A stretch of DNA of 61,495 bases, the filler included, from Stramenopiles sp. TOSAG23-6 (lineage: Eukaryota): NCBI GenBank assembly GCA_900128565.1. It is 11 parts of 11 records of this genome, joined end to end, with 100 filler letters (N's around TTAATTAATTAA, not from the genome) between each part and the next. Parts side by side here need not be neighbours in the genome. Positions count along the whole stretch, not along the records: positions 1 to 5,527 come from LT636890.1; positions 5,628 to 11,150 come from LT636891.1; positions 11,251 to 16,772 come from LT636892.1; positions 16,873 to 22,386 come from LT636893.1; positions 22,487 to 27,983 come from LT636894.1; positions 28,084 to 33,580 come from LT636895.1; positions 33,681 to 39,166 come from LT636896.1; positions 39,267 to 44,751 come from LT636897.1; 3 more parts are not named here. One strand, given 5' to 3'. The notes beneath the pieces are model-generated. The model worked only from the letters and a program-made list of their open reading frames with translations. It searched no databases and had not been told where the DNA came from. The position numbers were made by a program, and so were the translations under genes. Positions within the stretch are counted from its first letter, which is position 1. Each line of letters opens with the position of its first letter. Shown piece by piece: positions 1 to 61,495 of this stretch.

Positions 1-3000
1 CATAAAGGCGGTCGTTGTATACCCTTTCCAGATATTAACATATTAAATAAGTCAAATGAAATTGTTGAGACAAATGGTAAAACTTCTCGGTATTTGGACA
101 CAAAATTTAATGATGGAGATATTCCAATACAAGATCTTGTGACAGATACATTTATGACACAAGCCGAGACAATGAGACTTGTAGCCGAAATACGTCTGGA
201 ACAAAAGCTTCAATCCAAGATGTCCACAACAAAGATGAAAGAATCAAATCCAAACCATTTTAGTCGTCGTCAAAAACCAGCACCATCGTCTAAAACTGTA
301 CAAAGGAGAAGACGTGAACGTGCCAAAGTAGACGCTGCTAGAGCGCGAAAGCGCAGACCATATGTGAAAGGTAGACATTCATCAAAATTGCGTAAAGAAG
401 TGCAAGAAAGATTAAAGCGAATTAAAGAAAGGCAACAGAGGAAAGCTGATGCTGAAATAAAGAGGAATGCACGTATAAATATGAAGCGTGAGATTGTAAT
501 AGGTGATAAAGTATCCGAAGTTCTTCGTCAATTTAAATTGAAGNNNNNNNNNNNNNTAATGAAACCGATGAAGCAAATGGTATATATATAAATAGTTCAG
601 AAGACTCAGATGATAATGTCACTGCTTTTGATGCATTCATTGTGGGTAGAAGAGGACACAATCAAAAAGATGATAAAGATGATGAAAGTGTAAATAGTGA
701 TGATGAGCTTATGGCTGAAATGGAGGCATATAGGAAAGAAAGGCAGGAATTGAGACATAGAGAAGTTATGGCTGCTGAATTTGTTCTTCGAAAAAAAAAT
801 AGTCGATTTCATCGAGGTGTTTGTCGTTTTTTCGGGAATTATTATTTTGTTCAAGCAAAGAATAGAAATGTAGGTTTGTTACATGGAGTTCAACTTACAG
901 CATTTGCTGTATCTCAAACAAATAAGTATAATGATTATTTCTCCATTTTTGTCCCAGAAACTAAAAATTGTAGCATGTGCATAAAACAAGCTTCTCGATT
1001 TCTTATGCGTAGCTCAGGAGCGCCAATGCGATCAACATGTATCAAAAATGGAGAAATCGTTAAATTCATTCAGTCAAATTTGGAATTGGGTGTATTTGTA
1101 AGGTACACAAATATTACAACTCATAAAACAGAGACAATATTTGTTCCACAAATAGAAGGTGGAACTAGTCCACAAAGAGTGTCTCAAGATTTTGATTATT
1201 TTAGTCTTGATTTACATGGGAAAATGAAGTTTAAAGAAAACATCTTTAATACCAGATTACCAATACATAAAAAAAAATGGCTGCACTATCATAAATCTAG
1301 CGGGAGAACGTGGACTATGTCTCGAAAACGAATGGCCCCGGAACGTCGTTTTGCTAGTGTTGTTGTGGAAGCATTACAAGAATTGCAGCTACTCGAGCGT
1401 TGAAAGATGCTGTATCATCTGCAAATAATTTTGAGTGGATGCTTGTTCACCCTGGCCGACATATTGATGAGGCATGTGACTATTTATTAAAAATAGGAGC
1501 AGCAAGTCAGAAAATGGTGAACATGTTAATCACAGAGAAACGCAAATTAGAAACACCATGCCAATCCTCTCATCGTAATAAATTTTGTATGATTGAGTCA
1601 CAAATGGTCAATGCTTTGTCATCAGAAGAATTTATTAGAAATTACAATGCATCGGTTGTACAAGCACAATCGCAAATCAGAGGTTGGCTTACACGGAACG
1701 AATATCAACAAAAGCAGGCTGCAGGACTTACTATTCAACGTAGACATCGAGGAAATACAAGTCGATGTCGATGTCGAAAGAGACGACAAGCTGCACATAC
1801 TATCACTAGATACACCAGACGTTATTCTGAGCGTCATGTTGAGAAATATGATTATGCTTGTCATATTCAAGGTCAAGTTCGCTGCCGACAGGGTAGAAAA
1901 AGATATCAGAAACAACGTAGATGTATTACTTTGATCCAGAAAACAATGCGTGGGCGTTTTACTCGTATGACTCTGAAAAATGAAAAGCAAATTAAGGAAA
2001 GAATTTTTATAAAAGCATCTGAAAAGATTACATCAACATGGCGCATGGTTCAGCAGAAGCACCGTTATACAAAACTCAAAAATGGAATTTTGCTTTTTCA
2101 GAAAATTTTCCGTCAATATATCATAAAAGCAAACGCAAATAAATCTAAAACTTCAAAGAAATTTCGAAAGAAATCTGTTAGAGTTCTTACAGAACAGGAA
2201 AGAATGTGGAAAGGAAGTGTCTGTGCAGTTGTCGAAATTGTTAAATGTGGTGGTTTACCTCTCCCTAATAGGAATACTGATGATCCTTATATCTCTAACC
2301 CTAACCCAGATCCGTATATCTCATTAGCTTGTGGGCTACAAAAGTTCACTTCTACAATAAAAAAGAAAACAGTGAATCCTATATGGCATGAACAATTTGA
2401 GCTTAACTTTGATAGTCTTTCAACTTGTCAAGCCTCTCAGCTAAATTTTCATATACATGATTGGAATTTCTGGAAAAAACGAAAATCACACGATTTACTA
2501 TGCTCTGGAAGTATAGATTTCGATGAATTTAAAACTGGTACACGATCTGAATACTCGATTGAGCTCCAGTCCGACATTCCATCTCATGATGGAGGTATGT
2601 TAGTGATTTGGGTCAAAGTAGTTCTAGACAACAAAACTACTACAGGGAAATCCAGCCACCCTAAAGAAAAGAATCAAATGCAAGCATTGGCTGTAATGAA
2701 AAAAACAGAAGCAAGCTTAAAATTATTTCAAGAACGAGAAGAAAATTTATTGAAAATGCTTGAAAATAATAAGAGTAACCACAATGTTGTAATTACTAGA
2801 AGTTCGCCAACATCCATAGTACGTAATAAAGTTCTATCTACGAAACTTAAATCTGTTTTTTCCATTGAAAATGAATGGAAAGAAAAATTGTCAGAACTTT
2901 ACATTGAGAAATTTCCTGTATACTCCAAAGTTTTAACATGTGAAAAAAATATATGTCTACAATCAGCATTATATGCAGCAATCGCATCTGCAGAGTCAGC

Positions 3001-4708
3001 ATTGTATTTTGCAGAAATTGCATCGAGTGAAGTAAAATTAGGATATGCTTTTCAAGCAGTATCAAAAATACAAAAGAGGGTAGATACAGTAAAACAAACA
3101 TTCCTTGATGCATCGACTGCATTTGATTTAGCTAATATGGAACTTATTAGCGAGCGGAGAGTCAATGGACTATTGGATGATACATTAATAACGGATAATG
3201 CAAAATCATTTGCATTATCATCAAAATACGAAATAATATTCGAACTTATTGATGGTCATTCTTTTGCACTTATTAATGAAAATCAAGAGTACAATGCTCC
3301 ATGTGTGACATGGGAACTATTTTCAATTAAAGAAAATGTGGAAGGAAAACAATTCCAAAAAAGCTCAGTGTTATCTAATACCCCCAAAAACGATATCGCA
3401 GTATGGCACGAGCAATTTCGATTCAAGTTTACATCTCTTGAGGATTTACAAAACTCTTCTATTAGATTAAAGTTACATGACTGTAGTAATGGACACGAAC
3501 AAATGGACATTAAGAGTGTACAAACCGATCAGAGAAACAAAGCAGATGCAATCAATCTTGAGCTGCCATCACTAAAACCATATGTCAAAGATGACACCAC
3601 ACAAAGTACAAAGACAATGAATTTGATTGGTACTTTAGTAATAAATCTAAAAGATTTATGTCAATCTATAGGTTTTAGTGCATGGAATTGGGAAAATAGG
3701 GTATTGAACGTAGAACCTCAAGGAGTGTTAAATATTCGTTCCACAATTACTCGGGGTTCAGAGGATACTGCACTAGGACTTGAATGTGTACATTTAAGAC
3801 TTGAGAGAGATCGCACAATCAAATTTGACGCTGACTTAGCAGAGGCAGAGCGTATTAGAAAAATAAAGGAAGAGGAAGAAGCGAAAATTGCTGCAGATAT
3901 AGCTCGTCAACGAAAAGAAGAAGCGAAACAACGGCAACTTTTGGAAGATGCCAGGAGAAATATGTTAGAAGTTTGCCGAAAGTGGGAAGGTGAAATGAAA
4001 GTTTTAGTTTCTATTCAACTGTTGGCGGCCACTTCGCTTCCTATTTCATCAAGGGATGGTAAAGGAATGCCTCCTACTGTATATGTAAAGTTTTCTCAGC
4101 GCAAAGTCTATCGCACTGCTACACTAGAGCCGAACACAGTACGTAGTGATGTGAGGGCAAGGACAACCGATCCAACATGGGAAAATGCTGCAAAGGCAAA
4201 TACAAAAGTCTTTGAATATCCTTCAATTGAAGATGTAGTGGGTAACGATGGCAAATGGCAAGATGAAGGAGGAGGAGTTATTGATATTCTTATAGTTGAT
4301 CTAGACTTGAACAAGGCAGGTGGCGAAAAAATATTATGTTCAGGAAAACTTGACTTATCAACGGTTCACAATATTGATCAGAATAAAAATGAAGTTTCAG
4401 CTGCTAAAGCAACTAAAACGCCTCAATTGGGGGCGCGGGTAAGAGCAAATATGAATAAAAGTAAGTTTGTCTTTGTACAAATGTCCCCCGGGCCAGGGGC
4501 AGACATGTCACAGGCAACTTCAAGTGAGGATGGTGGAGATGTTCAACTAGAGGTCCTATTTAAACATATTAAAAAGAAAGAGACAAAGAAGTCTGAAAAA
4601 GTATTTGAAAAAGATTCAATCAACAACTTGAAGTCTTCAAAGAAAGGATCGAAACGCCGTGGCAAACAAAACCGAAAGAACCGAAAGAAGAAACATCGAC
4701 GGAAATAA
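1..4708 (+). CDS. Large IQ-motif / multi-C2-domain protein, 5'-partial; apparent frameshift near 1357-1400
   Basis: Open frames 1-543, 557-1403 and about 1358-4708. IQ-like repeats (QSQIRGWLTR, IQKTMRGRFTR); C2 motifs (DPYISL..TSTIKKKTVNPIWHEQF; AVWHEQFRF; TTDPTWE). Confidence 0.7.
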
Positions 4709-4885
4709 TTTTTCAGTGTAATGGACAAACCTTATCTCTTACCAAAATTTCGTACCTTATTTATACCTCTAATCCGGATCAAAGACCTAGACAAAATCTC
4801 ATCTTTGATTACTAAAAAACAATTTAATATATTTTTTTAAATAAATATTTCGAATATTACAACTACACTCTCTATAATAATAGAC

Positions 4886-5474
4886 TTAATCCATCCACCA
4901 ATACTGATCTTGGATTTGACTCTCATGATCGCGCCTTGCTCGCCGATGACTTCCACCCTTTCTTAACCGAGCTGATGTATTTTGGAAAAATATTTCAAAA
5001 AAAATTCGTTAGGTACAAAATTTAGTACGAAAAAAAAACTTGAATTTGAAAAAAAATAAAACATACATGAACCACTTTTATACTTTTCACCAGTTAAATT
5101 TGGTCGTTGAAGCAAAGTTTTCGTTCCCAATTTTTTATTTATGACATCTAATTGAATGCCCGCACCAGATCCAAATGAATACACCAATACAACACCATTT
5201 TCATGACCACAAACTATCGAATATGTACATATATTGTGAAAAGTATTTTGTGAAAAAAAAGATTGTTAGATACGAAATGTTTTGAAAAAAAATGTAGGTA
5301 ACAATTTTTCTAGGAAAAAAAAAACGTACTAACTTTCATACAAGTGATGGGAGTGTTACCGGCATTTTTCAGTTCGCGTAAACAACGTCCCATTTTTGAA
5401 AATGCACGCGAATCAAGATCAATTTCCCAGATCTTGATTGTTCCATCAGACCCAGCACTCACAATTTTATGAGC
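4886..5474 (-). CDS. WD40-repeat protein, 3' part, 3 exons
   Basis: Spliced: AHKIVSAGSDGTIKIWEI..PITCMKVSTYSIVCGHENGVVLVYSF..QYWWMD*. Confidence 0.75.
4975..5066 (-). mobile_element. Introner-like intron, GT-AT
   Basis: AT|GTATGT..TACCTAAC..CCAAAATACAT|; removal keeps frame (an AG 3 nt downstream is also in frame). Confidence 0.8.
5229..5329 (-). mobile_element. Introner-like intron, GT-AT (diverged)
   Basis: TA|GTACGT..TATCTAAC..CACAATATAT|; gives MKVSTYSIVCG. Confidence 0.7.
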
Positions 5475-5527
5475 ATGTATTTTGGAAAAATATTTCAAAA
5501 AAAATCTAAAAAAATTTGTTAGGTACA
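5475..5527 (-). mobile_element. Introner 3' half at contig end (AT acceptor)
   Basis: TACCTAAC..CCAAAATACAT| followed by the WD40 exon. Confidence 0.75.
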
Positions 5528-5627
5528 NNNNNNNNNNNNNNNNNNNNNNNNNNNNNNNNNNNNNNNNNNNNTTAATTAATTAANNNNNNNNNNNNNNNNN
5601 NNNNNNNNNNNNNNNNNNNNNNNNNNN
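5528..5627. other. Artificial contig spacer (44 N + TTAATTAATTAA + 44 N); recurs at 11195, 16817, 22431, 28028, 33625, 39211, 44796, 50381, 55963
   Basis: Identical six-frame-stop linker inside N runs every ~5.6 kb. Confidence 0.97.
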
Positions 5628-8038
5628 ATCAAATCAATTTGAAACTCGTTGTCGTCAGACAGATAAATGCGAAGCGTATGTACGTTTTATTTTTTTTCAA
5701 ATTCGATTTTTTTTTTCATACGAAATTTTGTACCTAACAAATTTTACTTTTTTTTTTTGAAATATTTTTTCAAAATACATCCTTGTCATCCAGTAATTGT
5801 CATTAACTATAATCAAATTCAATTAAAACTTGAAAATCTTTCAAAACGACCGATGACAACAGACATTATAGTAAAAAACATAAATTTGAGTGTTAATGTT
5901 GATCATTTAATAGACGTTATCCGAGATATTATGTTGGAAAGGAATTTTCGTAAAAAAGCGATTTTTATAAATGGATTTGATAATGATGGCACATCGATTG
6001 GTTGTTCTACTGCGCAAAATGTTTCACTGGCAAACAAAAAAAACAAAAAAAACAAAAAAAGACGATTTTCAAATTTCATTTTGAAAGAAAGAAAAAGACG
6101 AATTTCAAATAAATCTTTGAATACATCTTCGAATACATGTAAAACAAGCTCTTTTATAGCAAAAGAAAAGTTATCATCTCGAATGAAAGGTTCTATTCGA
6201 AACCTNGAGTTGCGTGAAATTGCTATTCGAAGTGTTTTTGGNGGTTTTGTGACNCATGTCATAGAATTTATGAAACAAAGTATTGTACGTACTTTAAAAT
6301 TTCAACTTTCTTGTTTGTCTAATTCAAGAATTTGTAAACCTTCTGAAATTATATTAAATAACGTCTGGTTTGAAATGCCACAGGATCTATCCATTCCATG
6401 TGTGTTTTATTTTTTTCAATTTCGGATTTATGTTTTTTTTCATACGAAATTTTGTACCTAACGATTTTTTTCATGATTTCGTGTTTTTTTTTCACATTCC
6501 ATGGTACGAAAGTTTGTTTTTTTTAAGACATGATGAAACTCTTTTTCATTTTAAACCTACAATTGANTCTCAAGGTGGTGGTGGTGAANCAGAAATGATG
6601 ATTGAGATAGGTCATCGACGTGATGGTGTCTGGAGTTCGGGTTGGGAGGGATATCTACCTAACGATTTGGATAGAAAACTTTTGCCATTTAAACTATTTT
6701 TTACAAAACTTTTGATTGAGATTCCTTCAAATNATGTACAAGGGAATCTAGAAGTGCTAAATGATACAAAACCAAATAGAAATTCGTCGAATAATGTATG
6801 TTTTATTTTTTTTTTTTACAAAAAATCGAATTTATTTTTTTGGTTTTTATAAAAATTTTGTACCTAACAAATTTTAGTTTTTTTTTTTTTAATATTTTTC
6901 CAAAATGCATGTATTGAATAATGACACAAGCAATCATTTGAATTCTACAAAATTTAATTGTTTGGACAGTACAAACGTCAATGACGTCAACCTACCTAGC
7001 CCTAACCCTAACATCAATGACGTCAATGACACACATTTTAGTTTGTCACTGGCTCCAAATTCTTCCAATACAATGAATGATGGAATACTTGGTAAAATAT
7101 TTCGCTTGGCTGGATTGGAAATGTTTGTTTTATTTTTTTTCAAATTCGATTTCTTTTTTTATAAAAATTTTGTACCTAACAAATTTAAGTTTTTTTTTTA
7201 AAGATTTTTCCAAAATACATGGATGGTATAGGATATAATCTTAGATTAATCGGGTCGACACAGTTACCGATTAAATTTTGTATTGATAGGTTTCGCATTG
7301 AAATTNTTACTGATTTATTATGGCTTNTGTTACAAAAANANCAATTGAAGGATATCAATCGGATGAAAGACATTGCATTTCAAGCGGCTCTAGATACAAA
7401 TGAAAAAGATCCCATTGCTACTGCTGATAGTTCTATATCGCTACCATGTTTGTTTTATTTTTTTTCAATTTTTTTTTTGTAATTTTTTTTTCATACGAAA
7501 TTTTGTACCTAACAAATTTTAGTTTTTTTTTTCAAATATTTTTCCGAAATACATTATTAAGTATGAATTGGTTCTTAGGTCTAAAAGAATTATGTACGTT
7601 TTCATTTCAATGTAGAATGTTTTTTTAGTACGAAAGTTTNTACNTAACGTTTTTTTTTTTGAAATATTTTTTCATANTCCATGGAAGACANTGGAACCCA
7701 TCATTGAAGTACAAGCATATATATCTTTGACAAATGAAAAAGATGGGCTACGCTTTTGCATGGGTCGCAAATCTCAAAAAACATCAAAGGATANTACCTC
7801 CCAAAATCAATGTGAAAATCAATGTAAAAATACATTTAATCATTTATGCAAAGAAAAGACAATCAACAATGATGTAAAATCTAAAGTTNANCCACTGATT
7901 CAAATTCAATTTAAATTTTTCATTCAAGAAGTCATCGACATTTTNTGTGAACTTGATAAAATTACATCTTCAATGACTGTAGAAAAAGGACGTGAAGCTG
8001 AGCGGGTAGCTATTTTGAAGCAGAAGAAAAATAAATAA
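5628..8038 (+). CDS. Hypothetical protein, 5'-partial, interrupted by six GT-AT introns
   Basis: Removing 5680-5780, 6400-6502, 6796-6910, 7123-7220, 7448-7554 and 7594-7682 yields one continuous frame ending ..ILKQKKNK*. Confidence 0.75.
5680..5780 (+). mobile_element. Introner-like intron, GT-AT
   Basis: TAT|GTACGT..TACCTAAC..CAAAATACAT|CCT; the nearest downstream AG creates a TAA stop. Confidence 0.85.
6400..6502 (+). mobile_element. Introner-like intron, GT-AT
   Basis: CCAT|GTGTGT..TACCTAAC..ACATTCCAT|GG gives IPWYE. Confidence 0.75.
6796..6910 (+). mobile_element. Introner-like intron, GT-AT
   Basis: AAT|GTATGT..TACCTAAC..CAAAATGCAT|GTA, in frame. Confidence 0.8.
7123..7220 (+). mobile_element. 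Introner-like intron, GT-AT
   Basis: AT|GTTTGT..TACCTAAC..CAAAATACAT|G, in frame. Confidence 0.8.
7448..7554 (+). mobile_element. Introner-like intron, GT-AT
   Basis: CCAT|GTTTGT..TACCTAAC..GAAATACAT|TA, in frame. Confidence 0.8.
7594..7682 (+). mobile_element. Introner-like intron, GT-AT
   Basis: TTAT|GTACGT..TACNTAAC..TCCAT|GG gives KELWKT. Confidence 0.75.
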
Positions 8039-8100
8039 ATAAATAAATGATGAAAAATTATTTTTTTTTTTTAATTCATTTTTTTTGTTGAGAAATACTT

Positions 8101-9618
8101 TCAACTCGTATAAGCAAATTGAAATTCTGCAACTAATGCACAATGATCGCTTGTTTTATAGGATGGAAATTTTATTTCTCGTTTACAGCCAATGCAAATA
8201 GGATACTTGATTCTTCGATGACGTTGATTTCGAGGAATATTTCGTCTTTTTGTACCAAATTCTGTAGGTAACGAACGACCGAAACGATAAAGTATATGGT
8301 CTAATTGACTTTCCAGTTTTTCTTTCTTTTTTCCCCCATTCGAAATAATTCTATGCCAAGTAGGTGCAGCATCAGAATGTACATTTGCTAATGTTGGTGT
8401 TGGTGAAGACACNTCGAAATGTCGTAAAGTTTATATTGTGAAAAAATATTTTTTTTTTTGGTGTACAAAAATTCGTTAGGTACAAAATTTTCATACAAAA
8501 AATAAAATTCATGAGGAAAACGTACTTGAACTATAAATGTTCTTTGTGAGTTTGGACAAACACTTTGAAACCGTAACGCTGGATTTTCACAATTTAAATT
8601 TGGTTTTATTTTTCTGATAGGGTTGATCAAAGGATCAGTTTCTGAGCTGTTTAAGTCTCCTAGGATTACTATATCCTCATATAATCTTGATTTCCGTTGT
8701 ACTGTATTTTNGNAAAATANTTCNAAAAAAAANCCCTNAAANTTCNTTAGGTACAAAATTTCCTATAAAACAAATCGAATTTGAAAAAAAATAAAACATA
8801 CATGCAGCTCTAACAATTCGGGCTTGAGCCATCCGCTTATAATGAGAAAAATCATTTCCTCGCAAAGACTTTAAGTGTAGAGCTACAATATTGAGTGGTC
8901 TACCTCCAGTAGCCTTTGGGAAACAACGGGCAATATACCCTCGCCTCAATTTTAGCTGGAATGTTTTTAATTTTCTATTTCCATGAGATGAAAATTCAAT
9001 TTTTTTATTTCGTGTTTTGTTTCNTGTTGCGAAGGACTTCTTATGATGTCTTTTACATGTAGTTGTTTTAATTCGTCCCGCAGAAGCTTTCGCAGCAGAT
9101 GCCACGGCTGCCCAACTTTTATTATTTTTTTGAATTGGATAAGGTTTTGANGGATCAACCATTGTTACCGTCAAATCTTCATCTACAGTATCAAATCTAG
9201 TGTACGAAACTAATGGTTTAGAATGATGCTTCAAAAGAGCACTTTTTCTGTAGTATAGAGCAAGGTTGACACCACCATTTCCTTTATTACGTCTCTGTGA
9301 GTCGTGCCATACAAAACCAAATTTATCTGAATGATGCCGATTCAACTCTTTAAAAACAAGTTCCGCAGCACGTCTATCACAAACTTCAACGAGAGAGATT
9401 ATATCAGCACACAATCGAACTAAATGTTTGGCAACTAAATGAATTCGTGCAAGACCGCCATCGACTCTGCTATCCAACATTTCTACGTTCCAAGTAACTA
9501 CTCGAAGACATTGCTTATTTTTTTCTAGAATCTCATTTTTATCCAAAGATTTTTTGTTATATGCTGCTCGATGTTTTTCTCGCCTGCGTTCAGCTCGAGC
9601 AACTTTTTTAGACGGCAT
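8101..9618 (-). CDS. Endonuclease/exonuclease/phosphatase (EEP) family protein, 3 exons
   Basis: Motifs VVTWNVE, ADIISLVEV, LHLKS, VILGDLN, LDHIL, SDHCAL. Confidence 0.85.
8431..8525 (-). mobile_element. Introner-like intron, probable GT-AA
   Basis: CAA|GTACGT..TACCTAAC..CACAATATAA|ACT restores the frame to LDHIL/SDH; an in-frame CAT 12 nt downstream is an alternative. Confidence 0.65.
8702..8801 (-). mobile_element. Introner-like intron, GT-AG
   Basis: GCAT|GTATGT..AAAATACAG|TA, in frame to GDLN. Confidence 0.85.
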
Positions 9619-9928
9619 TCTATACTAATTGAATAAAACTATATAATTCTGGTTTACTTGTGAATTTGTAAGTTCAGCACAAACGGTTTTTATCATTTTT
9701 ATTGTTTACAAAGAGATGAAAGAGTGCAAATTTTCTAATGGTTCAATTCAAAGTCGAAGTGATTTTTGATGTGGCCGTTAAATCCAGTTTGCCGTTGTGT
9801 CGGCGGTTGATTTTCAAATTTCAAATTTTCAAAATTTCAAAATTTCGAATTTTCAAAAGCGCGCTGACGTAAATAACAAGAAAAAAACGATTAAAAAAAG
9901 CTCATCAATTCTATCTTCTGAATTAGAA

Positions 9929-10051
9929 ATGGTGGATTGGATAGGCGTTGGAATTATACTTGCCTTTGGAGCCGCAGCCCTCGGTATATACATTTGTGGG
10001 CAAATGTATGATACCACACAAAAAATTCCAGAGCAACAGCAATTGATTTGA
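9929..10051 (+). CDS. Small 40-aa single-TM protein
   Basis: MVDWIGVGIILAFGAAALGIYICG..; divergent from the EEP gene. Confidence 0.4.
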   Translation: MVDWIGVGIILAFGAAALGIYICGQMYDTTQKIPEQQQLI

Positions 10052-10106
10052 AAGAAAAATTTTACTTATTGGGCTCTGCTGCTGCTGCTGCTGCTGACTG
10101 CTGACC

Positions 10107-10928
10107 ATGCAGGGGGGTGCGGCGATGTGGGTCGATGACCCGATGTCGTGCCTGAATCTGGGCAACGATTTCGGCGAATCTGAACGTCGTCCGGGATTTG
10201 GGTTGTGCTCTGCCGACGGCTCCCTTTTTGTCTCAGGCGCGGTAGAGGGGGGGGTCAAAAGCATTAAACCGGCACCCGGCATCAAGTACATGAGTGATCG
10301 CCAAGGAAGAGTTCGCCCAGCAGGCCCAGGGGATGGTGGAATAGAGCCAGGCTCGCGTGTGTGGGCTAAAAGCGGCTCACGCTCGTCACCATACCCTGGA
10401 CAAATGGGCACCGCAATCCGTTATCGTGCGGCGAAGCTGCGCTGGGAGATCCGCTGGGACGATGGCTCACAGAGTCTCTATGATCCTTTTAACCTGCGTA
10501 ATATCGTGACGAGCCCCTTCAAGTACCGTGCTAGCGAGTTGGATGCCACGGTTGCACTCAGACGGCGTGCTATCAAAGAGGCGGCTACCACTCGGTGGTG
10601 TCCAGGCCAGTCCAGATTTATCCTGACTGACAAAAAGGGCTTCTATTATGATGAGGATTTCGGTCGAGAGGGCACCATGATGGACGCCCCTGTCGACATC
10701 GAGGTGACCCTGCCCCCTGCGGTAGCCGCTGCTACGACGCACATGGAATTCAAGAATTCCAACGTGCTACTCCTCAAGGCGGAGCAAGGACATATGTTGG
10801 CTACGGTGACCAAAAACAAATTTTTGAACGATTTCGACAAGTGGGACTGTTTTAAAACCGGCGGATTTGTCTGTGAAGTACTTGCGGAGCGCGGCGTCAA
10901 AATGTTTCGCGCTGCTATATTTCTGTAG
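10107..10928 (+). CDS. Hypothetical protein in GC-rich island (possible Tudor/SH3-like segment)
   Basis: 273-aa ORF; GSRVWAK..GTAIRY..WEIRWDDGSQ; composition unlike the flanks. Confidence 0.55.
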   Translation: MQGGAAMWVDDPMSCLNLGNDFGESERRPGFGLCSADGSLFVSGAVEGGVKSIKPAPGIKYMSDRQGRVRPAGPGDGGIEPGSRVWAKSGSRSSPYPGQMGTAIRYRAAKLRWEIRWDDGSQSLYDPFNLRNIVTSPFKYRASELDATVALRRRAIKEAATTRWCPGQSRFILTDKKGFYYDEDFGREGTMMDAPVDIEVTLPPAVAAATTHMEFKNSNVLLLKAEQGHMLATVTKNKFLNDFDKWDCFKTGGFVCEVLAERGVKMFRAAIFL

Positions 10929-11250
10929 GCTTTCCGGGCTTTGAGCGCTGCGCTGCTGGTTGAGCGCTCCGCTGGTGAGGATGGAGACGAAGACGAGGGC
11001 GCAAGCAATTCAAATTGCAAAGATTTCGTTTTTTTTGAAGATTGAGATAAAGAATTTTTGGAAAAATGGTAGGGGGTCGAACTGTCGAACTGGTACATGC
11101 ACTAAAAATCACTTTTTCGAAAAAAGAAAAATCGCATTATAATTTATTTGNNNNNNNNNNNNNNNNNNNNNNNNNNNNNNNNNNNNNNNNNNNNTTAATT
11201 AATTAANNNNNNNNNNNNNNNNNNNNNNNNNNNNNNNNNNNNNNNNNNNN

Positions 11251-12199
11251 TTAATGATCGCACAGAAAATATTTTCAAAACGGAGGCAATCGATGATAAA
11301 ACTGGTCTTGGTCTTTGGCCTGCGTCAGTAGTTTTATCTCACTGGTTAGTCGATATTCGTCGTAAATTTAAAAATTCAACCATTGCGGAGCTTGGTGCAG
11401 GTTGTGGTCTTGCTGGAATCGTCGCTGCTCGGTATACAAAGGCCTCACATGTTGTCATAACAGATCGTTATGACGTTACTGTGGCTAACTTGCGACACAA
11501 TGTGGATGTAAATTGTAACGAAGCGGCAAAAGGAAAAGGTGCAAGAACGGACGTTAAATCTGTTGACTGGGCTGATGATTCGGCTTGGGGAGATTGGGGT
11601 GGAAAAGGTAAGCGTTTTGATGCTGTGATTGGGGCAGATTTAGTGTATCACAAAGATGTTATCTCTATATTTCTCAGTACAATTAATTCAATCTTAAAAC
11701 CTGGAGGATCATTTTATTATGTCAGTCAGGAAAATCGTGGTGGATTGATACAATTATTAGAACAAGCCTGTACGTTTTTATTTCAATTTTTTTTCGTACG
11801 TAATTTTGTACCTAAGGATTTAATTTGTTTTTTCATTCAAAACCAAATCCAAACATTGTGTCTATATTTTTCCGTGTTGTACTATTGTACATATAACAAT
11901 AAAACAATAAAACATTCAAAAAAGAAAAAAAATCTAATCATTTTGAATAATTTGAAATATTCTTTTACGAAACATCAAGTTTTGGCTTACAACTTTTGAA
12001 TGGTCGTGAAGCTCCTCATAGATATCGAAGCAATCCTTTAGTGGGTCGAACAAATCTGGAATGTGATTTATTCTTATCTGGCCTATTACCAGATTCTGGT
12101 ACGACTCTGAATGCCCAAACTGGAACAAATGGAACGAACCCTGGAGGAGATAAAGAGAAAGTTAATTTTCGTCTCTTTGAGTTTAAAAAAGAAAATTAA
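11251..12199 (+). CDS. Methyltransf_16 (METTL21/EEF2KMT-like) lysine methyltransferase, 5'-partial
   Basis: DKTGLGLWPASVVL, ELGAGCGLAG, VITD, VDW, VIGADLVY; intron 11770-11975. Confidence 0.85.
11770..11975 (+). mobile_element. Extended introner-derived intron, GT-AT
   Basis: CT|GTACGT..TACCTAAG..CTAAT..GAAACAT|CA gives EQASSFGLQ; the nearest AG is out of frame. Confidence 0.7.
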
Positions 12200-12307
12200 A
12201 GTGTATAATGTATGCCAATTTTGATTTGTATTATTCAATTGTTGTGTATTTCAAAAAAAATAATTTTTACATCTCTACACATAAAACTAGAAAAGAGAGA
12301 TAANACC

Positions 12308-15076
12308 TCAATTACAGAGCATACTTTGGAATGATCCTTGCAAAGACTTTGCTAAACCACTAACTTTTGATTTCACTGTAGTGACACATTTAGATCCTTG
12401 AAATCGAAGCTCAACTAGTGCAATAGCCTCATTAACCATAACTATAGAAAAATAAGCAACATCTAAATTTTGAACGTTTCGATTTGTTATAAAGTGAACA
12501 TTAAAAGATTCAAGATTCGAACTAACTGCGTCCACATTTGTTGATTTCAATGAGTTTAATTCAAATGAAAATTCATTTGGTTGTTCAATAGCTTTCCATT
12601 CTGCCAAAAACTTCTGTTTACACTTATTATCAGTTTCAGCAAGTTTTTCTTTTGTAAAGAGTGCGCACATATCAAAAGGTATATAAAAAAATGCAACACT
12701 GCCAGATAAATTGTTTTTAATGGCTGCTTGTTGACCTCGGGGATCATATGCTGATGTCTTTTGGCTACTAACAACACTGAGNGGAATCGTTTGTGTAGGA
12801 GATGTCTCGCCAGGGTTTAAAGAACCTACGTCAATTGTCACTGAATTTGGTTTTAAACCGAAAAAATTCTTATTAAATTGAAGAGCTAATTTACTTATTT
12901 TGTTTGATTGGGAGGTGTTTGTTACCTGTAATTGAAGTGAAAGTAAATCATCCACACGAGTAAAAGCTGCACGCATGACAAATTCATTGGAGGTATTTCC
13001 GTTCCACTTCAAAGCAATATCGTTTAGCTGAACTGACTTCTGTGACTGATTGCCCATCAAATCATCACTCCCACCAAACAAATCATCAATGAAAGAGTCA
13101 CCACCGTCAGTTTTAGATTTTACAGGATCATTATTAGACTCTTCTAAGTCTAAACCTAATAAATCAATTCCATTCACATCATCGCCATGAGAATTCTGAG
13201 TTGCTTCTTCCTCGTCTGATGAATCAGACGACTCATCCGAATCATTCGAGTCATCTGAAGAATCAGAGAAATCGTCTCCTCCAAGTCCTGCATTCTTCTT
13301 GATAGTAACAAAAGCATTGGGTGGTTTATGATAAATAGCAGCAAGAGTTGACATATGAGACAATAATTCATCCAGGAGATCCGGAGAAAGTTCACATGTA
13401 TCATCTGCAATTACAGGTTTGTCAGCCAATACTACCGCTTTAGCCGCTTTTGCATCCGTCGAAAGCAAACGCCAATAAATATATCCTCGATCACGCAAAT
13501 CCGGATCATCACTTTTTTCTGTTGCAAGATTAAGGATGCTTTGTACCATATCTTGGGTCTCACTAGGCTTCTTTAAAAACAATTTAACCACAGCAGTTAA
13601 TAATTGTAATTGAACTTGCACAGGTTCATCTTCAAATGTATCCATGAAATGCTCTAATAATTCATCAGCGTTGTCAATCCTTTCCGCATATTCTCCAATG
13701 ATCCAAACCATTGCTGCCTTTGCTTCAGGCTCATCAAGCGAAACTAAATTTTCACATAAAGTAGCTATGATACTTTCGTAACGATTTGGATATTTACGAA
13801 AAATATCCTTAATCACTATTATCGCTTCTTGTACTACATAATTGACCTTCGTCTGAATGAGATCTAATAAAACATTTATACATCTCTCAGCAGCACGTTC
13901 AAGTTTGATTGCACAACGTCCAATCGCTCGAACAGATTTTCGTACAAAATCCACATCGACTTCACGAGAGTATTCCTTCAACTCCATCAAAACTTGCTCA
14001 ACATTTCTCTCACAAGTCAACTTTATAATTATTTCCAATTTTTCCATTTTGACATAAATAGGATCATCATACTTACAAAAGAATACTTTAATTTCTTTCG
14101 TGAGCATGGTCGGTAATTTCTGAACTACAAGGTTGATATTTCGAAGTGCAACGTATTGAATTTCAGGAAACTCGCCATGAGAATGTGACATTAAAGAGAC
14201 TAACGGCGGTGCCATTTTCTTTATAAGATGAGCTTCAGACTCTTTGCAGCCTAGAAAAGGCATATATCTCATAATGACTTTAATTGCAGATAATACCACT
14301 GCAGAATTGGCATGTTTTAAGCGTGGCACAACTCTTTCAACAATACTCTCCGCTTCCCTTTCGTCCTTAGGTGAGTATCCGGCTAGGGCATCTAAGATAA
14401 AAACCTGTCCCCACTCAGAACATTCATTCAAAGCAGCCAATAACTTTTGGAGAACCGATGTTGTAACGCGTAAAACATCAGTACCATGACAATCTTGGAT
14501 TTCTGCAAGTGAAGCTACACTGTTCGCGACAACCATTGGATTTGAATCTGAAATAAGTTCCTGGAGCATCTTGATGAAACCTTGCACTTCTACAAGTTCG
14601 GGGGAAATATCATACAACTTTGCAACGCATACAGCAGCTGTCTTGCGCACATATGGATCTTCGTCCTTCAAGGCTTGGCGGAGAGGTTTACATAAATATT
14701 CTGTAATTTTATCCACACGAATACAGCCCATTGTTCGTACAGCTAAAGCACGAATTAGTGCGTTTGGATCGCGGGTGTCGCGTTGAAATGTGTTTACTGC
14801 AAGAATTGCAAGATCAGGATTTGACTTTGCATAATTCATTACATACAAGTATACCAGTTTCTTAAGCTCAAGATCATCTGTCTGCATACAGTTAAGGACA
14901 ACAGTGAACAAACTTGACACGTCTTTTCCAACAGTCATGGCAGCAATTACTTTTTTGACTGCCTCCTTTTGGATATCCTGTTTCCCAGACACTAAGTCCT
15001 TTTTCAATTCTGCGATTTCACCTTTTTTGGTAGTCATGAAGAACTTACCACCACCATTTCTTCTAGACTTTGACAT
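12308..15076 (-). CDS. AP1B1: AP-1/AP-2 complex beta subunit (beta adaptin), intronless
   Basis: [64 protein letters not shown], ear domain. Confidence 0.96.
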
Positions 15077-15380
15077 TGCTTTCTTATTCAATGTGAAACT
15101 TCGCGAATCTAGAAGCGACTGCAAACAAAAGCTAGAGGTCTTCAGAGAATGGAGCCGTGTTTCGACGTGTTTCGACTCGAGATTTAATTTAGAAATTTTA
15201 GATTCGCAAAACAAAACACGAAAAAATACAAAACCGACAACATCGACGCATCAATTGAACTTGAAAAACTAACGATTCAAGTATTACAAAAACAAAAAGA
15301 GAGAGTTCTTCGAGGAGAGAAACTTTTGGTGTAAAATTCCATTAAACACGTATAAACGCTAAAAGCTATACTTTAGAAAA

Positions 15381-15850
15381 ATGCCACATGATAATATCAC
15401 ATCACGTATCGAGTATTCAGAAAAGTACAACGACGAACATTATGAATATCGGTAAGTTGCCCTTCCCCCATGGAAATGAATACCTTTATAATATCCTTTC
15501 AGAAAGTTATATCCCACCATATCACTCANNNNNNNNNNNNNNNNNNNNNNNNNNNNNNNNNNNNNNNNNNNNNNNNNNNNNNNNNNNNNNNNNNNNNNNN
15601 NNNNNNNNNNNNNNNNNNNNNNNNNNNNNNNNNNNNNNNNNNNNNNNNNNNNNNNNNNNNNNNNNNNNNNNNNNNNNNNNNNNNNNNNNNCCCAGAACCA
15701 CACATCCTCCTCTTTCGAAGACCTCTTGGGACAGATCCAGCCACTGGAAAGGTCGATAGCAAAGCAGCAGAAGCAGCTAAGAAACAATATAGGTCCAAGT
15801 ACCTCGGAGAGAGTGAAAACACAAACGGTGGAAACGCGAACGCTAAATAA
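15381..15850 (+). CDS. CKS1: Cyclin-dependent kinase regulatory subunit; intron with GTAAGT donor at 15452, middle in gap
   Basis: IEYSEKYNDEHYEYR | ..PEPHILLFRRPLGTDP. Confidence 0.9.
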
Positions 15851-16020
15851 AATGAGTGTGTTTTTTTATTATTTTTTAAACATTGTTGTGACGCAGTAAC
15901 AAGCAATATATTTTATGAAAGCTCTATATTCCTTTTAGACAATATATACTTAATATTATATAAGAGTATTCTGTTGAAACGGATAATTTATTCAATAATA
16001 AAAACATCATTTCACCCAAA

Positions 16021-16100
16021 TATACATTTTTTTTTTCACATTTTTTTTTTTGATACGAAATTTCGTACCTAACGATTTTTTTTTTAAATTTTCACAATTT
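16021..16100 (+). mobile_element. Decayed introner copy in intergenic/3' region
   Basis: GATACGAAATTTCGTACCTAACGATTTTT..TTTTCACAAT, with no intact donor or acceptor. Confidence 0.6.
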
Positions 16101-16213
16101 TGGTTAAGATCTTGAAGGATTATCCAATATACATTTGCATGAAATGTACACAACGAACTAACCCTAACCCTATTAACGAGGTCTTTGCAGTAGAACTTCA
16201 TTCTTTACGATAT

Positions 16214-16772
16214 TCATGACAATACTTTGATTTGTTGTAGATATTCCCTATAAGACTCTTCTACTAATGGACCTTTAGGAGCTTCAACGAATTTTACTTT
16301 TGCATTACTTTTTTCTTTTACCTTACCGTTAGCATCCTTAGGGTTAGGGTTAGGGTGAGCATCCTTTTTCAAAATCATTTCAATCAAACGTTCCCAGTCC
16401 CAAACCCAACGTCTAGTATTGAACAGAGGTAATACTTCTCTCGATGTGGCTAATTGATATTTGATTTTTTCAAGATTTTCACTTGAATTGCCAAAAGACA
16501 CAGCAATCTCTTCATATTCTTTGAGAGATTTAGCAATCAAACAAGGTATATTTGCAGCTGTTACTATCGACGCAGCGACGCGAGACGCCAATATATTGTA
16601 AACAAATATGTCAAATTTGAAGTTGTTTAGGAAAAGTATTTTCATAAAAAAAAAGACACGTAATATTACCAAAAGAACTAGCTCGTTCACTTCAAAAAAA
16701 TACACTGCTCGCAGAGAAAGAGTGGCGTGGAATCGGAGTTCAACAGAGTCGCGGGTGGCAACACTACGCCGT
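16214..16772 (-). CDS. O-GlcNAc transferase (OGT/SEC/SPY family) C-terminal fragment
   Basis: EQLASRVAASI..LIAKSLKEYEEIAV..PLFNTRRWVWDWE. Confidence 0.8.
16591..16703 (-). other. Diverged GT-AT intron
   Basis: CAGT|GTATTT..TTCCTAAAC..TACAATATAT|TG gives EQLASRV. Confidence 0.65.
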
Positions 16773-16872
16773 NNNNNNNNNNNNNNNNNNNNNNNNNNNN
16801 NNNNNNNNNNNNNNNNTTAATTAATTAANNNNNNNNNNNNNNNNNNNNNNNNNNNNNNNNNNNNNNNNNNNN

Positions 16873-16961
16873 TTGGAAAAATATTTCAAAAAAAAAACTT
16901 AAATTTGTTAGGTACAAAATTACGTACAAAAAAAATTCATACAAAAAAAAATAAAACATAC
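16873..16961 (-). mobile_element. Introner, 3' end lost in gap
   Basis: AGAT|GTATGT..TACCTAAC..ATTTTTCCAA. Confidence 0.75.
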
Positions 16962-17633
16962 ATCTCCCATTAACACTTTTTCGTAATCTCGGTAACAACC
17001 CAATAGAAAATGCAGCTCGAGTATACACCTATAAAGTTTAAATAAAAAAAAAAAGTCAAAATAGTCAAAAATATTTTTTTTTTCGTTAGGTACAAAATTT
17101 CGTATGAAAAAAAATTAATAATTTTCATGATTAAAAAAAACATACGTGAAGAGATAATTTTTGATCAAGACCATCAATAGTTGGTGTAAATCCTTGAATG
17201 GTTGCCATACCTTGAGAGAGAATTAAATAATCCAATGGTAGCTTAGATTGTAAAAGGGAATTCACACAAACATTTACATTAGACATTGAAAAGCAATCAC
17301 AGGCAATAAATTCAAATTTACTGTTTGTTTCGGATGGAGCGTTAGACTTCATTTCTGCCACAATTTTTTCTCCACGTTCTTTCGAACGTCCAACAATTGT
17401 CACAGATGCATCTGCTGTGGCCAAGCGTAAAGCAATACCAGCACCAATACGATAATGTAAATAAATATATCGACGATAAACACAATATTAATTTGAATAT
17501 ATATATTATATAGAGAGTGTTTTGTATTGAATGTTCAATATGCAGCATACCCTGAAGTACCTCCAATGATTACAGCGGTTTTACCCTGAAGTGAAAGAGA
17601 TGCATTAGCTAGTATCGCTTTTCGGAGAGACAT
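16962..17633 (-). CDS. Short-chain dehydrogenase/reductase, 3'-partial
   Basis: GKTAVIIGGTSGIGAGIA, VTIVGRS, FIACD, LDYLILSQG, GLDQKLSLHVYTR. Confidence 0.9.
17029..17145 (-). mobile_element. Introner-like intron, GT-AG
   Basis: CAC|GTATGT..TACCTAAC..TTTATAG|GTG. Confidence 0.8.
17450..17550 (-). other. Non-family intron, apparent GT-CG
   Basis: TCAGG|GTATGC..CATTATCG|TATTGGT is required for GGTSGIG. Confidence 0.7.
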
Positions 17634-17922
17634 TGAGGCTGGGTCAACACTAACTACAAGTTCGTTTTTTAATATAAAAACTAAACGAAAAGAGAAGAAG
17701 AAAATATATACTATACAGGTACTTATAAGTTATACGTAGCAAAATTATTTTTGACTCGTGAAAGATAAAACCCTAACCCTAAACCTAACCGTTATTTTTT
17801 TGTTGTTTTAACGGTTTACGTTACTCTCGAGAGATTATATCGAGCGACAAAAACTCTCTACTATATTATATATAAAGATTTTCCAACTCTTCCTTATAAA
17901 CTACAACTAAATATTCCAAAGC

Positions 17923-18393
17923 ATGGTTAAACTTCTTTCAGTATCGATTATCGTCACTTTATTTGGCATTCCCATGGTTCAGGCGGCTAAGGCAGCTAAG
18001 GCAGCAGTGCGTGTCTTGCGCCCAGTCTTGCAACCAATAGCGAAGGCCAACAAAGATTTTTCTTTGAGTAAAGCAACTCAGAAACCTGGTTTACAAGCTG
18101 CTAATGAGGTAACCCGAGATGCTATTGGTGTGGTAGCAGCAGAAAATCCTGAAGAAGCAAGAGAAGAAGCAGAAAAAACAATTGACGAAGCTGTTGCACT
18201 AGCAACACAAACAGCAGGAGATGCAGCAGCAGAAGCAGCAACAAAACAACTCCATAAGACAGCAGCAGGCGACACAGTTGACCCAACAGTTAAGGCTATA
18301 ATTACACAAGCAACAGATACAGCAGGAAAAGCAGCAGCAACAGCAGTAAAAAAAAAAATCCGCGAACTTAAACTATTTGATGGCTTGTGGTGA
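17923..18393 (+). CDS. Secreted Ala-rich hypothetical protein
   Basis: N-terminal hydrophobic signal MVKLLSVSIIVTLFGIPMVQA. Confidence 0.6.
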   Translation: MVKLLSVSIIVTLFGIPMVQAAKAAKAAVRVLRPVLQPIAKANKDFSLSKATQKPGLQAANEVTRDAIGVVAAENPEEAREEAEKTIDEAVALATQTAGDAAAEAATKQLHKTAAGDTVDPTVKAIITQATDTAGKAAATAVKKKIRELKLFDGLW

Positions 18394-18472
18394 ACAAAAC
18401 GTTGTTGTAGCAGCTGGTCCTGCACTAAGTCAACATTCGTCGAGGGTTAGGGTTTGTGGTGATACTTTTTTT

Positions 18473-18640
18473 ACGTCTTTTGACACGTCTTTTTGATTTG
18501 AAGAAATTCATTGGTTACTTTGATTTATAATTTATTAAATTCATTCAAGTTTTTAATAAAAACAAGTAAACTGATCTTCTTTTAAAATCAATTTTGTGAA
18601 AGAATAACCCTAACCCTAAGTTTAATTTAACCGTTGTCGT
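18473..18640 (+). repeat. ~170-bp direct repeat, copy 1 (copy 2 at 19687-19872)
   Basis: ACGTCTTTTGACACGTCTTTTTGATTTGAAGAAA..TCAATTTTGTGAAAGAATAACCCTAACCCT is shared. Confidence 0.9.
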
Positions 18641-18669
18641 TTTTCCGTTTTTCCAATTGATGAATCAAT

Positions 18670-19533
18670 TTAATGAAAAAACTCCTTGGGAATACGACCA
18701 GTCCCCCACCCACGTGGTTGCCCACGTGGTTGCCGCCATGTTTTTTTTATTGTTTTTTGTGGTCCACCGGGACTCCACTCACGGGAGGGATTCCTAAGTT
18801 TGCGTTGAAGATGTTCAGGTTCAAGATCTTTACTATGTAGATGCGCGGCTATTTCTGCCCAAGCTACTTCAGGAAGTCTAGGATCGTTCTTTTTGCGAAA
18901 TAGGTTGTTTAACACGTTTGTACGTACTTTGACCAGATCTTCCTTGGCTTTCCTTTGCATTTCAGTCTTCATTCTATCTGAAGCATATCCGAGTGCATTA
19001 TCATTTTGTCGAACAGCAGCCAATACAATTTCACCATTATCCTTCATTTCATCTGAAGCCCAATAGAGTACATTACCATTTTGTCGAACAGCAGCCAATA
19101 CAATTTCAGGATCATTTCTGAGTTCTTGTGAAGCATACTCGAGTAAAAAGCCATTTTGTTGAACAGCAGCCAATATAATATTACCATTTTTTTTCATTTC
19201 ATCTGAAGCATATCCGAGTGCAGAAGCTTTTTGTCGAACAGCAGCCAATACAACTTCAGGATCACTTCTGAGATCTTCTGAAGCATATTCGAGTGCAGTA
19301 CCATTTTGTCGAACAGCAGCCAATACAATTTCACGATCACTTCTGAGATCTTCTGAAGCATATTGGAGTGCAGTACCATTTTGTTGAACAGCATTCAATA
19401 AGCGGTCACGACTACTCAATTCCATGGAAACAACCAAAGAGCTCAGGATAAATAGTACACTTAGCCAAAGGGTACTCGATACCAAAGGGTAATGGAACAT
19501 TACTCTTCGACGTAGCAGCATAGAAGGTTTCAT
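18670..19533 (-). CDS. DUF4116-type repeat protein with N-terminal signal/TM
   Basis: About six 25-aa repeats DREIVLAAVRQNGTALEYASEDLRS. Confidence 0.8.
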   Translation of the reverse strand: MKPSMLLRRRVMFHYPLVSSTLWLSVLFILSSLVVSMELSSRDRLLNAVQQNGTALQYASEDLRSDREIVLAAVRQNGTALEYASEDLRSDPEVVLAAVRQKASALGYASDEMKKNGNIILAAVQQNGFLLEYASQELRNDPEIVLAAVRQNGNVLYWASDEMKDNGEIVLAAVRQNDNALGYASDRMKTEMQRKAKEDLVKVRTNVLNNLFRKKNDPRLPEVAWAEIAAHLHSKDLEPEHLQRKLRNPSREWSPGGPQKTIKKTWRQPRGQPRGWGTGRIPKEFFH

Positions 19534-19686
19534 TATTGTAGAGAAGGAGCTCGGGAGCTCGGTAGTAGCTTTATGTGCGCTTTATGTTTTAGAAGTGATG
19601 AAAAAAAACCGTCCAATTTTCAAATTAAAAAAAAAAAGGAAGTTCTGCTAAGCGAAGGGGACAGACCTGCTCGAGATTGTGTTTCA

Positions 19687-19872
19687 ACGTCTTTTGACAC
19701 GTCTTTTTGATTTGAAGAAAATCATTGGTTACTTTGATTTATAATTCATTAAATTCATTCAAGTTTTTAATAAAAATACGTAAAAACACCTGATCAATCT
19801 TCCTTTTGAAATCAATTTTGTGAAAGAATAACCCTAACCCTTGTCCCAAGAATGTTTTTTAACCGTCGTCGT
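19687..19872 (+). repeat. ~170-bp direct repeat, copy 2
   Basis: Matches 18473-18640. Confidence 0.9.
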
Positions 19873-20213
19873 ATTACAATTAATACTCTTTTTTTTTTTT
19901 TCGGCGTTTTTTTTTTTTTGTGAAAATTTATGAAAAATAACGTATATTTAGAGTTTGGGTTAACTCTATATGTATAAAGAGAAGGAATAGATTCTAGCTC
20001 CTCATCCATGCAAAGTGCTCATGACTAACTAATCTCATTTCACTTTTGATTCTCATCGCATTTTTCTTCATTTACATCCTACTGACAGCGACAGGCAGCC
20101 TCAATAACTGTTTTAAAATACTTCTTTTTATCTCCAGGGAATACACCGAATAAGTAGACGACATACAATCACGACTGCGATAATCCATCCTCATATATGA
20201 AGGCTTACTTATT

Positions 20214-20609
20214 ATGGTAGCAGAACAAGATGAAGTAAAAACTACAGCAGAAGTAGTAGCAGATGCAGTAGCCGAAGCAGAAGAAGCTACAGCAAAAGTA
20301 ATTGCAGAAGCAGTAGCAGCAGTAGCAAAAACTCAAATGGCAGTAGCAGAAGTCATAGCAGCCCAAAAATTAGCCGCAAAAGAAGCAAAAGAAAAAGTAG
20401 TCATAGCTCAAAGAACAGCAGCAAAAGAAGCAACCGCCGCCGCCCTTCAACCACATCTAATGAATGATATGAATGAATTTTTACTTCTTGCAATTGTAGC
20501 AAAACAAGAAGAAGCAGCTCAAAAAGCCGCAGAAAAAGTATCAGACACTCAAATGATTGTTGCTAAAGAAACTAACAAAAAACGACAAAATCATTGTATT
20601 CGTAGATAA
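20214..20609 (+). CDS. Ala/Glu/Lys-rich hypothetical protein
   Basis: 131-aa ORF with strong GCA/GAA codon bias, resembling 17923-18393. Confidence 0.5.
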   Translation: MVAEQDEVKTTAEVVADAVAEAEEATAKVIAEAVAAVAKTQMAVAEVIAAQKLAAKEAKEKVVIAQRTAAKEATAAALQPHLMNDMNEFLLLAIVAKQEEAAQKAAEKVSDTQMIVAKETNKKRQNHCIRR

Positions 20610-20916
20610 AAAAGTAAAATATACCAAAAATTTCAAAGATTTCAAAAATTTCAAAACAATTCCTAGAATTGTACGTATATATATATATAGTGATGTTCCG
20701 TACCATATTTCTGTACTAAAAAAAAAAATAATAATTTATTTCATTTGTTTGTAACTAATAAAATAATATGATCAAGATTTTATTTTCATATTTAGTTCAT
20801 TGCTTCATTCACAAAATTTCGCAAAATAAAGAAACACTACATATATATGCTTTTGAAAACGTTTACATTTTCTGTTGCATCATCTTACAGGAGCCCTAGC
20901 ATTTCTATTAATCCTT

Positions 20917-21789
20917 CTATGGCTGCTCTTCTTCTTCGCGGATTGCTTCTAATGCATCTGTTAATTCACTTACTCTGGCTTTTGCCTTTTCTAGACGCTC
21001 ATTGAGATTGTTTTTTTCCCGCCTCAGTAGTGTTTTGGTAATTTTTTCACCAAGGACTGATTTCTTTTTCTTACTACTACAGTCGAATGTTACGTTGCTT
21101 AGGATACTACTAATTGCGTTTGGTTCCTTCTCTTGTTCCTTCTCTTTCAACATCGTCAACATCGTCAAAAATTTAAAGTCGTTTTCGCAAATTTTATGTT
21201 GCTTTTTCCTAAACTGCTTCCAGAGCAGGCGGACATACCTGATTTTCCTTTTGATATTCCATACAAATCTCGTTACTTTTCTTTTCAAAGCACTAAAAAA
21301 ACCTTTTTCCTTTTCCTTTTCATTGTCTAGTTCTAGTTCCCGTATTTTTTGGTCTTCCCAGGATTTTTTTTTTTGTATAAAAACTATATCGTCTTGGATA
21401 CATTGTAATAATTTAGAATCGTTTCCTTTAACTTCGTATTTGTCTTCTTCTTCAGATTCTTCTTCTTCAGATTCTTGTTCAGCTTCTTCTTCTTCTTGGT
21501 TTATTCCATAGAAAACCTTTAATTTATCAAGTTCTTCCTGAACATTCTTGATACACACATTTACTTTCGTCTTGAAACGTTTATGTTTAACAATTAGTGG
21601 AGCATGTACTAAAGAAGCAAGAAATAGTGGGCCCGAAAGGGGTCCAATAACACATGGAATAATTAGACAATTGCCGAAAAAGATTATAAAAAATGCATTC
21701 ATTATAAGAAATCTAACAGGAATAGGTCCAATAAGGACAAACAGTGGTATGTATTGTGGTATCCTTATAGGTAGTGCTATCTGTTTCAA
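20917..21789 (-). CDS. Membrane/coiled-coil hypothetical protein (true start uncertain)
   Basis: 290-aa ORF; hydrophobic N-part, acidic and coiled-coil C-part; preceded by TTTTCAAG, a possible acceptor. Confidence 0.55.
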   Translation of the reverse strand: MKQIALPIRIPQYIPLFVLIGPIPVRFLIMNAFFIIFFGNCLIIPCVIGPLSGPLFLASLVHAPLIVKHKRFKTKVNVCIKNVQEELDKLKVFYGINQEEEEAEQESEEEESEEEDKYEVKGNDSKLLQCIQDDIVFIQKKKSWEDQKIRELELDNEKEKEKGFFSALKRKVTRFVWNIKRKIRYVRLLWKQFRKKQHKICENDFKFLTMLTMLKEKEQEKEPNAISSILSNVTFDCSSKKKKSVLGEKITKTLLRREKNNLNERLEKAKARVSELTDALEAIREEEEQP

Positions 21790-22486
21790 CTTGAAAAATT
21801 TAACAATTTAACCGACGTGTGTTGAAACGTAAATCGTGGAGATCTCAGATTTGACTTTGAACAAACCCTAACCCTACATTTATTTACGAGTAAAAGTAAA
21901 AAACAGTATAAATTTATATATTAATTAGTAAATTCACAATGGGAACGTGACATCTGCTCTCATTTCTATCAAAATGTTCAAAAACTGTTTCATTCACTGT
22001 ACCAGAGTTTTGATGTTTTTGATGTTTAGATTCACATTTTGAAGTACTACCATTTGGACTACAAACATTTCGTTTTTTTTTTCAAATTTGCGACAAACTT
22101 TTTTTTTTCGTGCAAATCCTTCAAAACAGCTTTTTTATGCTGTGAGAGAGGCTTTCGCTTTTTTAAATTTATAATTCGACATCCCTTGGAATCATATATA
22201 TCAGAAAAATCTTTTCTATCAAAGGATTGTTCAAAAACTGTATAATCTAGAGATTTAAACCCTAACCCTAATTCATTCTTTTTTTTGTTTTTTTTGTTTT
22301 TTTTGGGTTTTGAGGTAAAAATTTTATTATTTTTATTATATATGTATTGTGAAGAATAAAACAGAAAAAAAAAAAAAAAAGGTAAGNNNNNNNNNNNNNN
22401 NNNNNNNNNNNNNNNNNNNNNNNNNNNNNNTTAATTAATTAANNNNNNNNNNNNNNNNNNNNNNNNNNNNNNNNNNNNNNNNNNNN

Positions 22487-22686
22487 AAAGTATTTTCATT
22501 TTTTTTTTGAAAAGTATTTTCATCTTTTTTTTGAAAAGTATTTTCATCTTTTTTTTGAAAAGTATTTTCATTTTTTTTTTGAAAAGTATTTTCATCTTTT
22601 TTTTGAAAAGTATTTTCATCTTTTTTTTGAAAAGTATTTTCATTTTTTTTTTGAAAAGTATTTTCATCTTTTTTTTGAAAAGTATC
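22487..22686 (-). repeat. 24-nt coding tandem repeat (ENTFQKKD/N) x >=8
   Basis: GAAAATACTTTTCAAAAAAAARAT units running into the contig end. Confidence 0.9.
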
Positions 22687-24067
22687 ACCAGATGTAGCGT
22701 TGTCTTTTTCTGTTTTACTAACTAGCTCTTGCAATAACATATTATTTTCGTCTATTGTTTTTTCATGCTTTTCCAATGCTTGCTTGCATTTGTGACATTC
22801 TTCTGCATTAGTACAATGATTGCATAGGTCACTGTTGATTGTTGTTGAATCACTTGCTGTTTTCTTCTGCATATTTTGTAGTTCATTAATAAGTGCCTTA
22901 CTTTTGTTGAGGAGAGTATTTTCATTAGATGCTCCTTCTAAATGATCAGTCTTTTTGTCATCACGCTTTTCTGTCGCATCACTAACAGGAGAAAAATTCA
23001 TATCGATTAAAAATTTATTTACTTCATTTAGAATGCCTTTACTTCGCATAGCAGTCCCCAGAGCCTTCATCTTTTCATTTTCTAGTAAATTAATATGTTT
23101 TAATAACTTTTTTTTTTTTTCATTTATATCTAAAATCTGTTTAGTATTTGTATCAATTGTTTCAGATATTTTTGCAACAGTTGCTCGCGCGTCATGAATC
23201 ATTGTGTCATCTCCATCAGAAGGTATCAAAAGACTTGACAACTGCCCAAGTGTTTCTTTTACATTTTCAAATTGAAGATTAAGTGCAATTCTGTGTGTAG
23301 TGAGCTTATCTAGTTTGAGTTGAAGTTTTACTGACAAACTTGATATTTGTTTATATAGACTTTGCGTTTTTTCTTGTGTTCTTTCTACATTTGAAAAAAG
23401 ATTCATTTGATCTTTAACATCTTTAAGCGATTGTTCAGCAAGGTATCTTAAATTTCGAATAATATCCTTAATTGTTTCACTTGAATATATGTATGTCGTT
23501 TCATTGCGTTTTTTTTTGTTTCAGAGATTTCTCTGTGTTTTCACTAAGACTTGTTACTTTTAGATCATCTGTAGGATATTCTTCTTCTGACTGTTTTATA
23601 CTACCCAAAACTGCTTCTTTATCTATATTCGTAGAAACTTGATGATTTGTCTCATCATTTGCTGAATTTGTCTCATCATTTGCTGAATTTGTGTTTTCGT
23701 GTAAGGTATGTTTTGCATGTTTAGTTGCACCTTTCAAGGACATCGTGGCTTCTTCTTTTCGTGTTTCGTTTTTTATTAGGGCACTGATTTTATCAATCAA
23801 TTTATTAATACTCTTCTTCTTTACTGGATCAGCTTTAATCTCAGAAATTATTGTACTTGAGTTTAGATTTTTTCCCATAAGCATCTTTTTCAAAGCAGTC
23901 ACTGCTTTTCCAATTTCATCAACGACGTTTGACGAGTGTTTTGACTTTTGACGGTGTTTTTGTTGTACATGTCGTAACTTTTTAATCCGAATGGGTGTAG
24001 CACAGTGAAGTAAGCAAAATGACACCACCGCCCAGTATGCACATCTTAATCGCATTATATATGACAC
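22487..24067 (-). CDS. Secreted coiled-coil protein, 3'-partial; frameshift at A9 run about 23509-23517
   Basis: Signal-like N-terminus; the frame after the homopolymer (RNETTYIYSSE..QMNLFS) joins ORF 22435-23406. Confidence 0.6.
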
Positions 24068-24376
24068 GTTTAGTTTTCACGTTTCATGCTCAGGATGGAG
24101 GGTGGATACAGAGAGAAAAAAAGTCGTCGTAGGATTCGAAAAAATTCAAATTTCATTTCAAAAAATAAAATCAAACTTCGATATATTTTTCCATATTTCG
24201 TGTTTTTTTTTAGAATAAAAGAGCAAAATGAAATTACAACTTCTTTTTATTACTTTTTACAAAAAAAATACTTAAAAAATTGTTTATATATTTTTCGAAA
24301 TTTTCATACATTTGTAAATTTCAGTCACCACTGTAGTAGTAATTTAGTAATTTACAATCCACATTTTCATAGTAAT

Positions 24377-25406
24377 TTAGTAATTTACAATCCATTTGCT
24401 TTTATTAACTTTTCTGTATAACTCATTTTTAATTTGAATTGGATCGATCTGTATTTTGGAAAAATATTTCAAAAAAAATCTAAAAAAAATTGTTAGGTAC
24501 AAAATATTTCAAAAAAAATCTAAAAAAAATTGTTAGGTACAAAATTACGTACGAAACCAAAAAAAAAAAAATTCAAAATTTTTTTTTGTAAAAAAAAAAA
24601 AAAATAAAACCTACATATGGTCCTCTCGATCGAAGGGTTGTTTCTTTGGATTCTTTTGAGTGTATTTTAAATTTTTTCATATTTCTTTTTTTATGTAACA
24701 TTAAAGAAGCGTGTTCACGTCTTTTTGAGCAAAATTTATAAAATTCTTTTTCTGTTAATCGAATTTGGAAATTAACTGAACTATTCATTTTTATTTCGTG
24801 TTTTCTCATAACTCCTTCTTTTTCCCATGAATAAATAGGCTCGACTAACGAACTTTTGATATGATCACTTTCCATTTTTTCATGAAATTTCGATTTATTA
24901 GATTTATTTGTACTATATGCAAGACGAGGAGGTCTGAAATAGGACTTTCCAGAGTATTTTTGTATATTTCGTGTACTTGAATTATTCTTTACAATTTTCG
25001 TGTTTTTCGTTTTTTTTGTAGTCTTTTTAGCTTGACGTTTGACATGATTATTTTGAGGTTCATTATCCATTGTAGAGTCGTTTTGAAATGAATTATACGC
25101 CAAAGGAGACGAATCTGTACTGTGTAGCAAACGTCGGAGTTTTAGTCTTTGCTTTTCGAAAAGTATCGCTCGTTCGTCTCGGTCATGGTTTAAGAAGAAT
25201 TCTTCTAGCTCATTAACGCGTTCTTCAATAGACGTTCGGAGATTGCTTAATGCTTTTTCGGCGACAAATATTTCTTGTTGCGAATCAGCATTCTCTAACT
25301 TCTCAAAAAGAGTTGAAATAAGGTGTATCACTCTATCTGCTTCACGTGGTAAGGAAGGACCTCTTGTGATATCGAGAGGAATCCAATTAAAAACTCGTTG
25401 CGACAT
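24377..25406 (-). CDS. Hypothetical protein, 2 exons
   Basis: ..RGPY|IDPIQIKNELYRKVNKSKWIVNY*. Confidence 0.65.
24449..24614 (-). mobile_element. Introner-like intron, GT-AG, with internal 40-nt duplication
   Basis: TAT|GTAGGT..two TACCTAAC..CCAAAATACAG|. Confidence 0.8.
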
Positions 25407-25723
25407 TTTTATTATAAGGAAAGATAGATATGTAGTACTTTAGGGTAGTATCGATACTAGTAAAACAATCAATATCTATATATGTATATGTAATACAATG
25501 TTTTGTAAGAAAAAAAAACTTTTTGTATAATGTATCTTTTTTGTCTATATATCACTCAACAACTGGAGTACAAAAAAGAGATCTTGGAATTTTTCCAACA
25601 CCAAACAACAAAGAGAGAAAAGATAGATCTAGATCTGAGATCCGTCGGTTATATTTTATTTTAGTTTTACAGGTTTGTTCCACTTAATTTTTTTTTATTT
25701 AAAAATTTTTTTTTTTTTTTTTT

Positions 25724-27925
25724 TTATTCCAAAAGTGAAAAATCATATTTTTCAAATTTTTCTTTAAACTCTTCAACTAATACAGTTTCATCTTCTTTAG
25801 AGGCAATACACTTTTTCCATTCAAGCCTATCTGGCTTTCCAAGAGCTTCACATAAGACTCTACGTACGAATCGAACACCAGGTACATTATCTGATTTAGG
25901 TTGAAAAACATATAAAATTCTGGTTAAATTGGGTAATACAATTAAAATATATTCCAGACTTTTCCAAGAATCTAACAAATCTTCATTAGGGTTAGGGTTA
26001 TCACCACTAACTTCATCTTGTAACGCTTTTTCTAATACAATATCAGGTTTAAATTCATTTTTTTCTATATTTCGTGAATTTGGACTGGGTTCCAGTACAA
26101 TACATTTCATGTCATATTGTTTTGCTGCTTTATTAAAATGATAAAACAATGTATTTTGGAAAAATATTTCAAAAAAAATTCTAAAATTTTTTTTGTTAGG
26201 TACAAAATTTACTATAAAAAAAAATATAAAATATTTTGGAAAAATATTTCAAAAAAAATTCTAAAATTTTTTTGTTAGGTACAAAATTTCGTACGAAAAA
26301 AAAAAATCGATTTTTTGTTTAAAAAAAAAAAAAAATAAAACATACATGCATCCGCACAAACATCTAATCCATTTTTAGTTTTTTTAGTTTTTTTAGTTTT
26401 TTTTGTTTTGTCAACTATTGTATCAGTTGTATCATTATTTTTAAATGACATGAATTCAATTGGAACAACGTCTAAGTGCATGTATTTTGGAAAAATATTT
26501 CAAATGATTTTTCGTTAGGTACAAAATTTCGTACGAAAAAAAAATTTCGATTTTTTTTGTTAAAAAAAAAATGAAACATACATATGCCGTAATGTTTTTT
26601 TTTCAAAATTTTGTATTCCGTTTTTATCTACAAAATTTTTTTTTTCAATTTTTTTTTCAAAATTTTTTGTGTTTTGATGATTTCGTTTGGTGTGAATATG
26701 ATGCTCATACATGATAAGATATTTAGGTTTATCTAATGAACTATATAATAAATGCAATGCATCAAAATATCTTGATAAATCCCAACAAACTTCAATTGGA
26801 GCAGTAGCTAATGACGTGATTTCGTGTTGGACACTAACAAGTAAAATATGATCTCTATGTATTTTGGAAAAAAAATTCAAAAAATTTTAAAAAAAATTGT
26901 TAGGTACAAAATTACCTACGAAAAAAAAATTAAATTTTTTTTTTTTTTTTTTTTAAATTGAAAAAAATTGAAAAAAAAAAAAAATTTGTTAGGTACAAAA
27001 TTTCGTACGAAAATGAAAAGATGAAGGCTCTGGGGACTGCTATGCGAAGTAAAGGCATTCTAANNNNNNNNNNNNNNNNNNNNNNNNNNNNNNNNNNNNN
27101 NNNNNNNNNNNNNNNNNNNNNNNNNNNNNNNNNNNNNNNNNNNNNNNNNNNNNNNNNNNNNNNNNNNNNNNNNNNNNNNNNNNNNNNNNNNNNNNNNNNN
27201 NNNNNNNNNNNNNNNNNNAAAATTTCGTACGAAAACTAAAAAAAAAAAAAAAAAATTGAAATTCATAATGAAAAACCTATCGAAATAAAAACTCAAAAAA
27301 AAAAAATTTTGAAAAATTTGTTAGGTACAAAATTTTCAAAAAAAACTCAAAAAAAAAAAATAAATTTGAAATTCATAATGAAAACAAACGCTTCTCGTGT
27401 ATATCTAAAGCCTTGACCAGATCGATTACCAAAAAAATATTGATTCCCTCCTTGCATACCTCCTCGTGTATTACATTCTGCTTTATATAATTCTAAAGCT
27501 CTTTGTTCACTAAATTGAGAATTAGATTTTATAAATTGACGTTTTTGTTGCTTAGGGTTAGGGTTCTGAAAATTATTCCTTCCCTGAATATCTGAATTTA
27601 ATTGTAAAGCTCGCTTTTGACTAGAACGTTGACAATATGGTGATTTTGTACTTCCTTCAATCACTTTACACAAATCTTTAGAATTCATCACAGACATTGG
27701 AAGCAACTGTAAAGCATATATTTTGGAAAAATATTTCAAAAAAAAAAATCTAAAAAATTTATTAGGTACAAATTTTCGTACGAAAAAAAAAAATTATATA
27801 AAAAAAAAAAAAAACGTACATGTAACCATTTTAATGATTTTGACTGAGTAGTTGTTGAAGAACTAGTTGATGCTTCAAATACAGAAGACAATGAAAAAAA
27901 ACGTGTTGAATGACGAGGACAAGAG
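25724..27925 (-). CDS. CWF19L1: CWF19-like protein 1 (CwfJ domain), 5'-partial, multi-exon, one exon probably in gap
   Basis: HSTRFFSL..KWLHALQLLPMSVM; DHILLVSVQH; RHMHLDVVPI; RFVRRVLCEALGKPDRLEWKKC..FKEKFEKYDFS. Confidence 0.85.
26149..26345 (-). mobile_element. Introner-like intron, GT-AT, with internal duplication of the 3' half
   Basis: GCAT|GTATGT..two TACCTAAC..CCAAAATACAT|TG gives ADALFYHF. Confidence 0.8.
26480..26581 (-). mobile_element. Introner-like intron, GT-AT
   Basis: AT|GTATGT..CCAAAATACAT|G restores HMHLDVVP; the nearest AG gives a stop. Confidence 0.9.
26857..27389 (-). mobile_element. Tandem or mis-assembled introner pieces around a gap
   Basis: Donor GC|GTTTGT at 27389, several TACCTAAC, acceptor CCAAAATACAT at 26857. 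Confidence 0.6.
27716..27819 (-). mobile_element. Introner-like intron, GT-AT
   Basis: CAT|GTACGT..TACCTAAT..CCAAAATATAT|GCT gives KWLHALQLLPM. Confidence 0.85.
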
Positions 27926-27983
27926 ATGTATTTTGGAAAAATATTTGAAAAAAAATTCTAAAAAATTTGTTAGGTACAAAATT
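27926..27983 (-). mobile_element. Introner 3' half at contig end
   Basis: TACCTAAC..CCAAAATACAT|. Confidence 0.75.
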
Positions 27984-28261
27984 NNNNNNNNNNNNNNNNN
28001 NNNNNNNNNNNNNNNNNNNNNNNNNNNTTAATTAATTAANNNNNNNNNNNNNNNNNNNNNNNNNNNNNNNNNNNNNNNNNNNNTACTGATTTTCGTACAA
28101 AATCAAAAGTGGCCGGTATAGGGGGGACGACTTCCTACTAGTAATAATAATAACGCTGTTGGTACCTACGCATACTAAAAGCAGTTGTTAGTCTAGTGTT
28201 GACATCGGTGAATTTACAAAATGTCACAATTGACAAGTTTTTGCGATAAATAAATTCTACA

Positions 28262-29968
28262 ATGGCAATTGCAATACCAATAAAAATGAGAAAAGGCTAT
28301 CAAAGTAAAAGGAAGAGTGAGAAACAGCAAGTCCAAGCGGCTTTGACGTATATTTTGATGACTTTCATGGTACTCGTCGTAGTCTATGCAAAATATTTTG
28401 TGCGATTGTGGCGTCGCCAACCAACTTACCAAAGAGAACCGGTTCTCCATCCATCTTTCTGCCGTGGAGATGAAACAGAAAAAAATGGTTTCTTCTGGTA
28501 TGATCTAGGGGGGACTGAGTGTGTGTGTGACAAGTCTTGGGACACAAATCGGTATTGGCGCAAATACTGGACAGGGTTTGCGTTTAATATACCACACGTC
28601 ATTGGAACAATCCAATTTTATGTTCTATTGGGAGATGGATATGCTATTGCCATTGGAATATTTATGAATGAAGTTATCGAAGAACTCTTACTTGGTATTA
28701 CTGGATCTTGGGGTTTCAATGGTGATCCCCCGAGTGACTTGGAACCGCGATACGATAGTTTAATCCGAGATATTTTCTGTACCTTTGCTGGTTTATTTTT
28801 AGGAAAGTTATATTTTGATCTTATGGATGTTCATGTCTATGCCTGGTGGTGGAATCCTCCAAATCCAATGTCTTTTGTAAATCATTGGCGACATCGAATA
28901 TTTTCCAGGTTTTGGATAGGGAAAAGACCTCACTCTCGCCAACCATATATTAATATTTTTAAAGGCCCTTCGGATCAAAATCAAAATCAAAATAGAAAGC
29001 ATAGAGTGAATTCAAGATATACAAAACATACAAAAAATATAAAATATGATGTTCACTTTACTCGGATGAATAATTTTGATCCGAACGAACCATCGAGTGC
29101 AGTTTGTTGGATGAAACATATTACACAAATTGTTCTTATTTGGCAGTTAACTCTCTGTTATAATACTGACAATGGATTATATAATTGGAGTAGCTGCAAC
29201 ATTATGCTTCTCGTAACATATTTTGTGATTGTGACTATATGTGGTTTTGTCAATCGATTTGATTTTCCTGGTGCAGAGCCAAGCCATGTTATTAAATGGC
29301 ATGTCGGTTGGGCACTTTGTGTCTGTTATGTATTTGTCTTTACCATCAAGCCCTTTTTACACGAAATGTATTTAGTTATCGTTGCAATATTTTCGCTGTT
29401 CATTATATTATATTGGCTAAAAATTTGGAACAAAGCTGTACACCCAACGTCTATGAAATCACAAAATGAATCACTGAATGCAATACAAAATATAAATTCT
29501 ATTGATTCTTCCCTATCTAAGATTCCTATAGATTTCGTATTTAATGTGGAAGAACTAGTTCAGTCTTTACATGATGATATGTGTCATATACAAGATAATT
29601 ATGTAGAGGTAGGTAGGACAATAAGCTTGAAACAACTTATGAGTAATTATACTAATAGAAATAAAACCAATAGAAAAATGAAGTCTAATAGTATACCACA
29701 GATAGATGACACTGTAGAGCGTGTAGAATACGGGAGAGTAATCAATAGGGTTGACTTTGGTAAACACGAAACTATTGAAAAAACGTATAATAATATATGT
29801 TTAAGAAGATCTGCCATTACACTTTTTTCAATAGGTGCAATAGTGTGGGCGATGCATCAGCCTCTACTATGGGATGGTGTTATGTACTCAAGACATTGGT
29901 GTGGAAACCCATCCAAAAATATTATTGACGGTTGTGCTTCTGAAGATGCTTGGGTAGGTTTCACTTAG
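28262..29968 (+). CDS. Multi-pass membrane protein of unknown function
   Basis: 568-aa intronless ORF with many hydrophobic segments. Confidence 0.7.
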   Translation: MAIAIPIKMRKGYQSKRKSEKQQVQAALTYILMTFMVLVVVYAKYFVRLWRRQPTYQREPVLHPSFCRGDETEKNGFFWYDLGGTECVCDKSWDTNRYWRKYWTGFAFNIPHVIGTIQFYVLLGDGYAIAIGIFMNEVIEELLLGITGSWGFNGDPPSDLEPRYDSLIRDIFCTFAGLFLGKLYFDLMDVHVYAWWWNPPNPMSFVNHWRHRIFSRFWIGKRPHSRQPYINIFKGPSDQNQNQNRKHRVNSRYTKHTKNIKYDVHFTRMNNFDPNEPSSAVCWMKHITQIVLIWQLTLCYNTDNGLYNWSSCNIMLLVTYFVIVTICGFVNRFDFPGAEPSHVIKWHVGWALCVCYVFVFTIKPFLHEMYLVIVAIFSLFIILYWLKIWNKAVHPTSMKSQNESLNAIQNINSIDSSLSKIPIDFVFNVEELVQSLHDDMCHIQDNYVEVGRTISLKQLMSNYTNRNKTNRKMKSNSIPQIDDTVERVEYGRVINRVDFGKHETIEKTYNNICLRRSAITLFSIGAIVWAMHQPLLWDGVMYSRHWCGNPSKNIIDGCASEDAWVGFT

Positions 29969-30061
29969 TTGTTGGTGTGGCTTTGGTGGACTAAATATCG
30001 AGTACATTTTCAAAAGATTTGTACCCTTTATAATAAAATTTTATAATTCAATTAGTAAAAT

Positions 30062-30493
30062 TCAATCCATCGAACCGTTCAATGTGTGGTTCATTTTTAC
30101 TGCGTTGTTGTTGAGAATTTCAAGGGCCAACTTACCGAGACCTAGAGCAACTTTCTTACGATGATTTATTGATAAAGTGTTGTTGGATGAAAGATACTCC
30201 TGCGTTTTATTAATATCTCTATCTATCATATGTGTGAAATTATCGAGTTTTACATCACTTTTTAGCTGCTCGTCAATCAGATTGAACAATTCGTCTTCCA
30301 CTGACGAAATATTGAAAGCTGTCGCTCGGAGCGGGCGATGATGACCCCTAACCCTAACTGGATATCTCCAAGGCATGCTAAGTGGCAGAGGGCTAAGGAT
30401 AGGTAAACCAAGAGATTTTTCTATCTGTATAAATAAAAGTATGTGCAAAATAAACACTGTAGAAGTAGTACAACATTTCATGTTTTTCATCAT
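30062..30493 (-). CDS. Small secreted hypothetical protein
   Basis: Signal-like VFILHILLFIQIEKSLG. Confidence 0.5.
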   Translation of the reverse strand: MMKNMKCCTTSTVFILHILLFIQIEKSLGLPILSPLPLSMPWRYPVRVRGHHRPLRATAFNISSVEDELFNLIDEQLKSDVKLDNFTHMIDRDINKTQEYLSSNNTLSINHRKKVALGLGKLALEILNNNAVKMNHTLNGSMD

Positions 30494-30823
30494 TAGAAAC
30501 TCTAATGAAATCTACAGTAAGATACTACAGTGAGTACACACGGTGAGACCAAGCCACGGGTATACGAGAGATTAATTTTCGCGTTTTGAAAAAAAAACTT
30601 CTTCGAATTTGATTCGAGCAGTTTTTCGTGTTTCTTCTAGTCATTTTACTTCGTTGTCATTATTGCTGTTACAACTTACAACTTCCACGTACAAGTCAAA
30701 TCGTACTTGATATACTACTTACTGAATCTTACTATATTTATTGACTATACACAAAAACATAGTGCGATTAACCAAACAAACGCATAATGAAAATAACTCT
30801 TTTTCTAATTTTTAATAGTTAAT

Positions 30824-33082
30824 ATGACAACTCAGCTCGAGTTACGAAATGAAGTAGACCCACAAAAATTTTGGGAAATTATCATCCAAGATAAATCGTT
30901 TACAATACGGGAAGGAAATGTTGGTGATTTGGGTAAAACTTCATCTCTAAACTTTAGTTCTATAGCTCGTGCTCAACAAATTGCTTATTTGAAAACCCAG
31001 CAAAAATTATTGAGTGGATACAAGATTGCTTTTAAAGTGGGTAATGGTAATAAGTCTACACTGAATAAAACTCAGGAGTCAACTTCATCAGTACACATAG
31101 AAGATAAGGACACAGACGCATTTACGAGAAGTAGTTTATTTTCTAAAATTAGAAATTTTCCGCCGAGGGGAAAAGGTGTCAAGATCTCAAAGCAAAATAT
31201 AAATGGAATTGGTACACTAACTCGAACCGGACGACCCAGAAGTAGTGAAGGTTGTAGAAATATACATCTAAATGAATCGAATATTCGTTTTAAAGGTTCA
31301 AATAAGGTTAAAGTTCATCTAAAAAGTAGTTGTAATGAAAGAAGTCTTGATGATGAAATTCAACAAGAAAGAATTCATCCAAACGAAAGTAGAGACAAAC
31401 CACAGGGTAATGGATTAGGGTTAGGGTTGGACAAACCAAAGACACTTTGTGTTCGCCGCCATAAAGAAAATGAAAATATGCACCAATATAGTGATTACCC
31501 TAACCCTAACCCTAATATGCACCAATATAGTGATTCATGGAAGAAAAACAACGTTATAAAGAATGAAGTCTTCAATGAATCAGATATAAGAAAAGTTCAG
31601 CCGACAGCACCAGATGTAAATGGTAAAATAACAGAAATAAACTCAATAGATACGAAATTTAGTACANATGTAATAAAGAATGTGGAGTTTATTCAGTGGA
31701 AAGATATGTCTGATGAAGGAATTAAGCATACTACAATTATGTATCAAAAAATGAATTGTATTAATGATAAAGACGTAAATGATATCAACTATTTCAATGT
31801 AAAGTCGAACAAAATAGGAACTAAAAATAAAGTGACAATAAAAACTGTGGATAATAAGTCAAATGTCTTTGTTGAAGATATTGAAAAATCCTCTGTCGAA
31901 AATGAATCTAGTAAAGTAAAATTTGAATTTCAGAAAAATGAAAACTCAGAGGAAAGATATAGTCGTAATATATGCAAAATAAATGACGATGTTCAAGAGG
32001 AAGTTCCAGTGAAAATTGACTCAAAACGACGTTTAGAAATTATGCCAGATGTGATCAAGAAAAAGAAGAATGCTACAGAGAAAAATAATATCTTTGCGAA
32101 GCTCAGTAATGATTTGAAATCTGAATATAATGAAATGAATGACATGATGTCATCTGCAAGTATCGATGCAAAACTTGTATTGCAAAAAACAGCTTCCGAA
32201 ACTGATGCAGAACCTAAAACATTCAAGAGTTGTAATAGCTCTAAAAAAACACCTTCAGAAACTGATACAATACCTAAAACATTCAAGAGTTGTAATAGCT
32301 CAGTAATAGAGGTTACAGGTGTTTCAAGACAACAGAAAGAGCATGTGTGTTCCGTACAACCTAGACCAAAACATCCACTCTTGGTAATAAAAGATAAACC
32401 AATACAAGATTGTGATGATTGGGTTGATCCCCTTGCCAATATGGGAAGTTTTGGAACTCCCCTATGGAAAAAGAGACTCAACGTTCCTATTGTACCTCCA
32501 TTGCACTTAAAACGAAATGGAATTGGCGGTGAAGTTGGACCAAGGAGACAATTACATTGTAGACACAAACGGCGTTTATCTAAAGCTCAATTAAAATATT
32601 ATGGAAATATAGGTTCTACATCGCACATCCGAAGGATTGGTCGAGTAGCGAGTACTAATTATAACAAAAAGAGTACCAATAAATATACAAAACTTAAAAG
32701 ACCGGCTACAAGTGGTAGTAAATATAGATGTCGTATACATAGTGGAATCATAAAAGAACACTCAAAGTTACACAATCGTCAAAGTCTAAGAAGTGCTAGC
32801 ACCCAGGGTGTACGTGGGAAAAGACCAATATCAAGGCAAAGGGTGGGAATGATTGCTCGAGGCAAAAGACCAATATCAAGGCAAAGGGTAGGAATGATTG
32901 CTCGAGGGAAAAGACCAATATCAAGGCAATTTGTAAAGAGGAGATCAAGTCATGGACGTCCAGGAACTGCAGGGATTATTCGAGACTTACGAAGAATTTC
33001 AAGAGAAGCTACAAGACCACGTCATCGTAGTAATAGTATACAGAACCGTGCAAAATGGATTGGGATAGGACGTTCATTTTGA
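30824..33082 (+). CDS. WGR-domain protein with long disordered tail
   Basis: N-terminal KFWEIII..FTIREGNVGDLG..KLLSGYK; internal repeats ETD.PKTFKSCNSS x2 and RGKRPISRQ x3. Confidence 0.7.
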   Translation: MTTQLELRNEVDPQKFWEIIIQDKSFTIREGNVGDLGKTSSLNFSSIARAQQIAYLKTQQKLLSGYKIAFKVGNGNKSTLNKTQESTSSVHIEDKDTDAFTRSSLFSKIRNFPPRGKGVKISKQNINGIGTLTRTGRPRSSEGCRNIHLNESNIRFKGSNKVKVHLKSSCNERSLDDEIQQERIHPNESRDKPQGNGLGLGLDKPKTLCVRRHKENENMHQYSDYPNPNPNMHQYSDSWKKNNVIKNEVFNESDIRKVQPTAPDVNGKITEINSIDTKFSTXVIKNVEFIQWKDMSDEGIKHTTIMYQKMNCINDKDVNDINYFNVKSNKIGTKNKVTIKTVDNKSNVFVEDIEKSSVENESSKVKFEFQKNENSEERYSRNICKINDDVQEEVPVKIDSKRRLEIMPDVIKKKKNATEKNNIFAKLSNDLKSEYNEMNDMMSSASIDAKLVLQKTASETDAEPKTFKSCNSSKKTPSETDTIPKTFKSCNSSVIEVTGVSRQQKEHVCSVQPRPKHPLLVIKDKPIQDCDDWVDPLANMGSFGTPLWKKRLNVPIVPPLHLKRNGIGGEVGPRRQLHCRHKRRLSKAQLKYYGNIGSTSHIRRIGRVASTNYNKKSTNKYTKLKRPATSGSKYRCRIHSGIIKEHSKLHNRQSLRSASTQGVRGKRPISRQRVGMIARGKRPISRQRVGMIARGKRPISRQFVKRRSSHGRPGTAGIIRDLRRISREATRPRHRSNSIQNRAKWIGIGRSF

Positions 33083-33139
33083 AGATATTGAAATTAAATA
33101 AAAGTTTTATAGATATTATCAAACGTTTTCATGTATTTA

Positions 33140-33454
33140 TTATTCAACAATTTGAGTGGCACAGGCAGCAGGTGCCTCAAGGATCATTGTGTATACACAC
33201 TTGGAAGGCTCTTCTATGTATTTTGGAAAAATATTTGAAAAAAAATTCGTTAGGTACAATATTTCGTATGAAAAACAACTTCGAATTTGAAAAAAAATAA
33301 AACATACATATTTCTTAGTAGCAACTTCGGGCCACATGATATATATACAAAGAGTGTGCGTGATGGTCCCTGGTAGCAACGCGACCCACCTCTAAAAACC
33401 ATAACCTTATTCGGACCACTTTTATTCTTTGTTGTTTTTGTTGTTGAGCAAACC
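33140..33454 (-). CDS. MRH-domain protein (glucosidase II beta/PRKCSH-like) C-terminus
   Basis: GGSRCYQGPSRTLFVYISCG..RNIEEPSKCVYTMILEAPAAC. Confidence 0.85.
33216..33307 (-). mobile_element. Introner-like intron, GT-AT
   Basis: AT|GTATGT..CCAAAATACAT|A; the three nearby AGs are all out of frame. Confidence 0.9.
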
Positions 33455-33580
33455 ATGTGTTTTTTGGGAATATATTCAAAGAAAAACATTAGGTAAAATT
33501 GAAATTGGAATGAATGCTGAAATTTTTTTTTGTTAGGTATAAAATTGGGTACAAAAAAAATCGAAATTTTTGAAAATGAC
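33455..33580 (-). mobile_element. Introner-derived intron 3' part at contig end
   Basis: TACCTAAC and TACCTAAT..AAACACAT|. Confidence 0.6.
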
Positions 33581-33941
33581 NNNNNNNNNNNNNNNNNNNN
33601 NNNNNNNNNNNNNNNNNNNNNNNNTTAATTAATTAANNNNNNNNNNNNNNNNNNNNNNNNNNNNNNNNNNNNNNNNNNNNATGGACACACCTAAAATGTT
33701 ATTGGGTGGTGAAGAAGAAACGCAACAAATGGATACACCAAAAATATTATTGGATAGTGAAGATGACTCATCCAAAGTTAAGTTTGCCAATGAAGAGTTA
33801 TTATTCGATAAGTCTTATTTTTAGATTAAAAGGGAAAAGTTCAAGTCTAAATATTTTACTATGCTTCTTTAAAGTGTAACTATTACATACTGAAAATAAA
33901 AATATTCTAAAAAGATAGCTAACTTTTACTAACTAAAGTTT

Positions 33942-34499
33942 TTAAAGGTCCACATTGCTCGACACAGAACTGGGAGCGCTAGAGGTACCAACAATACCTT
34001 CGTCGTAACCATCGTGGGCGAGGCCTGCACCGAGGTGGTTAGAACCATTTGAATCAGTTGGGGGGTGATTACTTTGCGAGTGTAAATCATCAAAATGACC
34101 AAATTGCTCAGCTTCAAAATCAGGAAACTTTGACATGAGTAATCCGTTGACAATTGAAATTAGTATAAGGAGCGCTGCAATCCACCTACCAAAAGTTCCG
34201 AAAGCAAAAAGAAGCATTGCAACAAGCAACACAGACAAGGTCCGCCCGAATGGGGTCAAAAGAAATCTACAGTCTCTAAGAATTACAGACATTAAAACTT
34301 CTGGCATTTTACGAAACTCTAGAAGTGTCAAGATAATGGCGAAAATACAAATATACAAACCAATAATGATAGATATGTAAGTACCTTGGTCAGCCATAAA
34401 ATAAATACCAGAACCAAACATTCCTATGGACAAAAGAGCGAGATTGCACGCCCTTGTCACCATTCTCAAAGTACCTTCATTTTCCTCAATATGATTCAT
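33942..34499 (-). CDS. COPI-associated (TVP15-like) membrane protein
   Basis: IGLYICIFAIILTLLE..RFLLTPFGRTL; 4 TM segments. Confidence 0.7.
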   Translation of the reverse strand: MNHIEENEGTLRMVTRACNLALLSIGMFGSGIYFMADQGTYISIIIGLYICIFAIILTLLEFRKMPEVLMSVILRDCRFLLTPFGRTLSVLLVAMLLFAFGTFGRWIAALLILISIVNGLLMSKFPDFEAEQFGHFDDLHSQSNHPPTDSNGSNHLGAGLAHDGYDEGIVGTSSAPSSVSSNVDL

Positions 34500-34907
34500 C
34501 CTCAAGTACAATTAATATAAGTAAGATGTACTAGAAAAATATTGCTACTGAGCAATTTCGAAATTGTAGTTTGACTTTAGCGACCACCAGTCGTTTCGGT
34601 TTGTTCGAGTTTTGAGCTGAGGCGCTGGATGATCGATGACGTCATTGTGATGCGTGCGTTGTTTATAAAATAATATGCTTTGCAATGCGTCGCCTCAAAT
34701 GTGTTGTTTCTGTATAAATCTGATTGAACACAATATTGTAAAAACTAGGGCCATTGTTTCTATAGTTTTTATTTCTTTTTTTTTTATAATAAAAACATTC
34801 CAGTGATTTTGTGAAATAATAAAAACTTATGTTTAAAATTTACTGTATTCTTTTTCAGAGTAATAAGTTAATTAAATTTTGTTTATGCATTTTTTTATAT
34901 ATAAAGT

Positions 34908-37900
34908 TTAATTACTACCGTGTGATACTTCGGTAGTTTCTTTCTTTGCCTTGTCAATTGCCATTTTTAGTCTGCTCTTTCCAAAGGCGTTCCCTATGAT
35001 TGCTGTTTTCTTTTCTTGCTTACTTAATTGTGATGAAAATGTTAATGTTTTTTGTTTCTTAGCGCGTGCTTTCAACGTTAGCATTATATCCATGTAACTT
35101 AATGTATTTGTGTATGTCTCGTCAATCTTGGTGAGAAAGTAGCCCGGCTTTACACGCCTACTTGCTTCTAGTTGCAAAGGTATATTCTTTAGTGGACCTT
35201 TAGTTGGTCTTACAAACTCAATTATACATGTCCCGATTTTATTAATACCTCGACCCAATTTCACTCCTAATGGACCGGGTTGAACAGTAATCTCTTCTGT
35301 AATAATAGGTAAAGGAATATAGGCTGTTGATGATGTATTTGATTGGATTCGTGATAAAAAATTGGCTGCTGATAGTTCAAACTCCTCGTTAATTGTTTCC
35401 TTCGTCCTAGATTTTTTTGCCCTAGTTGCATTTAAAGTTGATAACTCATGAGCTCTCACTGTTGTTCGTGTTGAAAATACCAAGTCTCTAGTTTTCGTTT
35501 TATAGCGATAATTCAGCATCATTAGAAGTCCAAACTTTAAACCTGAAACATCGATTCCATTTATACTTACTAACTTTGAACCGATTTTCACTCCAGCTTT
35601 TCGAATTGGTCCAGGGGTTCCCTTCTTGTATGATTTTATTTCGGCACCAAAACCGTTAATGGGGACTGTCATGATACAATTAGGCCACTCATTTGGGGAC
35701 AACCGAATTTTCCATTCCCATGCTTCAGGTGGTTTGCCACGATCAAACGCTTTTGACTTTTTCATTGGAGCTTTTTTCTCTTTTGATGTAAGTTTGGTAT
35801 AGTTTGCTGGAAATTCTCCAATGGCACCATGTAACTCACCTTGCCACCAATCTGTATCACTTTTATCAAACACTCGAATGCGATCACCTTTTTTGAAACA
35901 CAGTTCTCCTTCTTCTGTTGGATTATAATCAAAATTCGCAATTGCCCAATATTCTTTTGCATCAGTGTTGTTTTTTCTATTTTTAGCCTTTTTAGTCTTT
36001 TTATTCTTTTTATTCTGAAATGATAAAGGATTATCTTTTGGATCAGCGTTGCTTATTTTTGGTATTACCTTTTTGGCCCATTGGCCTTTCAGTGAAGCCT
36101 CAACTTTGAATGCTTCTGAAAAGGCACTCATGCCTGCGCGTTTGAGTGCTTTTTTGCCGGGTTTACTGGCAAATGAAAGCAACTTCGGCTTATTTGCATG
36201 ACGTTTTAATAGTGTCATTATCATTTCATAACGCCAATGAGATACGTCTCGATTATTGATAGCCCGGAGGTACATTCCTTTTTGAACACGAGTTTTTTCT
36301 AATTGACCAGGTTTCCCATTGGGACCCCTGACAAATCCACTTACATATGTTCCCATTTTTGTTGCTGTGCGGTGGAACATTGCAGATAGTGGCCCTTCTG
36401 GTATTTTAACCCAAATTCGAACTCCATCATATTTTGCTCGGTTGCTTGCTATTTTGCGGAGCAATGCTTTCTTTAGCATATTCTCTGCTTTTTGTCTTGT
36501 AGTTCCAAATGCACTTGCCACGGCCATTGCAATGCATTCATCTGATGGTCTGTTTGAAAATATCATTACCCTGTGTTTTGAATTTGCCTGTACGATTAGA
36601 TTTTGAACATCGCGTAACTTCATAGTACCTACTTCAGTGTTGTCAAGTTTGTGTAAATACATCCCCCGCTTAACCTCTGTTTGTTCAAGTGGTCCTCTTC
36701 GACCGTTCAAAAGACTGAAGCCCCCGATGCGAGCACCCAACCCTAGAAATCCCGCATCAAAACGGCAACCTACACCACCAGGAGGTAAAGTAACTCGAAT
36801 CTTTGTTGGTTTTCTAGCTCTCACTTTTTCCAGGGTTTCTTTTTGTGTATCTATCTCCATTGGTCTTTCCCACACTAATGATAATGATGATTGCTCGTCA
36901 TTTAATAAGTATGTTTTCGTTGCAGTTCCATCTACCATTTCTGGATTTCGTTCTCCAAGAGGCAATACTAAAGTAGTTTCGCCAATAACGTTAATCTGAT
37001 TTGGATTTGGATTTGCGTCCCACGTATTCATACCAAATTGTGACCTCTCCACCAGACGTATATCTACCTCAGGTTTCTTAAAATAATCTAAACTTAAGAT
37101 GATTCGAGAGTTCCATATTGGGGCAGGACTTTTTGGAACTTCATTAGTTTCCCCTTTAGGCTTGTATATTTCTTTTCTTCCCTCCAAGTTATTTTGTATA
37201 TATTGTACTTTCTGTGCCCAGGTGGTATCTCGTTCTCCTGCAATTGCTTGTACATATAAAGTTGAGTCAAAATCTTTCTTGAATGAACGAGGTACAGCGA
37301 CTTCATGGCCCTGAAAGACAGTTATTATGATATGCCCACTAATGCGTTCCGTTTCTTCCTTTTTCATAGTTTGCTCCTGTTCCCATTTCTCACGTGCTGC
37401 TAATGATACAGGATCTTTCATCATAGCATCACGTTTCCGTTGAATTCGACCTCGTAATCTTGCTTTTATTAAATTTATAGCTCGTTGCTCAGCAGATCCC
37501 CCTCCAAATATAGAGATGACTGCATGTTTCATTGTTTCTTGGGATGGTTTCGTACTCCACAACATCATTCTCCTGGGATTCCATCGCCCTTTTTGTAATA
37601 AAGCTATAGCAGCATCAAACGGTAGAACTCCAAAAGCTGTATCGCCGTCAATTTCGCGCAAATACATTCCTAGTTTTACACCCATTTTTTCAAGCATTCC
37701 AGGCTCCCCATCAGGTCCCAGAGAAAAGCTACCAATTCGTACACCAATTTTTCCAAATGCAGGCATTAATTTTGCACCAAGTGGCCCTGGTGCAATCTGA
37801 ATCTCAGTCTTCTTCTCTATCCGATTATCTTTTGTAGCATCCTCTGCTGTTCGCGTAGTCTCGACACTTCTTTCCCAGCGTACATACAATATTGATTCAT

Positions 37901-39166
37901 CACTGCTTCTTTTGTCATTGTTCACTTTTAAGGGAATTTCCATTAATCCATCAGATGCACGTTCATTCTCTGGTATGTTTAATTTAGCAGTCGCAACAAC
38001 TACAGGGGGCATTGGACTGCCATCGTCTTTGATTCCCATGTCATCCATTACTCGAATGGTCACTTCAGGAGTAACAATATTGTCTAATCGTAACCACGCA
38101 ACATTTTCTGGCCCCCACAAAGGATCTGATGTTTTGACTACTTTCTTTTTATGCCCACTATGTAATCTTCTGAAACGTTTTGCTTTGGATTTTGACTTAG
38201 AATTGAGTAAAGCGAGTGCCTTTTGTTTCATTGACCAATTATGGCCTTCCTCGCCAACGAGTAGTACAACATAGCTTTCGCGTTTCTCGCCAAATCTTTT
38301 ACCTTTAGGCATATAAGTACCCCCCATAACAACCACTTTTAGATCTCCACCTAACTTGACATCTCCATTTTTGATACCTCGTTTCCATTCAGGTAACTTC
38401 ATGTCGGCAAGCTTCTCTCGTTGTTTTTCCATCTCACGTTCAAGTCGAGCTGCTTCAAGCTGACCCTCTTTTCGCCTCTTTACATATTTCTTAATTATTT
38501 GTTGTATTTTCTGAGCTGCTCTTTCTGGGGATAGTGAAAATGCTCGGATTGTTGTAAATTTTAGACATTCTTCAGTTGGGCGAGATGCAAATTTTAATCG
38601 TTTAGGCAATTTTGAGAGAGCTTTGAAACGTTCAAGAACTTCATCTCTTGATAACATTCCAATTTGTTTATCACCATTTAATTCCTCCAAATACCAACCG
38701 AATTTAACACCTGCGCGTTCCACTTGACCTTCTTTGCCCTCTACAAGCATAAAAGCCCCGACACGACAACCTAAGCCCCCATATCCTGGAAATAATTGAC
38801 AACCTAGNNNNNNNNNNNNNNNNNNNNNNNNNNNCCAGCACCAATTTCTATAGTCTTAGATTCATATGGATCTGTAATCTTTGGCTTAATTTCATTATCT
38901 ATTTTTTTAGCAGAGGTGATTTCCCACATCATGGAAATAGATCCTCGCTTTTTGTCTTGATACTTTCCTACACCTCTAAGCTTGACTTGTATGATACCCC
39001 CAGAATGTCTTTCAGGACCTAATCGGACGTGACACTCTCCCACAACTTTTTCTTTTCCTCGATTATCAATATCAATAACTCTTAGTGTAACATTTGGGTC
39101 TTCTAGACCTTCAAATGGACGAAACCAGAAAGCAGAATTCCATTCTGGATATCCACCAACATTTTC
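34908..39166 (-). CDS. Large multi-PDZ / C2 / SH3 scaffold protein, 5'-partial
   Basis: PDZ-like GPLGAKL, GPLGVKL repeats; C2-like blocks; SH3 AIANFDYNPTEEGELCFKKGDRI..WWQGE..GEFPANY. Confidence 0.8.
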
Positions 39167-39409
39167 NNNNNNNNNNNNNNNNNNNNNNNNNNNNNNNNNN
39201 NNNNNNNNNNTTAATTAATTAANNNNNNNNNNNNNNNNNNNNNNNNNNNNNNNNNNNNNNNNNNNNCACGAAAAAAAAAAAAAAAAATCTGAATTTTTTT
39301 TTTTTTTTTTTTTTTTTTCCTACACATTTTCATCCTTTTGAATGTTTGTAATACATCTGAAATTCTAAAAAAAATCCTAAAAAAACCTTACAAATTTGAA
39401 ATTTGAAAT

Positions 39410-39792
39410 ATATTTACAAAAGTGCATGTGATTTAGGTCATTGTTATAAATTAGGCACAGGTGTTGAAAAAGATTTAAAAGTTGCAGTTGATTTTTATAC
39501 AAAAGCAGCTGAAATGGACCATACAACAGCACAAAATAATATTGGTCATTGTTATGAATTGGGTAGATTTTATTTTTTTTTTTAAATTTTTTTTTTTTTG
39601 GTTTCATACGAAATTTCGTACCTAACAAAAAATATAAATTTTTTTTTAAAATAATAATTTTCACTACACAGGAAGTGGATGCGAAAAAAGTATAAAAAAA
39701 GCAGTGTTTTGGTACACGAAATCAGCAACGTTGGGTGATGAGGATGCACGAGAAGCATTAAGCAGGTTAGTACCACGGCAGAAGATTCTTGA
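39410..39792 (+). CDS. Sel1-like repeat protein, 3' part
   Basis: LGHCYKLGTGVEKDLKVAVDFYTKAAE..AQNNIGHCYELG|SGCEKSIKKAVFWYTKSA. Confidence 0.85.
39563..39671 (+). mobile_element. Introner-like intron, GT-AG
   Basis: G|GTAGAT..TACGAAATTTCGTACCTAAC..TACACAG|GA. Confidence 0.85.
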
Positions 39793-39987
39793 TGCATTGA
39801 ATGTATCATAAAAAATAAACAATTTTCAAAGTGTGATTTTATGAGTTTTTGTTATACCAAACCAATATTCAAATGACACGTGTCATTTTTGAGTCAGTTC
39901 GTTTCCAAGGGAAAAACGAACAAACACACAAAAAAGTTGTGCCATTCAGATTTTTCATACGAATTCCTATATTTTGTCTGTACCAAA

Positions 39988-40698
39988 ATGCTTTTATCTG
40001 GTATCAGAAGAATGACACTTCGCACATTAAGTGTGAATACACCAAAACATGTACAAAGAGGATTCTCTACATCAACTGATTTGATACAAATTCTTTCAGA
40101 GGAACAAGCACAAGAAGAAGAAATTCTCGAAGCAGCTCCAGAAAATCTCAAAACTCTCGGTGAAAGTTTACCCTTCTCTTTGAAAGATAATAAAACCAGT
40201 CGAATATTTACTCTTGATCGTACATTTCAAGATAATGAAACAATTACAATTAAAGTGGATATTGCAGATATTGTTCAAGAACGTTGGTCTGAAAACATGA
40301 TCAATTCGTTTAACGAAAAAATGAGTGAAGATGAGTCTTTTGAAGTTGACACTGAAAATGTTGAAGAAGGGACAACACTAAACTCTGTGAATTTTACAGT
40401 AACATGTTCTAAAGATAATGGTTCTGATATATGTTTTAAATGTTTAACAGATAATACTGGTGTTGAAATTGATGGAATTTCTGTTCTTTCAGACAGTGAG
40501 AAAACTACAATGGAGCTATATGAAGGTCCGATTTTTGAAGATTTAGATGAAAAACTTCAGAAATATTTTCATGCTTACTTGAAAGAACGTGGAATTAATC
40601 GTGATGTATCTGTATTTTTAGCCTTATATGCTGATATAAAAGAACAAACGCATTACGTTGACTGGATGAAATCTGTCAAAACGTTCCTATCTAAATAA
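39988..40698 (+). CDS. MAM33: Mitochondrial acidic matrix protein MAM33/C1QBP family
   Basis: Basic transit-like N-terminus; YEGPIFEDLDEKLQ..YLKERGIN..KEQTHYVDWM. Confidence 0.88.
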   Translation: MLLSGIRRMTLRTLSVNTPKHVQRGFSTSTDLIQILSEEQAQEEEILEAAPENLKTLGESLPFSLKDNKTSRIFTLDRTFQDNETITIKVDIADIVQERWSENMINSFNEKMSEDESFEVDTENVEEGTTLNSVNFTVTCSKDNGSDICFKCLTDNTGVEIDGISVLSDSEKTTMELYEGPIFEDLDEKLQKYFHAYLKERGINRDVSVFLALYADIKEQTHYVDWMKSVKTFLSK

Positions 40699-41088
40699 TA
40701 CAATATTTATGGCCCTAACCCTAGCTAAGTATTTTATAATGATTTTTACACTTATTTTAAAAAATAAGTGTTTCAACAAAAGTTTCAATTGATTTTTTTT
40801 TATTTTTAATCAATACTATCTATCTATATATATAATAATAAAAGAAATTTGTGTTATATAAACAACGATTTTTCTTCTAGGAGTTTTTTTAATTTTTAAA
40901 TTTTTGTTTGTTTTCAGATTTGGACAAACCATTTCAGATCATTTTTATATTTGTTTTCATTTTTTATATTTGTTTTCATATTTGTTTTTACATCGGTTAC
41001 TTTTTTGTATGAATGAAACAACACTTCAGACACTTAAAAAAAACCTTAAAAAACCCTAAAAACCCTAAAAAAGAAGAATATATAAAAC

Positions 41089-41490
41089 TTAACATATAAT
41101 ACAACAAGATTTCTTTGGTGCAGAATTTTGTTGTGTAGGAGGATTTGATTCAATTGAGTCATTTTTTTCTTCCCTTTCAACAACAGCAGAATTTGTTGCA
41201 CCACGGCTCGCATCACTTTTTGTACCGTTTGTATTCGATTTATTTGCAGCGTCCAATTTCATTTGAGCATTTTTGTTTTGTTTATCTATGTAGGTCTTGT
41301 CTGCTTTTGCCTTTACTTTCTCAAACGCTAAAGCCGCAGAACTCGTCTTTTTTGGGGTTGGTTTTAATGTCATTTTTGACGTTTTCGTAGTTGAACGAAC
41401 GGGTGAAGACTGTAACGCTCCAGTATTAACTAAGGTAGATTTTTTCTTTATAATTGAGCTGTGATGTGTTGACTTTGGTGATGGACTCAT
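41089..41490 (-). CDS. Small basic protein with C-terminal CaaX (prenylation) motif
   Basis: Ends KKSCCIIC*. Confidence 0.6.
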   Translation of the reverse strand: MSPSPKSTHHSSIIKKKSTLVNTGALQSSPVRSTTKTSKMTLKPTPKKTSSAALAFEKVKAKADKTYIDKQNKNAQMKLDAANKSNTNGTKSDASRGATNSAVVEREEKNDSIESNPPTQQNSAPKKSCCIIC

Positions 41491-41774
41491 GATGATTGAT
41501 TGTGTTTGAATGAATCAAGTAAAATTTTCGAATTGAAATAGAAAGTATATTGTATTTGTTTGTTGTAAGAAGAAGAAAAAGGCAACAAAAATTGCACAAA
41601 AATTCGAAAAATTCAAAATTTTTTTCTCGATTTTTTGGAACAAACCTGCTATTTTACAAAAATGAGTCAGTTTTCTCTGGGCCAACACACGAGCTCTCTT
41701 GTTGTTTTGCGCCTTCCCCTTGCTTGCTGTCTTGTCTTGTCGCGGATCCCATTTACTTTATCCATTTATACAAG

Positions 41775-42842
41775 ATGAAGTTGAACATAGCTAACCCAGC
41801 CATTGGGTCCCAGAAGCTTCTTGAGATTGATGAAGAGAAGAAATTGAGAGTTTTCTGTACGTATAATTTCATAAATAGTGTTGTTTGTGTTTCTTCGTTC
41901 CCGTTTTCAACTCATGGATGGTAGTCAACACCTATCAAATGTCGGGGGTACTTTTGTGATAAGTGTTGACATATGTATGAACTATTTTGGATAGTTCGCC
42001 GTTACATTGATATACTCTATCGCGATGATTGTATGGTCTATAATCATCTATACTTCTAATGCCTACCATTTGATGTTTAATTTTTCTCTCCATTTTCTCC
42101 TTTTCCCTTCATTGGTAAAAGAATTTTTTATCTCGTGTTTGTTTCTCCATCGCATAGTACTTATTATACAATCTCCTTTACTATCTTACTCATCACAGAT
42201 GACACACGCATGGGACAAGAAGTCGCAGGTGAAGATGTCTCTGAAGAATTCGCTGGATACATCTTCAAAGTCACAGGAGGTAACGATAAACAAGGTTTTC
42301 CAATGATGCAAGGAGTTCTTACCCAAAACAGAACTCGTCTTCTTCTTCACAAAGGTCAATCATGCTACCGCCAACGCCGTAAAGGTGAACGCAAACGTAA
42401 ATCTGTACGTGGTTGTATTGTAGCATCTGATATTGCTGTCTTGAATCTTGTTGTAGTCAAGCAAGGTGACCAAGAAATTCCAGGTTTGACTGATGAAGCA
42501 TCTGCACAGCCAATGAGACTTGGTCCTAAACGTGCGTCTAAAATCCGTAAATTATTTAATTTATCAAAGAAAGATGATGTACGCAAATACGTTATTCACC
42601 GTAAAATTACTAAAGGTGAAAAGACTGTCACAAAAGCACCAAAAATCCAAAGATTGGTTACTCCATTGACACTTCAACGTAAAAGACGCCGCTTAGCTCA
42701 TAAAAAAGCAGCTCGTTCAGTTGCTTTGAAAGAAGCTGCTGCTTATGCTCGTTTGATTGCTCAACGTAAGAAGGAACACCGTGCTTCAGTAGCTGCTCGT
42801 CGTAGTTCTCGAAGACGTTCTCGTATGTCTAAAGTTGCTTAA
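41775..42842 (+). CDS. RPS6: 40S ribosomal protein eS6; canonical GT-AG intron 41857-42198
   Basis: [56 protein letters not shown]. Confidence 0.98.
41913..42075 (+). ncRNA. Candidate intronic structured RNA (unassigned)
   Basis: Closing stem ATGGTAG/CTACCAT encloses hairpins GTCAACAC.TATCA/TGATA.GTGTTGAC, GAACTAT/ATAGTTC and GATGATTGTA/TATAATCATC. Confidence 0.5.
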
Positions 42843-43934
42843 GTTTGTACCATATTTTCATACCTAAAGGAAAAAAACGATATTTTTGTCGTTTTTTTTT
42901 TTGGTGGTTGTTTGATATGATTCAAAAGAATTTCAACAATTTTATTCTTTTTGTCTGATAGTTCATTTATAATGATACAAAGAAAGTCAAAAAGTTCATT
43001 GTAAAATTTTTATTTTCTTAAATAAATGGGAAAGAAAATAATTTAACATGAATTTCAAATTTAGTTTTTTTCCAGAATTTTTTTTTCCTACTTATTAAAT
43101 ACAATCAACATTGTTTGAGCATGAAATTATTGAAATATGAATTAGATTATATTAATATACTTCTTTCTCATATATATGTATCATTATACGTTTGTTGTTT
43201 CATCATATGTTTTACTTGAATCAAAATCAGGTACAGAACTTCTTGAAAAGACTCAGTCTACGTACCTAAAACGAATTACTTGCAAGAATATTGAGAGAGG
43301 GTGATATACTATTTATTTGAGTTTATTCAAGTGACGCTTCCTACGTTCAAAACGCATACCCTCGTCTTTTTCATTACAGCAACAACATCGATTGCGAACA
43401 AAACGATCAAGAATATAAAAAACAGAGAGAACAACTAGAAAAGGGATGACAGGAGATAGTTGCATTTTAACAATTTGGCAATGACCCCAAATTTGTTTGT
43501 TTGAAACTCTATTCCTATATCTAACTTTCTTTATGAAACAATAATATGCAACAAATGTATCAGCGCTCTCTACAACAAAGTTCTATTCGCGAATGTATAA
43601 AAATTCAATCATCATTTTGCTATACAGAGCAAAAATACATGACTATCCAGTTACCCATATTTAATATTACTTGACTACGACTTACTTGTTGTTGTTGAAG
43701 ACTGATCTGATGTGATGTCTCGGAATCGAATATTCTCTCGGAATCATGTTGACAACTTTTTAATTCTACTACTACCTAGTAGCTAGGGTTAGGGTTAGAA
43801 ACGTAACGTCGGAGAGGACAATTTTTTTTGGTTCGTTACAATACCCAAAACCCATTCGGAAACCCTTTCCATTATTTGCATACAAGCAAAAGGCTTTTGA
43901 AAGGTGAACTACAAAGGAATTCAAAACACTTGTC

Positions 43935-44751
43935 ATGCATAAATATAGGCTTATATCAAAAAAGGGTGAAGGTACTTTTTCTGAGGTTCTCAAGGCCCAG
44001 TCAATAAAAAATGGACAATTTACAGCAATAAAGTGTATGAAGAATCATTTTGATTCTATTGAACAAGTAAATAACCTCCGTGAGATTCAAGCACTGCAAC
44101 GACTTTCCCCAAATCCTCATGTCGTAAAATTGTACGAAGTTCTTTATGACCAACCAACCGGACGTTTAGCCTTAGTTTTTGAGTTAATGACAATGAATAT
44201 GTATGAGTTGATTCGTGGTAGGCGTCACTATCTCCCTGAGAATGCAGTGAAACTTTTTATGTATCAGTTGATAAAAGCAATGGATCATATGCACCGAAAT
44301 GGAATTTTCCATCGAGATATAAAACCAGAAAATATACTGATACGCGAAGAGCTTTTGAAAGTAGCCGATTTTGGATCTTGTCGTGGAATTTATTCGAAGC
44401 AACCCTATACGGAATATATATCTACACGATGGTACCGTGCACCAGAGTGTCTCCTCACTGATGGTTATTATGGTTATAAAATGGATATGTGGGGTGTTGG
44501 GTGTGTAATGTTTGAAGTAATTGCTCTGTTTCCCTTGTTCCCTGGAACAAACGAACTTGATCAAATAGCCAAAATTCATAAAGTATTGGGAACACCATCA
44601 CATGATACACTGGCAAAATTTAAAGATCACGCAGCTTCACACATAGACTTTAATTTTCCACATTATGAACCTACTGGTATTGCAAAAATGATTCCCCATT
44701 CTTCACCCGAGTGTATCGATCTCATTACTAAACTGATTGATTATGACCCAG
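43935..44751 (+). CDS. MOK: MOK/RAGE (MAK-related) Ser/Thr kinase, 3'-partial
   Basis: GEGTFSEV, EQVNNLREIQALQRL, HRDIKPEN, DFGSCRGIYSKQPYTEYISTRWYRAPE. Confidence 0.92.
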
Positions 44752-47324
44752 NNNNNNNNNNNNNNNNNNNNNNNNNNNNNNNNNNNNNNNNNNNNTTAAT
44801 TAATTAANNNNNNNNNNNNNNNNNNNNNNNNNNNNNNNNNNNNNNNNNNNNATCAAATCAATTTGAAACTCGTTGTCGTCAGACAGATAAATGCGAAGCG
44901 TATGTACGTTTTATTTTTTTTCAAATTCGATTTTTTTTTTCATACGAAATTTTGTACCTAACAAATTTTACTTTTTTTTTTTGAAATATTTTTTCAAAAT
45001 ACATCCTTGTCATCCAGTAATTGTCATTAACTATAATCAAATTCAATTAAAACTTGAAAATCTTTCAAAACGACCGATGACAACAGACATTATAGTAAAA
45101 AACATAAATTTGAGTGTTAATGTTGATCATTTAATAGACGTTATCCGAGATATTATGTTGGAAAGGAATTTTCGTAAAAAAGCGATTTTTATAAATGGAT
45201 TTGATAATGATGGCACATCGATTGGTTGTTCTACTGCGCAAAATGTTTCACTGGCAAACAAAAAAAACAAAAAAAACAAAAAAAGACGATTTTCAAATTT
45301 CATTTTGAAAGAAAGAAAAAGACGAATTTCAAATAAATCTTTGAATACATCTTCGAATACATGTAAAACAAGCTCTTTTATAGCAAAAGAAAAGTTATCA
45401 TCTCGAATGAAAGGTTCTATTCGAAACCTNGAGTTGCGTGAAATTGCTATTCGAAGTGTTTTTGGNGGTTTTGTGACNCATGTCATAGAATTTATGAAAC
45501 AAAGTATTGTACGTACTTTAAAATTTCAACTTTCTTGTTTGTCTAATTCAAGAATTTGTAAACCTTCTGAAATTATATTAAATAACGTCTGGTTTGAAAT
45601 GCCACAGGATCTATCCATTCCATGTGTGTTTTATTTTTTTCAATTTCGGATTTATGTTTTTTTTCATACGAAATTTTGTACCTAACGATTTTTTTCATGA
45701 TTTCGTGTTTTTTTTTCACATTCCATGGTACGAAAGTTTGTTTTTTTTAAGACATGATGAAACTCTTTTTCATTTTAAACCTACAATTGANTCTCAAGGT
45801 GGTGGTGGTGAANCAGAAATGATGATTGAGATAGGTCATCGACGTGATGGTGTCTGGAGTTCGGGTTGGGAGGGATATCTACCTAACGATTTGGATAGAA
45901 AACTTTTGCCATTTAAACTATTTTTTACAAAACTTTTGATTGAGATTCCTTCAAATNATGTACAAGGGAATCTAGAAGTGCTAAATGATACAAAACCAAA
46001 TAGAAATTCGTCGAATAATGTATGTTTTATTTTTTTTTTTTACAAAAAATCGAATTTATTTTTTTGGTTTTTATAAAAATTTTGTACCTAACAAATTTTA
46101 GTTTTTTTTTTTTTAATATTTTTCCAAAATGCATGTATTGAATAATGACACAAGCAATCATTTGAATTCTACAAAATTTAATTGTTTGGACAGTACAAAC
46201 GTCAATGACGTCAACCTACCTAGCCCTAACCCTAACATCAATGACGTCAATGACACACATTTTAGTTTGTCACTGGCTCCAAATTCTTCCAATACAATGA
46301 ATGATGGAATACTTGGTAAAATATTTCGCTTGGCTGGATTGGAAATGTTTGTTTTATTTTTTTTCAAATTCGATTTCTTTTTTTATAAAAATTTTGTACC
46401 TAACAAATTTAAGTTTTTTTTTTAAAGATTTTTCCAAAATACATGGATGGTATAGGATATAATCTTAGATTAATCGGGTCGACACAGTTACCGATTAAAT
46501 TTTGTATTGATAGGTTTCGCATTGAAATTNTTACTGATTTATTATGGCTTNTGTTACAAAAANANCAATTGAAGGATATCAATCGGATGAAAGACATTGC
46601 ATTTCAAGCGGCTCTAGATACAAATGAAAAAGATCCCATTGCTACTGCTGATAGTTCTATATCGCTACCATGTTTGTTTTATTTTTTTTCAATTTTTTTT
46701 TTGTAATTTTTTTTTCATACGAAATTTTGTACCTAACAAATTTTAGTTTTTTTTTTCAAATATTTTTCCGAAATACATTATTAAGTATGAATTGGTTCTT
46801 AGGTCTAAAAGAATTATGTACGTTTTCATTTCAATGTAGAATGTTTTTTTAGTACGAAAGTTTNTACNTAACGTTTTTTTTTTTGAAATATTTTTTCATA
46901 NTCCATGGAAGACANTGGAACCCATCATTGAAGTACAAGCATATATATCTTTGACAAATGAAAAAGATGGGCTACGCTTTTGCATGGGTCGCAAATCTCA
47001 AAAAACATCAAAGGATANTACCTCCCAAAATCAATGTGAAAATCAATGTAAAAATACATTTAATCATTTATGCAAAGAAAAGACAATCAACAATGATGTA
47101 AAATCTAAAGTTNANCCACTGATTCAAATTCAATTTAAATTTTTCATTCAAGAAGTCATCGACATTTTNTGTGAACTTGATAAAATTACATCTTCAATGA
47201 CTGTAGAAAAAGGACGTGAAGCTGAGCGGGTAGCTATTTTGAAGCAGAAGAAAAATAAATAAATAAATAAATGATGAAAAATTATTTTTTTTTTTTAATT
47301 CATTTTTTTTGTTGAGAAATACTT

Positions 47325-48842
47325 TCAACTCGTATAAGCAAATTGAAATTCTGCAACTAATGCACAATGATCGCTTGTTTTATAGGATGGAAATTTTATT
47401 TCTCGTTTACAGCCAATGCAAATAGGATACTTGATTCTTCGATGACGTTGATTTCGAGGAATATTTCGTCTTTTTGTACCAAATTCTGTAGGTAACGAAC
47501 GACCGAAACGATAAAGTATATGGTCTAATTGACTTTCCAGTTTTTCTTTCTTTTTTCCCCCATTCGAAATAATTCTATGCCAAGTAGGTGCAGCATCAGA
47601 ATGTACATTTGCTAATGTTGGTGTTGGTGAAGACACGTCGAAATGTCGTAAAGTTTATATTGTGAAAAAATATTTTTTTTTTTGGTGTACAAAAATTCGT
47701 TAGGTACAAAATTTTCATACAAAAAATAAAATTCATGAGGAAAACGTACTTGAACTATAAATGTTCTTTGTGAGTTTGGACAAACACTTTGAAACCGTAA
47801 CGCTGGATTTTCACAATTTAAATTTGGTTTTATTTTTCTGATAGGGTTGATCAAAGGATCAGTTTCTGAGCTGTTTAAGTCTCCTAGGATTACTATATCC
47901 TCATATAATCTTGATTTCCGTTGTACTGTATTTTGGNAAAATANTTCNAAAAAAAANCCCTNAAANTTCNTTAGGTACAAAATTTCCTATAAAACAAATC
48001 GAATTTGAAAAAAAATAAAACATACATGCAGCTCTAACAATTCGGGCTTGAGCCATCCGCTTATAATGAGAAAAATCATTTCCTCGCAAAGACTTTAAGT
48101 GTAGAGCTACAATATTGAGTGGTCTACCTCCAGTAGCCTTTGGGAAACAACGGGCAATATACCCTCGCCTCAATTTTAGCTGGAATGTTTTTAATTTTCT
48201 ATTTCCATGAGATGAAAATTCAATTTTTTTATTTCGTGTTTTGTTTCGTGTTGCGAAGGACTTCTTATGATGTCTTTTACATGTAGTTGTTTTAATTCGT
48301 CCCGCAGAAGCTTTCGCAGCAGATGCCACGGCTGCCCAACTTTTATTATTTTTTTGAATTGGATAAGGTTTTGANGGATCAACCATTGTTACCGTCAAAT
48401 CTTCATCTACAGTATCAAATCTAGTGTACGAAACTAATGGTTTAGAATGATGCTTCAAAAGAGCACTTTTTCTGTAGTATAGAGCAAGGTTGACACCACC
48501 ATTTCCTTTATTACGTCTCTGTGAGTCGTGCCATACAAAACCAAATTTATCTGAATGATGCCGATTCAACTCTTTAAAAACAAGTTCCGCAGCACGTCTA
48601 TCACAAACTTCAACGAGAGAGATTATATCAGCACACAATCGAACTAAATGTTTGGCAACTAAATGAATTCGTGCAAGACCGCCATCGACTCTGCTATCCA
48701 ACATTTCTACGTTCCAAGTAACTACTCGAAGACATTGCTTATTTTTTTCTAGAATCTCATTTTTATCCAAAGATTTTTTGTTATATGCTGCTCGATGTTT
48801 TTCTCGCCTGCGTTCAGCTCGAGCAACTTTTTTAGACGGCAT
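47325..48842 (-). CDS. EEP family protein (duplicate copy)
   Basis: Same as 8101-9618. Confidence 0.8.
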
Positions 48843-49292
48843 TCTATACTAATTGAATAAAACTATATAATTCTGGTTTACTTGTGAATTTGTAAGTTCA
48901 GCACAAACGGTTTTTATCATTTTTATTGTTTACAAAGAGATGAAAGAGTGCAAATTTTCTAATGGTTCAATTCAAAGTCGAAGTGATTTTTGATGTGGCC
49001 GTTAAATCCAGTTTGTGGTGAGAAAAAAAAACGGAACGAAGAAGCCTCGCGCGCTCCTCTGCTCTGTAATTTATTTTAAAAAAAATTGAAAAAAAGCTAT
49101 CTTCTGAATTAGAAATGGTGGATTGGATAGGCGTTGGAATTATACTTGCCTTTGGAGCCGCAGCCCTCGGTATATACATTTGTGGGCAAATGTATGATAC
49201 CACACAAAAAATTCCAGAGCAACAGCAATTGATTTGAAAGAAAAATTTTACTTATTGGGCTCTGCTGCTGCTGCTGCTGCTGACTGCTGACC

Positions 49293-50114
49293 ATGCAGGG
49301 GGGTGCGGCGATGTGGGTCGATGACCCGATGTCGTGCCTGAATCTGGGCAACGATTTCGGCGAATCTGAACGTCGTCCGGGATTTGGGTTGTGCTCTGCC
49401 GACGGCTCCCTTTTTGTCTCAGGCGCGGTAGAGGGGGGGGTCAAAAGCATTAAACCGGCACCCGGCATCAAGTACATGAGTGATCGCCAAGGAAGAGTTC
49501 GCCCAGCAGGCCCAGGGGATGGTGGAATAGAGCCAGGCTCGCGTGTGTGGGCTAAAAGCGGCTCACGCTCGTCACCATACCCTGGACAAATGGGCACCGC
49601 AATCCGTTATCGTGCGGCGAAGCTGCGCTGGGAGATCCGCTGGGACGATGGCTCACAGAGTCTCTATGATCCTTTTAACCTGCGTAATATCGTGACGAGC
49701 CCCTTCAAGTACCGTGCTAGCGAGTTGGATGCCACGGTTGCACTCAGACGGCGTGCTATCAAAGAGGCGGCTACCACTCGGTGGTGTCCAGGCCAGTCCA
49801 GATTTATCCTGACTGACAAAAAGGGCTTCTATTATGATGAGGATTTCGGTCGAGAGGGCACCATGATGGACGCCCCTGTCGACATCGAGGTGACCCTGCC
49901 CCCTGCGGTAGCCGCTGCTACGACGCACATGGAATTCAAGAATTCCAACGTGCTACTCCTCAAGGCGGAGCAAGGACATATGTTGGCTACGGTGACCAAA
50001 AACAAATTTTTGAACGATTTCGACAAGTGGGACTGTTTTAAAACCGGCGGATTTGTCTGTGAAGTACTTGCGGAGCGCGGCGTCAAAATGTTTCGCGCTG
50101 CTATATTTCTGTAG
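49293..50114 (+). CDS. GC-rich hypothetical protein (duplicate copy)
   Basis: Same as 10107-10928. Confidence 0.5.
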   Translation: MQGGAAMWVDDPMSCLNLGNDFGESERRPGFGLCSADGSLFVSGAVEGGVKSIKPAPGIKYMSDRQGRVRPAGPGDGGIEPGSRVWAKSGSRSSPYPGQMGTAIRYRAAKLRWEIRWDDGSQSLYDPFNLRNIVTSPFKYRASELDATVALRRRAIKEAATTRWCPGQSRFILTDKKGFYYDEDFGREGTMMDAPVDIEVTLPPAVAAATTHMEFKNSNVLLLKAEQGHMLATVTKNKFLNDFDKWDCFKTGGFVCEVLAERGVKMFRAAIFL

Positions 50115-50708
50115 GCTTTCCGGGCTTTGAGCGCTGCGCTGCTGGTTGAGCGCTCCGCTGGTGAGGATGGAGACGAAGACGAGGGCGCAAGCAATTCAAA
50201 TTGCAAAGATTTCGTTTTTTTTGAAGATTGAGATAAAGAATTTTTGGAAAAATGGTAGGGGGTCGAACTGTCGAACTGGTACATGCACTAAAAATCACTT
50301 TTTCGAAAAAAGAAAAATCGCATTATAATTTATTTGNNNNNNNNNNNNNNNNNNNNNNNNNNNNNNNNNNNNNNNNNNNNTTAATTAATTAANNNNNNNN
50401 NNNNNNNNNNNNNNNNNNNNNNNNNNNNNNNNNNNNAATAATAATCCATGTGAGTATGCTGGTTGTCCGAAAATAATAAGTGGATGATCAATCGGATCAA
50501 TCGAATCAATCATGTGCTTCAAAATGACTGTGTCGGCTTGGCATAAAAAAGCAGGTTCGTCGGTTGACGTCAGTTACTTTTCTAGAGAGTATCCTTTTTG
50601 TTCTCTCCTCCTTCCATGGAAGAAGTTTTCATATTTTAGTTGAATTGATACATGGGGGAGCCACGCCGAACAATCAAAAACTTATATTAATTCACATTTC
50701 TAACACCA

Positions 50709-53656
50709 ATGAATAGAGAAAATCCTGTTACTAAGCCAGTGAACACTGTGCATCGCAAGTTAAAAGCAAAGCTCCACCGGGAGGACATGTTGCATGCTGA
50801 ACGTTGGATCGAAGAAGAAAATAAAAAACTCAAAGTGGAAGTTCAGGCATTTGCATCACATGAGTTAGGATTATCTTCCAATATCCCTAAATCTACTCGA
50901 CATAACAGGTTTGATTCAGAAGAGACAGTTATATCAGATCCAATAAGAAGTCAAGAATCAACTGTGTATAAGAAAACGAATTCAACATTACAAAAAGTTG
51001 GTATACAAAATGGTATACAAAATATAGAAAAAATACTTACATCTGAATACCAAAGTGGAGAATGGAATGGAATCAAACGCACCGACTTAGATGATCTTGT
51101 AGAGAGACTTGATTCCACCGGTTGTACGTTTTCACAATTAATTTCAAATTTAATTTCTTTTCGTACGGAATTTTGTACCTAACGATTTTTTTTTACTAAA
51201 ACAATATTTTTCACAATACATGTAATACCGCGCATCGTGGCCAACTAGAAGATTCTATTATTGCTGACTTACATATGCCCCTTTCAACAAAACATTGTAG
51301 AGCTATAGCGAATCATTTTGCACTACCAGGACATCATGCAGACGCCGACGAATGCATCAACGTTTGGGATTTTTCGGATTGGTGCACTCCATGGATTTCA
51401 AGAAAAGCTGCATCTCTTAACGCTTCAGATAATGAAGAAGTATATGATACTATTGGAAACCAAGACGAGGCAGAAAACTTTTATAGAAATGTTTTATTTT
51501 CTTCCTTAATTGAGCATAGTTTATACGAACAGTTTTCTATATTAGCTTCAGATGAGTCACCCGATGGGAGTATAGGTCAATATTATGGAAATACGAAAAA
51601 AAGAATAAGTATGAAATCATTGATAAAACTTATAGATATGTCTGGTTTATCTACACAAGGGGGGTTAGGTTCAGCAGATGCAGTTCGTTCTTGGTGTGAT
51701 AAAGAATGTTTATCTCCTTCTGCACTTCTAACATTTCCACAGTGCTCGAAGTGTGCAGTAGATTTGATGCAGCAACTACTGAAAGATGTTTATGGGAAAG
51801 ATAAAGAAGCTACACATCATTTAGATGATATAGTGTATTTAAGATCAAGTACTTCTCATGGAAATAATAGATCTAAATTGATTACAGATATAGCAGGACC
51901 AATGCTTAATGCATTACGTGTATCATGGATCGATTCGTCGTCTTTCATAGCCAAAGATGAAGGTATTCTTTTACAGCATCGCGCTCTTGAAAAATCGAAA
52001 GTTTTGATGTATGTAATTGATGGCTCAACGCGTGGAATTGACGTAATGCTTGAAGCAGCTGCACATATTGCAAAAAGACGTTCGATGGTGCTAATTATTG
52101 GACAAATACCTGAAAGAAATAGTGACATTCAAAATACACAAAGTGTCGTCGAAAAAATAGGGAAGCGAAGTCTGTATTTGCGATGCAGTGCTCAAGAAAG
52201 AGCTGAATTGAATCATTCTCGATCATTTCTTTCTGCGCAAGCTCAATTAGCAGGCATTAAAGTGTTTCAACCATCCGGAATTAAATTAGCTGTTCATGAA
52301 TGCATTCGTTTGTTAGATATTGAGAGACACAATACGAAAATAAATATAAACGATAGCGGCGAGAGAAAAAGTGCCGATACATATAAAGACAGAGAACTAC
52401 CGTCTTTCCATAGTGCTGGCCTTGGATCACTCTCCGTATTATGCAAAAAACCTCCTGAATATAAGTCCGACGATGAAGATAAGAACAATATAGGATCACT
52501 CACTAAATGGCAAAGTGATAGACATAAACGTGTACAAAAGTCGATGATAATTGAACGTGCAGAACGAAAGTATAGCGAAAGGAGGATGCGCGATTTAACA
52601 CAAAAACAAAGAGATGTTATAAAATTACAAGAAGAGAACGAACGACTATTGTCTGAACTTGCCTCATTTGATGACGAGTTTTTCCAAGAGGTTGACGACT
52701 TAAAATCTAGGTACAAACGATGCTTAAAAAGAAATAAGCTTGTAAAAACCGAACTAGTGAAAGCACAAAAGGAAGCAGATCGCCAGTATGATTTAGACAG
52801 ACGATTATGGAGACATCTCGAAACTGCATTTCAACAATCTGATTCGGAACTTTCAGGGTTTTTACCTGTAAGTAAATTCCGTTCTATTCTTCAAGGAAAA
52901 CTTGGCCTCTCTCGCGATGAGACTAGTGAAATAGTGGTTTCTCTACCAAGTAATCATTTCGGTCATGTGAGTTACTTAGCTTTTACTGACTTGAGACGGC
53001 TAATATGTCTTGGCACAGAGAATGCAAGAAAGGGACATGGAAACGACGAAACATCAAGCGAAGAAGTAGAGAATGAGTCTGCTCAATTACCCGAAGTAGA
53101 AGAAGTATTAGAGAAATTGGAAGATGATTATAATCGTAAGATTTGGGCTGGTTTATCACAATTACAATTAGAACGTGCTGCAGGTGAAATTAGTGGAAAT
53201 CGTCATAGAACAAAACAAAAAAAACGGAAGCCGTCATCTCAAGTACCAGCTGCTGTCCTCAGGAGAGGGATTCGTTTACTTTGTGAATCTGGTGATCTTC
53301 CATTAACGTCTATAGATTGTGATAGTTTAGTAGCAGCACTACGAGTGCGAGGAGATAGAAGGGTTGGCTGGGTAGATGTCCGAAGATTCTTTACAATGTT
53401 TGAAAGCTTCCCTAGAAGAAATGATGTAGTGGAGAAGCAAAAGAGAAATAATAATTCGAGAAAGTCTTCTACAAGTAAGCCAAATTCCAAGAAAGAACCT
53501 ACAAATATTGAAAGAAAGCATAAACGAAATAAAAATAAGCGTTCTAAAACAGTAAGAAACAAAAAGCAGAATAGAAAAGGTGATCAGAATGAGGAAGAAG
53601 TAGGAATGCTCACAGGAATTTTATCACGGTTGTCTAGCGATGATGAGTCTTCTTAG
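50709..53656 (+). CDS. EF-hand-like / coiled-coil protein, 2 exons
   Basis: Intron 51124-51221 fuses ORFs 50709 and 51275; AFQQSDSELSGFLPVSKFRSIL; ELASFDDEFFQEVDDLK. Confidence 0.7.
51124..51221 (+). mobile_element. Introner-like intron, GT-AT
   Basis: GGTT|GTACGT..TACCTAAC..CACAATACAT|GT, in frame. Confidence 0.85.
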
Positions 53657-53738
53657 CATAAGATTGAAAAGAGACATTTTGCGTTTAGACAAAATTTGTT
53701 TGTTTTTTTGTGTATAATTTATAATATATTAAATTGTC

Positions 53739-55067
53739 TTACATTTCATTTGCTTTCGCGATAATATTATTGATAAAATCATACGAATCTTTCTTTTTGG
53801 TAGTAATAGAAATTCCAGATCTATTTGTAGACTTTTCATGAGGTATTAAATTTTCATCATTTTCAGTTTCATCAGAAATGTTACTTTTGTTACTAACAGG
53901 TGCTCCAAACATAGATGATATGGAAACTTGCTTCTTTTTTTTCTTTGAATCTTTCGCATCTAATTTCTTTTCTTTTTGATCTTCTTTTGCAATCTGCTTA
54001 TCACGCCAAGCTTCATATTCGGCCAGTTTTTGCTTCCTCTTCAACCGTCGGGCCGCAGCCTCATCACCCGGAACGATACTCATCTCACTATCGGAGTCGA
54101 CATCATACGCGGATGGATCGCCTTCTTCATCCAAGGTAACACCAGGACAAAACCCTGACACTTTATTTTTTTCTGACTTTTGTAATGTTTGATTTTTTTT
54201 TTTTTTTTTTTTTTTTGGGTAAAAATTTTTTTTNNNNNNNNNNNNNNNNNNNNNNNNNNNNNNNNNNNNNNNNNNNNNNNNNNNNNNNNNNNNNNNNNTT
54301 CGTACGAAAAAAAAATCGATTTTTTTGTTAAAAAAAAAAAATAAAACATACATCATCCAATGCTTTACGTTTTCGTTTCGTCTTGCGCACACCAATTTCA
54401 GCATGACAAACATCTAGCATATGCGTACAAACTTTAGTAAACGTCTTTGGTTCCACATGAACTAAACTAACTAACTTTTGTTTATCTACGCGAACTTTTC
54501 GTTTTTGTGTACATGTATTGTGAAAAAATATTTTTTTTGTTCTAAAACAAAAAAAAATCGTTAGGTAAGGAATTTCGTACGAAAACAAAATAAGATTGAA
54601 ATTCAGCATGAAAACGTACATGTGAAGAATATCGCAGCTGCATACACAGGGTTGGAAAAGTTAGTTCTAATACGTTGGGCTGCGGGCATATCTTGTTGCA
54701 CTCGGCGTTTATATGCCAAAAATGTCTTTTCAATGAACGTAACGTGAGACATTGCACTGAACTTTATTGCGAGTTCACGAATGGAGTATCCCGATGCTTT
54801 GATACGAAGAATATTACTGATTTTTAGAAACGTTTGAGTATACACTTTTTTGTTTGCACCAGATCGACGCTGCAACTCATCTTTATCAAGCTGAGCATCA
54901 CATAGACGACACGCAAGCTCAAGGCAAATAGCGCTTCTGCAAATTGCCCCTTTACCCAGTGAACGGCACGAAATGCTCGCACGGCGGTCTAACTCCAAAG
55001 CTTTTGCTAGAACTTTCGGACAACGCATATTCATTCGACGATGTAAGAATCGAATAGTTTCTGACAT
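53739..55067 (-). CDS. ORC6: Origin recognition complex subunit 6
   Basis: ICRSAICLELAC, IRELAIKF, FSNPVYAAAIFFTC|TQKRKVRVDK, EYEAWRDK; the last junction lies in a gap and is unresolved. Confidence 0.8.
54185..54351 (-). mobile_element. Introner(s) spanning an N gap
   Basis: GAT|GTATGT donor at 54351; 3' boundary uncertain. Confidence 0.55.
54513..54619 (-). mobile_element. Introner-like intron, GT-AT
   Basis: ACAT|GTACGT..TACCTAAC..CACAATACAT|GT, in frame. Confidence 0.88.
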
Positions 55068-55368
55068 ATTGCGCCTTCTAATATGAAACTTCAACCGCAA
55101 TGAAAGGAAAAAAAATTGGTGCTTTTTTTGGTTTCTCTTTTAGGAGTTTTGACCAAGAGCAACTTTTCATCTCCAAGAATTTCCAAAATCTGTAAATCAA
55201 ATCGAAACCCTAACCCTACGTAATATAATATAGTCAGCAGTATTTTGTCCAATGTCCAGTACTATTAACTTCATTCATCAACATCATCAAAACAAATCTG
55301 CAGGTCTTACCTCTTAAGTAGTCAATAGAACTTCTGCAAATTTTATCTTTTTTGTAAAGATCAAGGAT

Positions 55369-55866
55369 ATGAAAGAATCTAAAGCGGAGGCCAAGGCAAG
55401 GAAAAAAGCAGAACGTCTTGCTAAGCGGAAATTACGTGCTGCTCAAAAGTTTGCAAGAGAAAATCCAAATGCTGAAGACGAACTTTCATTTGACAAAGAT
55501 GCAGATATTTCTGCAGTTCAACAAGGTGACGCTGGTGCACTCACTGCAGAGCAGATCCGCGTAGCGACTGTCCGAGCTGTTACAGGATCTCTTGCATCAA
55601 AGGAAGGTGAGCGAGATCTCAAGTTTATAAATTTTTCCTTACAAGTCGGAGGTAACCATTTACTTACTGACTGCAACCTCGAATTGAATCAAGGCTGTCG
55701 TTACGGAATAATTGGGAAAAATGGTTCTGGAAAGTCTAATATTCTATCATCGTTAGCACAACGTGATATACCCGTACCAGAACATATGGATATATATCAT
55801 TTGCATGAAGAAGCTCCTGCAACGGACCAAACTGGTGTTGAAGCAGTCATATCTCATGTTGTAGAT
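55369..55866 (+). CDS. ABCF2: ABC-F family ATPase (ABCF2-like), first exon
   Basis: RAVTGSLAS..DLKFINFSL..LELNQGCRYGIIGKNGSGKS..IPVPEHMDIYHL. Confidence 0.82.
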
Positions 55867-55918
55867 GTATGTTTTATTTTTTTTCAAATTCGAATTTTTT
55901 TTCGTACGAAATTTTGTA
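55867..55918 (+). mobile_element. Introner 5' half at contig end
   Basis: GAT|GTATGTTTTATTTTTTTCAAATTCG..CGTACGAAATTTTGTA. Confidence 0.75.
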
Positions 55919-56018
55919 NNNNNNNNNNNNNNNNNNNNNNNNNNNNNNNNNNNNNNNNNNNNTTAATTAATTAANNNNNNNNNNNNNNNNNNNNNNNNNN
56001 NNNNNNNNNNNNNNNNNN

Positions 56019-56077
56019 AATTTTGTACCTAACAATTTTTTTTAGATTTTTTTTTGAAATATTTTTCCAAAATACAT
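56019..56077 (+). mobile_element. Introner 3' half at contig start
   Basis: TACCTAAC..CCAAAATACAT|. Confidence 0.75.
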
Positions 56078-56873
56078 TCTAGCAGTTGAACCAAAATTCG
56101 CTCAACGTCAAAAAAAATATGTAAAATTTGATAGTAATTGTTTTGACCTTTTTGCGATTGATGTTCTCATTGATAAAAATGGGAAAGCTTGGCTAATTGA
56201 AGTCAATCCTGATCCAGATTTATCAGCGAAAAAAACGTTCCCATTAGCTGAAAGATTGAAATCTCAATTGCTTTCAGAGACAAATCAACTTCTTGGTATT
56301 TCCATTGGTGAGAAGAAACGCATGAGAGAAGCTCAAACACGAGAACTCGCAAATGTGATTTGGAATGCAAACCGAAACAATTCTGAAGAACTGCAAACTT
56401 TTCCTCGACAGCTTGTCAAGTGTGCATTATTGGGTAAAAAAGGAAATGAATCTTTTGATCCAAATGATGTCGATGCAAGACAAATTCTTAAAAAATGTAA
56501 ATTAAAAGGTCCAAAAGATGCATTACAGATTGCACAAAGTGAGTTGGAATATCGATTCCGTCATAATTGGGTAAGAATTCAACCTAGTGATGACACGAAA
56601 TCTCTTGAATCTTTGACACAAATGCTTACATCTAATGATAGAAGAAATGATGCTCTCATCGCTTGTTGGGAGCGTTTAATGCAAGATTGTAGGTTTTCAA
56701 AATTGAAATGTTTACCAAAAAAAAAAAAAATGAAAAACAAATTGTACTTAATATTTCTTTTTCTAAACATATTTCCCCAAAATACATGTGGATATCGACA
56801 AGATCAACAAAATGATTATTATATGGATGATGGAACTAGAGAAGAAATAAACGACTTTAGTCTATTGAAATGA
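56078..56873 (+). CDS. Tubulin-tyrosine ligase-like (TTLL) protein, 3' part
   Basis: NCFDLFAIDVLIDKNGKAWLIEVNPDPDLS. Confidence 0.82.
56689..56787 (+). mobile_element. Diverged introner-like intron, GT-AT, 99 nt, stop-free
   Basis: GATT|GTAGGT..TGTACTTAAT..CCAAAATACAT|GT. Confidence 0.65.
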
Positions 56874-56882
56874 AGTTGAAGA

Positions 56883-57152
56883 AAAACGTATTATATTATT
56901 TTATTTTACATCTTATTCCTTTCGTCTTGATTGAACACATTATATAAAAACGTATTAATTATATTATAAAAACGTATTATATTATTTTATTTTACATCAT
57001 ATTCCTTTCGTCTTACTTAATTGAACAAACTATATCGTATCATCTTATTCCTTTAGCCTTACTCAATTGAAGAAATTATATTGTATCAAAAGTACCATCT
57101 TATTCCTTTAGCCTTACTTAATTGAACACACTATATCGTATCAAATGTACCA
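56883..57152. repeat. Degenerate ~55-80 bp tandem repeats between convergent 3' ends
   Basis: Four copies of CATC(T/A)TATTCCTTT..CTT..ATTGAA. Confidence 0.7.
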
Positions 57153-57158
57153 AAAACC

Positions 57159-59093
57159 CTAATCCAGCTTAATGTTAACCTCACTTGGACAAACTAAATC
57201 ATCCCAGCCGTACCAAAGACCTAATAATACTATTATATGTACTACAGTCAAAATAAGCGAGGATGAGAAAGTAGATGTGTCTGTAAACCACGGATTCCAA
57301 CATAATTCTATTAGTAGAAAAAGCACAATTCGAAAAATATCTGGAAATTTACAACACCATAATAAAAATATATTGTAAAAAAATATTTCATTTTTTTTTG
57401 TTAGGTACAAAATTTACTATGAAATTTACGAAAAAAAAAAAATGATGATTTCAAAAACGTACATGGAATTGTATGGAAATACCAAACATAAAATTGAAAA
57501 TGGAGAGATCGAGCACAACATGTATTTTGGAAAAATATTTCAAAAAAACATCGTTAGGTACAAATTTTCGTAGGAAAAATAAATTCGAGATTGAAAAAAA
57601 AATAAAACATACATATACCTATAAAATTTGACGTAAATAAAATTGCTATTAATTGACTTGAGCTAAATATTCGTTTTTGTTGAATTATGTTTGTGTTTTC
57701 TATATTTTCTGTCCTTTTCGACATTGCATATTTCCATAATCTACAAATGCCACTTGTATAAGATGAAATCAATGTTTTATTTGACATTTTTGAGTTTCGT
57801 TTTTTTTCTTGATTTATAAAATTTGGTATTTTGCAACACCATCGATAATTCGCAAAACAATACCAAAATAGTATATTAAGGAAGAATAAAAATAATGCAA
57901 ATAGTTTTGAAGTAAATACTCCGCTACAATCGACTAGTTTAGTTTGCATTTCTATTGGTAAAGTTGTACAAGGAATAAATTTAAAATTGACGCTCCAATA
58001 ATGCTTGAAGACACGTGTCAAATTGAACGATTGGGTGAGATATGCCCATGGCGCCACAAGTAAAAATGGAAATGCACAAATAATTTGAATAAAACCACAT
58101 AGGAGTATATGTACTACAGTTTTTTTTAAGCCGAGTTCAGAGAGAAGTATCACAAAGTATTGTGAAAAATATTTCAAAAATTTGATTATTTTTGTTAGGT
58201 ACGAAATTTTCTATGAAAAACAAAATTGAAATTTATGATGAAAACATACAATAACCCCGGGGCAAAGAAAATAATGTTCATGTTTTGTGAATTAAATATG
58301 TTTCAAGTTTTAAAATTCGTTAGGACTTGGTATGACACTTTTGGATTTTCTAAAAATTTGTGAGGTACAAAATTTTCATAGTAAAAAAGTTGATGATGAA
58401 AAAGTACATTTTGATACTAAAAGCAAAACTGAATAAGATACACCCGTAGCTAAATCGATTATATAGAAAACAAAGAATCGCACAATATAGAAACATCATA
58501 GCCGGTCCATCATTGAATAAACGTAAAACGAAGATCGAATGTACACGCTTTGAAATGGATAATAAAATCAATAATATTGGGTGAAATCTCCGAGGTGCAG
58601 CTTTTGCGTAAATTATGGTTACAATAAAAAGAGTAAATAGATAGAATACCATAAAGATACATTGAGCTCGACCAATATCATTTCCACCATCCGTTAAAGT
58701 CCATAAAATAGAATATATTGCTACAAACCCGCCCGGATACACCAATGGACCTGTTCCACCTTTGAGGTTGGAGTAATTAAAGTCATTGCGAAGAAGAGGA
58801 CCTTCAACTTCCTGCATATAAGCTTTCCAGTCTATTTCTGTATAAGAAATTCGTTGGACAATCAACACATTAAGAGCTAAATCTAAAAGTATCAATACAC
58901 AAGCAACAATGATAAATGAAGAAAAGGTACTTTCGACACTGTGTAATATTGTACCAACTACTGGAAGGTTGAAAACGCTTCTAGGGATTAAGGGTAACAA
59001 TCGTTTTTGTTTCTTTCGCAGTCTATCCTTTTTCGATTTTACCAATATCCGGTCAATCTTGGGTTGATCTAAAGAAGCTATATTTTTATTCAT
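57159..59093 (-). CDS. ALG3: Dol-P-Man:Man5GlcNAc2-PP-Dol alpha-1,3-mannosyltransferase, 5 exons
   Basis: [91 protein letters not shown]. Confidence 0.96.
57368..57462 (-). mobile_element. Introner-like intron, GT-AT
   Basis: CCAT|GTACGT..TACAATATAT|TT gives HTIPFLLW. Confidence 0.88.
57520..57612 (-). mobile_element. Introner-like intron, GT-AT
   Basis: ATAT|GTATGT..CCAAAATACAT|GT gives [12 protein letters not shown]. Confidence 0.92.
58155..58249 (-). mobile_element. Introner-like intron, GT-TT
   Basis: TTATT|GTATGT..TACCTAAC..CACAATACTT|T gives [13 protein letters not shown]. Confidence 0.78.
58280..58407 (-). mobile_element. Introner-like intron, GT-AT
   Basis: AAAAT|GTACTT..TACCTCAC..GTCCTAAC..CACAAAACAT|G gives SIKMNI. 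Confidence 0.85.
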
Positions 59094-59767
59094 CTTACTT
59101 TTATAATGATACTATTACGCAGTCAGAGATACTCAGTATCCCAGTCTAATCTAAAAGGTATTTTTTGGTGTGTTGTTTGTTGGCAAGTGTGACTTGGTGA
59201 ACAATGTTGTTGGCGTGATGTCGTGATGCCCAATGACATCATAAAAAAAAAAAAAAAAAAAAAAACACGAAATCATCCTCAAACCATCTCGAAACAGCCT
59301 CGAAACATTTGAATATGTTCGCATGTCGCGTGTTTTAAATGCAAGACCAGATCAGACACAATAATAATTAATAAATTGATTGACCTTTCTAATGACTTCA
59401 ACGGCTTTGAATTTGGACTCCTCTCAACTTTATAAAACGTCCTAGCTCCCGAGAAAAGTTTGTTCTAGTAGAGTTGATTTTTAAATTTGCTTCAGTTAGT
59501 GGCTATAGGGGGTAATTGTGTGTAATATAATCGAATATCATGCGATATATATAATATAAACGTATTNAAAAAAATGGCAGATAATATGTTTTATATTCAA
59601 TCAAGGTGTTGCACCAACTGAATATAAGTTATATTTAAAAAGTCAATGTTTACTGAATGAACCAGTGGACAATGAATAATATGTAACACTTACAATGTGC
59701 GCTCAATAGATGACTCTTCTTACTATTCATTACATTCGATGAACTAATATCTTTCTATTCATTACAT

Positions 59768-60565
59768 TCAATGAACTACTATCCCCTTTTTTTTTAGTTT
59801 TTTAAATTTTTTGATTACTTTTTTATAACGGTTTTTACAATCAGGGTTACTTTTACAATGACGATGCCTCTTATTCTCTTGAGCCTTTCTGAATGGGGTA
59901 AATCCATCATTACTAGGCTGATTGACATTAGCACCTGCTTCGAGAAGTTTTTCAACTACTCCCGCACGACCAGAGTTTGAAGCAACATACAATGGGGTTC
60001 CTTTGGATTCGTTAACCATATTGACTTCTGCTTTTTTATCAAGAAGTAGTTCAACTACTTCCACAAAACCTTTCTGTGAAGCAACATGCAATGGTGCAGC
60101 TCCGCCAGCTAAGCGTGCATCATGAGCATTTTTCACATTGACTTCTGCACCAGCAGCAAGATATGTTTCAATTTCCCCTGTAAGACCTTCCTGTGAATCA
60201 GCGTCCTCAATTAGACTATACAATGGGGTTTTCCCGTCTTGTCGCTGATTCATACGTTTTGCACAGGCCTCTTCTCTTTCAGTTTCTTCGTCCGTCTTCT
60301 TGATACAATTGTATTTGTATTTTTTGCCAACTGCCAGGGGGCAGTAATAACATTTAGGTTCTTTGCACTCGTCCTGTGTTTTAGCCGCTTCACAATTCTT
60401 TCTGACTTTGTGCCACGTATTCATCGCTTTGTGTCCGATACCAAGTGTCTGCGCTTTCTTGTTTTTTGCGTGGTTTGTTTCCAAAAAAGAAGAAGTAGCC
60501 GTTGTTGAATTTGCGATGAGCAGTGGCCCAACAATCAAAGTTTTTGCAGTAGAAATGATCTTCAT
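59768..60565 (-). CDS. Ankyrin-repeat protein with signal-like N-terminus and Cys-rich segment
   Basis: GAAPLHVASQKGFVEVVELLL, GTPLYVASNSGRAGVVEKLLEAGANVN. Confidence 0.85.
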   Translation of the reverse strand: MKIISTAKTLIVGPLLIANSTTATSSFLETNHAKNKKAQTLGIGHKAMNTWHKVRKNCEAAKTQDECKEPKCYYCPLAVGKKYKYNCIKKTDEETEREEACAKRMNQRQDGKTPLYSLIEDADSQEGLTGEIETYLAAGAEVNVKNAHDARLAGGAAPLHVASQKGFVEVVELLLDKKAEVNMVNESKGTPLYVASNSGRAGVVEKLLEAGANVNQPSNDGFTPFRKAQENKRHRHCKSNPDCKNRYKKVIKKFKKLKKKGIVVH

Positions 60566-61131
60566 ATTTATAAGTTTTGTGGCTTTTGTGACAGTCTGTA
60601 TATAGAGAGATATAAAGATATAGAATTCACACAAAGAAAGAAAAGATTCGATTTGTGATGAAAATCACCGGATCGAAAAATCACCGGATCGAATCGAAAA
60701 CAATTTTTTTGGACGATGGGAGAGATTTCGATGATTTCGTGCGGTGGCGACGTCCAAAAAAGGCTCGGTACCCGGGAATCAAAAAAAAAAAGTAACCGAT
60801 GAAAATGAAAAGATCTATTGAAACAATTTGTTTTATATAGGACTAACTTAGCGTCTACTACTACTAGTATACTTTATACTTGTATTAACAATTAACTACT
60901 GTATTTTAATTCAAATAATAAGAACAAAAGAATATTTTTCATTGTGGTCAATATCAATAAGGTAGTACAACAGTTCAAAAGTTAATCTAACATTTATTGT
61001 ACTTTGTGTATACATAGTGTAAAGTTTTCATTTCATTGATTCTTTCATTCAAATTTATCAAATCAGTTTTGAATAACTTTCATGCAGTGAATACGTCTCT
61101 AGTCTAACAAGTGATTCCTCAATTGAGTCTT

Positions 61132-61404
61132 ATGTCTGAATATATATCAACAGCATCAACAACATCAACAGCATCAACAACAATATGTTTACAAAGTTTG
61201 TTGAATGCAACAAAAAAACAAAACAATTTAGTCGTTATTGTTGAAAATGCATTAGCAGAATCAATTCAAAGTGAAAATGGTACAAAAAATGGTACAAACC
61301 TTTCAACAAAAGATTTTTACAGCCGTATTATACAAAAGTATCAAACATTGCATACAAATAATGATTTAGATGAATTAGAAGTGAAACGACGTCTCCAAAC
61401 AGAT
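61132..61404 (+). CDS. Hypothetical protein, first exon
   Basis: MSEYIST..RRLQTD ends at an introner donor. Confidence 0.5.
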
Positions 61405-61495
61405 GTATGTTTTTTTTTTTTTTTTTTGAAAATTTAAATTTTTTTTTTCGTACGAAATTTTGTACCTAACAATTTTTTTAGATTTTTTTTTGAAA
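61405..61495 (+). mobile_element. Introner truncated by window end
   Basis: GAT|GTATGT..CGTACGAAATTTTGTACCTAAC. Confidence 0.8.

Follow-up and report, generated by a model that had tools for sequence, protein, structure and literature searches.

Short repeated elements with U2-type intron signals and mainly non-AG 3′ ends in the genes of a marine protist

The repeat family and its host genes

We analyzed a window of 61,495 nucleotides from a marine protist (Stramenopiles sp. TOSAG23-6), composed of 11 contigs of ~5.5 kb each with spacers N44-TTAATTAATTAA-N44 between them; 54.6 kb of it is unique, and the contig at 44852–50336 is a copy of that at 5628–11150, representing a second assembly of one locus. 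Many unrelated genes of the window carry copies of one element, ~90–115 nt long in its usual form. Over the whole window, its core TTTTGTACCTAAC, allowing up to two mismatches, is found 46 times versus 3.2 expected, with 9 matches in the richest shuffle, and its 5′ arm GTAYGTTTTATTTTT 27 times versus 2.7 expected. An nhmmer profile made from 10 seed copies recovers 47 matches, 10 in the duplicate contig and 37 elsewhere, the latter representing ~35 separate insertions rather than 37 because two introns yield two matches each. The family is thereby confirmed as real and far above chance, in keeping with the sequence-only reading, which had counted about 37 distinct copies and proposed such a profile search. 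The copies are not an assembly artefact, since contigs from an independent DNA metagenome (run X2) span the exon-element junctions 54619/54620 and 51221/51222. In an independent seawater DNA run, the depth summed over the element is ~8,700–17,500, compared with ~7.5 in the single-copy sequence beside it; as summed depth is not copy number, this indicates only roughly that there are more than 1,000 similar copies.

Both ends are visible in 23 copies, leaving out the duplicate contig; in the descriptions below, carets mark the boundaries. Six of them lie on the plus strand of one gene, where their removal gives a single 598-aa ORF at 5629–8035: intron 1 at 5680–5780 (AT^GTACGT..ACAT^, 101 nt), 6400–6502 (AT^GTGTGT..TCCAT^, 103 nt), which has an 8-nt direct repeat, CATTCCAT, 6796–6910 (AT^GTATGT..GCAT^, 115 nt), whose internal in-frame AG would add a TAA stop, 7123–7220 (AT^GTTTGT..ACAT^, 98 nt), with two internal AGs, both out of frame, 7448–7554 (cAT^GTTTGT..ACAT^, 107 nt), and 7594–7682 (AT^GTACGT..TCCAT^, 89 nt), which belongs to subfamily b. 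Two more follow on the minus strand: 8431–8525, a GT-AA member of subfamily b with AA on both sides (AA^GTACGT..ATAA^, 95 nt), and 8702–8801, a canonical GT-AG member (AT^GTATGT..ACAG^, 100 nt) that ends at the position homologous to ACAT. The eight duplicates in the second assembly of this locus are at 44904–45004, 45624–45726, 46020–46134, 46347–46444, 46672–46778 and 46818–46906 (plus strand) and at 47655–47749 and 47926–48025 (minus strand).

The ALG3 gene, on the minus strand, has four copies: intron A at 58280–58407, diverged (AT^GTACTT..AACAT^, 128 nt), intron B at 58155–58249, a GT-TT member of subfamily b with a TT direct repeat (TT^GTATGT..ACTT^, 95 nt), intron C at 57520–57612 (AT^GTATGT..ACAT^, 93 nt) and intron D at 57368–57462, again of subfamily b (cAT^GTACGT..ATAT^, 95 nt). 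Also on the minus strand, a WD40-like gene contains the copy at 4975–5066 (cAT^GTATGT..ACAT^, 92 nt), which joins ORFs of 66 and 28 codons, and the copy at 5229–5329 (TA^GTACGT..ATAT^, 101 nt), devoid of direct repeat, joins ORFs of 66 and 87 codons; a 3′ half cut by the contig end and ending in ACAT^ (5475–5527) precedes a 54-codon ORF. The CWF19L1-like gene (minus strand) carries a 1.9-copy tandem element with an 80-nt unit at 26149–26345 (cAT^GTATGT..ACAT^, 197 nt) and a simple copy at 26480–26581 (AT^GTATGT..ACAT^, 102 nt, junction codon ATG). Further along the same strand, tandem partial copies ending in ACAT^ (26857–27016, 98-codon ORF downstream) may form the 3′ part of a single composite intron beginning at 27389 and extending across the N gap 27064–27218, into which one or more copies starting with GC^GTTTGT run (27219–27389, 134-codon ORF upstream); 27716–27819 is complete (cAT^GTACGT..ATAT^, 104 nt) and 27926–27983 is a 3′ half cut by the contig end, with the end ACAT^.

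Other complete copies are found at 33216–33307 on the minus strand of a PRKCSH/MRH gene (AT^GTATGT..ACAT^, 92 nt), at 51124–51221 on the plus strand (subfamily b, TT^GTACGT..ACAT^, 98 nt), joining ORFs of 144 and 810 codons, and at 54513–54619 on the minus strand of ORC6 (subfamily b, cAT^GTACGT..ACAT^, 107 nt); the X2 contigs mentioned above cover the 3′ junction of the former and the 5′ junction of the latter. Two diverged copies are of the GT-AG type, 17029–17145 in a short-chain dehydrogenase gene (minus strand, AC^GTATGT..TATAG^, 117 nt) and 39563–39671 (plus strand, GG^GTAGAT..ACAG^, 109 nt), and the copy at 24449–24614 (minus strand, AT^GTAGGT..ACAG^, 166 nt) has a tandemly duplicated 40-nt 3′ part. 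Only the 5′ end is defined at 11770–11828 in a lysine methyltransferase gene (plus strand, CT^GTACGT, 173-codon ORF upstream), while 5′ parts starting with AT^GTATGT are cut by a contig start at 16873–16961 (minus strand) and by contig ends at 55867–55918 in an ABC-ATPase gene and at 61405–61495 downstream of a 99-codon ORF (both plus strand). The remaining pieces are a 3′ part cut by a contig start and ending in ACAT^ in a tubulin-tyrosine-ligase-like gene (56019–56077, plus strand), an internal fragment at a contig end, recognized by the profile (33529–33575, minus strand), and a 5′-truncated fragment outside ORFs (16042–16088, plus strand), antisense to both neighbouring genes.

Boundaries and exact removal

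All 23 complete copies begin with GT, as do the five copies of which only the 5′ end is visible (28/28 visible 5′ ends), and in 17/23 the first base opens a GTAYGT 5′ site. At the 3′ end, 17 complete copies have AT, four AG, one AA and one TT, so that 19/23 are non-AG; four further copies cut by contig ends finish in ACAT. A branch motif resembling GTACCTAAC is located 33–57 nt, mostly 33–48 nt, from the 3′ end in 20/23. The previous description of an introner-like family with U2-type signals, dominated by GT-AT boundaries, is thus upheld, with its counts reduced from 26 copies (20 GT-AT, 4 GT-AG, 1 GT-AA and 1 GT-TT) to the 23 given here.

The element is in the sense orientation relative to the adjoining long ORF in 32/32 evaluable copies (23 complete, 5 with the 5′ end only and 4 with the 3′ end only), as had been noted for the intragenic copies, and its removal joins the flanking reading frames in 23/23 complete copies. 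In 7/17 AT-type copies, the stretch from the branch motif to the terminal AT contains at least one AG; in agreement with the earlier claim about nearby AGs, use of each of these would shift the frame or introduce a stop.

For six introns, four in ALG3 and one each in ORC6 and PRKCSH/MRH, the excised length is fixed by profile tests. When all donor and acceptor pairs were scored without constraint against a profile of 89 ALG3 homologues, the best deletions were of exactly 128, 95, 93 and 95 nt. For three introns, the interval starting with GT is among those tied for best, and for the fourth it is at most 0.2 bits below the top score. The ORC6_2nd profile covers positions 2–52 in the upstream exon and 55–86 in the downstream exon, starting from residue 2 of the latter, so the junction codon plus one residue exactly fill positions 53–54. 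Continuity is likewise exact for PRKCSH_1, which reaches position 104, leaves 5 residues and resumes at 112. These profiles substantiate the motif restoration proposed earlier for ALG3, ORC6 and PRKCSH/MRH; for CWF19L1, the evidence consists of frame continuity and the flanking CwfJ_C_1 and CwfJ_C_2 domains. The OGT example is not confirmed: no complete copy lies in the OGT ORF (16214–16816), and a short-chain dehydrogenase gene is found beside the truncated copy at 16873–16961. Altogether, the data support that exact removal, mostly ending at AT, is required to restore the ORFs and conserved domains.

A copy-specific direct repeat and the register of the cuts

The dinucleotide that precedes GT in the exon recurs as the last two intron bases in 17/23 complete copies, versus 12.7 by permutation (p = 0.00085, 20,000 permutations). 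Indeed, the sole AA-ending copy has AA upstream and the sole TT-ending copy TT. The direct repeat is absent in six copies, where the upstream and terminal pairs are TA and AT, TT and AT, AT and AG (twice), AC and AG, and GG and AG. This repeat, which the sequence-only reading did not mention, looks like a 2-bp target-site duplication supplying the 3′ splice site, and suggests that the 3′ AT derives from the duplication and not from the element itself.

Given the established family, orientation, exact excised interval and copy-specific repeat, the explanation that we consider probable is a mobile element that constitutes a ready-made U2-type intron, duplicates 2 bp of its target and is spliced as GT-AT; we infer RNA-level splicing by the spliceosome, a GT register, and transposition as DNA with the 2-bp duplication. 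The short element (~90–115 bp), presumably non-autonomous, would carry in a single orientation a 5′ splice site, GUAUGU or GUACGU, that starts with its first base, together with U-rich spacers, a central branch site UACCUAAC and a conserved right arm ending in ...AAAAUAC. Its insertion into DNA would duplicate two target bases, usually AT and often in the context (C)AT^G, and the spliceosome would excise the element with one copy of the pair, cutting before GU and after the duplicated dinucleotide, mostly 33–48 nt downstream of the branch motif. The 3′ splice site would then be CAU in about three quarters of the copies, CAG in those whose T became G, and AA or UU at targets other than AT. Sense insertions alone would survive in genes, since only sense copies could be spliced. 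Several points count against this explanation, among them the RNA data given below, the six copies that lack the repeat, and inverted termini of only 4–6 bp with no transposase among the ORFs scanned. In addition, skipped AGs such as the UUUUAG 19 nt past the branch motif in 54619–54513 or the AG 24 nt past it in 7123–7220 should be used by a canonical spliceosome, and in model organisms the second splicing step works poorly on introns whose last base is U.

GT-AT spliceosomal introns could also have spread via RNA, by reverse splicing at (C)AU^G, reverse transcription and recombination, the upstream AT then being a site preference. The strict sense orientation in genes (32/32) is in line with this, as are the strong exon context (AT upstream of GT in 20/28, G as first downstream base in 13/23), inverted termini ATGTAT/ATACAT of only 4–6 bp and the lack of a transposase among the ORFs scanned in the window. 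Such a route is nevertheless unlikely: the repeat is copy-specific beyond the consensus, and an intron of fixed sequence, inserted by reverse splicing, would not acquire ends that vary with the target, such as the AA and TT pairs. Moreover, the truncated copy at 16042–16088 is antisense and outside ORFs, and the internal tandem duplications at 24461–24545 and 26152–26304 point to DNA-level events.

Because the direct repeat flanks the element, GT..AT, TG..CA and AT..AC registers yield identical mRNA in 17/23 copies, so that the earlier attribution of GT-AT cuts to the major spliceosome is supported as to an excision ending mostly at AT, ambiguous as to register in these copies, and probable as to the spliceosome. 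The same product could thus be an AT-AC intron (ATGTATGT...ATAC), U2-type or U12-type, whose first bases are the upstream AT and whose last are AC; 12/23 copies would read AT-AC, and A as first base with C as last is a known compatible pair. This register is rather improbable. With a shift of −2, the 5′ ends become AT in 17 copies, TT in two, and TA, AA, AC and GG in one each, and the 3′ ends AC in 15, AT in five, CC in two and GC in one, far less uniform than in the GT register. As a U2-type 5′ site, AUGUAU would be a poor match to the consensus, unlike the GUAUGU of the GT register. GT-AT is favoured, on indirect grounds, since GT is invariant and the four plain GT-AG members stop at the position homologous to ACAT. 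The two registers predict different mRNAs for 51124–51221 and 5229–5329, which have no direct repeat. U12-type (minor) introns tolerate varied 3′ ends, including GT-AT, and the GTAT start and CCTAAC of the element superficially resemble their RTATCCTT and TCCTTAAC, the 3′ AG being dispensable in both. Membership in this class is ruled out by the lack of the ATCC motif, found in 0/28 5′ ends, and by a branch motif at least 33 nt from the 3′ end, the branch site of U12-type introns being nearer.

Removal without the spliceosome, either by end-to-end RNA pairing as in the nonconventional introns of euglenids and hemistasiids or at the DNA level like the internal eliminated sequences of ciliates, which have a repeated dinucleotide at their borders, is very improbable. 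It would account for a direct repeat that flanks the element and of which one copy is kept, for the dispensable AG and for the 6–8 bp helix that closes the intron in the minimum-energy fold of 4/5 copies, but these folds are weak, with z between −2.2 and +1.06, and the perfect U2-type 5′ site, the branch motif and the strict sense orientation argue against it. Independent environmental DNA bears the element at the same loci, with no element-free joint among those listed; the nearest named relative is a stramenopile, and we know of no nuclear dualism in stramenopiles.

In three metatranscriptome runs, no listed contig, at only ~200 nt, bridges 51124–51221 or 54513–54619, and no skipping joint of ~98 or 107 nt occurs among the joints listed (54 others are unlisted). 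The depth summed over the element is ~100–4,900 in the RNA-run contigs versus 2–12 for exons, and at least one of these contigs contains a complete copy in a different flanking context; this abundance fits unspliced RNA or DNA carry-over, with no sign of efficient splicing. That AT-ending copies are never removed, the genes being inactivated by recent insertions or the copies being assembly or amplification artefacts, could be read from these RNA data, but is hardly credible: many conserved single-copy genes would be broken at once, ALG3 alone by four copies, the flanking ORFs are intact and in phase in 23/23 cases, and the independent metagenome has the same junctions.

Relation to known intron-generating elements

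No paper describing a GT-AT-dominated lineage was found in the literature searched. In Amoebophrya, also a marine protist, introner elements are repeated introns with non-canonical boundaries, direct repeats of 3–5 nt overlapping the exon/intron boundaries and terminal inverted repeats of 8–20 nt, without a dominant dinucleotide pattern, and its authors propose that something other than the standard machinery is at work (PMC7789003); here, in contrast, GT-AT prevails and is accompanied by strong U2-type signals.

IE1 of Micromonas pusilla and the introners of Aureococcus are presented as MITE-like DNA transposons creating introns (PMC11282704). Like the present family, they are short, high-copy and near-identical introns in unrelated genes, with a short duplication and short inverted termini, in which the 5′ splice site belongs to the element and the duplication provides the 3′ one (PMC11282704). 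Their duplication is of 3 nt and gives a canonical AG, whereas here it is of 2 nt, usually AT, with the non-AG ends counted above.

In Fritillaria, a YAY triplet upstream of the 5′ site recurs at the very end of the intron as its final three bases, AU 3′ ends are processed genome-wide by the U2-type spliceosome and a transposon origin is proposed (PMC13326754, PMC11282704). The 3′ site, AC or AT there, likewise comes from duplicated exon sequence. The introns of this tunicate, documented by RNA evidence, mostly start with AG and have a weak 5′ consensus, in contrast to the invariant GT, within a yeast-like GTAYGT, and the strong CTAAC of the present protist family, whose splicing is deduced from DNA. 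The principle of a 3′ splice site supplied by a target duplication is already known from Fritillaria and Micromonas.

The introner-like family and its host genes

The window comprises 11 contigs of ~5.5 kb with a GC content of ~22–44%, joined by N44-TTAATTAATTAA-N44 spacers. One of them, 44852–50336, is a second assembly of 5628–11150, with 99.9% identity over 4,164 nt, 100% identity over 1,240 nt and a single differing segment, and was excluded from the copy counts. The differing segment is intergenic and consists of two mutually unrelated sequences, 9792–9910 (119 nt) and 49016–49096 (81 nt), which could come from two haplotypes or cells, or from a chimeric join. Scanning the window for Rfam families and tRNAs gave no match, and thus no snRNA to inspect.

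The intron-free β-adaptin ORF (12308–15250, minus strand) has a maximum of 77–78% identity to environmental proteins in a protein database search. One environmental cluster matching it includes a protein from Incisomonas marina, a stramenopile, and the other named matches (72–75%) come from a bicosoecid, oomycetes, diatoms and a haptophyte. A transcript of the same species was sought in the protein database, where the best matches within the length windows searched reached 78% for β-adaptin and 55% for ALG3. Based on this match pattern, the source is an uncultured marine protist and probably a heterotrophic stramenopile. Seawater metagenomes contain the DNA of this organism, and metatranscriptomes contain parts of the window sequence.

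The element, an introner-like repeat of ~90–115 nt, is strongly over-represented: its core motif has 46 matches for 3.2 expected and its 5′ arm 27 matches for 2.7 expected. A profile of the element, which the sequence-only reading had proposed to build, was made here from 10 seed copies and run on the window, giving 47 matches. The 37 located outside the duplicate contig bear out the earlier count of ~37 distinct copies and represent ~35 insertions, the unique sequence totalling 54.6 kb. The host genes are unrelated (ALG3, ORC6, PRKCSH, CWF19L1-like, WD40, SDR, ABC, TTL and others), and the best pairwise identity between copies is 0.86, 12 unrelated flank bases included. Two subfamilies are seen, GTATGTTTTATTTTTTTTCAAATTCG...CCAAAATACAT and GTACGTTTTC...TTCACAATACAT. 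All 32 copies with an evaluable flank match the orientation of the adjoining ORF, as had been claimed for the intragenic copies, and a 5′-truncated fragment outside ORFs (16042–16088) is antisense to both neighbors.

Two copies carry internal tandem duplications, at 24461–24545 (40 nt × 2.1, 100% identity) and at 26152–26304 (80 nt × 1.9, 93% identity); in both, the duplication contains a second branch motif and the 3′ end is still ACAG or ACAT. On the minus strand, 26857–27389 holds nested or tandem partial copies around the assembly gap 27064–27218, flanked upstream by a 134-codon ORF followed by GC|GTTTGT and downstream by ACAT| followed by a 98-codon ORF; it may form a single composite intron longer than 500 nt. 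Seven contig ends lie inside element copies (5527, 16873, 27983, 33580, 55918, 56019 and 61495), and the element repeat is the cause of the fragmentation of this assembly.

Other repeats are present in the window. A contig start, 22487–22685, is an A/T-rich 24-nt tandem repeat (8.3 copies, 97% identity, unit AAAGTATTTTCATCTTTTTTTTGA) with a loose likeness to the 3′ arm of the element on the opposite strand. The tandem repeat at 18968–19400, of 75/225 nt, is coding: it lies in the ORF 18670–19581 (minus strand) and represents four DUF4116 repeats (Pfam E = 7e-67). The host gene of the introns 8702–8801 and 8431–8525 (8803–9624, minus strand) weakly matches the endonuclease/exonuclease/phosphatase family (E = 7.7e-4).

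Boundaries and exact excision

We curated the 23 complete copies, which have both ends visible, and read the final dinucleotide where each copy aligns with the end of the consensus. The ends are AT in 17 copies, AG in four, AA in one and TT in one, a close match to the 20, four, one and one previously read in 26 copies. Among the copies cut by contig ends, four more end in ACAT and five more, with the 5′ end only, start with GT. Altogether, GT is found at 28/28 visible 5′ ends; in the complete copies the 5′ end is GTATGT (nine), GTACGT (eight) or another GTNNGT or GTNNNT (six), so that GTAYGT accounts for 17/23. A GTACCTAAC-like branch motif is present in all complete copies, 33–125 nt from the intron end. 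Compared with canonical U2-type introns, the 5′ GT and the branch motif fit, whereas a 3′ AG is found in only four of the 23. Matches to GTAYGT...CTAAY outside the family, sought in the window as a baseline of other introns, lie inside long ORFs or are devoid of ORF support.

Removal of the interval joins the longest upstream and downstream ORFs in frame in 23/23 copies, and reading through the element leads to a frameshift or a stop in every complete copy. Removal of 51124–51221 joins 144 and 810 codons, and removal of six copies from contig 2 yields a single ORF of 598 amino acids. Same-strand ORFs also overlap in different frames at ~23500–23520, which sits at an A9 run, and at ~1358–1403; intron signals were sought at both places and none was seen, and the overlaps are likely homopolymer sequencing errors or separate genes.

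Three homology tests, on ALG3, ORC6 and PRKCSH/MRH, are free of any assumption on splice dinucleotides. For the four ALG3 introns, all stop-free donor/acceptor pairs within ±15/±45 nt (618–904 candidates per intron) were scored against a profile made from 89 homologues. The top-scoring pairs delete exactly 128, 95, 93 and 95 nt; the interval that starts with GT belongs to the tied-best set for three introns and is at most 0.2 bits off the best for the fourth, and the complete protein after excision scores 500.8 bits. In ORC6 (intron 54513–54619), the Pfam match ORC6_2nd covers positions 2–52, ending with the upstream exon's final residue, and resumes at position 55 with the second residue of the downstream exon, positions 53–54 being exactly filled by the split codon and one residue. 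In PRKCSH/MRH, the match to PRKCSH_1 extends to position 104, is followed by five residues, and continues with position 112 at residue 2. Owing to this profile continuity, six predicted introns are fixed to the base, five of them GT–AT and one GT–TT.

The claim that cutting at AT restores conserved motifs thus holds for ALG3, ORC6 and PRKCSH/MRH; for CWF19L1, the support is frame continuity with flanking CwfJ domains, and the reported restoration of an OGT motif is not confirmed; the gene beside the truncated copy 16873–16961 encodes a short-chain dehydrogenase. The remark that nearby AGs break the frame or the motif is upheld: seven of the 17 AT-type copies have one or more AGs downstream of the branch motif and before the AT end, and each would lead to a frameshift or a stop. 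Two of them are well placed: in the ORC6 intron a UUUUAG follows the branch motif at 19 nt, and in 7123–7220 an AG follows it at 24 nt. The removal machinery must skip both.

The direct repeat and the choice of register

The two exon bases preceding GT are identical to the last two intron bases in 17/23 complete copies, as against a permuted mean of 12.7 (p = 0.00085; 3′ ends shuffled against 5′ flanks, 20,000 permutations). AT stands immediately before GT in 17/23 complete copies and at 20/28 visible 5′ ends; the sole AA end has AA upstream and the sole TT end has TT upstream. A third base, examined in the 23 copies, shows no such signal. This direct repeat, missed by the sequence-only reading, looks like a 2-bp target-site duplication. 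The element proper would then be GTATGT...ATAC, with the terminal AT as the target copy. An insertion between A and T in the manner of Helitrons, without duplication, was rejected, the AA/AA and TT/TT repeats being better explained by duplication. With the duplicated AT included, the termini read ATGTAT...ATACAT and form an inverted repeat of 6 bp. A closing helix of 6–8 bp is present in the minimum-energy RNA fold of four of five copies, with weak overall folding (z from −2.2 to +1.06).

In most copies GT..AT, TG..CA and AT..AC remove an identical product, as visible from the ties in the ALG3 profile scan. Because the repeat equalizes the products, GT–AT is a choice of register and not a reading of the mRNA. 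The proposal that the major spliceosome splices these introns at GT–AT consequently stands for the exact interval excised, established by frame and profiles, while the dinucleotide pair reflects the register and the splicing is deduced.

In the −2 register, the same excision is read as AT..AC. Several features of the genomic sequence favor the GT register, which would hold by far the larger share of the probability that these are spliced. First, GT never varies, and the 5′ site GUAUGU matches the U2 type perfectly, whereas AUGUAU, the 5′ site of the −2 register, does not. Second, the −2 register would produce six starts of the kinds TT, TA, AA, AC and GG and eight ends of the kinds AT, CC and GC. 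Third, the four GT–AG members end at the homologous position, with ACAG in place of ACAT. Finally, U12-type features are absent. U12-type introns have a 5′ RTATCCTT and a branch site ~10–20 nt from the 3′ end; unlike them, no 5′ end of the family contains ATCC and the branch motif lies 33–125 nt from the end. A candidate U12-like branch site, TTCCAAAAT of the 3′ arm, was rejected, as subfamily b does not conserve it. Two copies, 51124–51221 and 5229–5329, lack the repeat, so that the registers would give different mRNAs there. For 51124–51221, the predicted joins are ...CCGGTT|GTAATA... in the GT register and ...CCGG|ATGTAATA... in the −2 register. For 5229–5329, they are ...AAAGTTA|GTACAT... 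and ...AAAGT|ATGTACAT..., respectively. The junction residue there differs between the registers (S or C), but the gene encodes a generic WD40 protein, which makes this residue uninformative as a test.

Excision at the DNA level, as for the internal eliminated sequences of ciliates, is poorly compatible with the data: those sequences are orientation-independent and absent from somatic DNA, whereas the copies here are in sense in 32/32 cases and an independent DNA metagenome carries the element at the same loci. Structured nonconventional introns, described in the consulted literature for hemistasiid diplonemids and euglenids, differ by their extensive end pairing and by the lack of conserved terminal dinucleotides and U2-type signals; here, GT is invariant, the branch motif is strong and the helix is limited to 6–8 bp.

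Environmental reads, known introners and a proposed mechanism

A run search returned DNA runs containing the sequence and five RNA runs with 5–13% of the sampled words. Reads were assembled against contig 50437–55918 only, giving contigs of ~160–540 nt, sparse for the RNA runs. Contigs from the independent DNA metagenome cross the exon–element junctions 54619/54620 and 51221/51222, which indicates that the insertions are real and shared. No RNA-run contig on 50437–55918 crosses either intron, and no element-free joint (a skip of ~98 or 107 nt), RNA or DNA, is among the joints listed for this contig, 54 further joints existing. One RNA contig ends at 54616, having extended four bases beyond the exon into a GTAC common to the intron and the next exon; such an end is compatible with a spliced/unspliced fork of the assembly graph but is no proof of one. 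As no RNA contig crosses a junction, splicing of the element from mRNA is what we infer. Over the element, the summed DNA depth is ~1,000–2,000-fold that of single-copy sequence, which points only roughly to a very large number of similar copies. RNA-run contigs are likewise rich in the element, which could represent unspliced RNA or DNA carry-over, and the element-to-exon depth ratios in the RNA runs are too variable for interpretation. A metagenome scan with a 15-nt core pattern, too short for the purpose, returned at least 119 loci, with no nhmmer match to the element among them.

Like introners, the family consists of near-identical intron sequences in unrelated genes at exact intron positions (23/23 in frame, six fixed by profiles). 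Introners also have a target-site duplication and terminal inverted repeats; the candidate counterparts here are the 2-nt direct repeat of 17/23 copies and inverted termini of only 4–6 bp, and no empty site was seen. As far as the consulted text of each source describes them, Micromonas IE1 introners generate 3-nt duplications, with the 5′ GT/GC supplied by the element and the 3′ AG co-opted from the duplication (PMC11282704), and Amoebophrya introners have direct repeats of 3–5 nt, inverted repeats of 8–20 nt and no dominant boundary (PMC7789003). In the tunicate Fritillaria borealis, only 5% of introns are reported to be canonical, and AG/AC and AG/AT predominate; the last three intron bases repeat a YAY triplet that precedes the 5′ site, and duplicated, divergent U2AF subunits are implicated (PMC13326754, PMC11282704). 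Given these precedents, a duplication-derived 3′ site and AU/AC ends en masse are already known. What appears to be new is the combination of a protist host, invariant canonical 5′ and branch sites, and one dominant GT–AT class in one introner family. In line with the sequence-only reading, the literature searched yielded no description of a GT–AT-dominated lineage in the portions consulted. The AT-ending element family is confirmed as an observation, and its earlier interpretation is partly supported.

In the mechanism that we propose, a MITE-like element would bring along a 5′ site, U tracts and a branch site of its own, and would insert with a 2-bp duplication at a preferred (C)AT|G target. 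Removal would take the element and one copy of the duplicated pair. The 3′ site would thus be made of the C of the element and the duplicated pair: mostly CAU, CAG where the T has changed to G, and, at other targets, UAA or CUU. Within genes, only sense insertions would survive selection. What would be unusual is the second catalytic step, which would tolerate U or A as the final intron base and disregard AGs upstream of it. It is possible, at slightly less than an even chance in our estimation, that the major spliceosome of this protist lineage picks the 3′ site by position or context and not by AG, cutting after any duplicated dinucleotide (AU, AA or UU) and skipping UUUUAG-type sites 19–24 nt past the branch point, while keeping yeast-like 5′ and branch sites.

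Such genomes would be mis-annotated, and such families missed, by gene finders that require AG and by introner surveys that use annotated introns or drop unfamiliar splice sites lacking RNA support. According to the consulted part of PMC12130899, large surveys kept families with unfamiliar splice sites only with transcript support, and a family in an unannotated assembly could be missed by this filter. If the proposed reading is true, an AG-independent second step evolved independently of tunicates and most introns of this genome were made non-canonical by a mobile element. Since the 5′ and branch sites stay canonical, the relaxed step would be isolated to 3′ site choice, providing a natural system for 3′-end recognition in the second catalytic step and for how transposon target-site duplications shape splice-site repertoires. 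If confirmed by RNA, this unicellular lineage, probably that of a heterotrophic stramenopile, would be a second independent case, besides Fritillaria, of routine AU 3′ splice sites.

Follow-up and report, generated by a model that had tools for sequence, protein, structure and literature searches.

In yeast and intron-poor protists, introns follow the consensus GTATGT and TACTAAC, and the YAG 3' site is kept. The terminal G of the intron is among the most conserved nucleotides of eukaryotic gene expression.

Introns that do not end in AG have been described in the tunicate Fritillaria borealis, where they are removed by the U2-type spliceosome and where classes ending in AC or AT are mentioned (PMC13326754). 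These non-canonical introns are associated with transposons and occur together with diverged U2AF paralogues, and introner transposons with weak splice sites were suggested as one possible origin of the divergence of splice sites (PMC13326754). Both ends deviate in Fritillaria, with less than 10% GT/AG (PMC13326754) and a majority of AG-A(N) (PMC7789003), as given in excerpts of the two papers. The introners of Amoebophrya (Syndiniales) repeat through genes, carry direct repeats that overlap the boundaries and inverted repeats, and contain no transposase according to the excerpted account; their terminal dinucleotides are inconsistent, hairpins are predicted for their inverted repeats of 8-20 nt, and the mechanism proposed for them is a non-standard one (PMC7789003). 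In Micromonas pusilla and in Aureococcus anophagefferens, which is a stramenopile too, introners are short non-autonomous DNA elements whose insertion creates the intron; they carry inverted repeats at their termini and direct repeats whose length is constant (PMC7789003). In animal "SOS splicing", DNA transposons are cut from mRNAs via paired terminal repeats (PMC12779559). According to the excerpted methods of large introner surveys, only GT, GC, GA or AT at the 5' end and AG or AC at the 3' end were accepted, and unfamiliar ends without transcript support were discarded (PMC12130899), so that such filters would overlook a family with GT..AT ends in a single-cell assembly that lacks annotation.

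Here we describe four consecutive introns of an ALG3 gene in a window of 61,495 nucleotides, filler included, the window being the whole stretch of DNA that was analysed. The host is apparently a protist, a marine stramenopile by the source label of the public protein P0001, whereas Fritillaria is a tunicate. As in Fritillaria, introns without AG are widespread, there genome-wide and here repeated through the genes of the window (PMC13326754, in the excerpts). Unlike in Fritillaria, the present family has an invariant GT within an extended GTAYGT and deviates only in its final one or two bases. The repetition through genes, the direct repeats over the boundaries, the putative terminal inverted repeats and the lack of an internal transposase are shared with Amoebophrya, from which the present introns differ by stereotyped GT..AT ends, a structurally unsupported repeat of 4-6 nt and a conserved branch-site-like core. 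The Micromonas and Aureococcus introners differ from the present family in having canonical splice motifs, as described in the excerpts of PMC7789003. Our literature search returned no case in which the 5' site and the branch site are fully canonical and the terminal G alone is abandoned. Supplementary intron statistics aside, neither GT-AT introns nor the present element were found described in marine stramenopiles, and the motif strings matched only unrelated primers. We favour, with a probability of about 0.6, the reading that the four segments are transposon-derived spliceosomal introns whose 3' cut lies 2 nt past the end of the element, usually at AT.

Gene model and intactness of ALG3

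As shown in Table 1, ALG3 lies on the minus strand in five exons. Spliced together, they give 1524 nt, an open frame of 507 codons plus stop, and the chance of such a frame, calculated from the exons' own composition, is about 7e-17. The unspliced reading meets in-frame stops inside all four introns. All four intron coordinates of the sequence-only reading, its GT-AT, GT-TT, GT-AT and GT-AT ends and its micro-exons of 30 and 57 nt were recovered on the minus strand, and both of its peptide strings (22 and 30 letters) occur exactly in the spliced product, within the 507-codon frame.

Table 1. Exons and introns of ALG3 in the GT-AT (intron 2, GT-TT) register, with the position of the branch-site-like core of each intron
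Feature	Coordinates	Strand	Description	Core (distance from 3' end)
Exon 1	58408-59093	minus	686 nt; ATG 59093 (59093-59091); PF05208; identical to N-terminal part of P0001	
Intron 1	58407->58280	minus	128 nt; GT..AT; phase 2; composite element family member	first core mutated (CCTCAC, 58360-58365); second CCTAAC 58319-58324 (39 nt)
Micro-exon 2	58250-58279	minus	30 nt; encodes (M)NIIFFAPGL(F)	
Intron 2	58249->58155	minus	95 nt; GT..TT; phase 2	TTCGTACCTAAC at 58194-58205 (39 nt)
Exon 3	57613-58154	minus	542 nt; PF05208	
Intron 3	57612->57520	minus	93 nt; GT..AT; phase 1; near-consensus element family member	57553-57564 (33 nt)
Micro-exon 4	57463-57519	minus	57 nt; encodes (C)[18 protein letters not shown](F)	
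Intron 4	57462->57368	minus	95 nt; GT..AT; phase 1	57400-57411 (32 nt)
Exon 5	57159-57367	minus	209 nt; stop 57161-57159	

The Pfam ALG3 family PF05208 (curated cut-off 23.6 bits) matched exon 1 with 207 bits (7.2e-61, profile positions 2-160) and exon 3 with 78.9 bits (6.4e-22, profile positions 173-305), in agreement with the earlier naming of the gene as ALG3, and the profile gap 161-172 between the two matches is filled by micro-exon 2. The joined protein was aligned with nine orthologs, including the lamprey protein P0107 and leaving out human ALG3. These orthologs share the ALG3 motifs of the five-exon model, the alignment is gap-free at every junction in 9 of 9, and the protein is collinear with each of the nine over its full length, with both the KMNxxxFAPG and the SRSLHxQFYVWY blocks present. 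The protein-to-genome comparison proposed with the sequence-only reading was passed. The two micro-exons align without gaps to KMNxxxFAPxL and SRSLHxQFYVWY, respectively, in 9/9 orthologs and in L001, and IELCWNPW of exon 5 is aligned with the orthologs. L001, a metagenome contig locus of an environmental relative with an uninterrupted ALG3 frame (69% GC; 53% identity over 70 residues), matched the joined protein in one collinear tblastn HSP and serves as an intronless control for collinearity. When exon 3 was used as the query for environmental protein fragments spanning a junction, only a liverwort protein with 37% identity was returned. Within exon 3, the insert CTTLPIEMQTKLVDC is common to P0002 and L001, and a stretch of 41 residues (NSKMSN..QQKRI), which has no counterpart in L001, may be an extra intron.

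A profile HMM built from the nine orthologs scored the five-exon model at 487.1 bits and the public annotation at 375.2 bits, and the identity to all nine was higher for the five-exon model (208/427 versus 175/384 for P0002). The gene is most probably a functional ALG3, predicted from its sequence to act as Dol-P-Man:Man5GlcNAc2-PP-Dol alpha-1,3-mannosyltransferase. The open frame, the nine orthologs, L001 and the HMM score support, as had been proposed, an intact copy and not a pseudogene.

Contigs from RNA and DNA libraries

The RNA runs X7, X11 and X14 and the DNA run X3 were compared with ALG3; the share figures of the three RNA runs were 0.13, 0.08 and 0.06. Exonic pieces of ALG3 were present in all three RNA libraries, including the polyA library (X11 record 3, 58501-58751), and exon 5 had no cover in any of them. 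For the cDNA junctions that had been suggested earlier as a test, the contigs of these three libraries were used, and none of them bridged any of the four ALG3 junctions. Only two RNA contigs touched an ALG3 boundary, namely X14 record 6 (151 nt, 57532-57682, 0 differences), which is unspliced and runs collinearly with the genome from intron 3 into exon 3, and X7 record 22, which extends 4 nt into intron 3. Both could be pre-mRNA or carried-over DNA, and their depth is only 2-4. The DNA contig X3 record 13 (58373-58783) crosses the 5' boundary of intron 1 in the interrupted form, and no joined ALG3 form was listed among the DNA contigs of run X3. Apparent joints at other loci were cross-matches between element copies (sides of 20-32 nt, minimum likeness 90) and were uninformative for ALG3.

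That intron 3 is present in an RNA-library contig and that a spliced transcript was not found in these libraries would also be expected if the segments were not removed at all, ALG3 having recently been killed by transposon insertions or being an untranscribed copy beside an intact paralogue, which could lie outside the searched sequence. We consider this hardly credible. The five exons are open and in register with every conserved motif intact, exon pieces are found in a polyA RNA library, and the database protein search returned a single ALG3 at >51% identity, namely this gene. Moreover, the elements are likewise frame-neutral in many other genes of the window, so that much of the genome would have to be dead.

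Intron boundaries and the absence of AG

The final 2-4 nt of every upstream exon recur at the intron's 3' end, so each boundary slides without any change of the mRNA. Intron 1 slides from -2 to +1 (AT-AC, TG-CA, GT-AT, TA-TG), intron 2 from -2 to 0 (TT-AC, TG-CT, GT-TT), intron 3 from -2 to +2, and intron 4 from -2 to 0 (AT-AT, TG-TA, GT-AT). An AG ending was sought in every register of the four introns and found in none, so the earlier statement that no intron ends in AG holds whichever register is taken. Because of the ambiguity of 2-4 nt, GT-AT is the most economical register rather than a proven one.

No frame-keeping GT-AG or GC-AG pair was found within 45 nt for introns 1-3, and the 60 nt on each side of the 3' boundary of intron 3 contain no AG. 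For intron 4, GT-AG alternatives exist, and every one of them uses an acceptor 27 nt inside exon 5. With the same donor, 9 conserved residues including FLLW would be lost and the spacer to ELCWN would shrink from 20 to 11 residues; residues encoded by the intron would be gained with a donor that lies 33 or 45 nt further in. The same-donor option is the choice made in P0001, which also reads into intron 1, misses micro-exon 4, lacks both hallmark motifs and scores 112 bits lower against the ortholog profile. The public ALG3 protein model is mis-spliced. Taken with the gene model, these comparisons support the conclusion that a functional ALG3 product needs the four segments to be removed at ends other than AG.

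A repeated element family in the genes of the window

All four ALG3 introns belong to a single repeated family of elements about 95 nt long, with GTAYGTTTT at the 5' end, an internal TTYGTACCTAAC, a T-run and then ...CCAAAATACAT| at the 3' end. This family fills the genes of the window, and the peculiarity of the introns therefore belongs to the genome and not to ALG3. The core motif was found 40 times in the window, compared with 0.48 expected, and none of 100 shuffles reached 40; 34 of the 40 copies are unique. Host genes include ALG3, a TTL-family gene, a CwfJ-like gene, a short-chain dehydrogenase and others. The G and T of the 5' GT are invariant in 15/15 aligned copies and in 4/4 ALG3 introns, with GTAYGT as the consensus. 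Across the copies the CCTAAC core varies little or not at all, and the T-run follows it; in all four ALG3 introns, 32-39 nt separate the core from the 3' end, and its likeness to a branch site is one of sequence only. Copies resemble each other over about 90 nt, far more than splicing signals alone require, and hence share descent. A search of the window against Rfam at gathering thresholds gave no match, head-to-tail copies of the element were sought in the window with one spurious match as the only return, and neither an autonomous element nor an empty insertion site was found, the latter being sought in metagenome contigs of close relatives, where L001 was the one locus returned and is too distant.

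When copies are taken out at the ends defined by the family, the reading frames on either side join in register for 8 of the 9 that could be scored (12 of the 13 listed). The sole miss is ALG3 intron 4, where the upstream exon is just 57 nt long and the heuristic takes the wrong frame. Relative to the longer flanking open frames, 30 of the 34 unique copies lie in sense orientation by a crude flanking-ORF test. Matching dinucleotides flank 11 of 19 copies by automated calling, all 11 being AT/AT. Hand-reading also revealed matches other than AT, with TT at the end of both the upstream exon and the intron in ALG3 intron 2 and AA/AA at 47749->47655. Exon ends other than AT also occur without a match, for example at 51124 (TT/AT), 17145 (AC/AG) and 39563 (GG/AG). 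At 51124->51221, both cutting registers were synonymous by hand-reading (GGT and GGA), and the host genes of 48025->47926 and 24614->24449, both with AT/AG flanking dinucleotides, have no Pfam family. The matches lend slight support to a target duplication, and the AT/AT pairs could equally reflect the consensus plus a site preference.

Short segments that are AT-rich (21% GC compared with 32% in the exons), present in many copies and bounded by 2-nt direct repeats could also be removed from the DNA, as ciliate internal eliminated sequences are, leaving the flanking dinucleotide once; the assembly would in that case show the state before rearrangement, and the RNA-library contigs at the boundary are indeed all unspliced. 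Known internal eliminated sequences are removed from somatic DNA, are bounded by TA and are independent of orientation, whereas the flanking repeats here are AT, TT or AA and 30/34 copies are in sense. Such removal needs neither this orientation nor a GT, a branch-like core and a T-run, and the interrupted boundary of intron 1 was recovered in an independent environmental DNA run (X3 record 13). We know of no germline/soma nuclear dualism in stramenopiles and regard removal at the DNA level as very unlikely.

A few family members end in AG. In the short-chain dehydrogenase, the intron 17145->17029 has the 5' end and the core of the family with TTTATAG| at the 3' end, and its removal joins ..DQKLSLH|VYTRAAF.. 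in frame. Two family loci end in ..AAAATACAG|. The simplest reading is a single machinery that deals with ends of either kind, AG or AT.

Proposed removal of the segments from the RNA

Shifting the cut 2 nt upstream would give the identical mRNA and would turn introns 1 and 3 into AT-AC introns with the conserved GT at intron positions 3-4. This register is permitted by the family consensus AT|GTATG..AAAATAC|AT, and A(+1)/C(-1) is an established compatible combination, used by known AT-AC introns. It does not extend to the rest of the family, since intron 2 becomes TT-AC, intron 4 becomes AT-AT and other copies become AA-AT, AT-CC or AT-GC. Both ends thus vary in the AT-AC register, whereas the 5' end never does in the GT register, and the dehydrogenase copy with its canonical end (AC|GT..AG|) is unreadable as AT-AC. 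U12-type introns carry RTATCCTT at the 5' end and have TCCTTAAC at a distance of 10-20 nt before the 3' end; here the 5' end is GTAYGTTT, the shifted 5' sequence ATGTATGT is unlike the U12-type ATATCCTT, the distance of the CCTAAC core to the 3' end is 32-39 nt, and AT-AC termini are possible in just 2 of the 4 introns. We therefore consider spliceosomal removal in this upstream register quite unlikely.

The elements have a short inverted repeat at their ends (GTAT/ATAC; consensus ATGTAT..ATACAT) in addition to the direct repeats of 2-4 nt over the boundaries, which formally resembles the arrangement of repeats in Amoebophrya introners in the excerpted description (PMC7789003). This would suit excision from the RNA by a non-spliceosomal machinery guided by the paired ends of the transposon, as considered for Amoebophrya introners, Euglena nonconventional introns and SOS splicing. 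The inverted repeat is only 4-6 nt long compared with 8-20 nt in Amoebophrya (PMC7789003, as excerpted). The RNAalifold consensus of 15 copies had an energy of -0.33 kcal/mol; its 4 pairs were trivial, compensatory changes numbered 0 and no helix ran from end to end, so that a helix pairing the intron ends, of the Amoebophrya or Euglena type, was rejected. Variants at 5' positions 3-4 (GTAC, GTTT, GTGT) are uncompensated at the 3' end, and family members ending in YAG exist. Paired ends would also leave unexplained why the GT is invariant and why a CTAAC core and a T-run are present, precisely the features that a spliceosome needs. A non-spliceosomal excision is accordingly unlikely.

For the reading favoured here, we infer that spliceosomal cutting in the GT..AT register takes the segments out of the RNA, and that they go back to a transposon that duplicated 2 bp of its target. 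ALG3 would have received four insertions from a short, transposon-like family of introners, each copy bringing its own putative splicing signals, namely a yeast-like GTAYGT 5' site, the branch-site-like TTYGTACCTAAC, a T-run and a 3' module ..GAAATATTTTTCCAAAATAC. The pre-mRNA would be cut at GT and then 2 nt beyond the last base of the element. As the upstream exon ends in the same 2 nt (mostly AT, but TT at intron 2), the coding sequence would be restored free of scars. The U2-type (major) spliceosome would probably act here and would tolerate YAT|, at times also other ends, in place of the YAG| that is required in other eukaryotes.

In its more specific form, which we judge to have about an even chance, the major spliceosome of this marine protist lineage would follow a changed 3' rule and cut no less readily after YAT, or more exactly 2 nt past a motif borne by the element, than after YAG. 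Any small transposon that duplicates 2 bp of its target could then enter coding sequence anywhere and be excised with no scar, and most introns of the genome would be GT..AT. The spliceosome-like, strand-specific anatomy of the copies and the U2-type precedent in Fritillaria borealis, as far as excerpted (PMC13326754), count for the spliceosomal reading. What counts against it is that none of the RNA-library contigs showed a spliced junction and that no simple rule of 3'-site selection emerged. A fixed distance between the core and the 3' site was ruled out by the range of 32-39 nt, and a rule of the first YAT after the core was ruled out by TAT triplets upstream of the used site, as in GAAATATTTTT. 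Furthermore, we know of no efficient second catalytic step for a G(+1)/U(-1) intron in the spliceosomes studied, which also counts against this reading.

Consequences for annotation and comparison with intron-poor genomes

Whatever the mechanism, standard gene finders mis-model these genes, and proteomes of the lineage, as used in phylogenomics, completeness scoring and metabolic inference, are likely to be damaged alike wherever the element occurs. If the introns are spliced as we infer, the terminal G of an intron would be dispensable in a natural and otherwise ordinary-looking spliceosome. One element family and one changed base would form a system simple enough to reveal what recognises the 3' site, and a changed 3' rule, if true, would provide an independent and simpler counterpart of the Fritillaria system. 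The transposon would then have been made harmless to its host by carrying a full set of splicing signals, which bears on the gain of introns in bursts.

The 5' GTAYGT and the ...CTAAC core, together with large intronless genes nearby, recall yeast and intron-poor protists. The present introns differ from theirs in that the YAG 3' site is not kept and in that the copies are alike over about 90 nt. The large neighbouring genes are intronless single ORFs, one of which encodes a beta-adaptin of 980 residues.

Structure of the ALG3 gene

The ALG3 gene is encoded on the minus strand of the window's final contig, which starts at 56019 and extends to the end of the window. Joining its five exons gave 1524 nt, corresponding to 507 codons and a stop codon, and reading the gene unspliced placed stop codons within each of the four intervening segments. 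Exon 1 matched the Pfam ALG3 profile PF05208 at 7e-61 (profile positions 2-160) and exon 3 at 6e-22 (positions 173-305), and the profile gap between them was filled by the 30-nt micro-exon. The sequence-only reading had described ALG3 with four introns that do not end in AG; this observation was confirmed, and its interpretation was supported by homology. A run of 22 T was present about 150 nt upstream of the start codon (about 59241-59262). The short intergenic stretch at 56900-57150, where the 3' ends of the convergent TTL-family and ALG3 genes face each other, contains several direct repeats, imperfect and about 45-60 nt long (..TTCAATTAAGTAAGGCTAAAGGAATAAGATG.. and ..AAAATAAAATAATATAATACGTTTTT..).

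The window consists of contigs of about 5.5 kb strung together and is not a single natural molecule, so gene neighbourhood across a spacer is meaningless. The spacers have the form N44-TTAATTAATTAA-N44 and carry stop codons in all six frames. One contig is present two times, at 5628-11150 and 44852-50336, where the two versions agree at 99.9% identity over 4164 nt and at 100% over 1240 nt; element copies there were therefore counted once.

Coordinates of the ALG3 gene parts and of the contig spacers
Feature	Position	Strand	Intron ends
ALG3 start codon (ATG)	59093-59091	minus	
ALG3 exon 1	58408-59093	minus	
ALG3 intron 1	58280-58407	minus	GT..AT
ALG3 micro-exon 2 (30 nt)	58250-58279	minus	
ALG3 intron 2	58155-58249	minus	GT..TT
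ALG3 exon 3	57613-58154	minus	
ALG3 intron 3	57520-57612	minus	GT..AT
ALG3 exon 4 (57 nt)	57463-57519	minus	
ALG3 intron 4	57368-57462	minus	GT..AT
ALG3 exon 5	57159-57367	minus	
ALG3 stop codon	57161-57159	minus	
Spacers	5528-5627, 11151-11250, 16773-16872, 22387-22486, 27984-28083		
Spacers	33581-33680, 39167-39266, 44752-44851, 50337-50436, 55919-56018		

Comparison with the public gene model and with orthologues

A database search with exon 1 returned many orthologues at 41-56% identity and one 100% identical protein, P0001 (457 aa), which is an alternative gene model of the identical DNA. Its source label points to a single-cell assembly of a marine stramenopile. P0001 continues into intron 1 (..SIKMYFFIINFFTMKIL..) and intron 3 (..GICMFYFFFNLEFIFPTKI..), drops both micro-exons, micro-exon 2 among them, and uses an AG 27 nt within exon 5 as the acceptor for intron 4. 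It also cuts two segments out of exon 3 through forced canonical introns. One of these segments, CTTLPIEMQTKLV, occurs in the orthologue P0002 and in L001, an environmental relative.

Protein-to-genome alignment, the check proposed with the sequence-only reading, bore out the five-exon model. Aligned with nine orthologues, the model had no gaps at any of the four junctions, regained two stretches of 12 and 22 residues, and was closer than P0001 to all nine. Identities to P0002 were 208/427 for the five-exon model versus 175/384 for P0001, and the two models scored 487.1 and 375.2 bits, respectively, against an HMM of the nine orthologues. In L001 (69% GC), ALG3 is one uninterrupted frame (1939-3636), and a single tblastn HSP with the five-exon model spanned all four junctions. 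The insert CxxLPxxxxxxxDC, which is spliced out in P0001, was common to the window ALG3, P0002 and L001 and absent from the aligned animal and oomycete orthologues; it may serve as a clade marker. Mis-modelling of the P0001 type is likely in any gene holding such an element.

Canonical alternatives were sought by listing all GT/GC..AG and AT..AC combinations lying no more than 45 nt from an ALG3 intron boundary. No frame-keeping GT/GC-AG pair was found within this distance for introns 1-3, and the 60 nt flanking the 3' end of intron 3 in each direction contained no AG. All GT-AG options for intron 4 share one acceptor, located 27 nt past the start of exon 5. The one with the same donor, as chosen in P0001, loses nine residues, including FLLW, and cuts the spacer to ELCWN, constant in orthologues, from 20 residues to 11; the other two start from donors lying 33 or 45 nt into the intron and would add intron-encoded residues. 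Short direct repeats allow each boundary to slide by 2-4 nt with an unchanged mRNA. In a register 2 nt upstream, introns 1 and 3 would be AT-AC, intron 2 TT-AC and intron 4 AT-AT, while the register used here gives a 5' GT in all four.

A repeated intron family

All four ALG3 introns share the 5' end GTAYGTTTT, the internal motif TTYGTACCTAAC and the 3' end ..GAAATATTTTTYMCAAWAYNN. The internal motif occurred 40 times in 61 kb (0.48 expected) and the 3' module GAAATATTTTT 16 times (0.45 expected). The consensus of 15 clean aligned copies was AT|GTATGTTTTATTTTTTTT..CRTACGAAATTTTGTACCTAAC..T-run..GAAATATTTTTCCAAAATACAT|G. Intron 1 is a composite, with a mutated first core (CCTCAC) and a second core, CCTAAC, 39 nt from the 3' end. 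Genes that carry copies code for a TTL-family ligase, a CwfJ-like protein and a short-chain dehydrogenase, among others. Large neighbouring genes are single ORFs, for example a 980-residue beta-adaptin, and the genome looks intron-poor outside the family. The finding widens from one gene to a genome-wide family of putative introns with non-AG ends.

By a crude test against the longer flanking open frames, 30 of the 34 unique copies were in sense orientation. In our reading, three of the four exceptions adjoin short exons, runs of N or a convergent neighbour gene; the fourth (copy 16062) is 5'-truncated and lies outside a coding frame. Removal at the family-defined ends gave in-register open frames in 8 of 9 scorable copies, compared with 1/3 by chance; the sole miss was ALG3 intron 4, because its 57-nt upstream exon misleads the heuristic.

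Within introns 24449-24614 and 26149-26345 (minus strand), the core plus 3' module is duplicated in tandem, with cores at 24543/24503 and 26285/26206; the latter pair lies within the CwfJ-like gene, from a family with links to splicing and debranching. In several contigs of the environmental DNA run X3, the 3' end of an element directly abuts the 5' start of an element, the sides of the joint measuring 20-21 nt (for example 57614/58157). No matching head-to-tail copies were found within the window, and the joints could stem from copies in tandem at other places in the genome, from related organisms or from excised circles.

Intron ends and target duplication

The 3' ends of 29 callable copies, assigned by alignment to the consensus with some low-scoring calls wrong, were AT (17), AG (4, being two loci each counted twice), AA (3), TT (3), TA (1) and AC (1). 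The last two bases of the upstream exon equalled the last two of the intron in 11 of 19 copies called at both ends, all AT/AT. Hand-reading added intron 2 (TT/TT) and copy 47749->47655 (AA/AA), and gave mismatched flanking dinucleotides for several further copies with a non-AT exon end. In our reading, the exon-side dinucleotides of ALG3 lie within conserved codons, AT|G being the Met of KMN and the remaining three junctions splitting T|GT, T|TT and TT|T, which makes the intron-side copy the extra one. This pattern is the expected trace of a 2-bp target-site duplication, and insertion at a pre-existing AT would look identical. A transposon origin of the family is likely; the 2-bp duplication is unproven.

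The dehydrogenase intron 17145->17029 (minus strand) has the family 5' end and the core CATACGAAATTTTGTACCTAAC, but its 3' module is degenerate or missing; it ends canonically in TTTATAG|, with the in-frame join ..DQKLSLH|VYTRAAF..LLPRL... This intron (17029-17145) demonstrates that introns ending in AG occur alongside ones ending in AT.

Removal mechanism

The invariant GT within a GTAYGT consensus, the CTAAC core followed by a T-run, the sense orientation and the presence of AG-ending and AT-ending members in one family all point to removal at the RNA level by a spliceosome that would tolerate, or prefer, T where the terminal G normally stands. The distance from the core to the 3' site varies and earlier TAT triplets are skipped, and the cut is best described as two bases beyond ..AAAATAC. 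Excision guided by paired intron ends was not supported: the 15-copy consensus fold of -0.33 kcal/mol contained neither an end-to-end helix nor a compensatory change, and the 3' end had no match for variants at 5' positions 3-4. Two observations speak against excision of the segments at the DNA level: the orientation bias, and the presence of the exon 1/intron 1 boundary in interrupted form in an independent DNA run.

Three metatranscriptome runs contained ALG3 pieces (exons 1 and 3 in X7, exon 1 in the polyA library X11, exon 3 in X14), and no contig in these runs bridged a junction, at depths of 2-4. Record 6 of X14 followed the genome without a break from intron 3 into exon 3; record 22 of X7 reached 4 nt into intron 3. 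These contigs weigh against the splicing reading; at such depths, and in libraries that may contain DNA or pre-mRNA, they neither confirm nor refute it.

Comparison with known systems

The family was not found described in a literature search that included motif strings and covered main texts, nor in the gene-prediction passages of the single-cell genomics paper (PMC5778133) or passages of two later MAST papers. Annotation of such single-cell assemblies with GAZE/SNAP/est2genome is described in PMC5778133, and large introner surveys drop families with unfamiliar ends that lack transcript support (PMC12130899). The elements would belong to a known class, transposon-derived non-canonical introns. 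Non-AG introns of Fritillaria borealis are removed by the U2-type spliceosome, with diverged U2AF paralogues recognising the unusual 3' ends (PMC13326754); introner elements of Amoebophrya have boundary direct repeats, hairpin-forming inverted repeats and inconsistent termini, and those of Micromonas and Aureococcus have canonical motifs (PMC7789003). Unlike these, the window family alters only the last base or two of the intron and retains a branch-like site together with a 5' site that is fully canonical.
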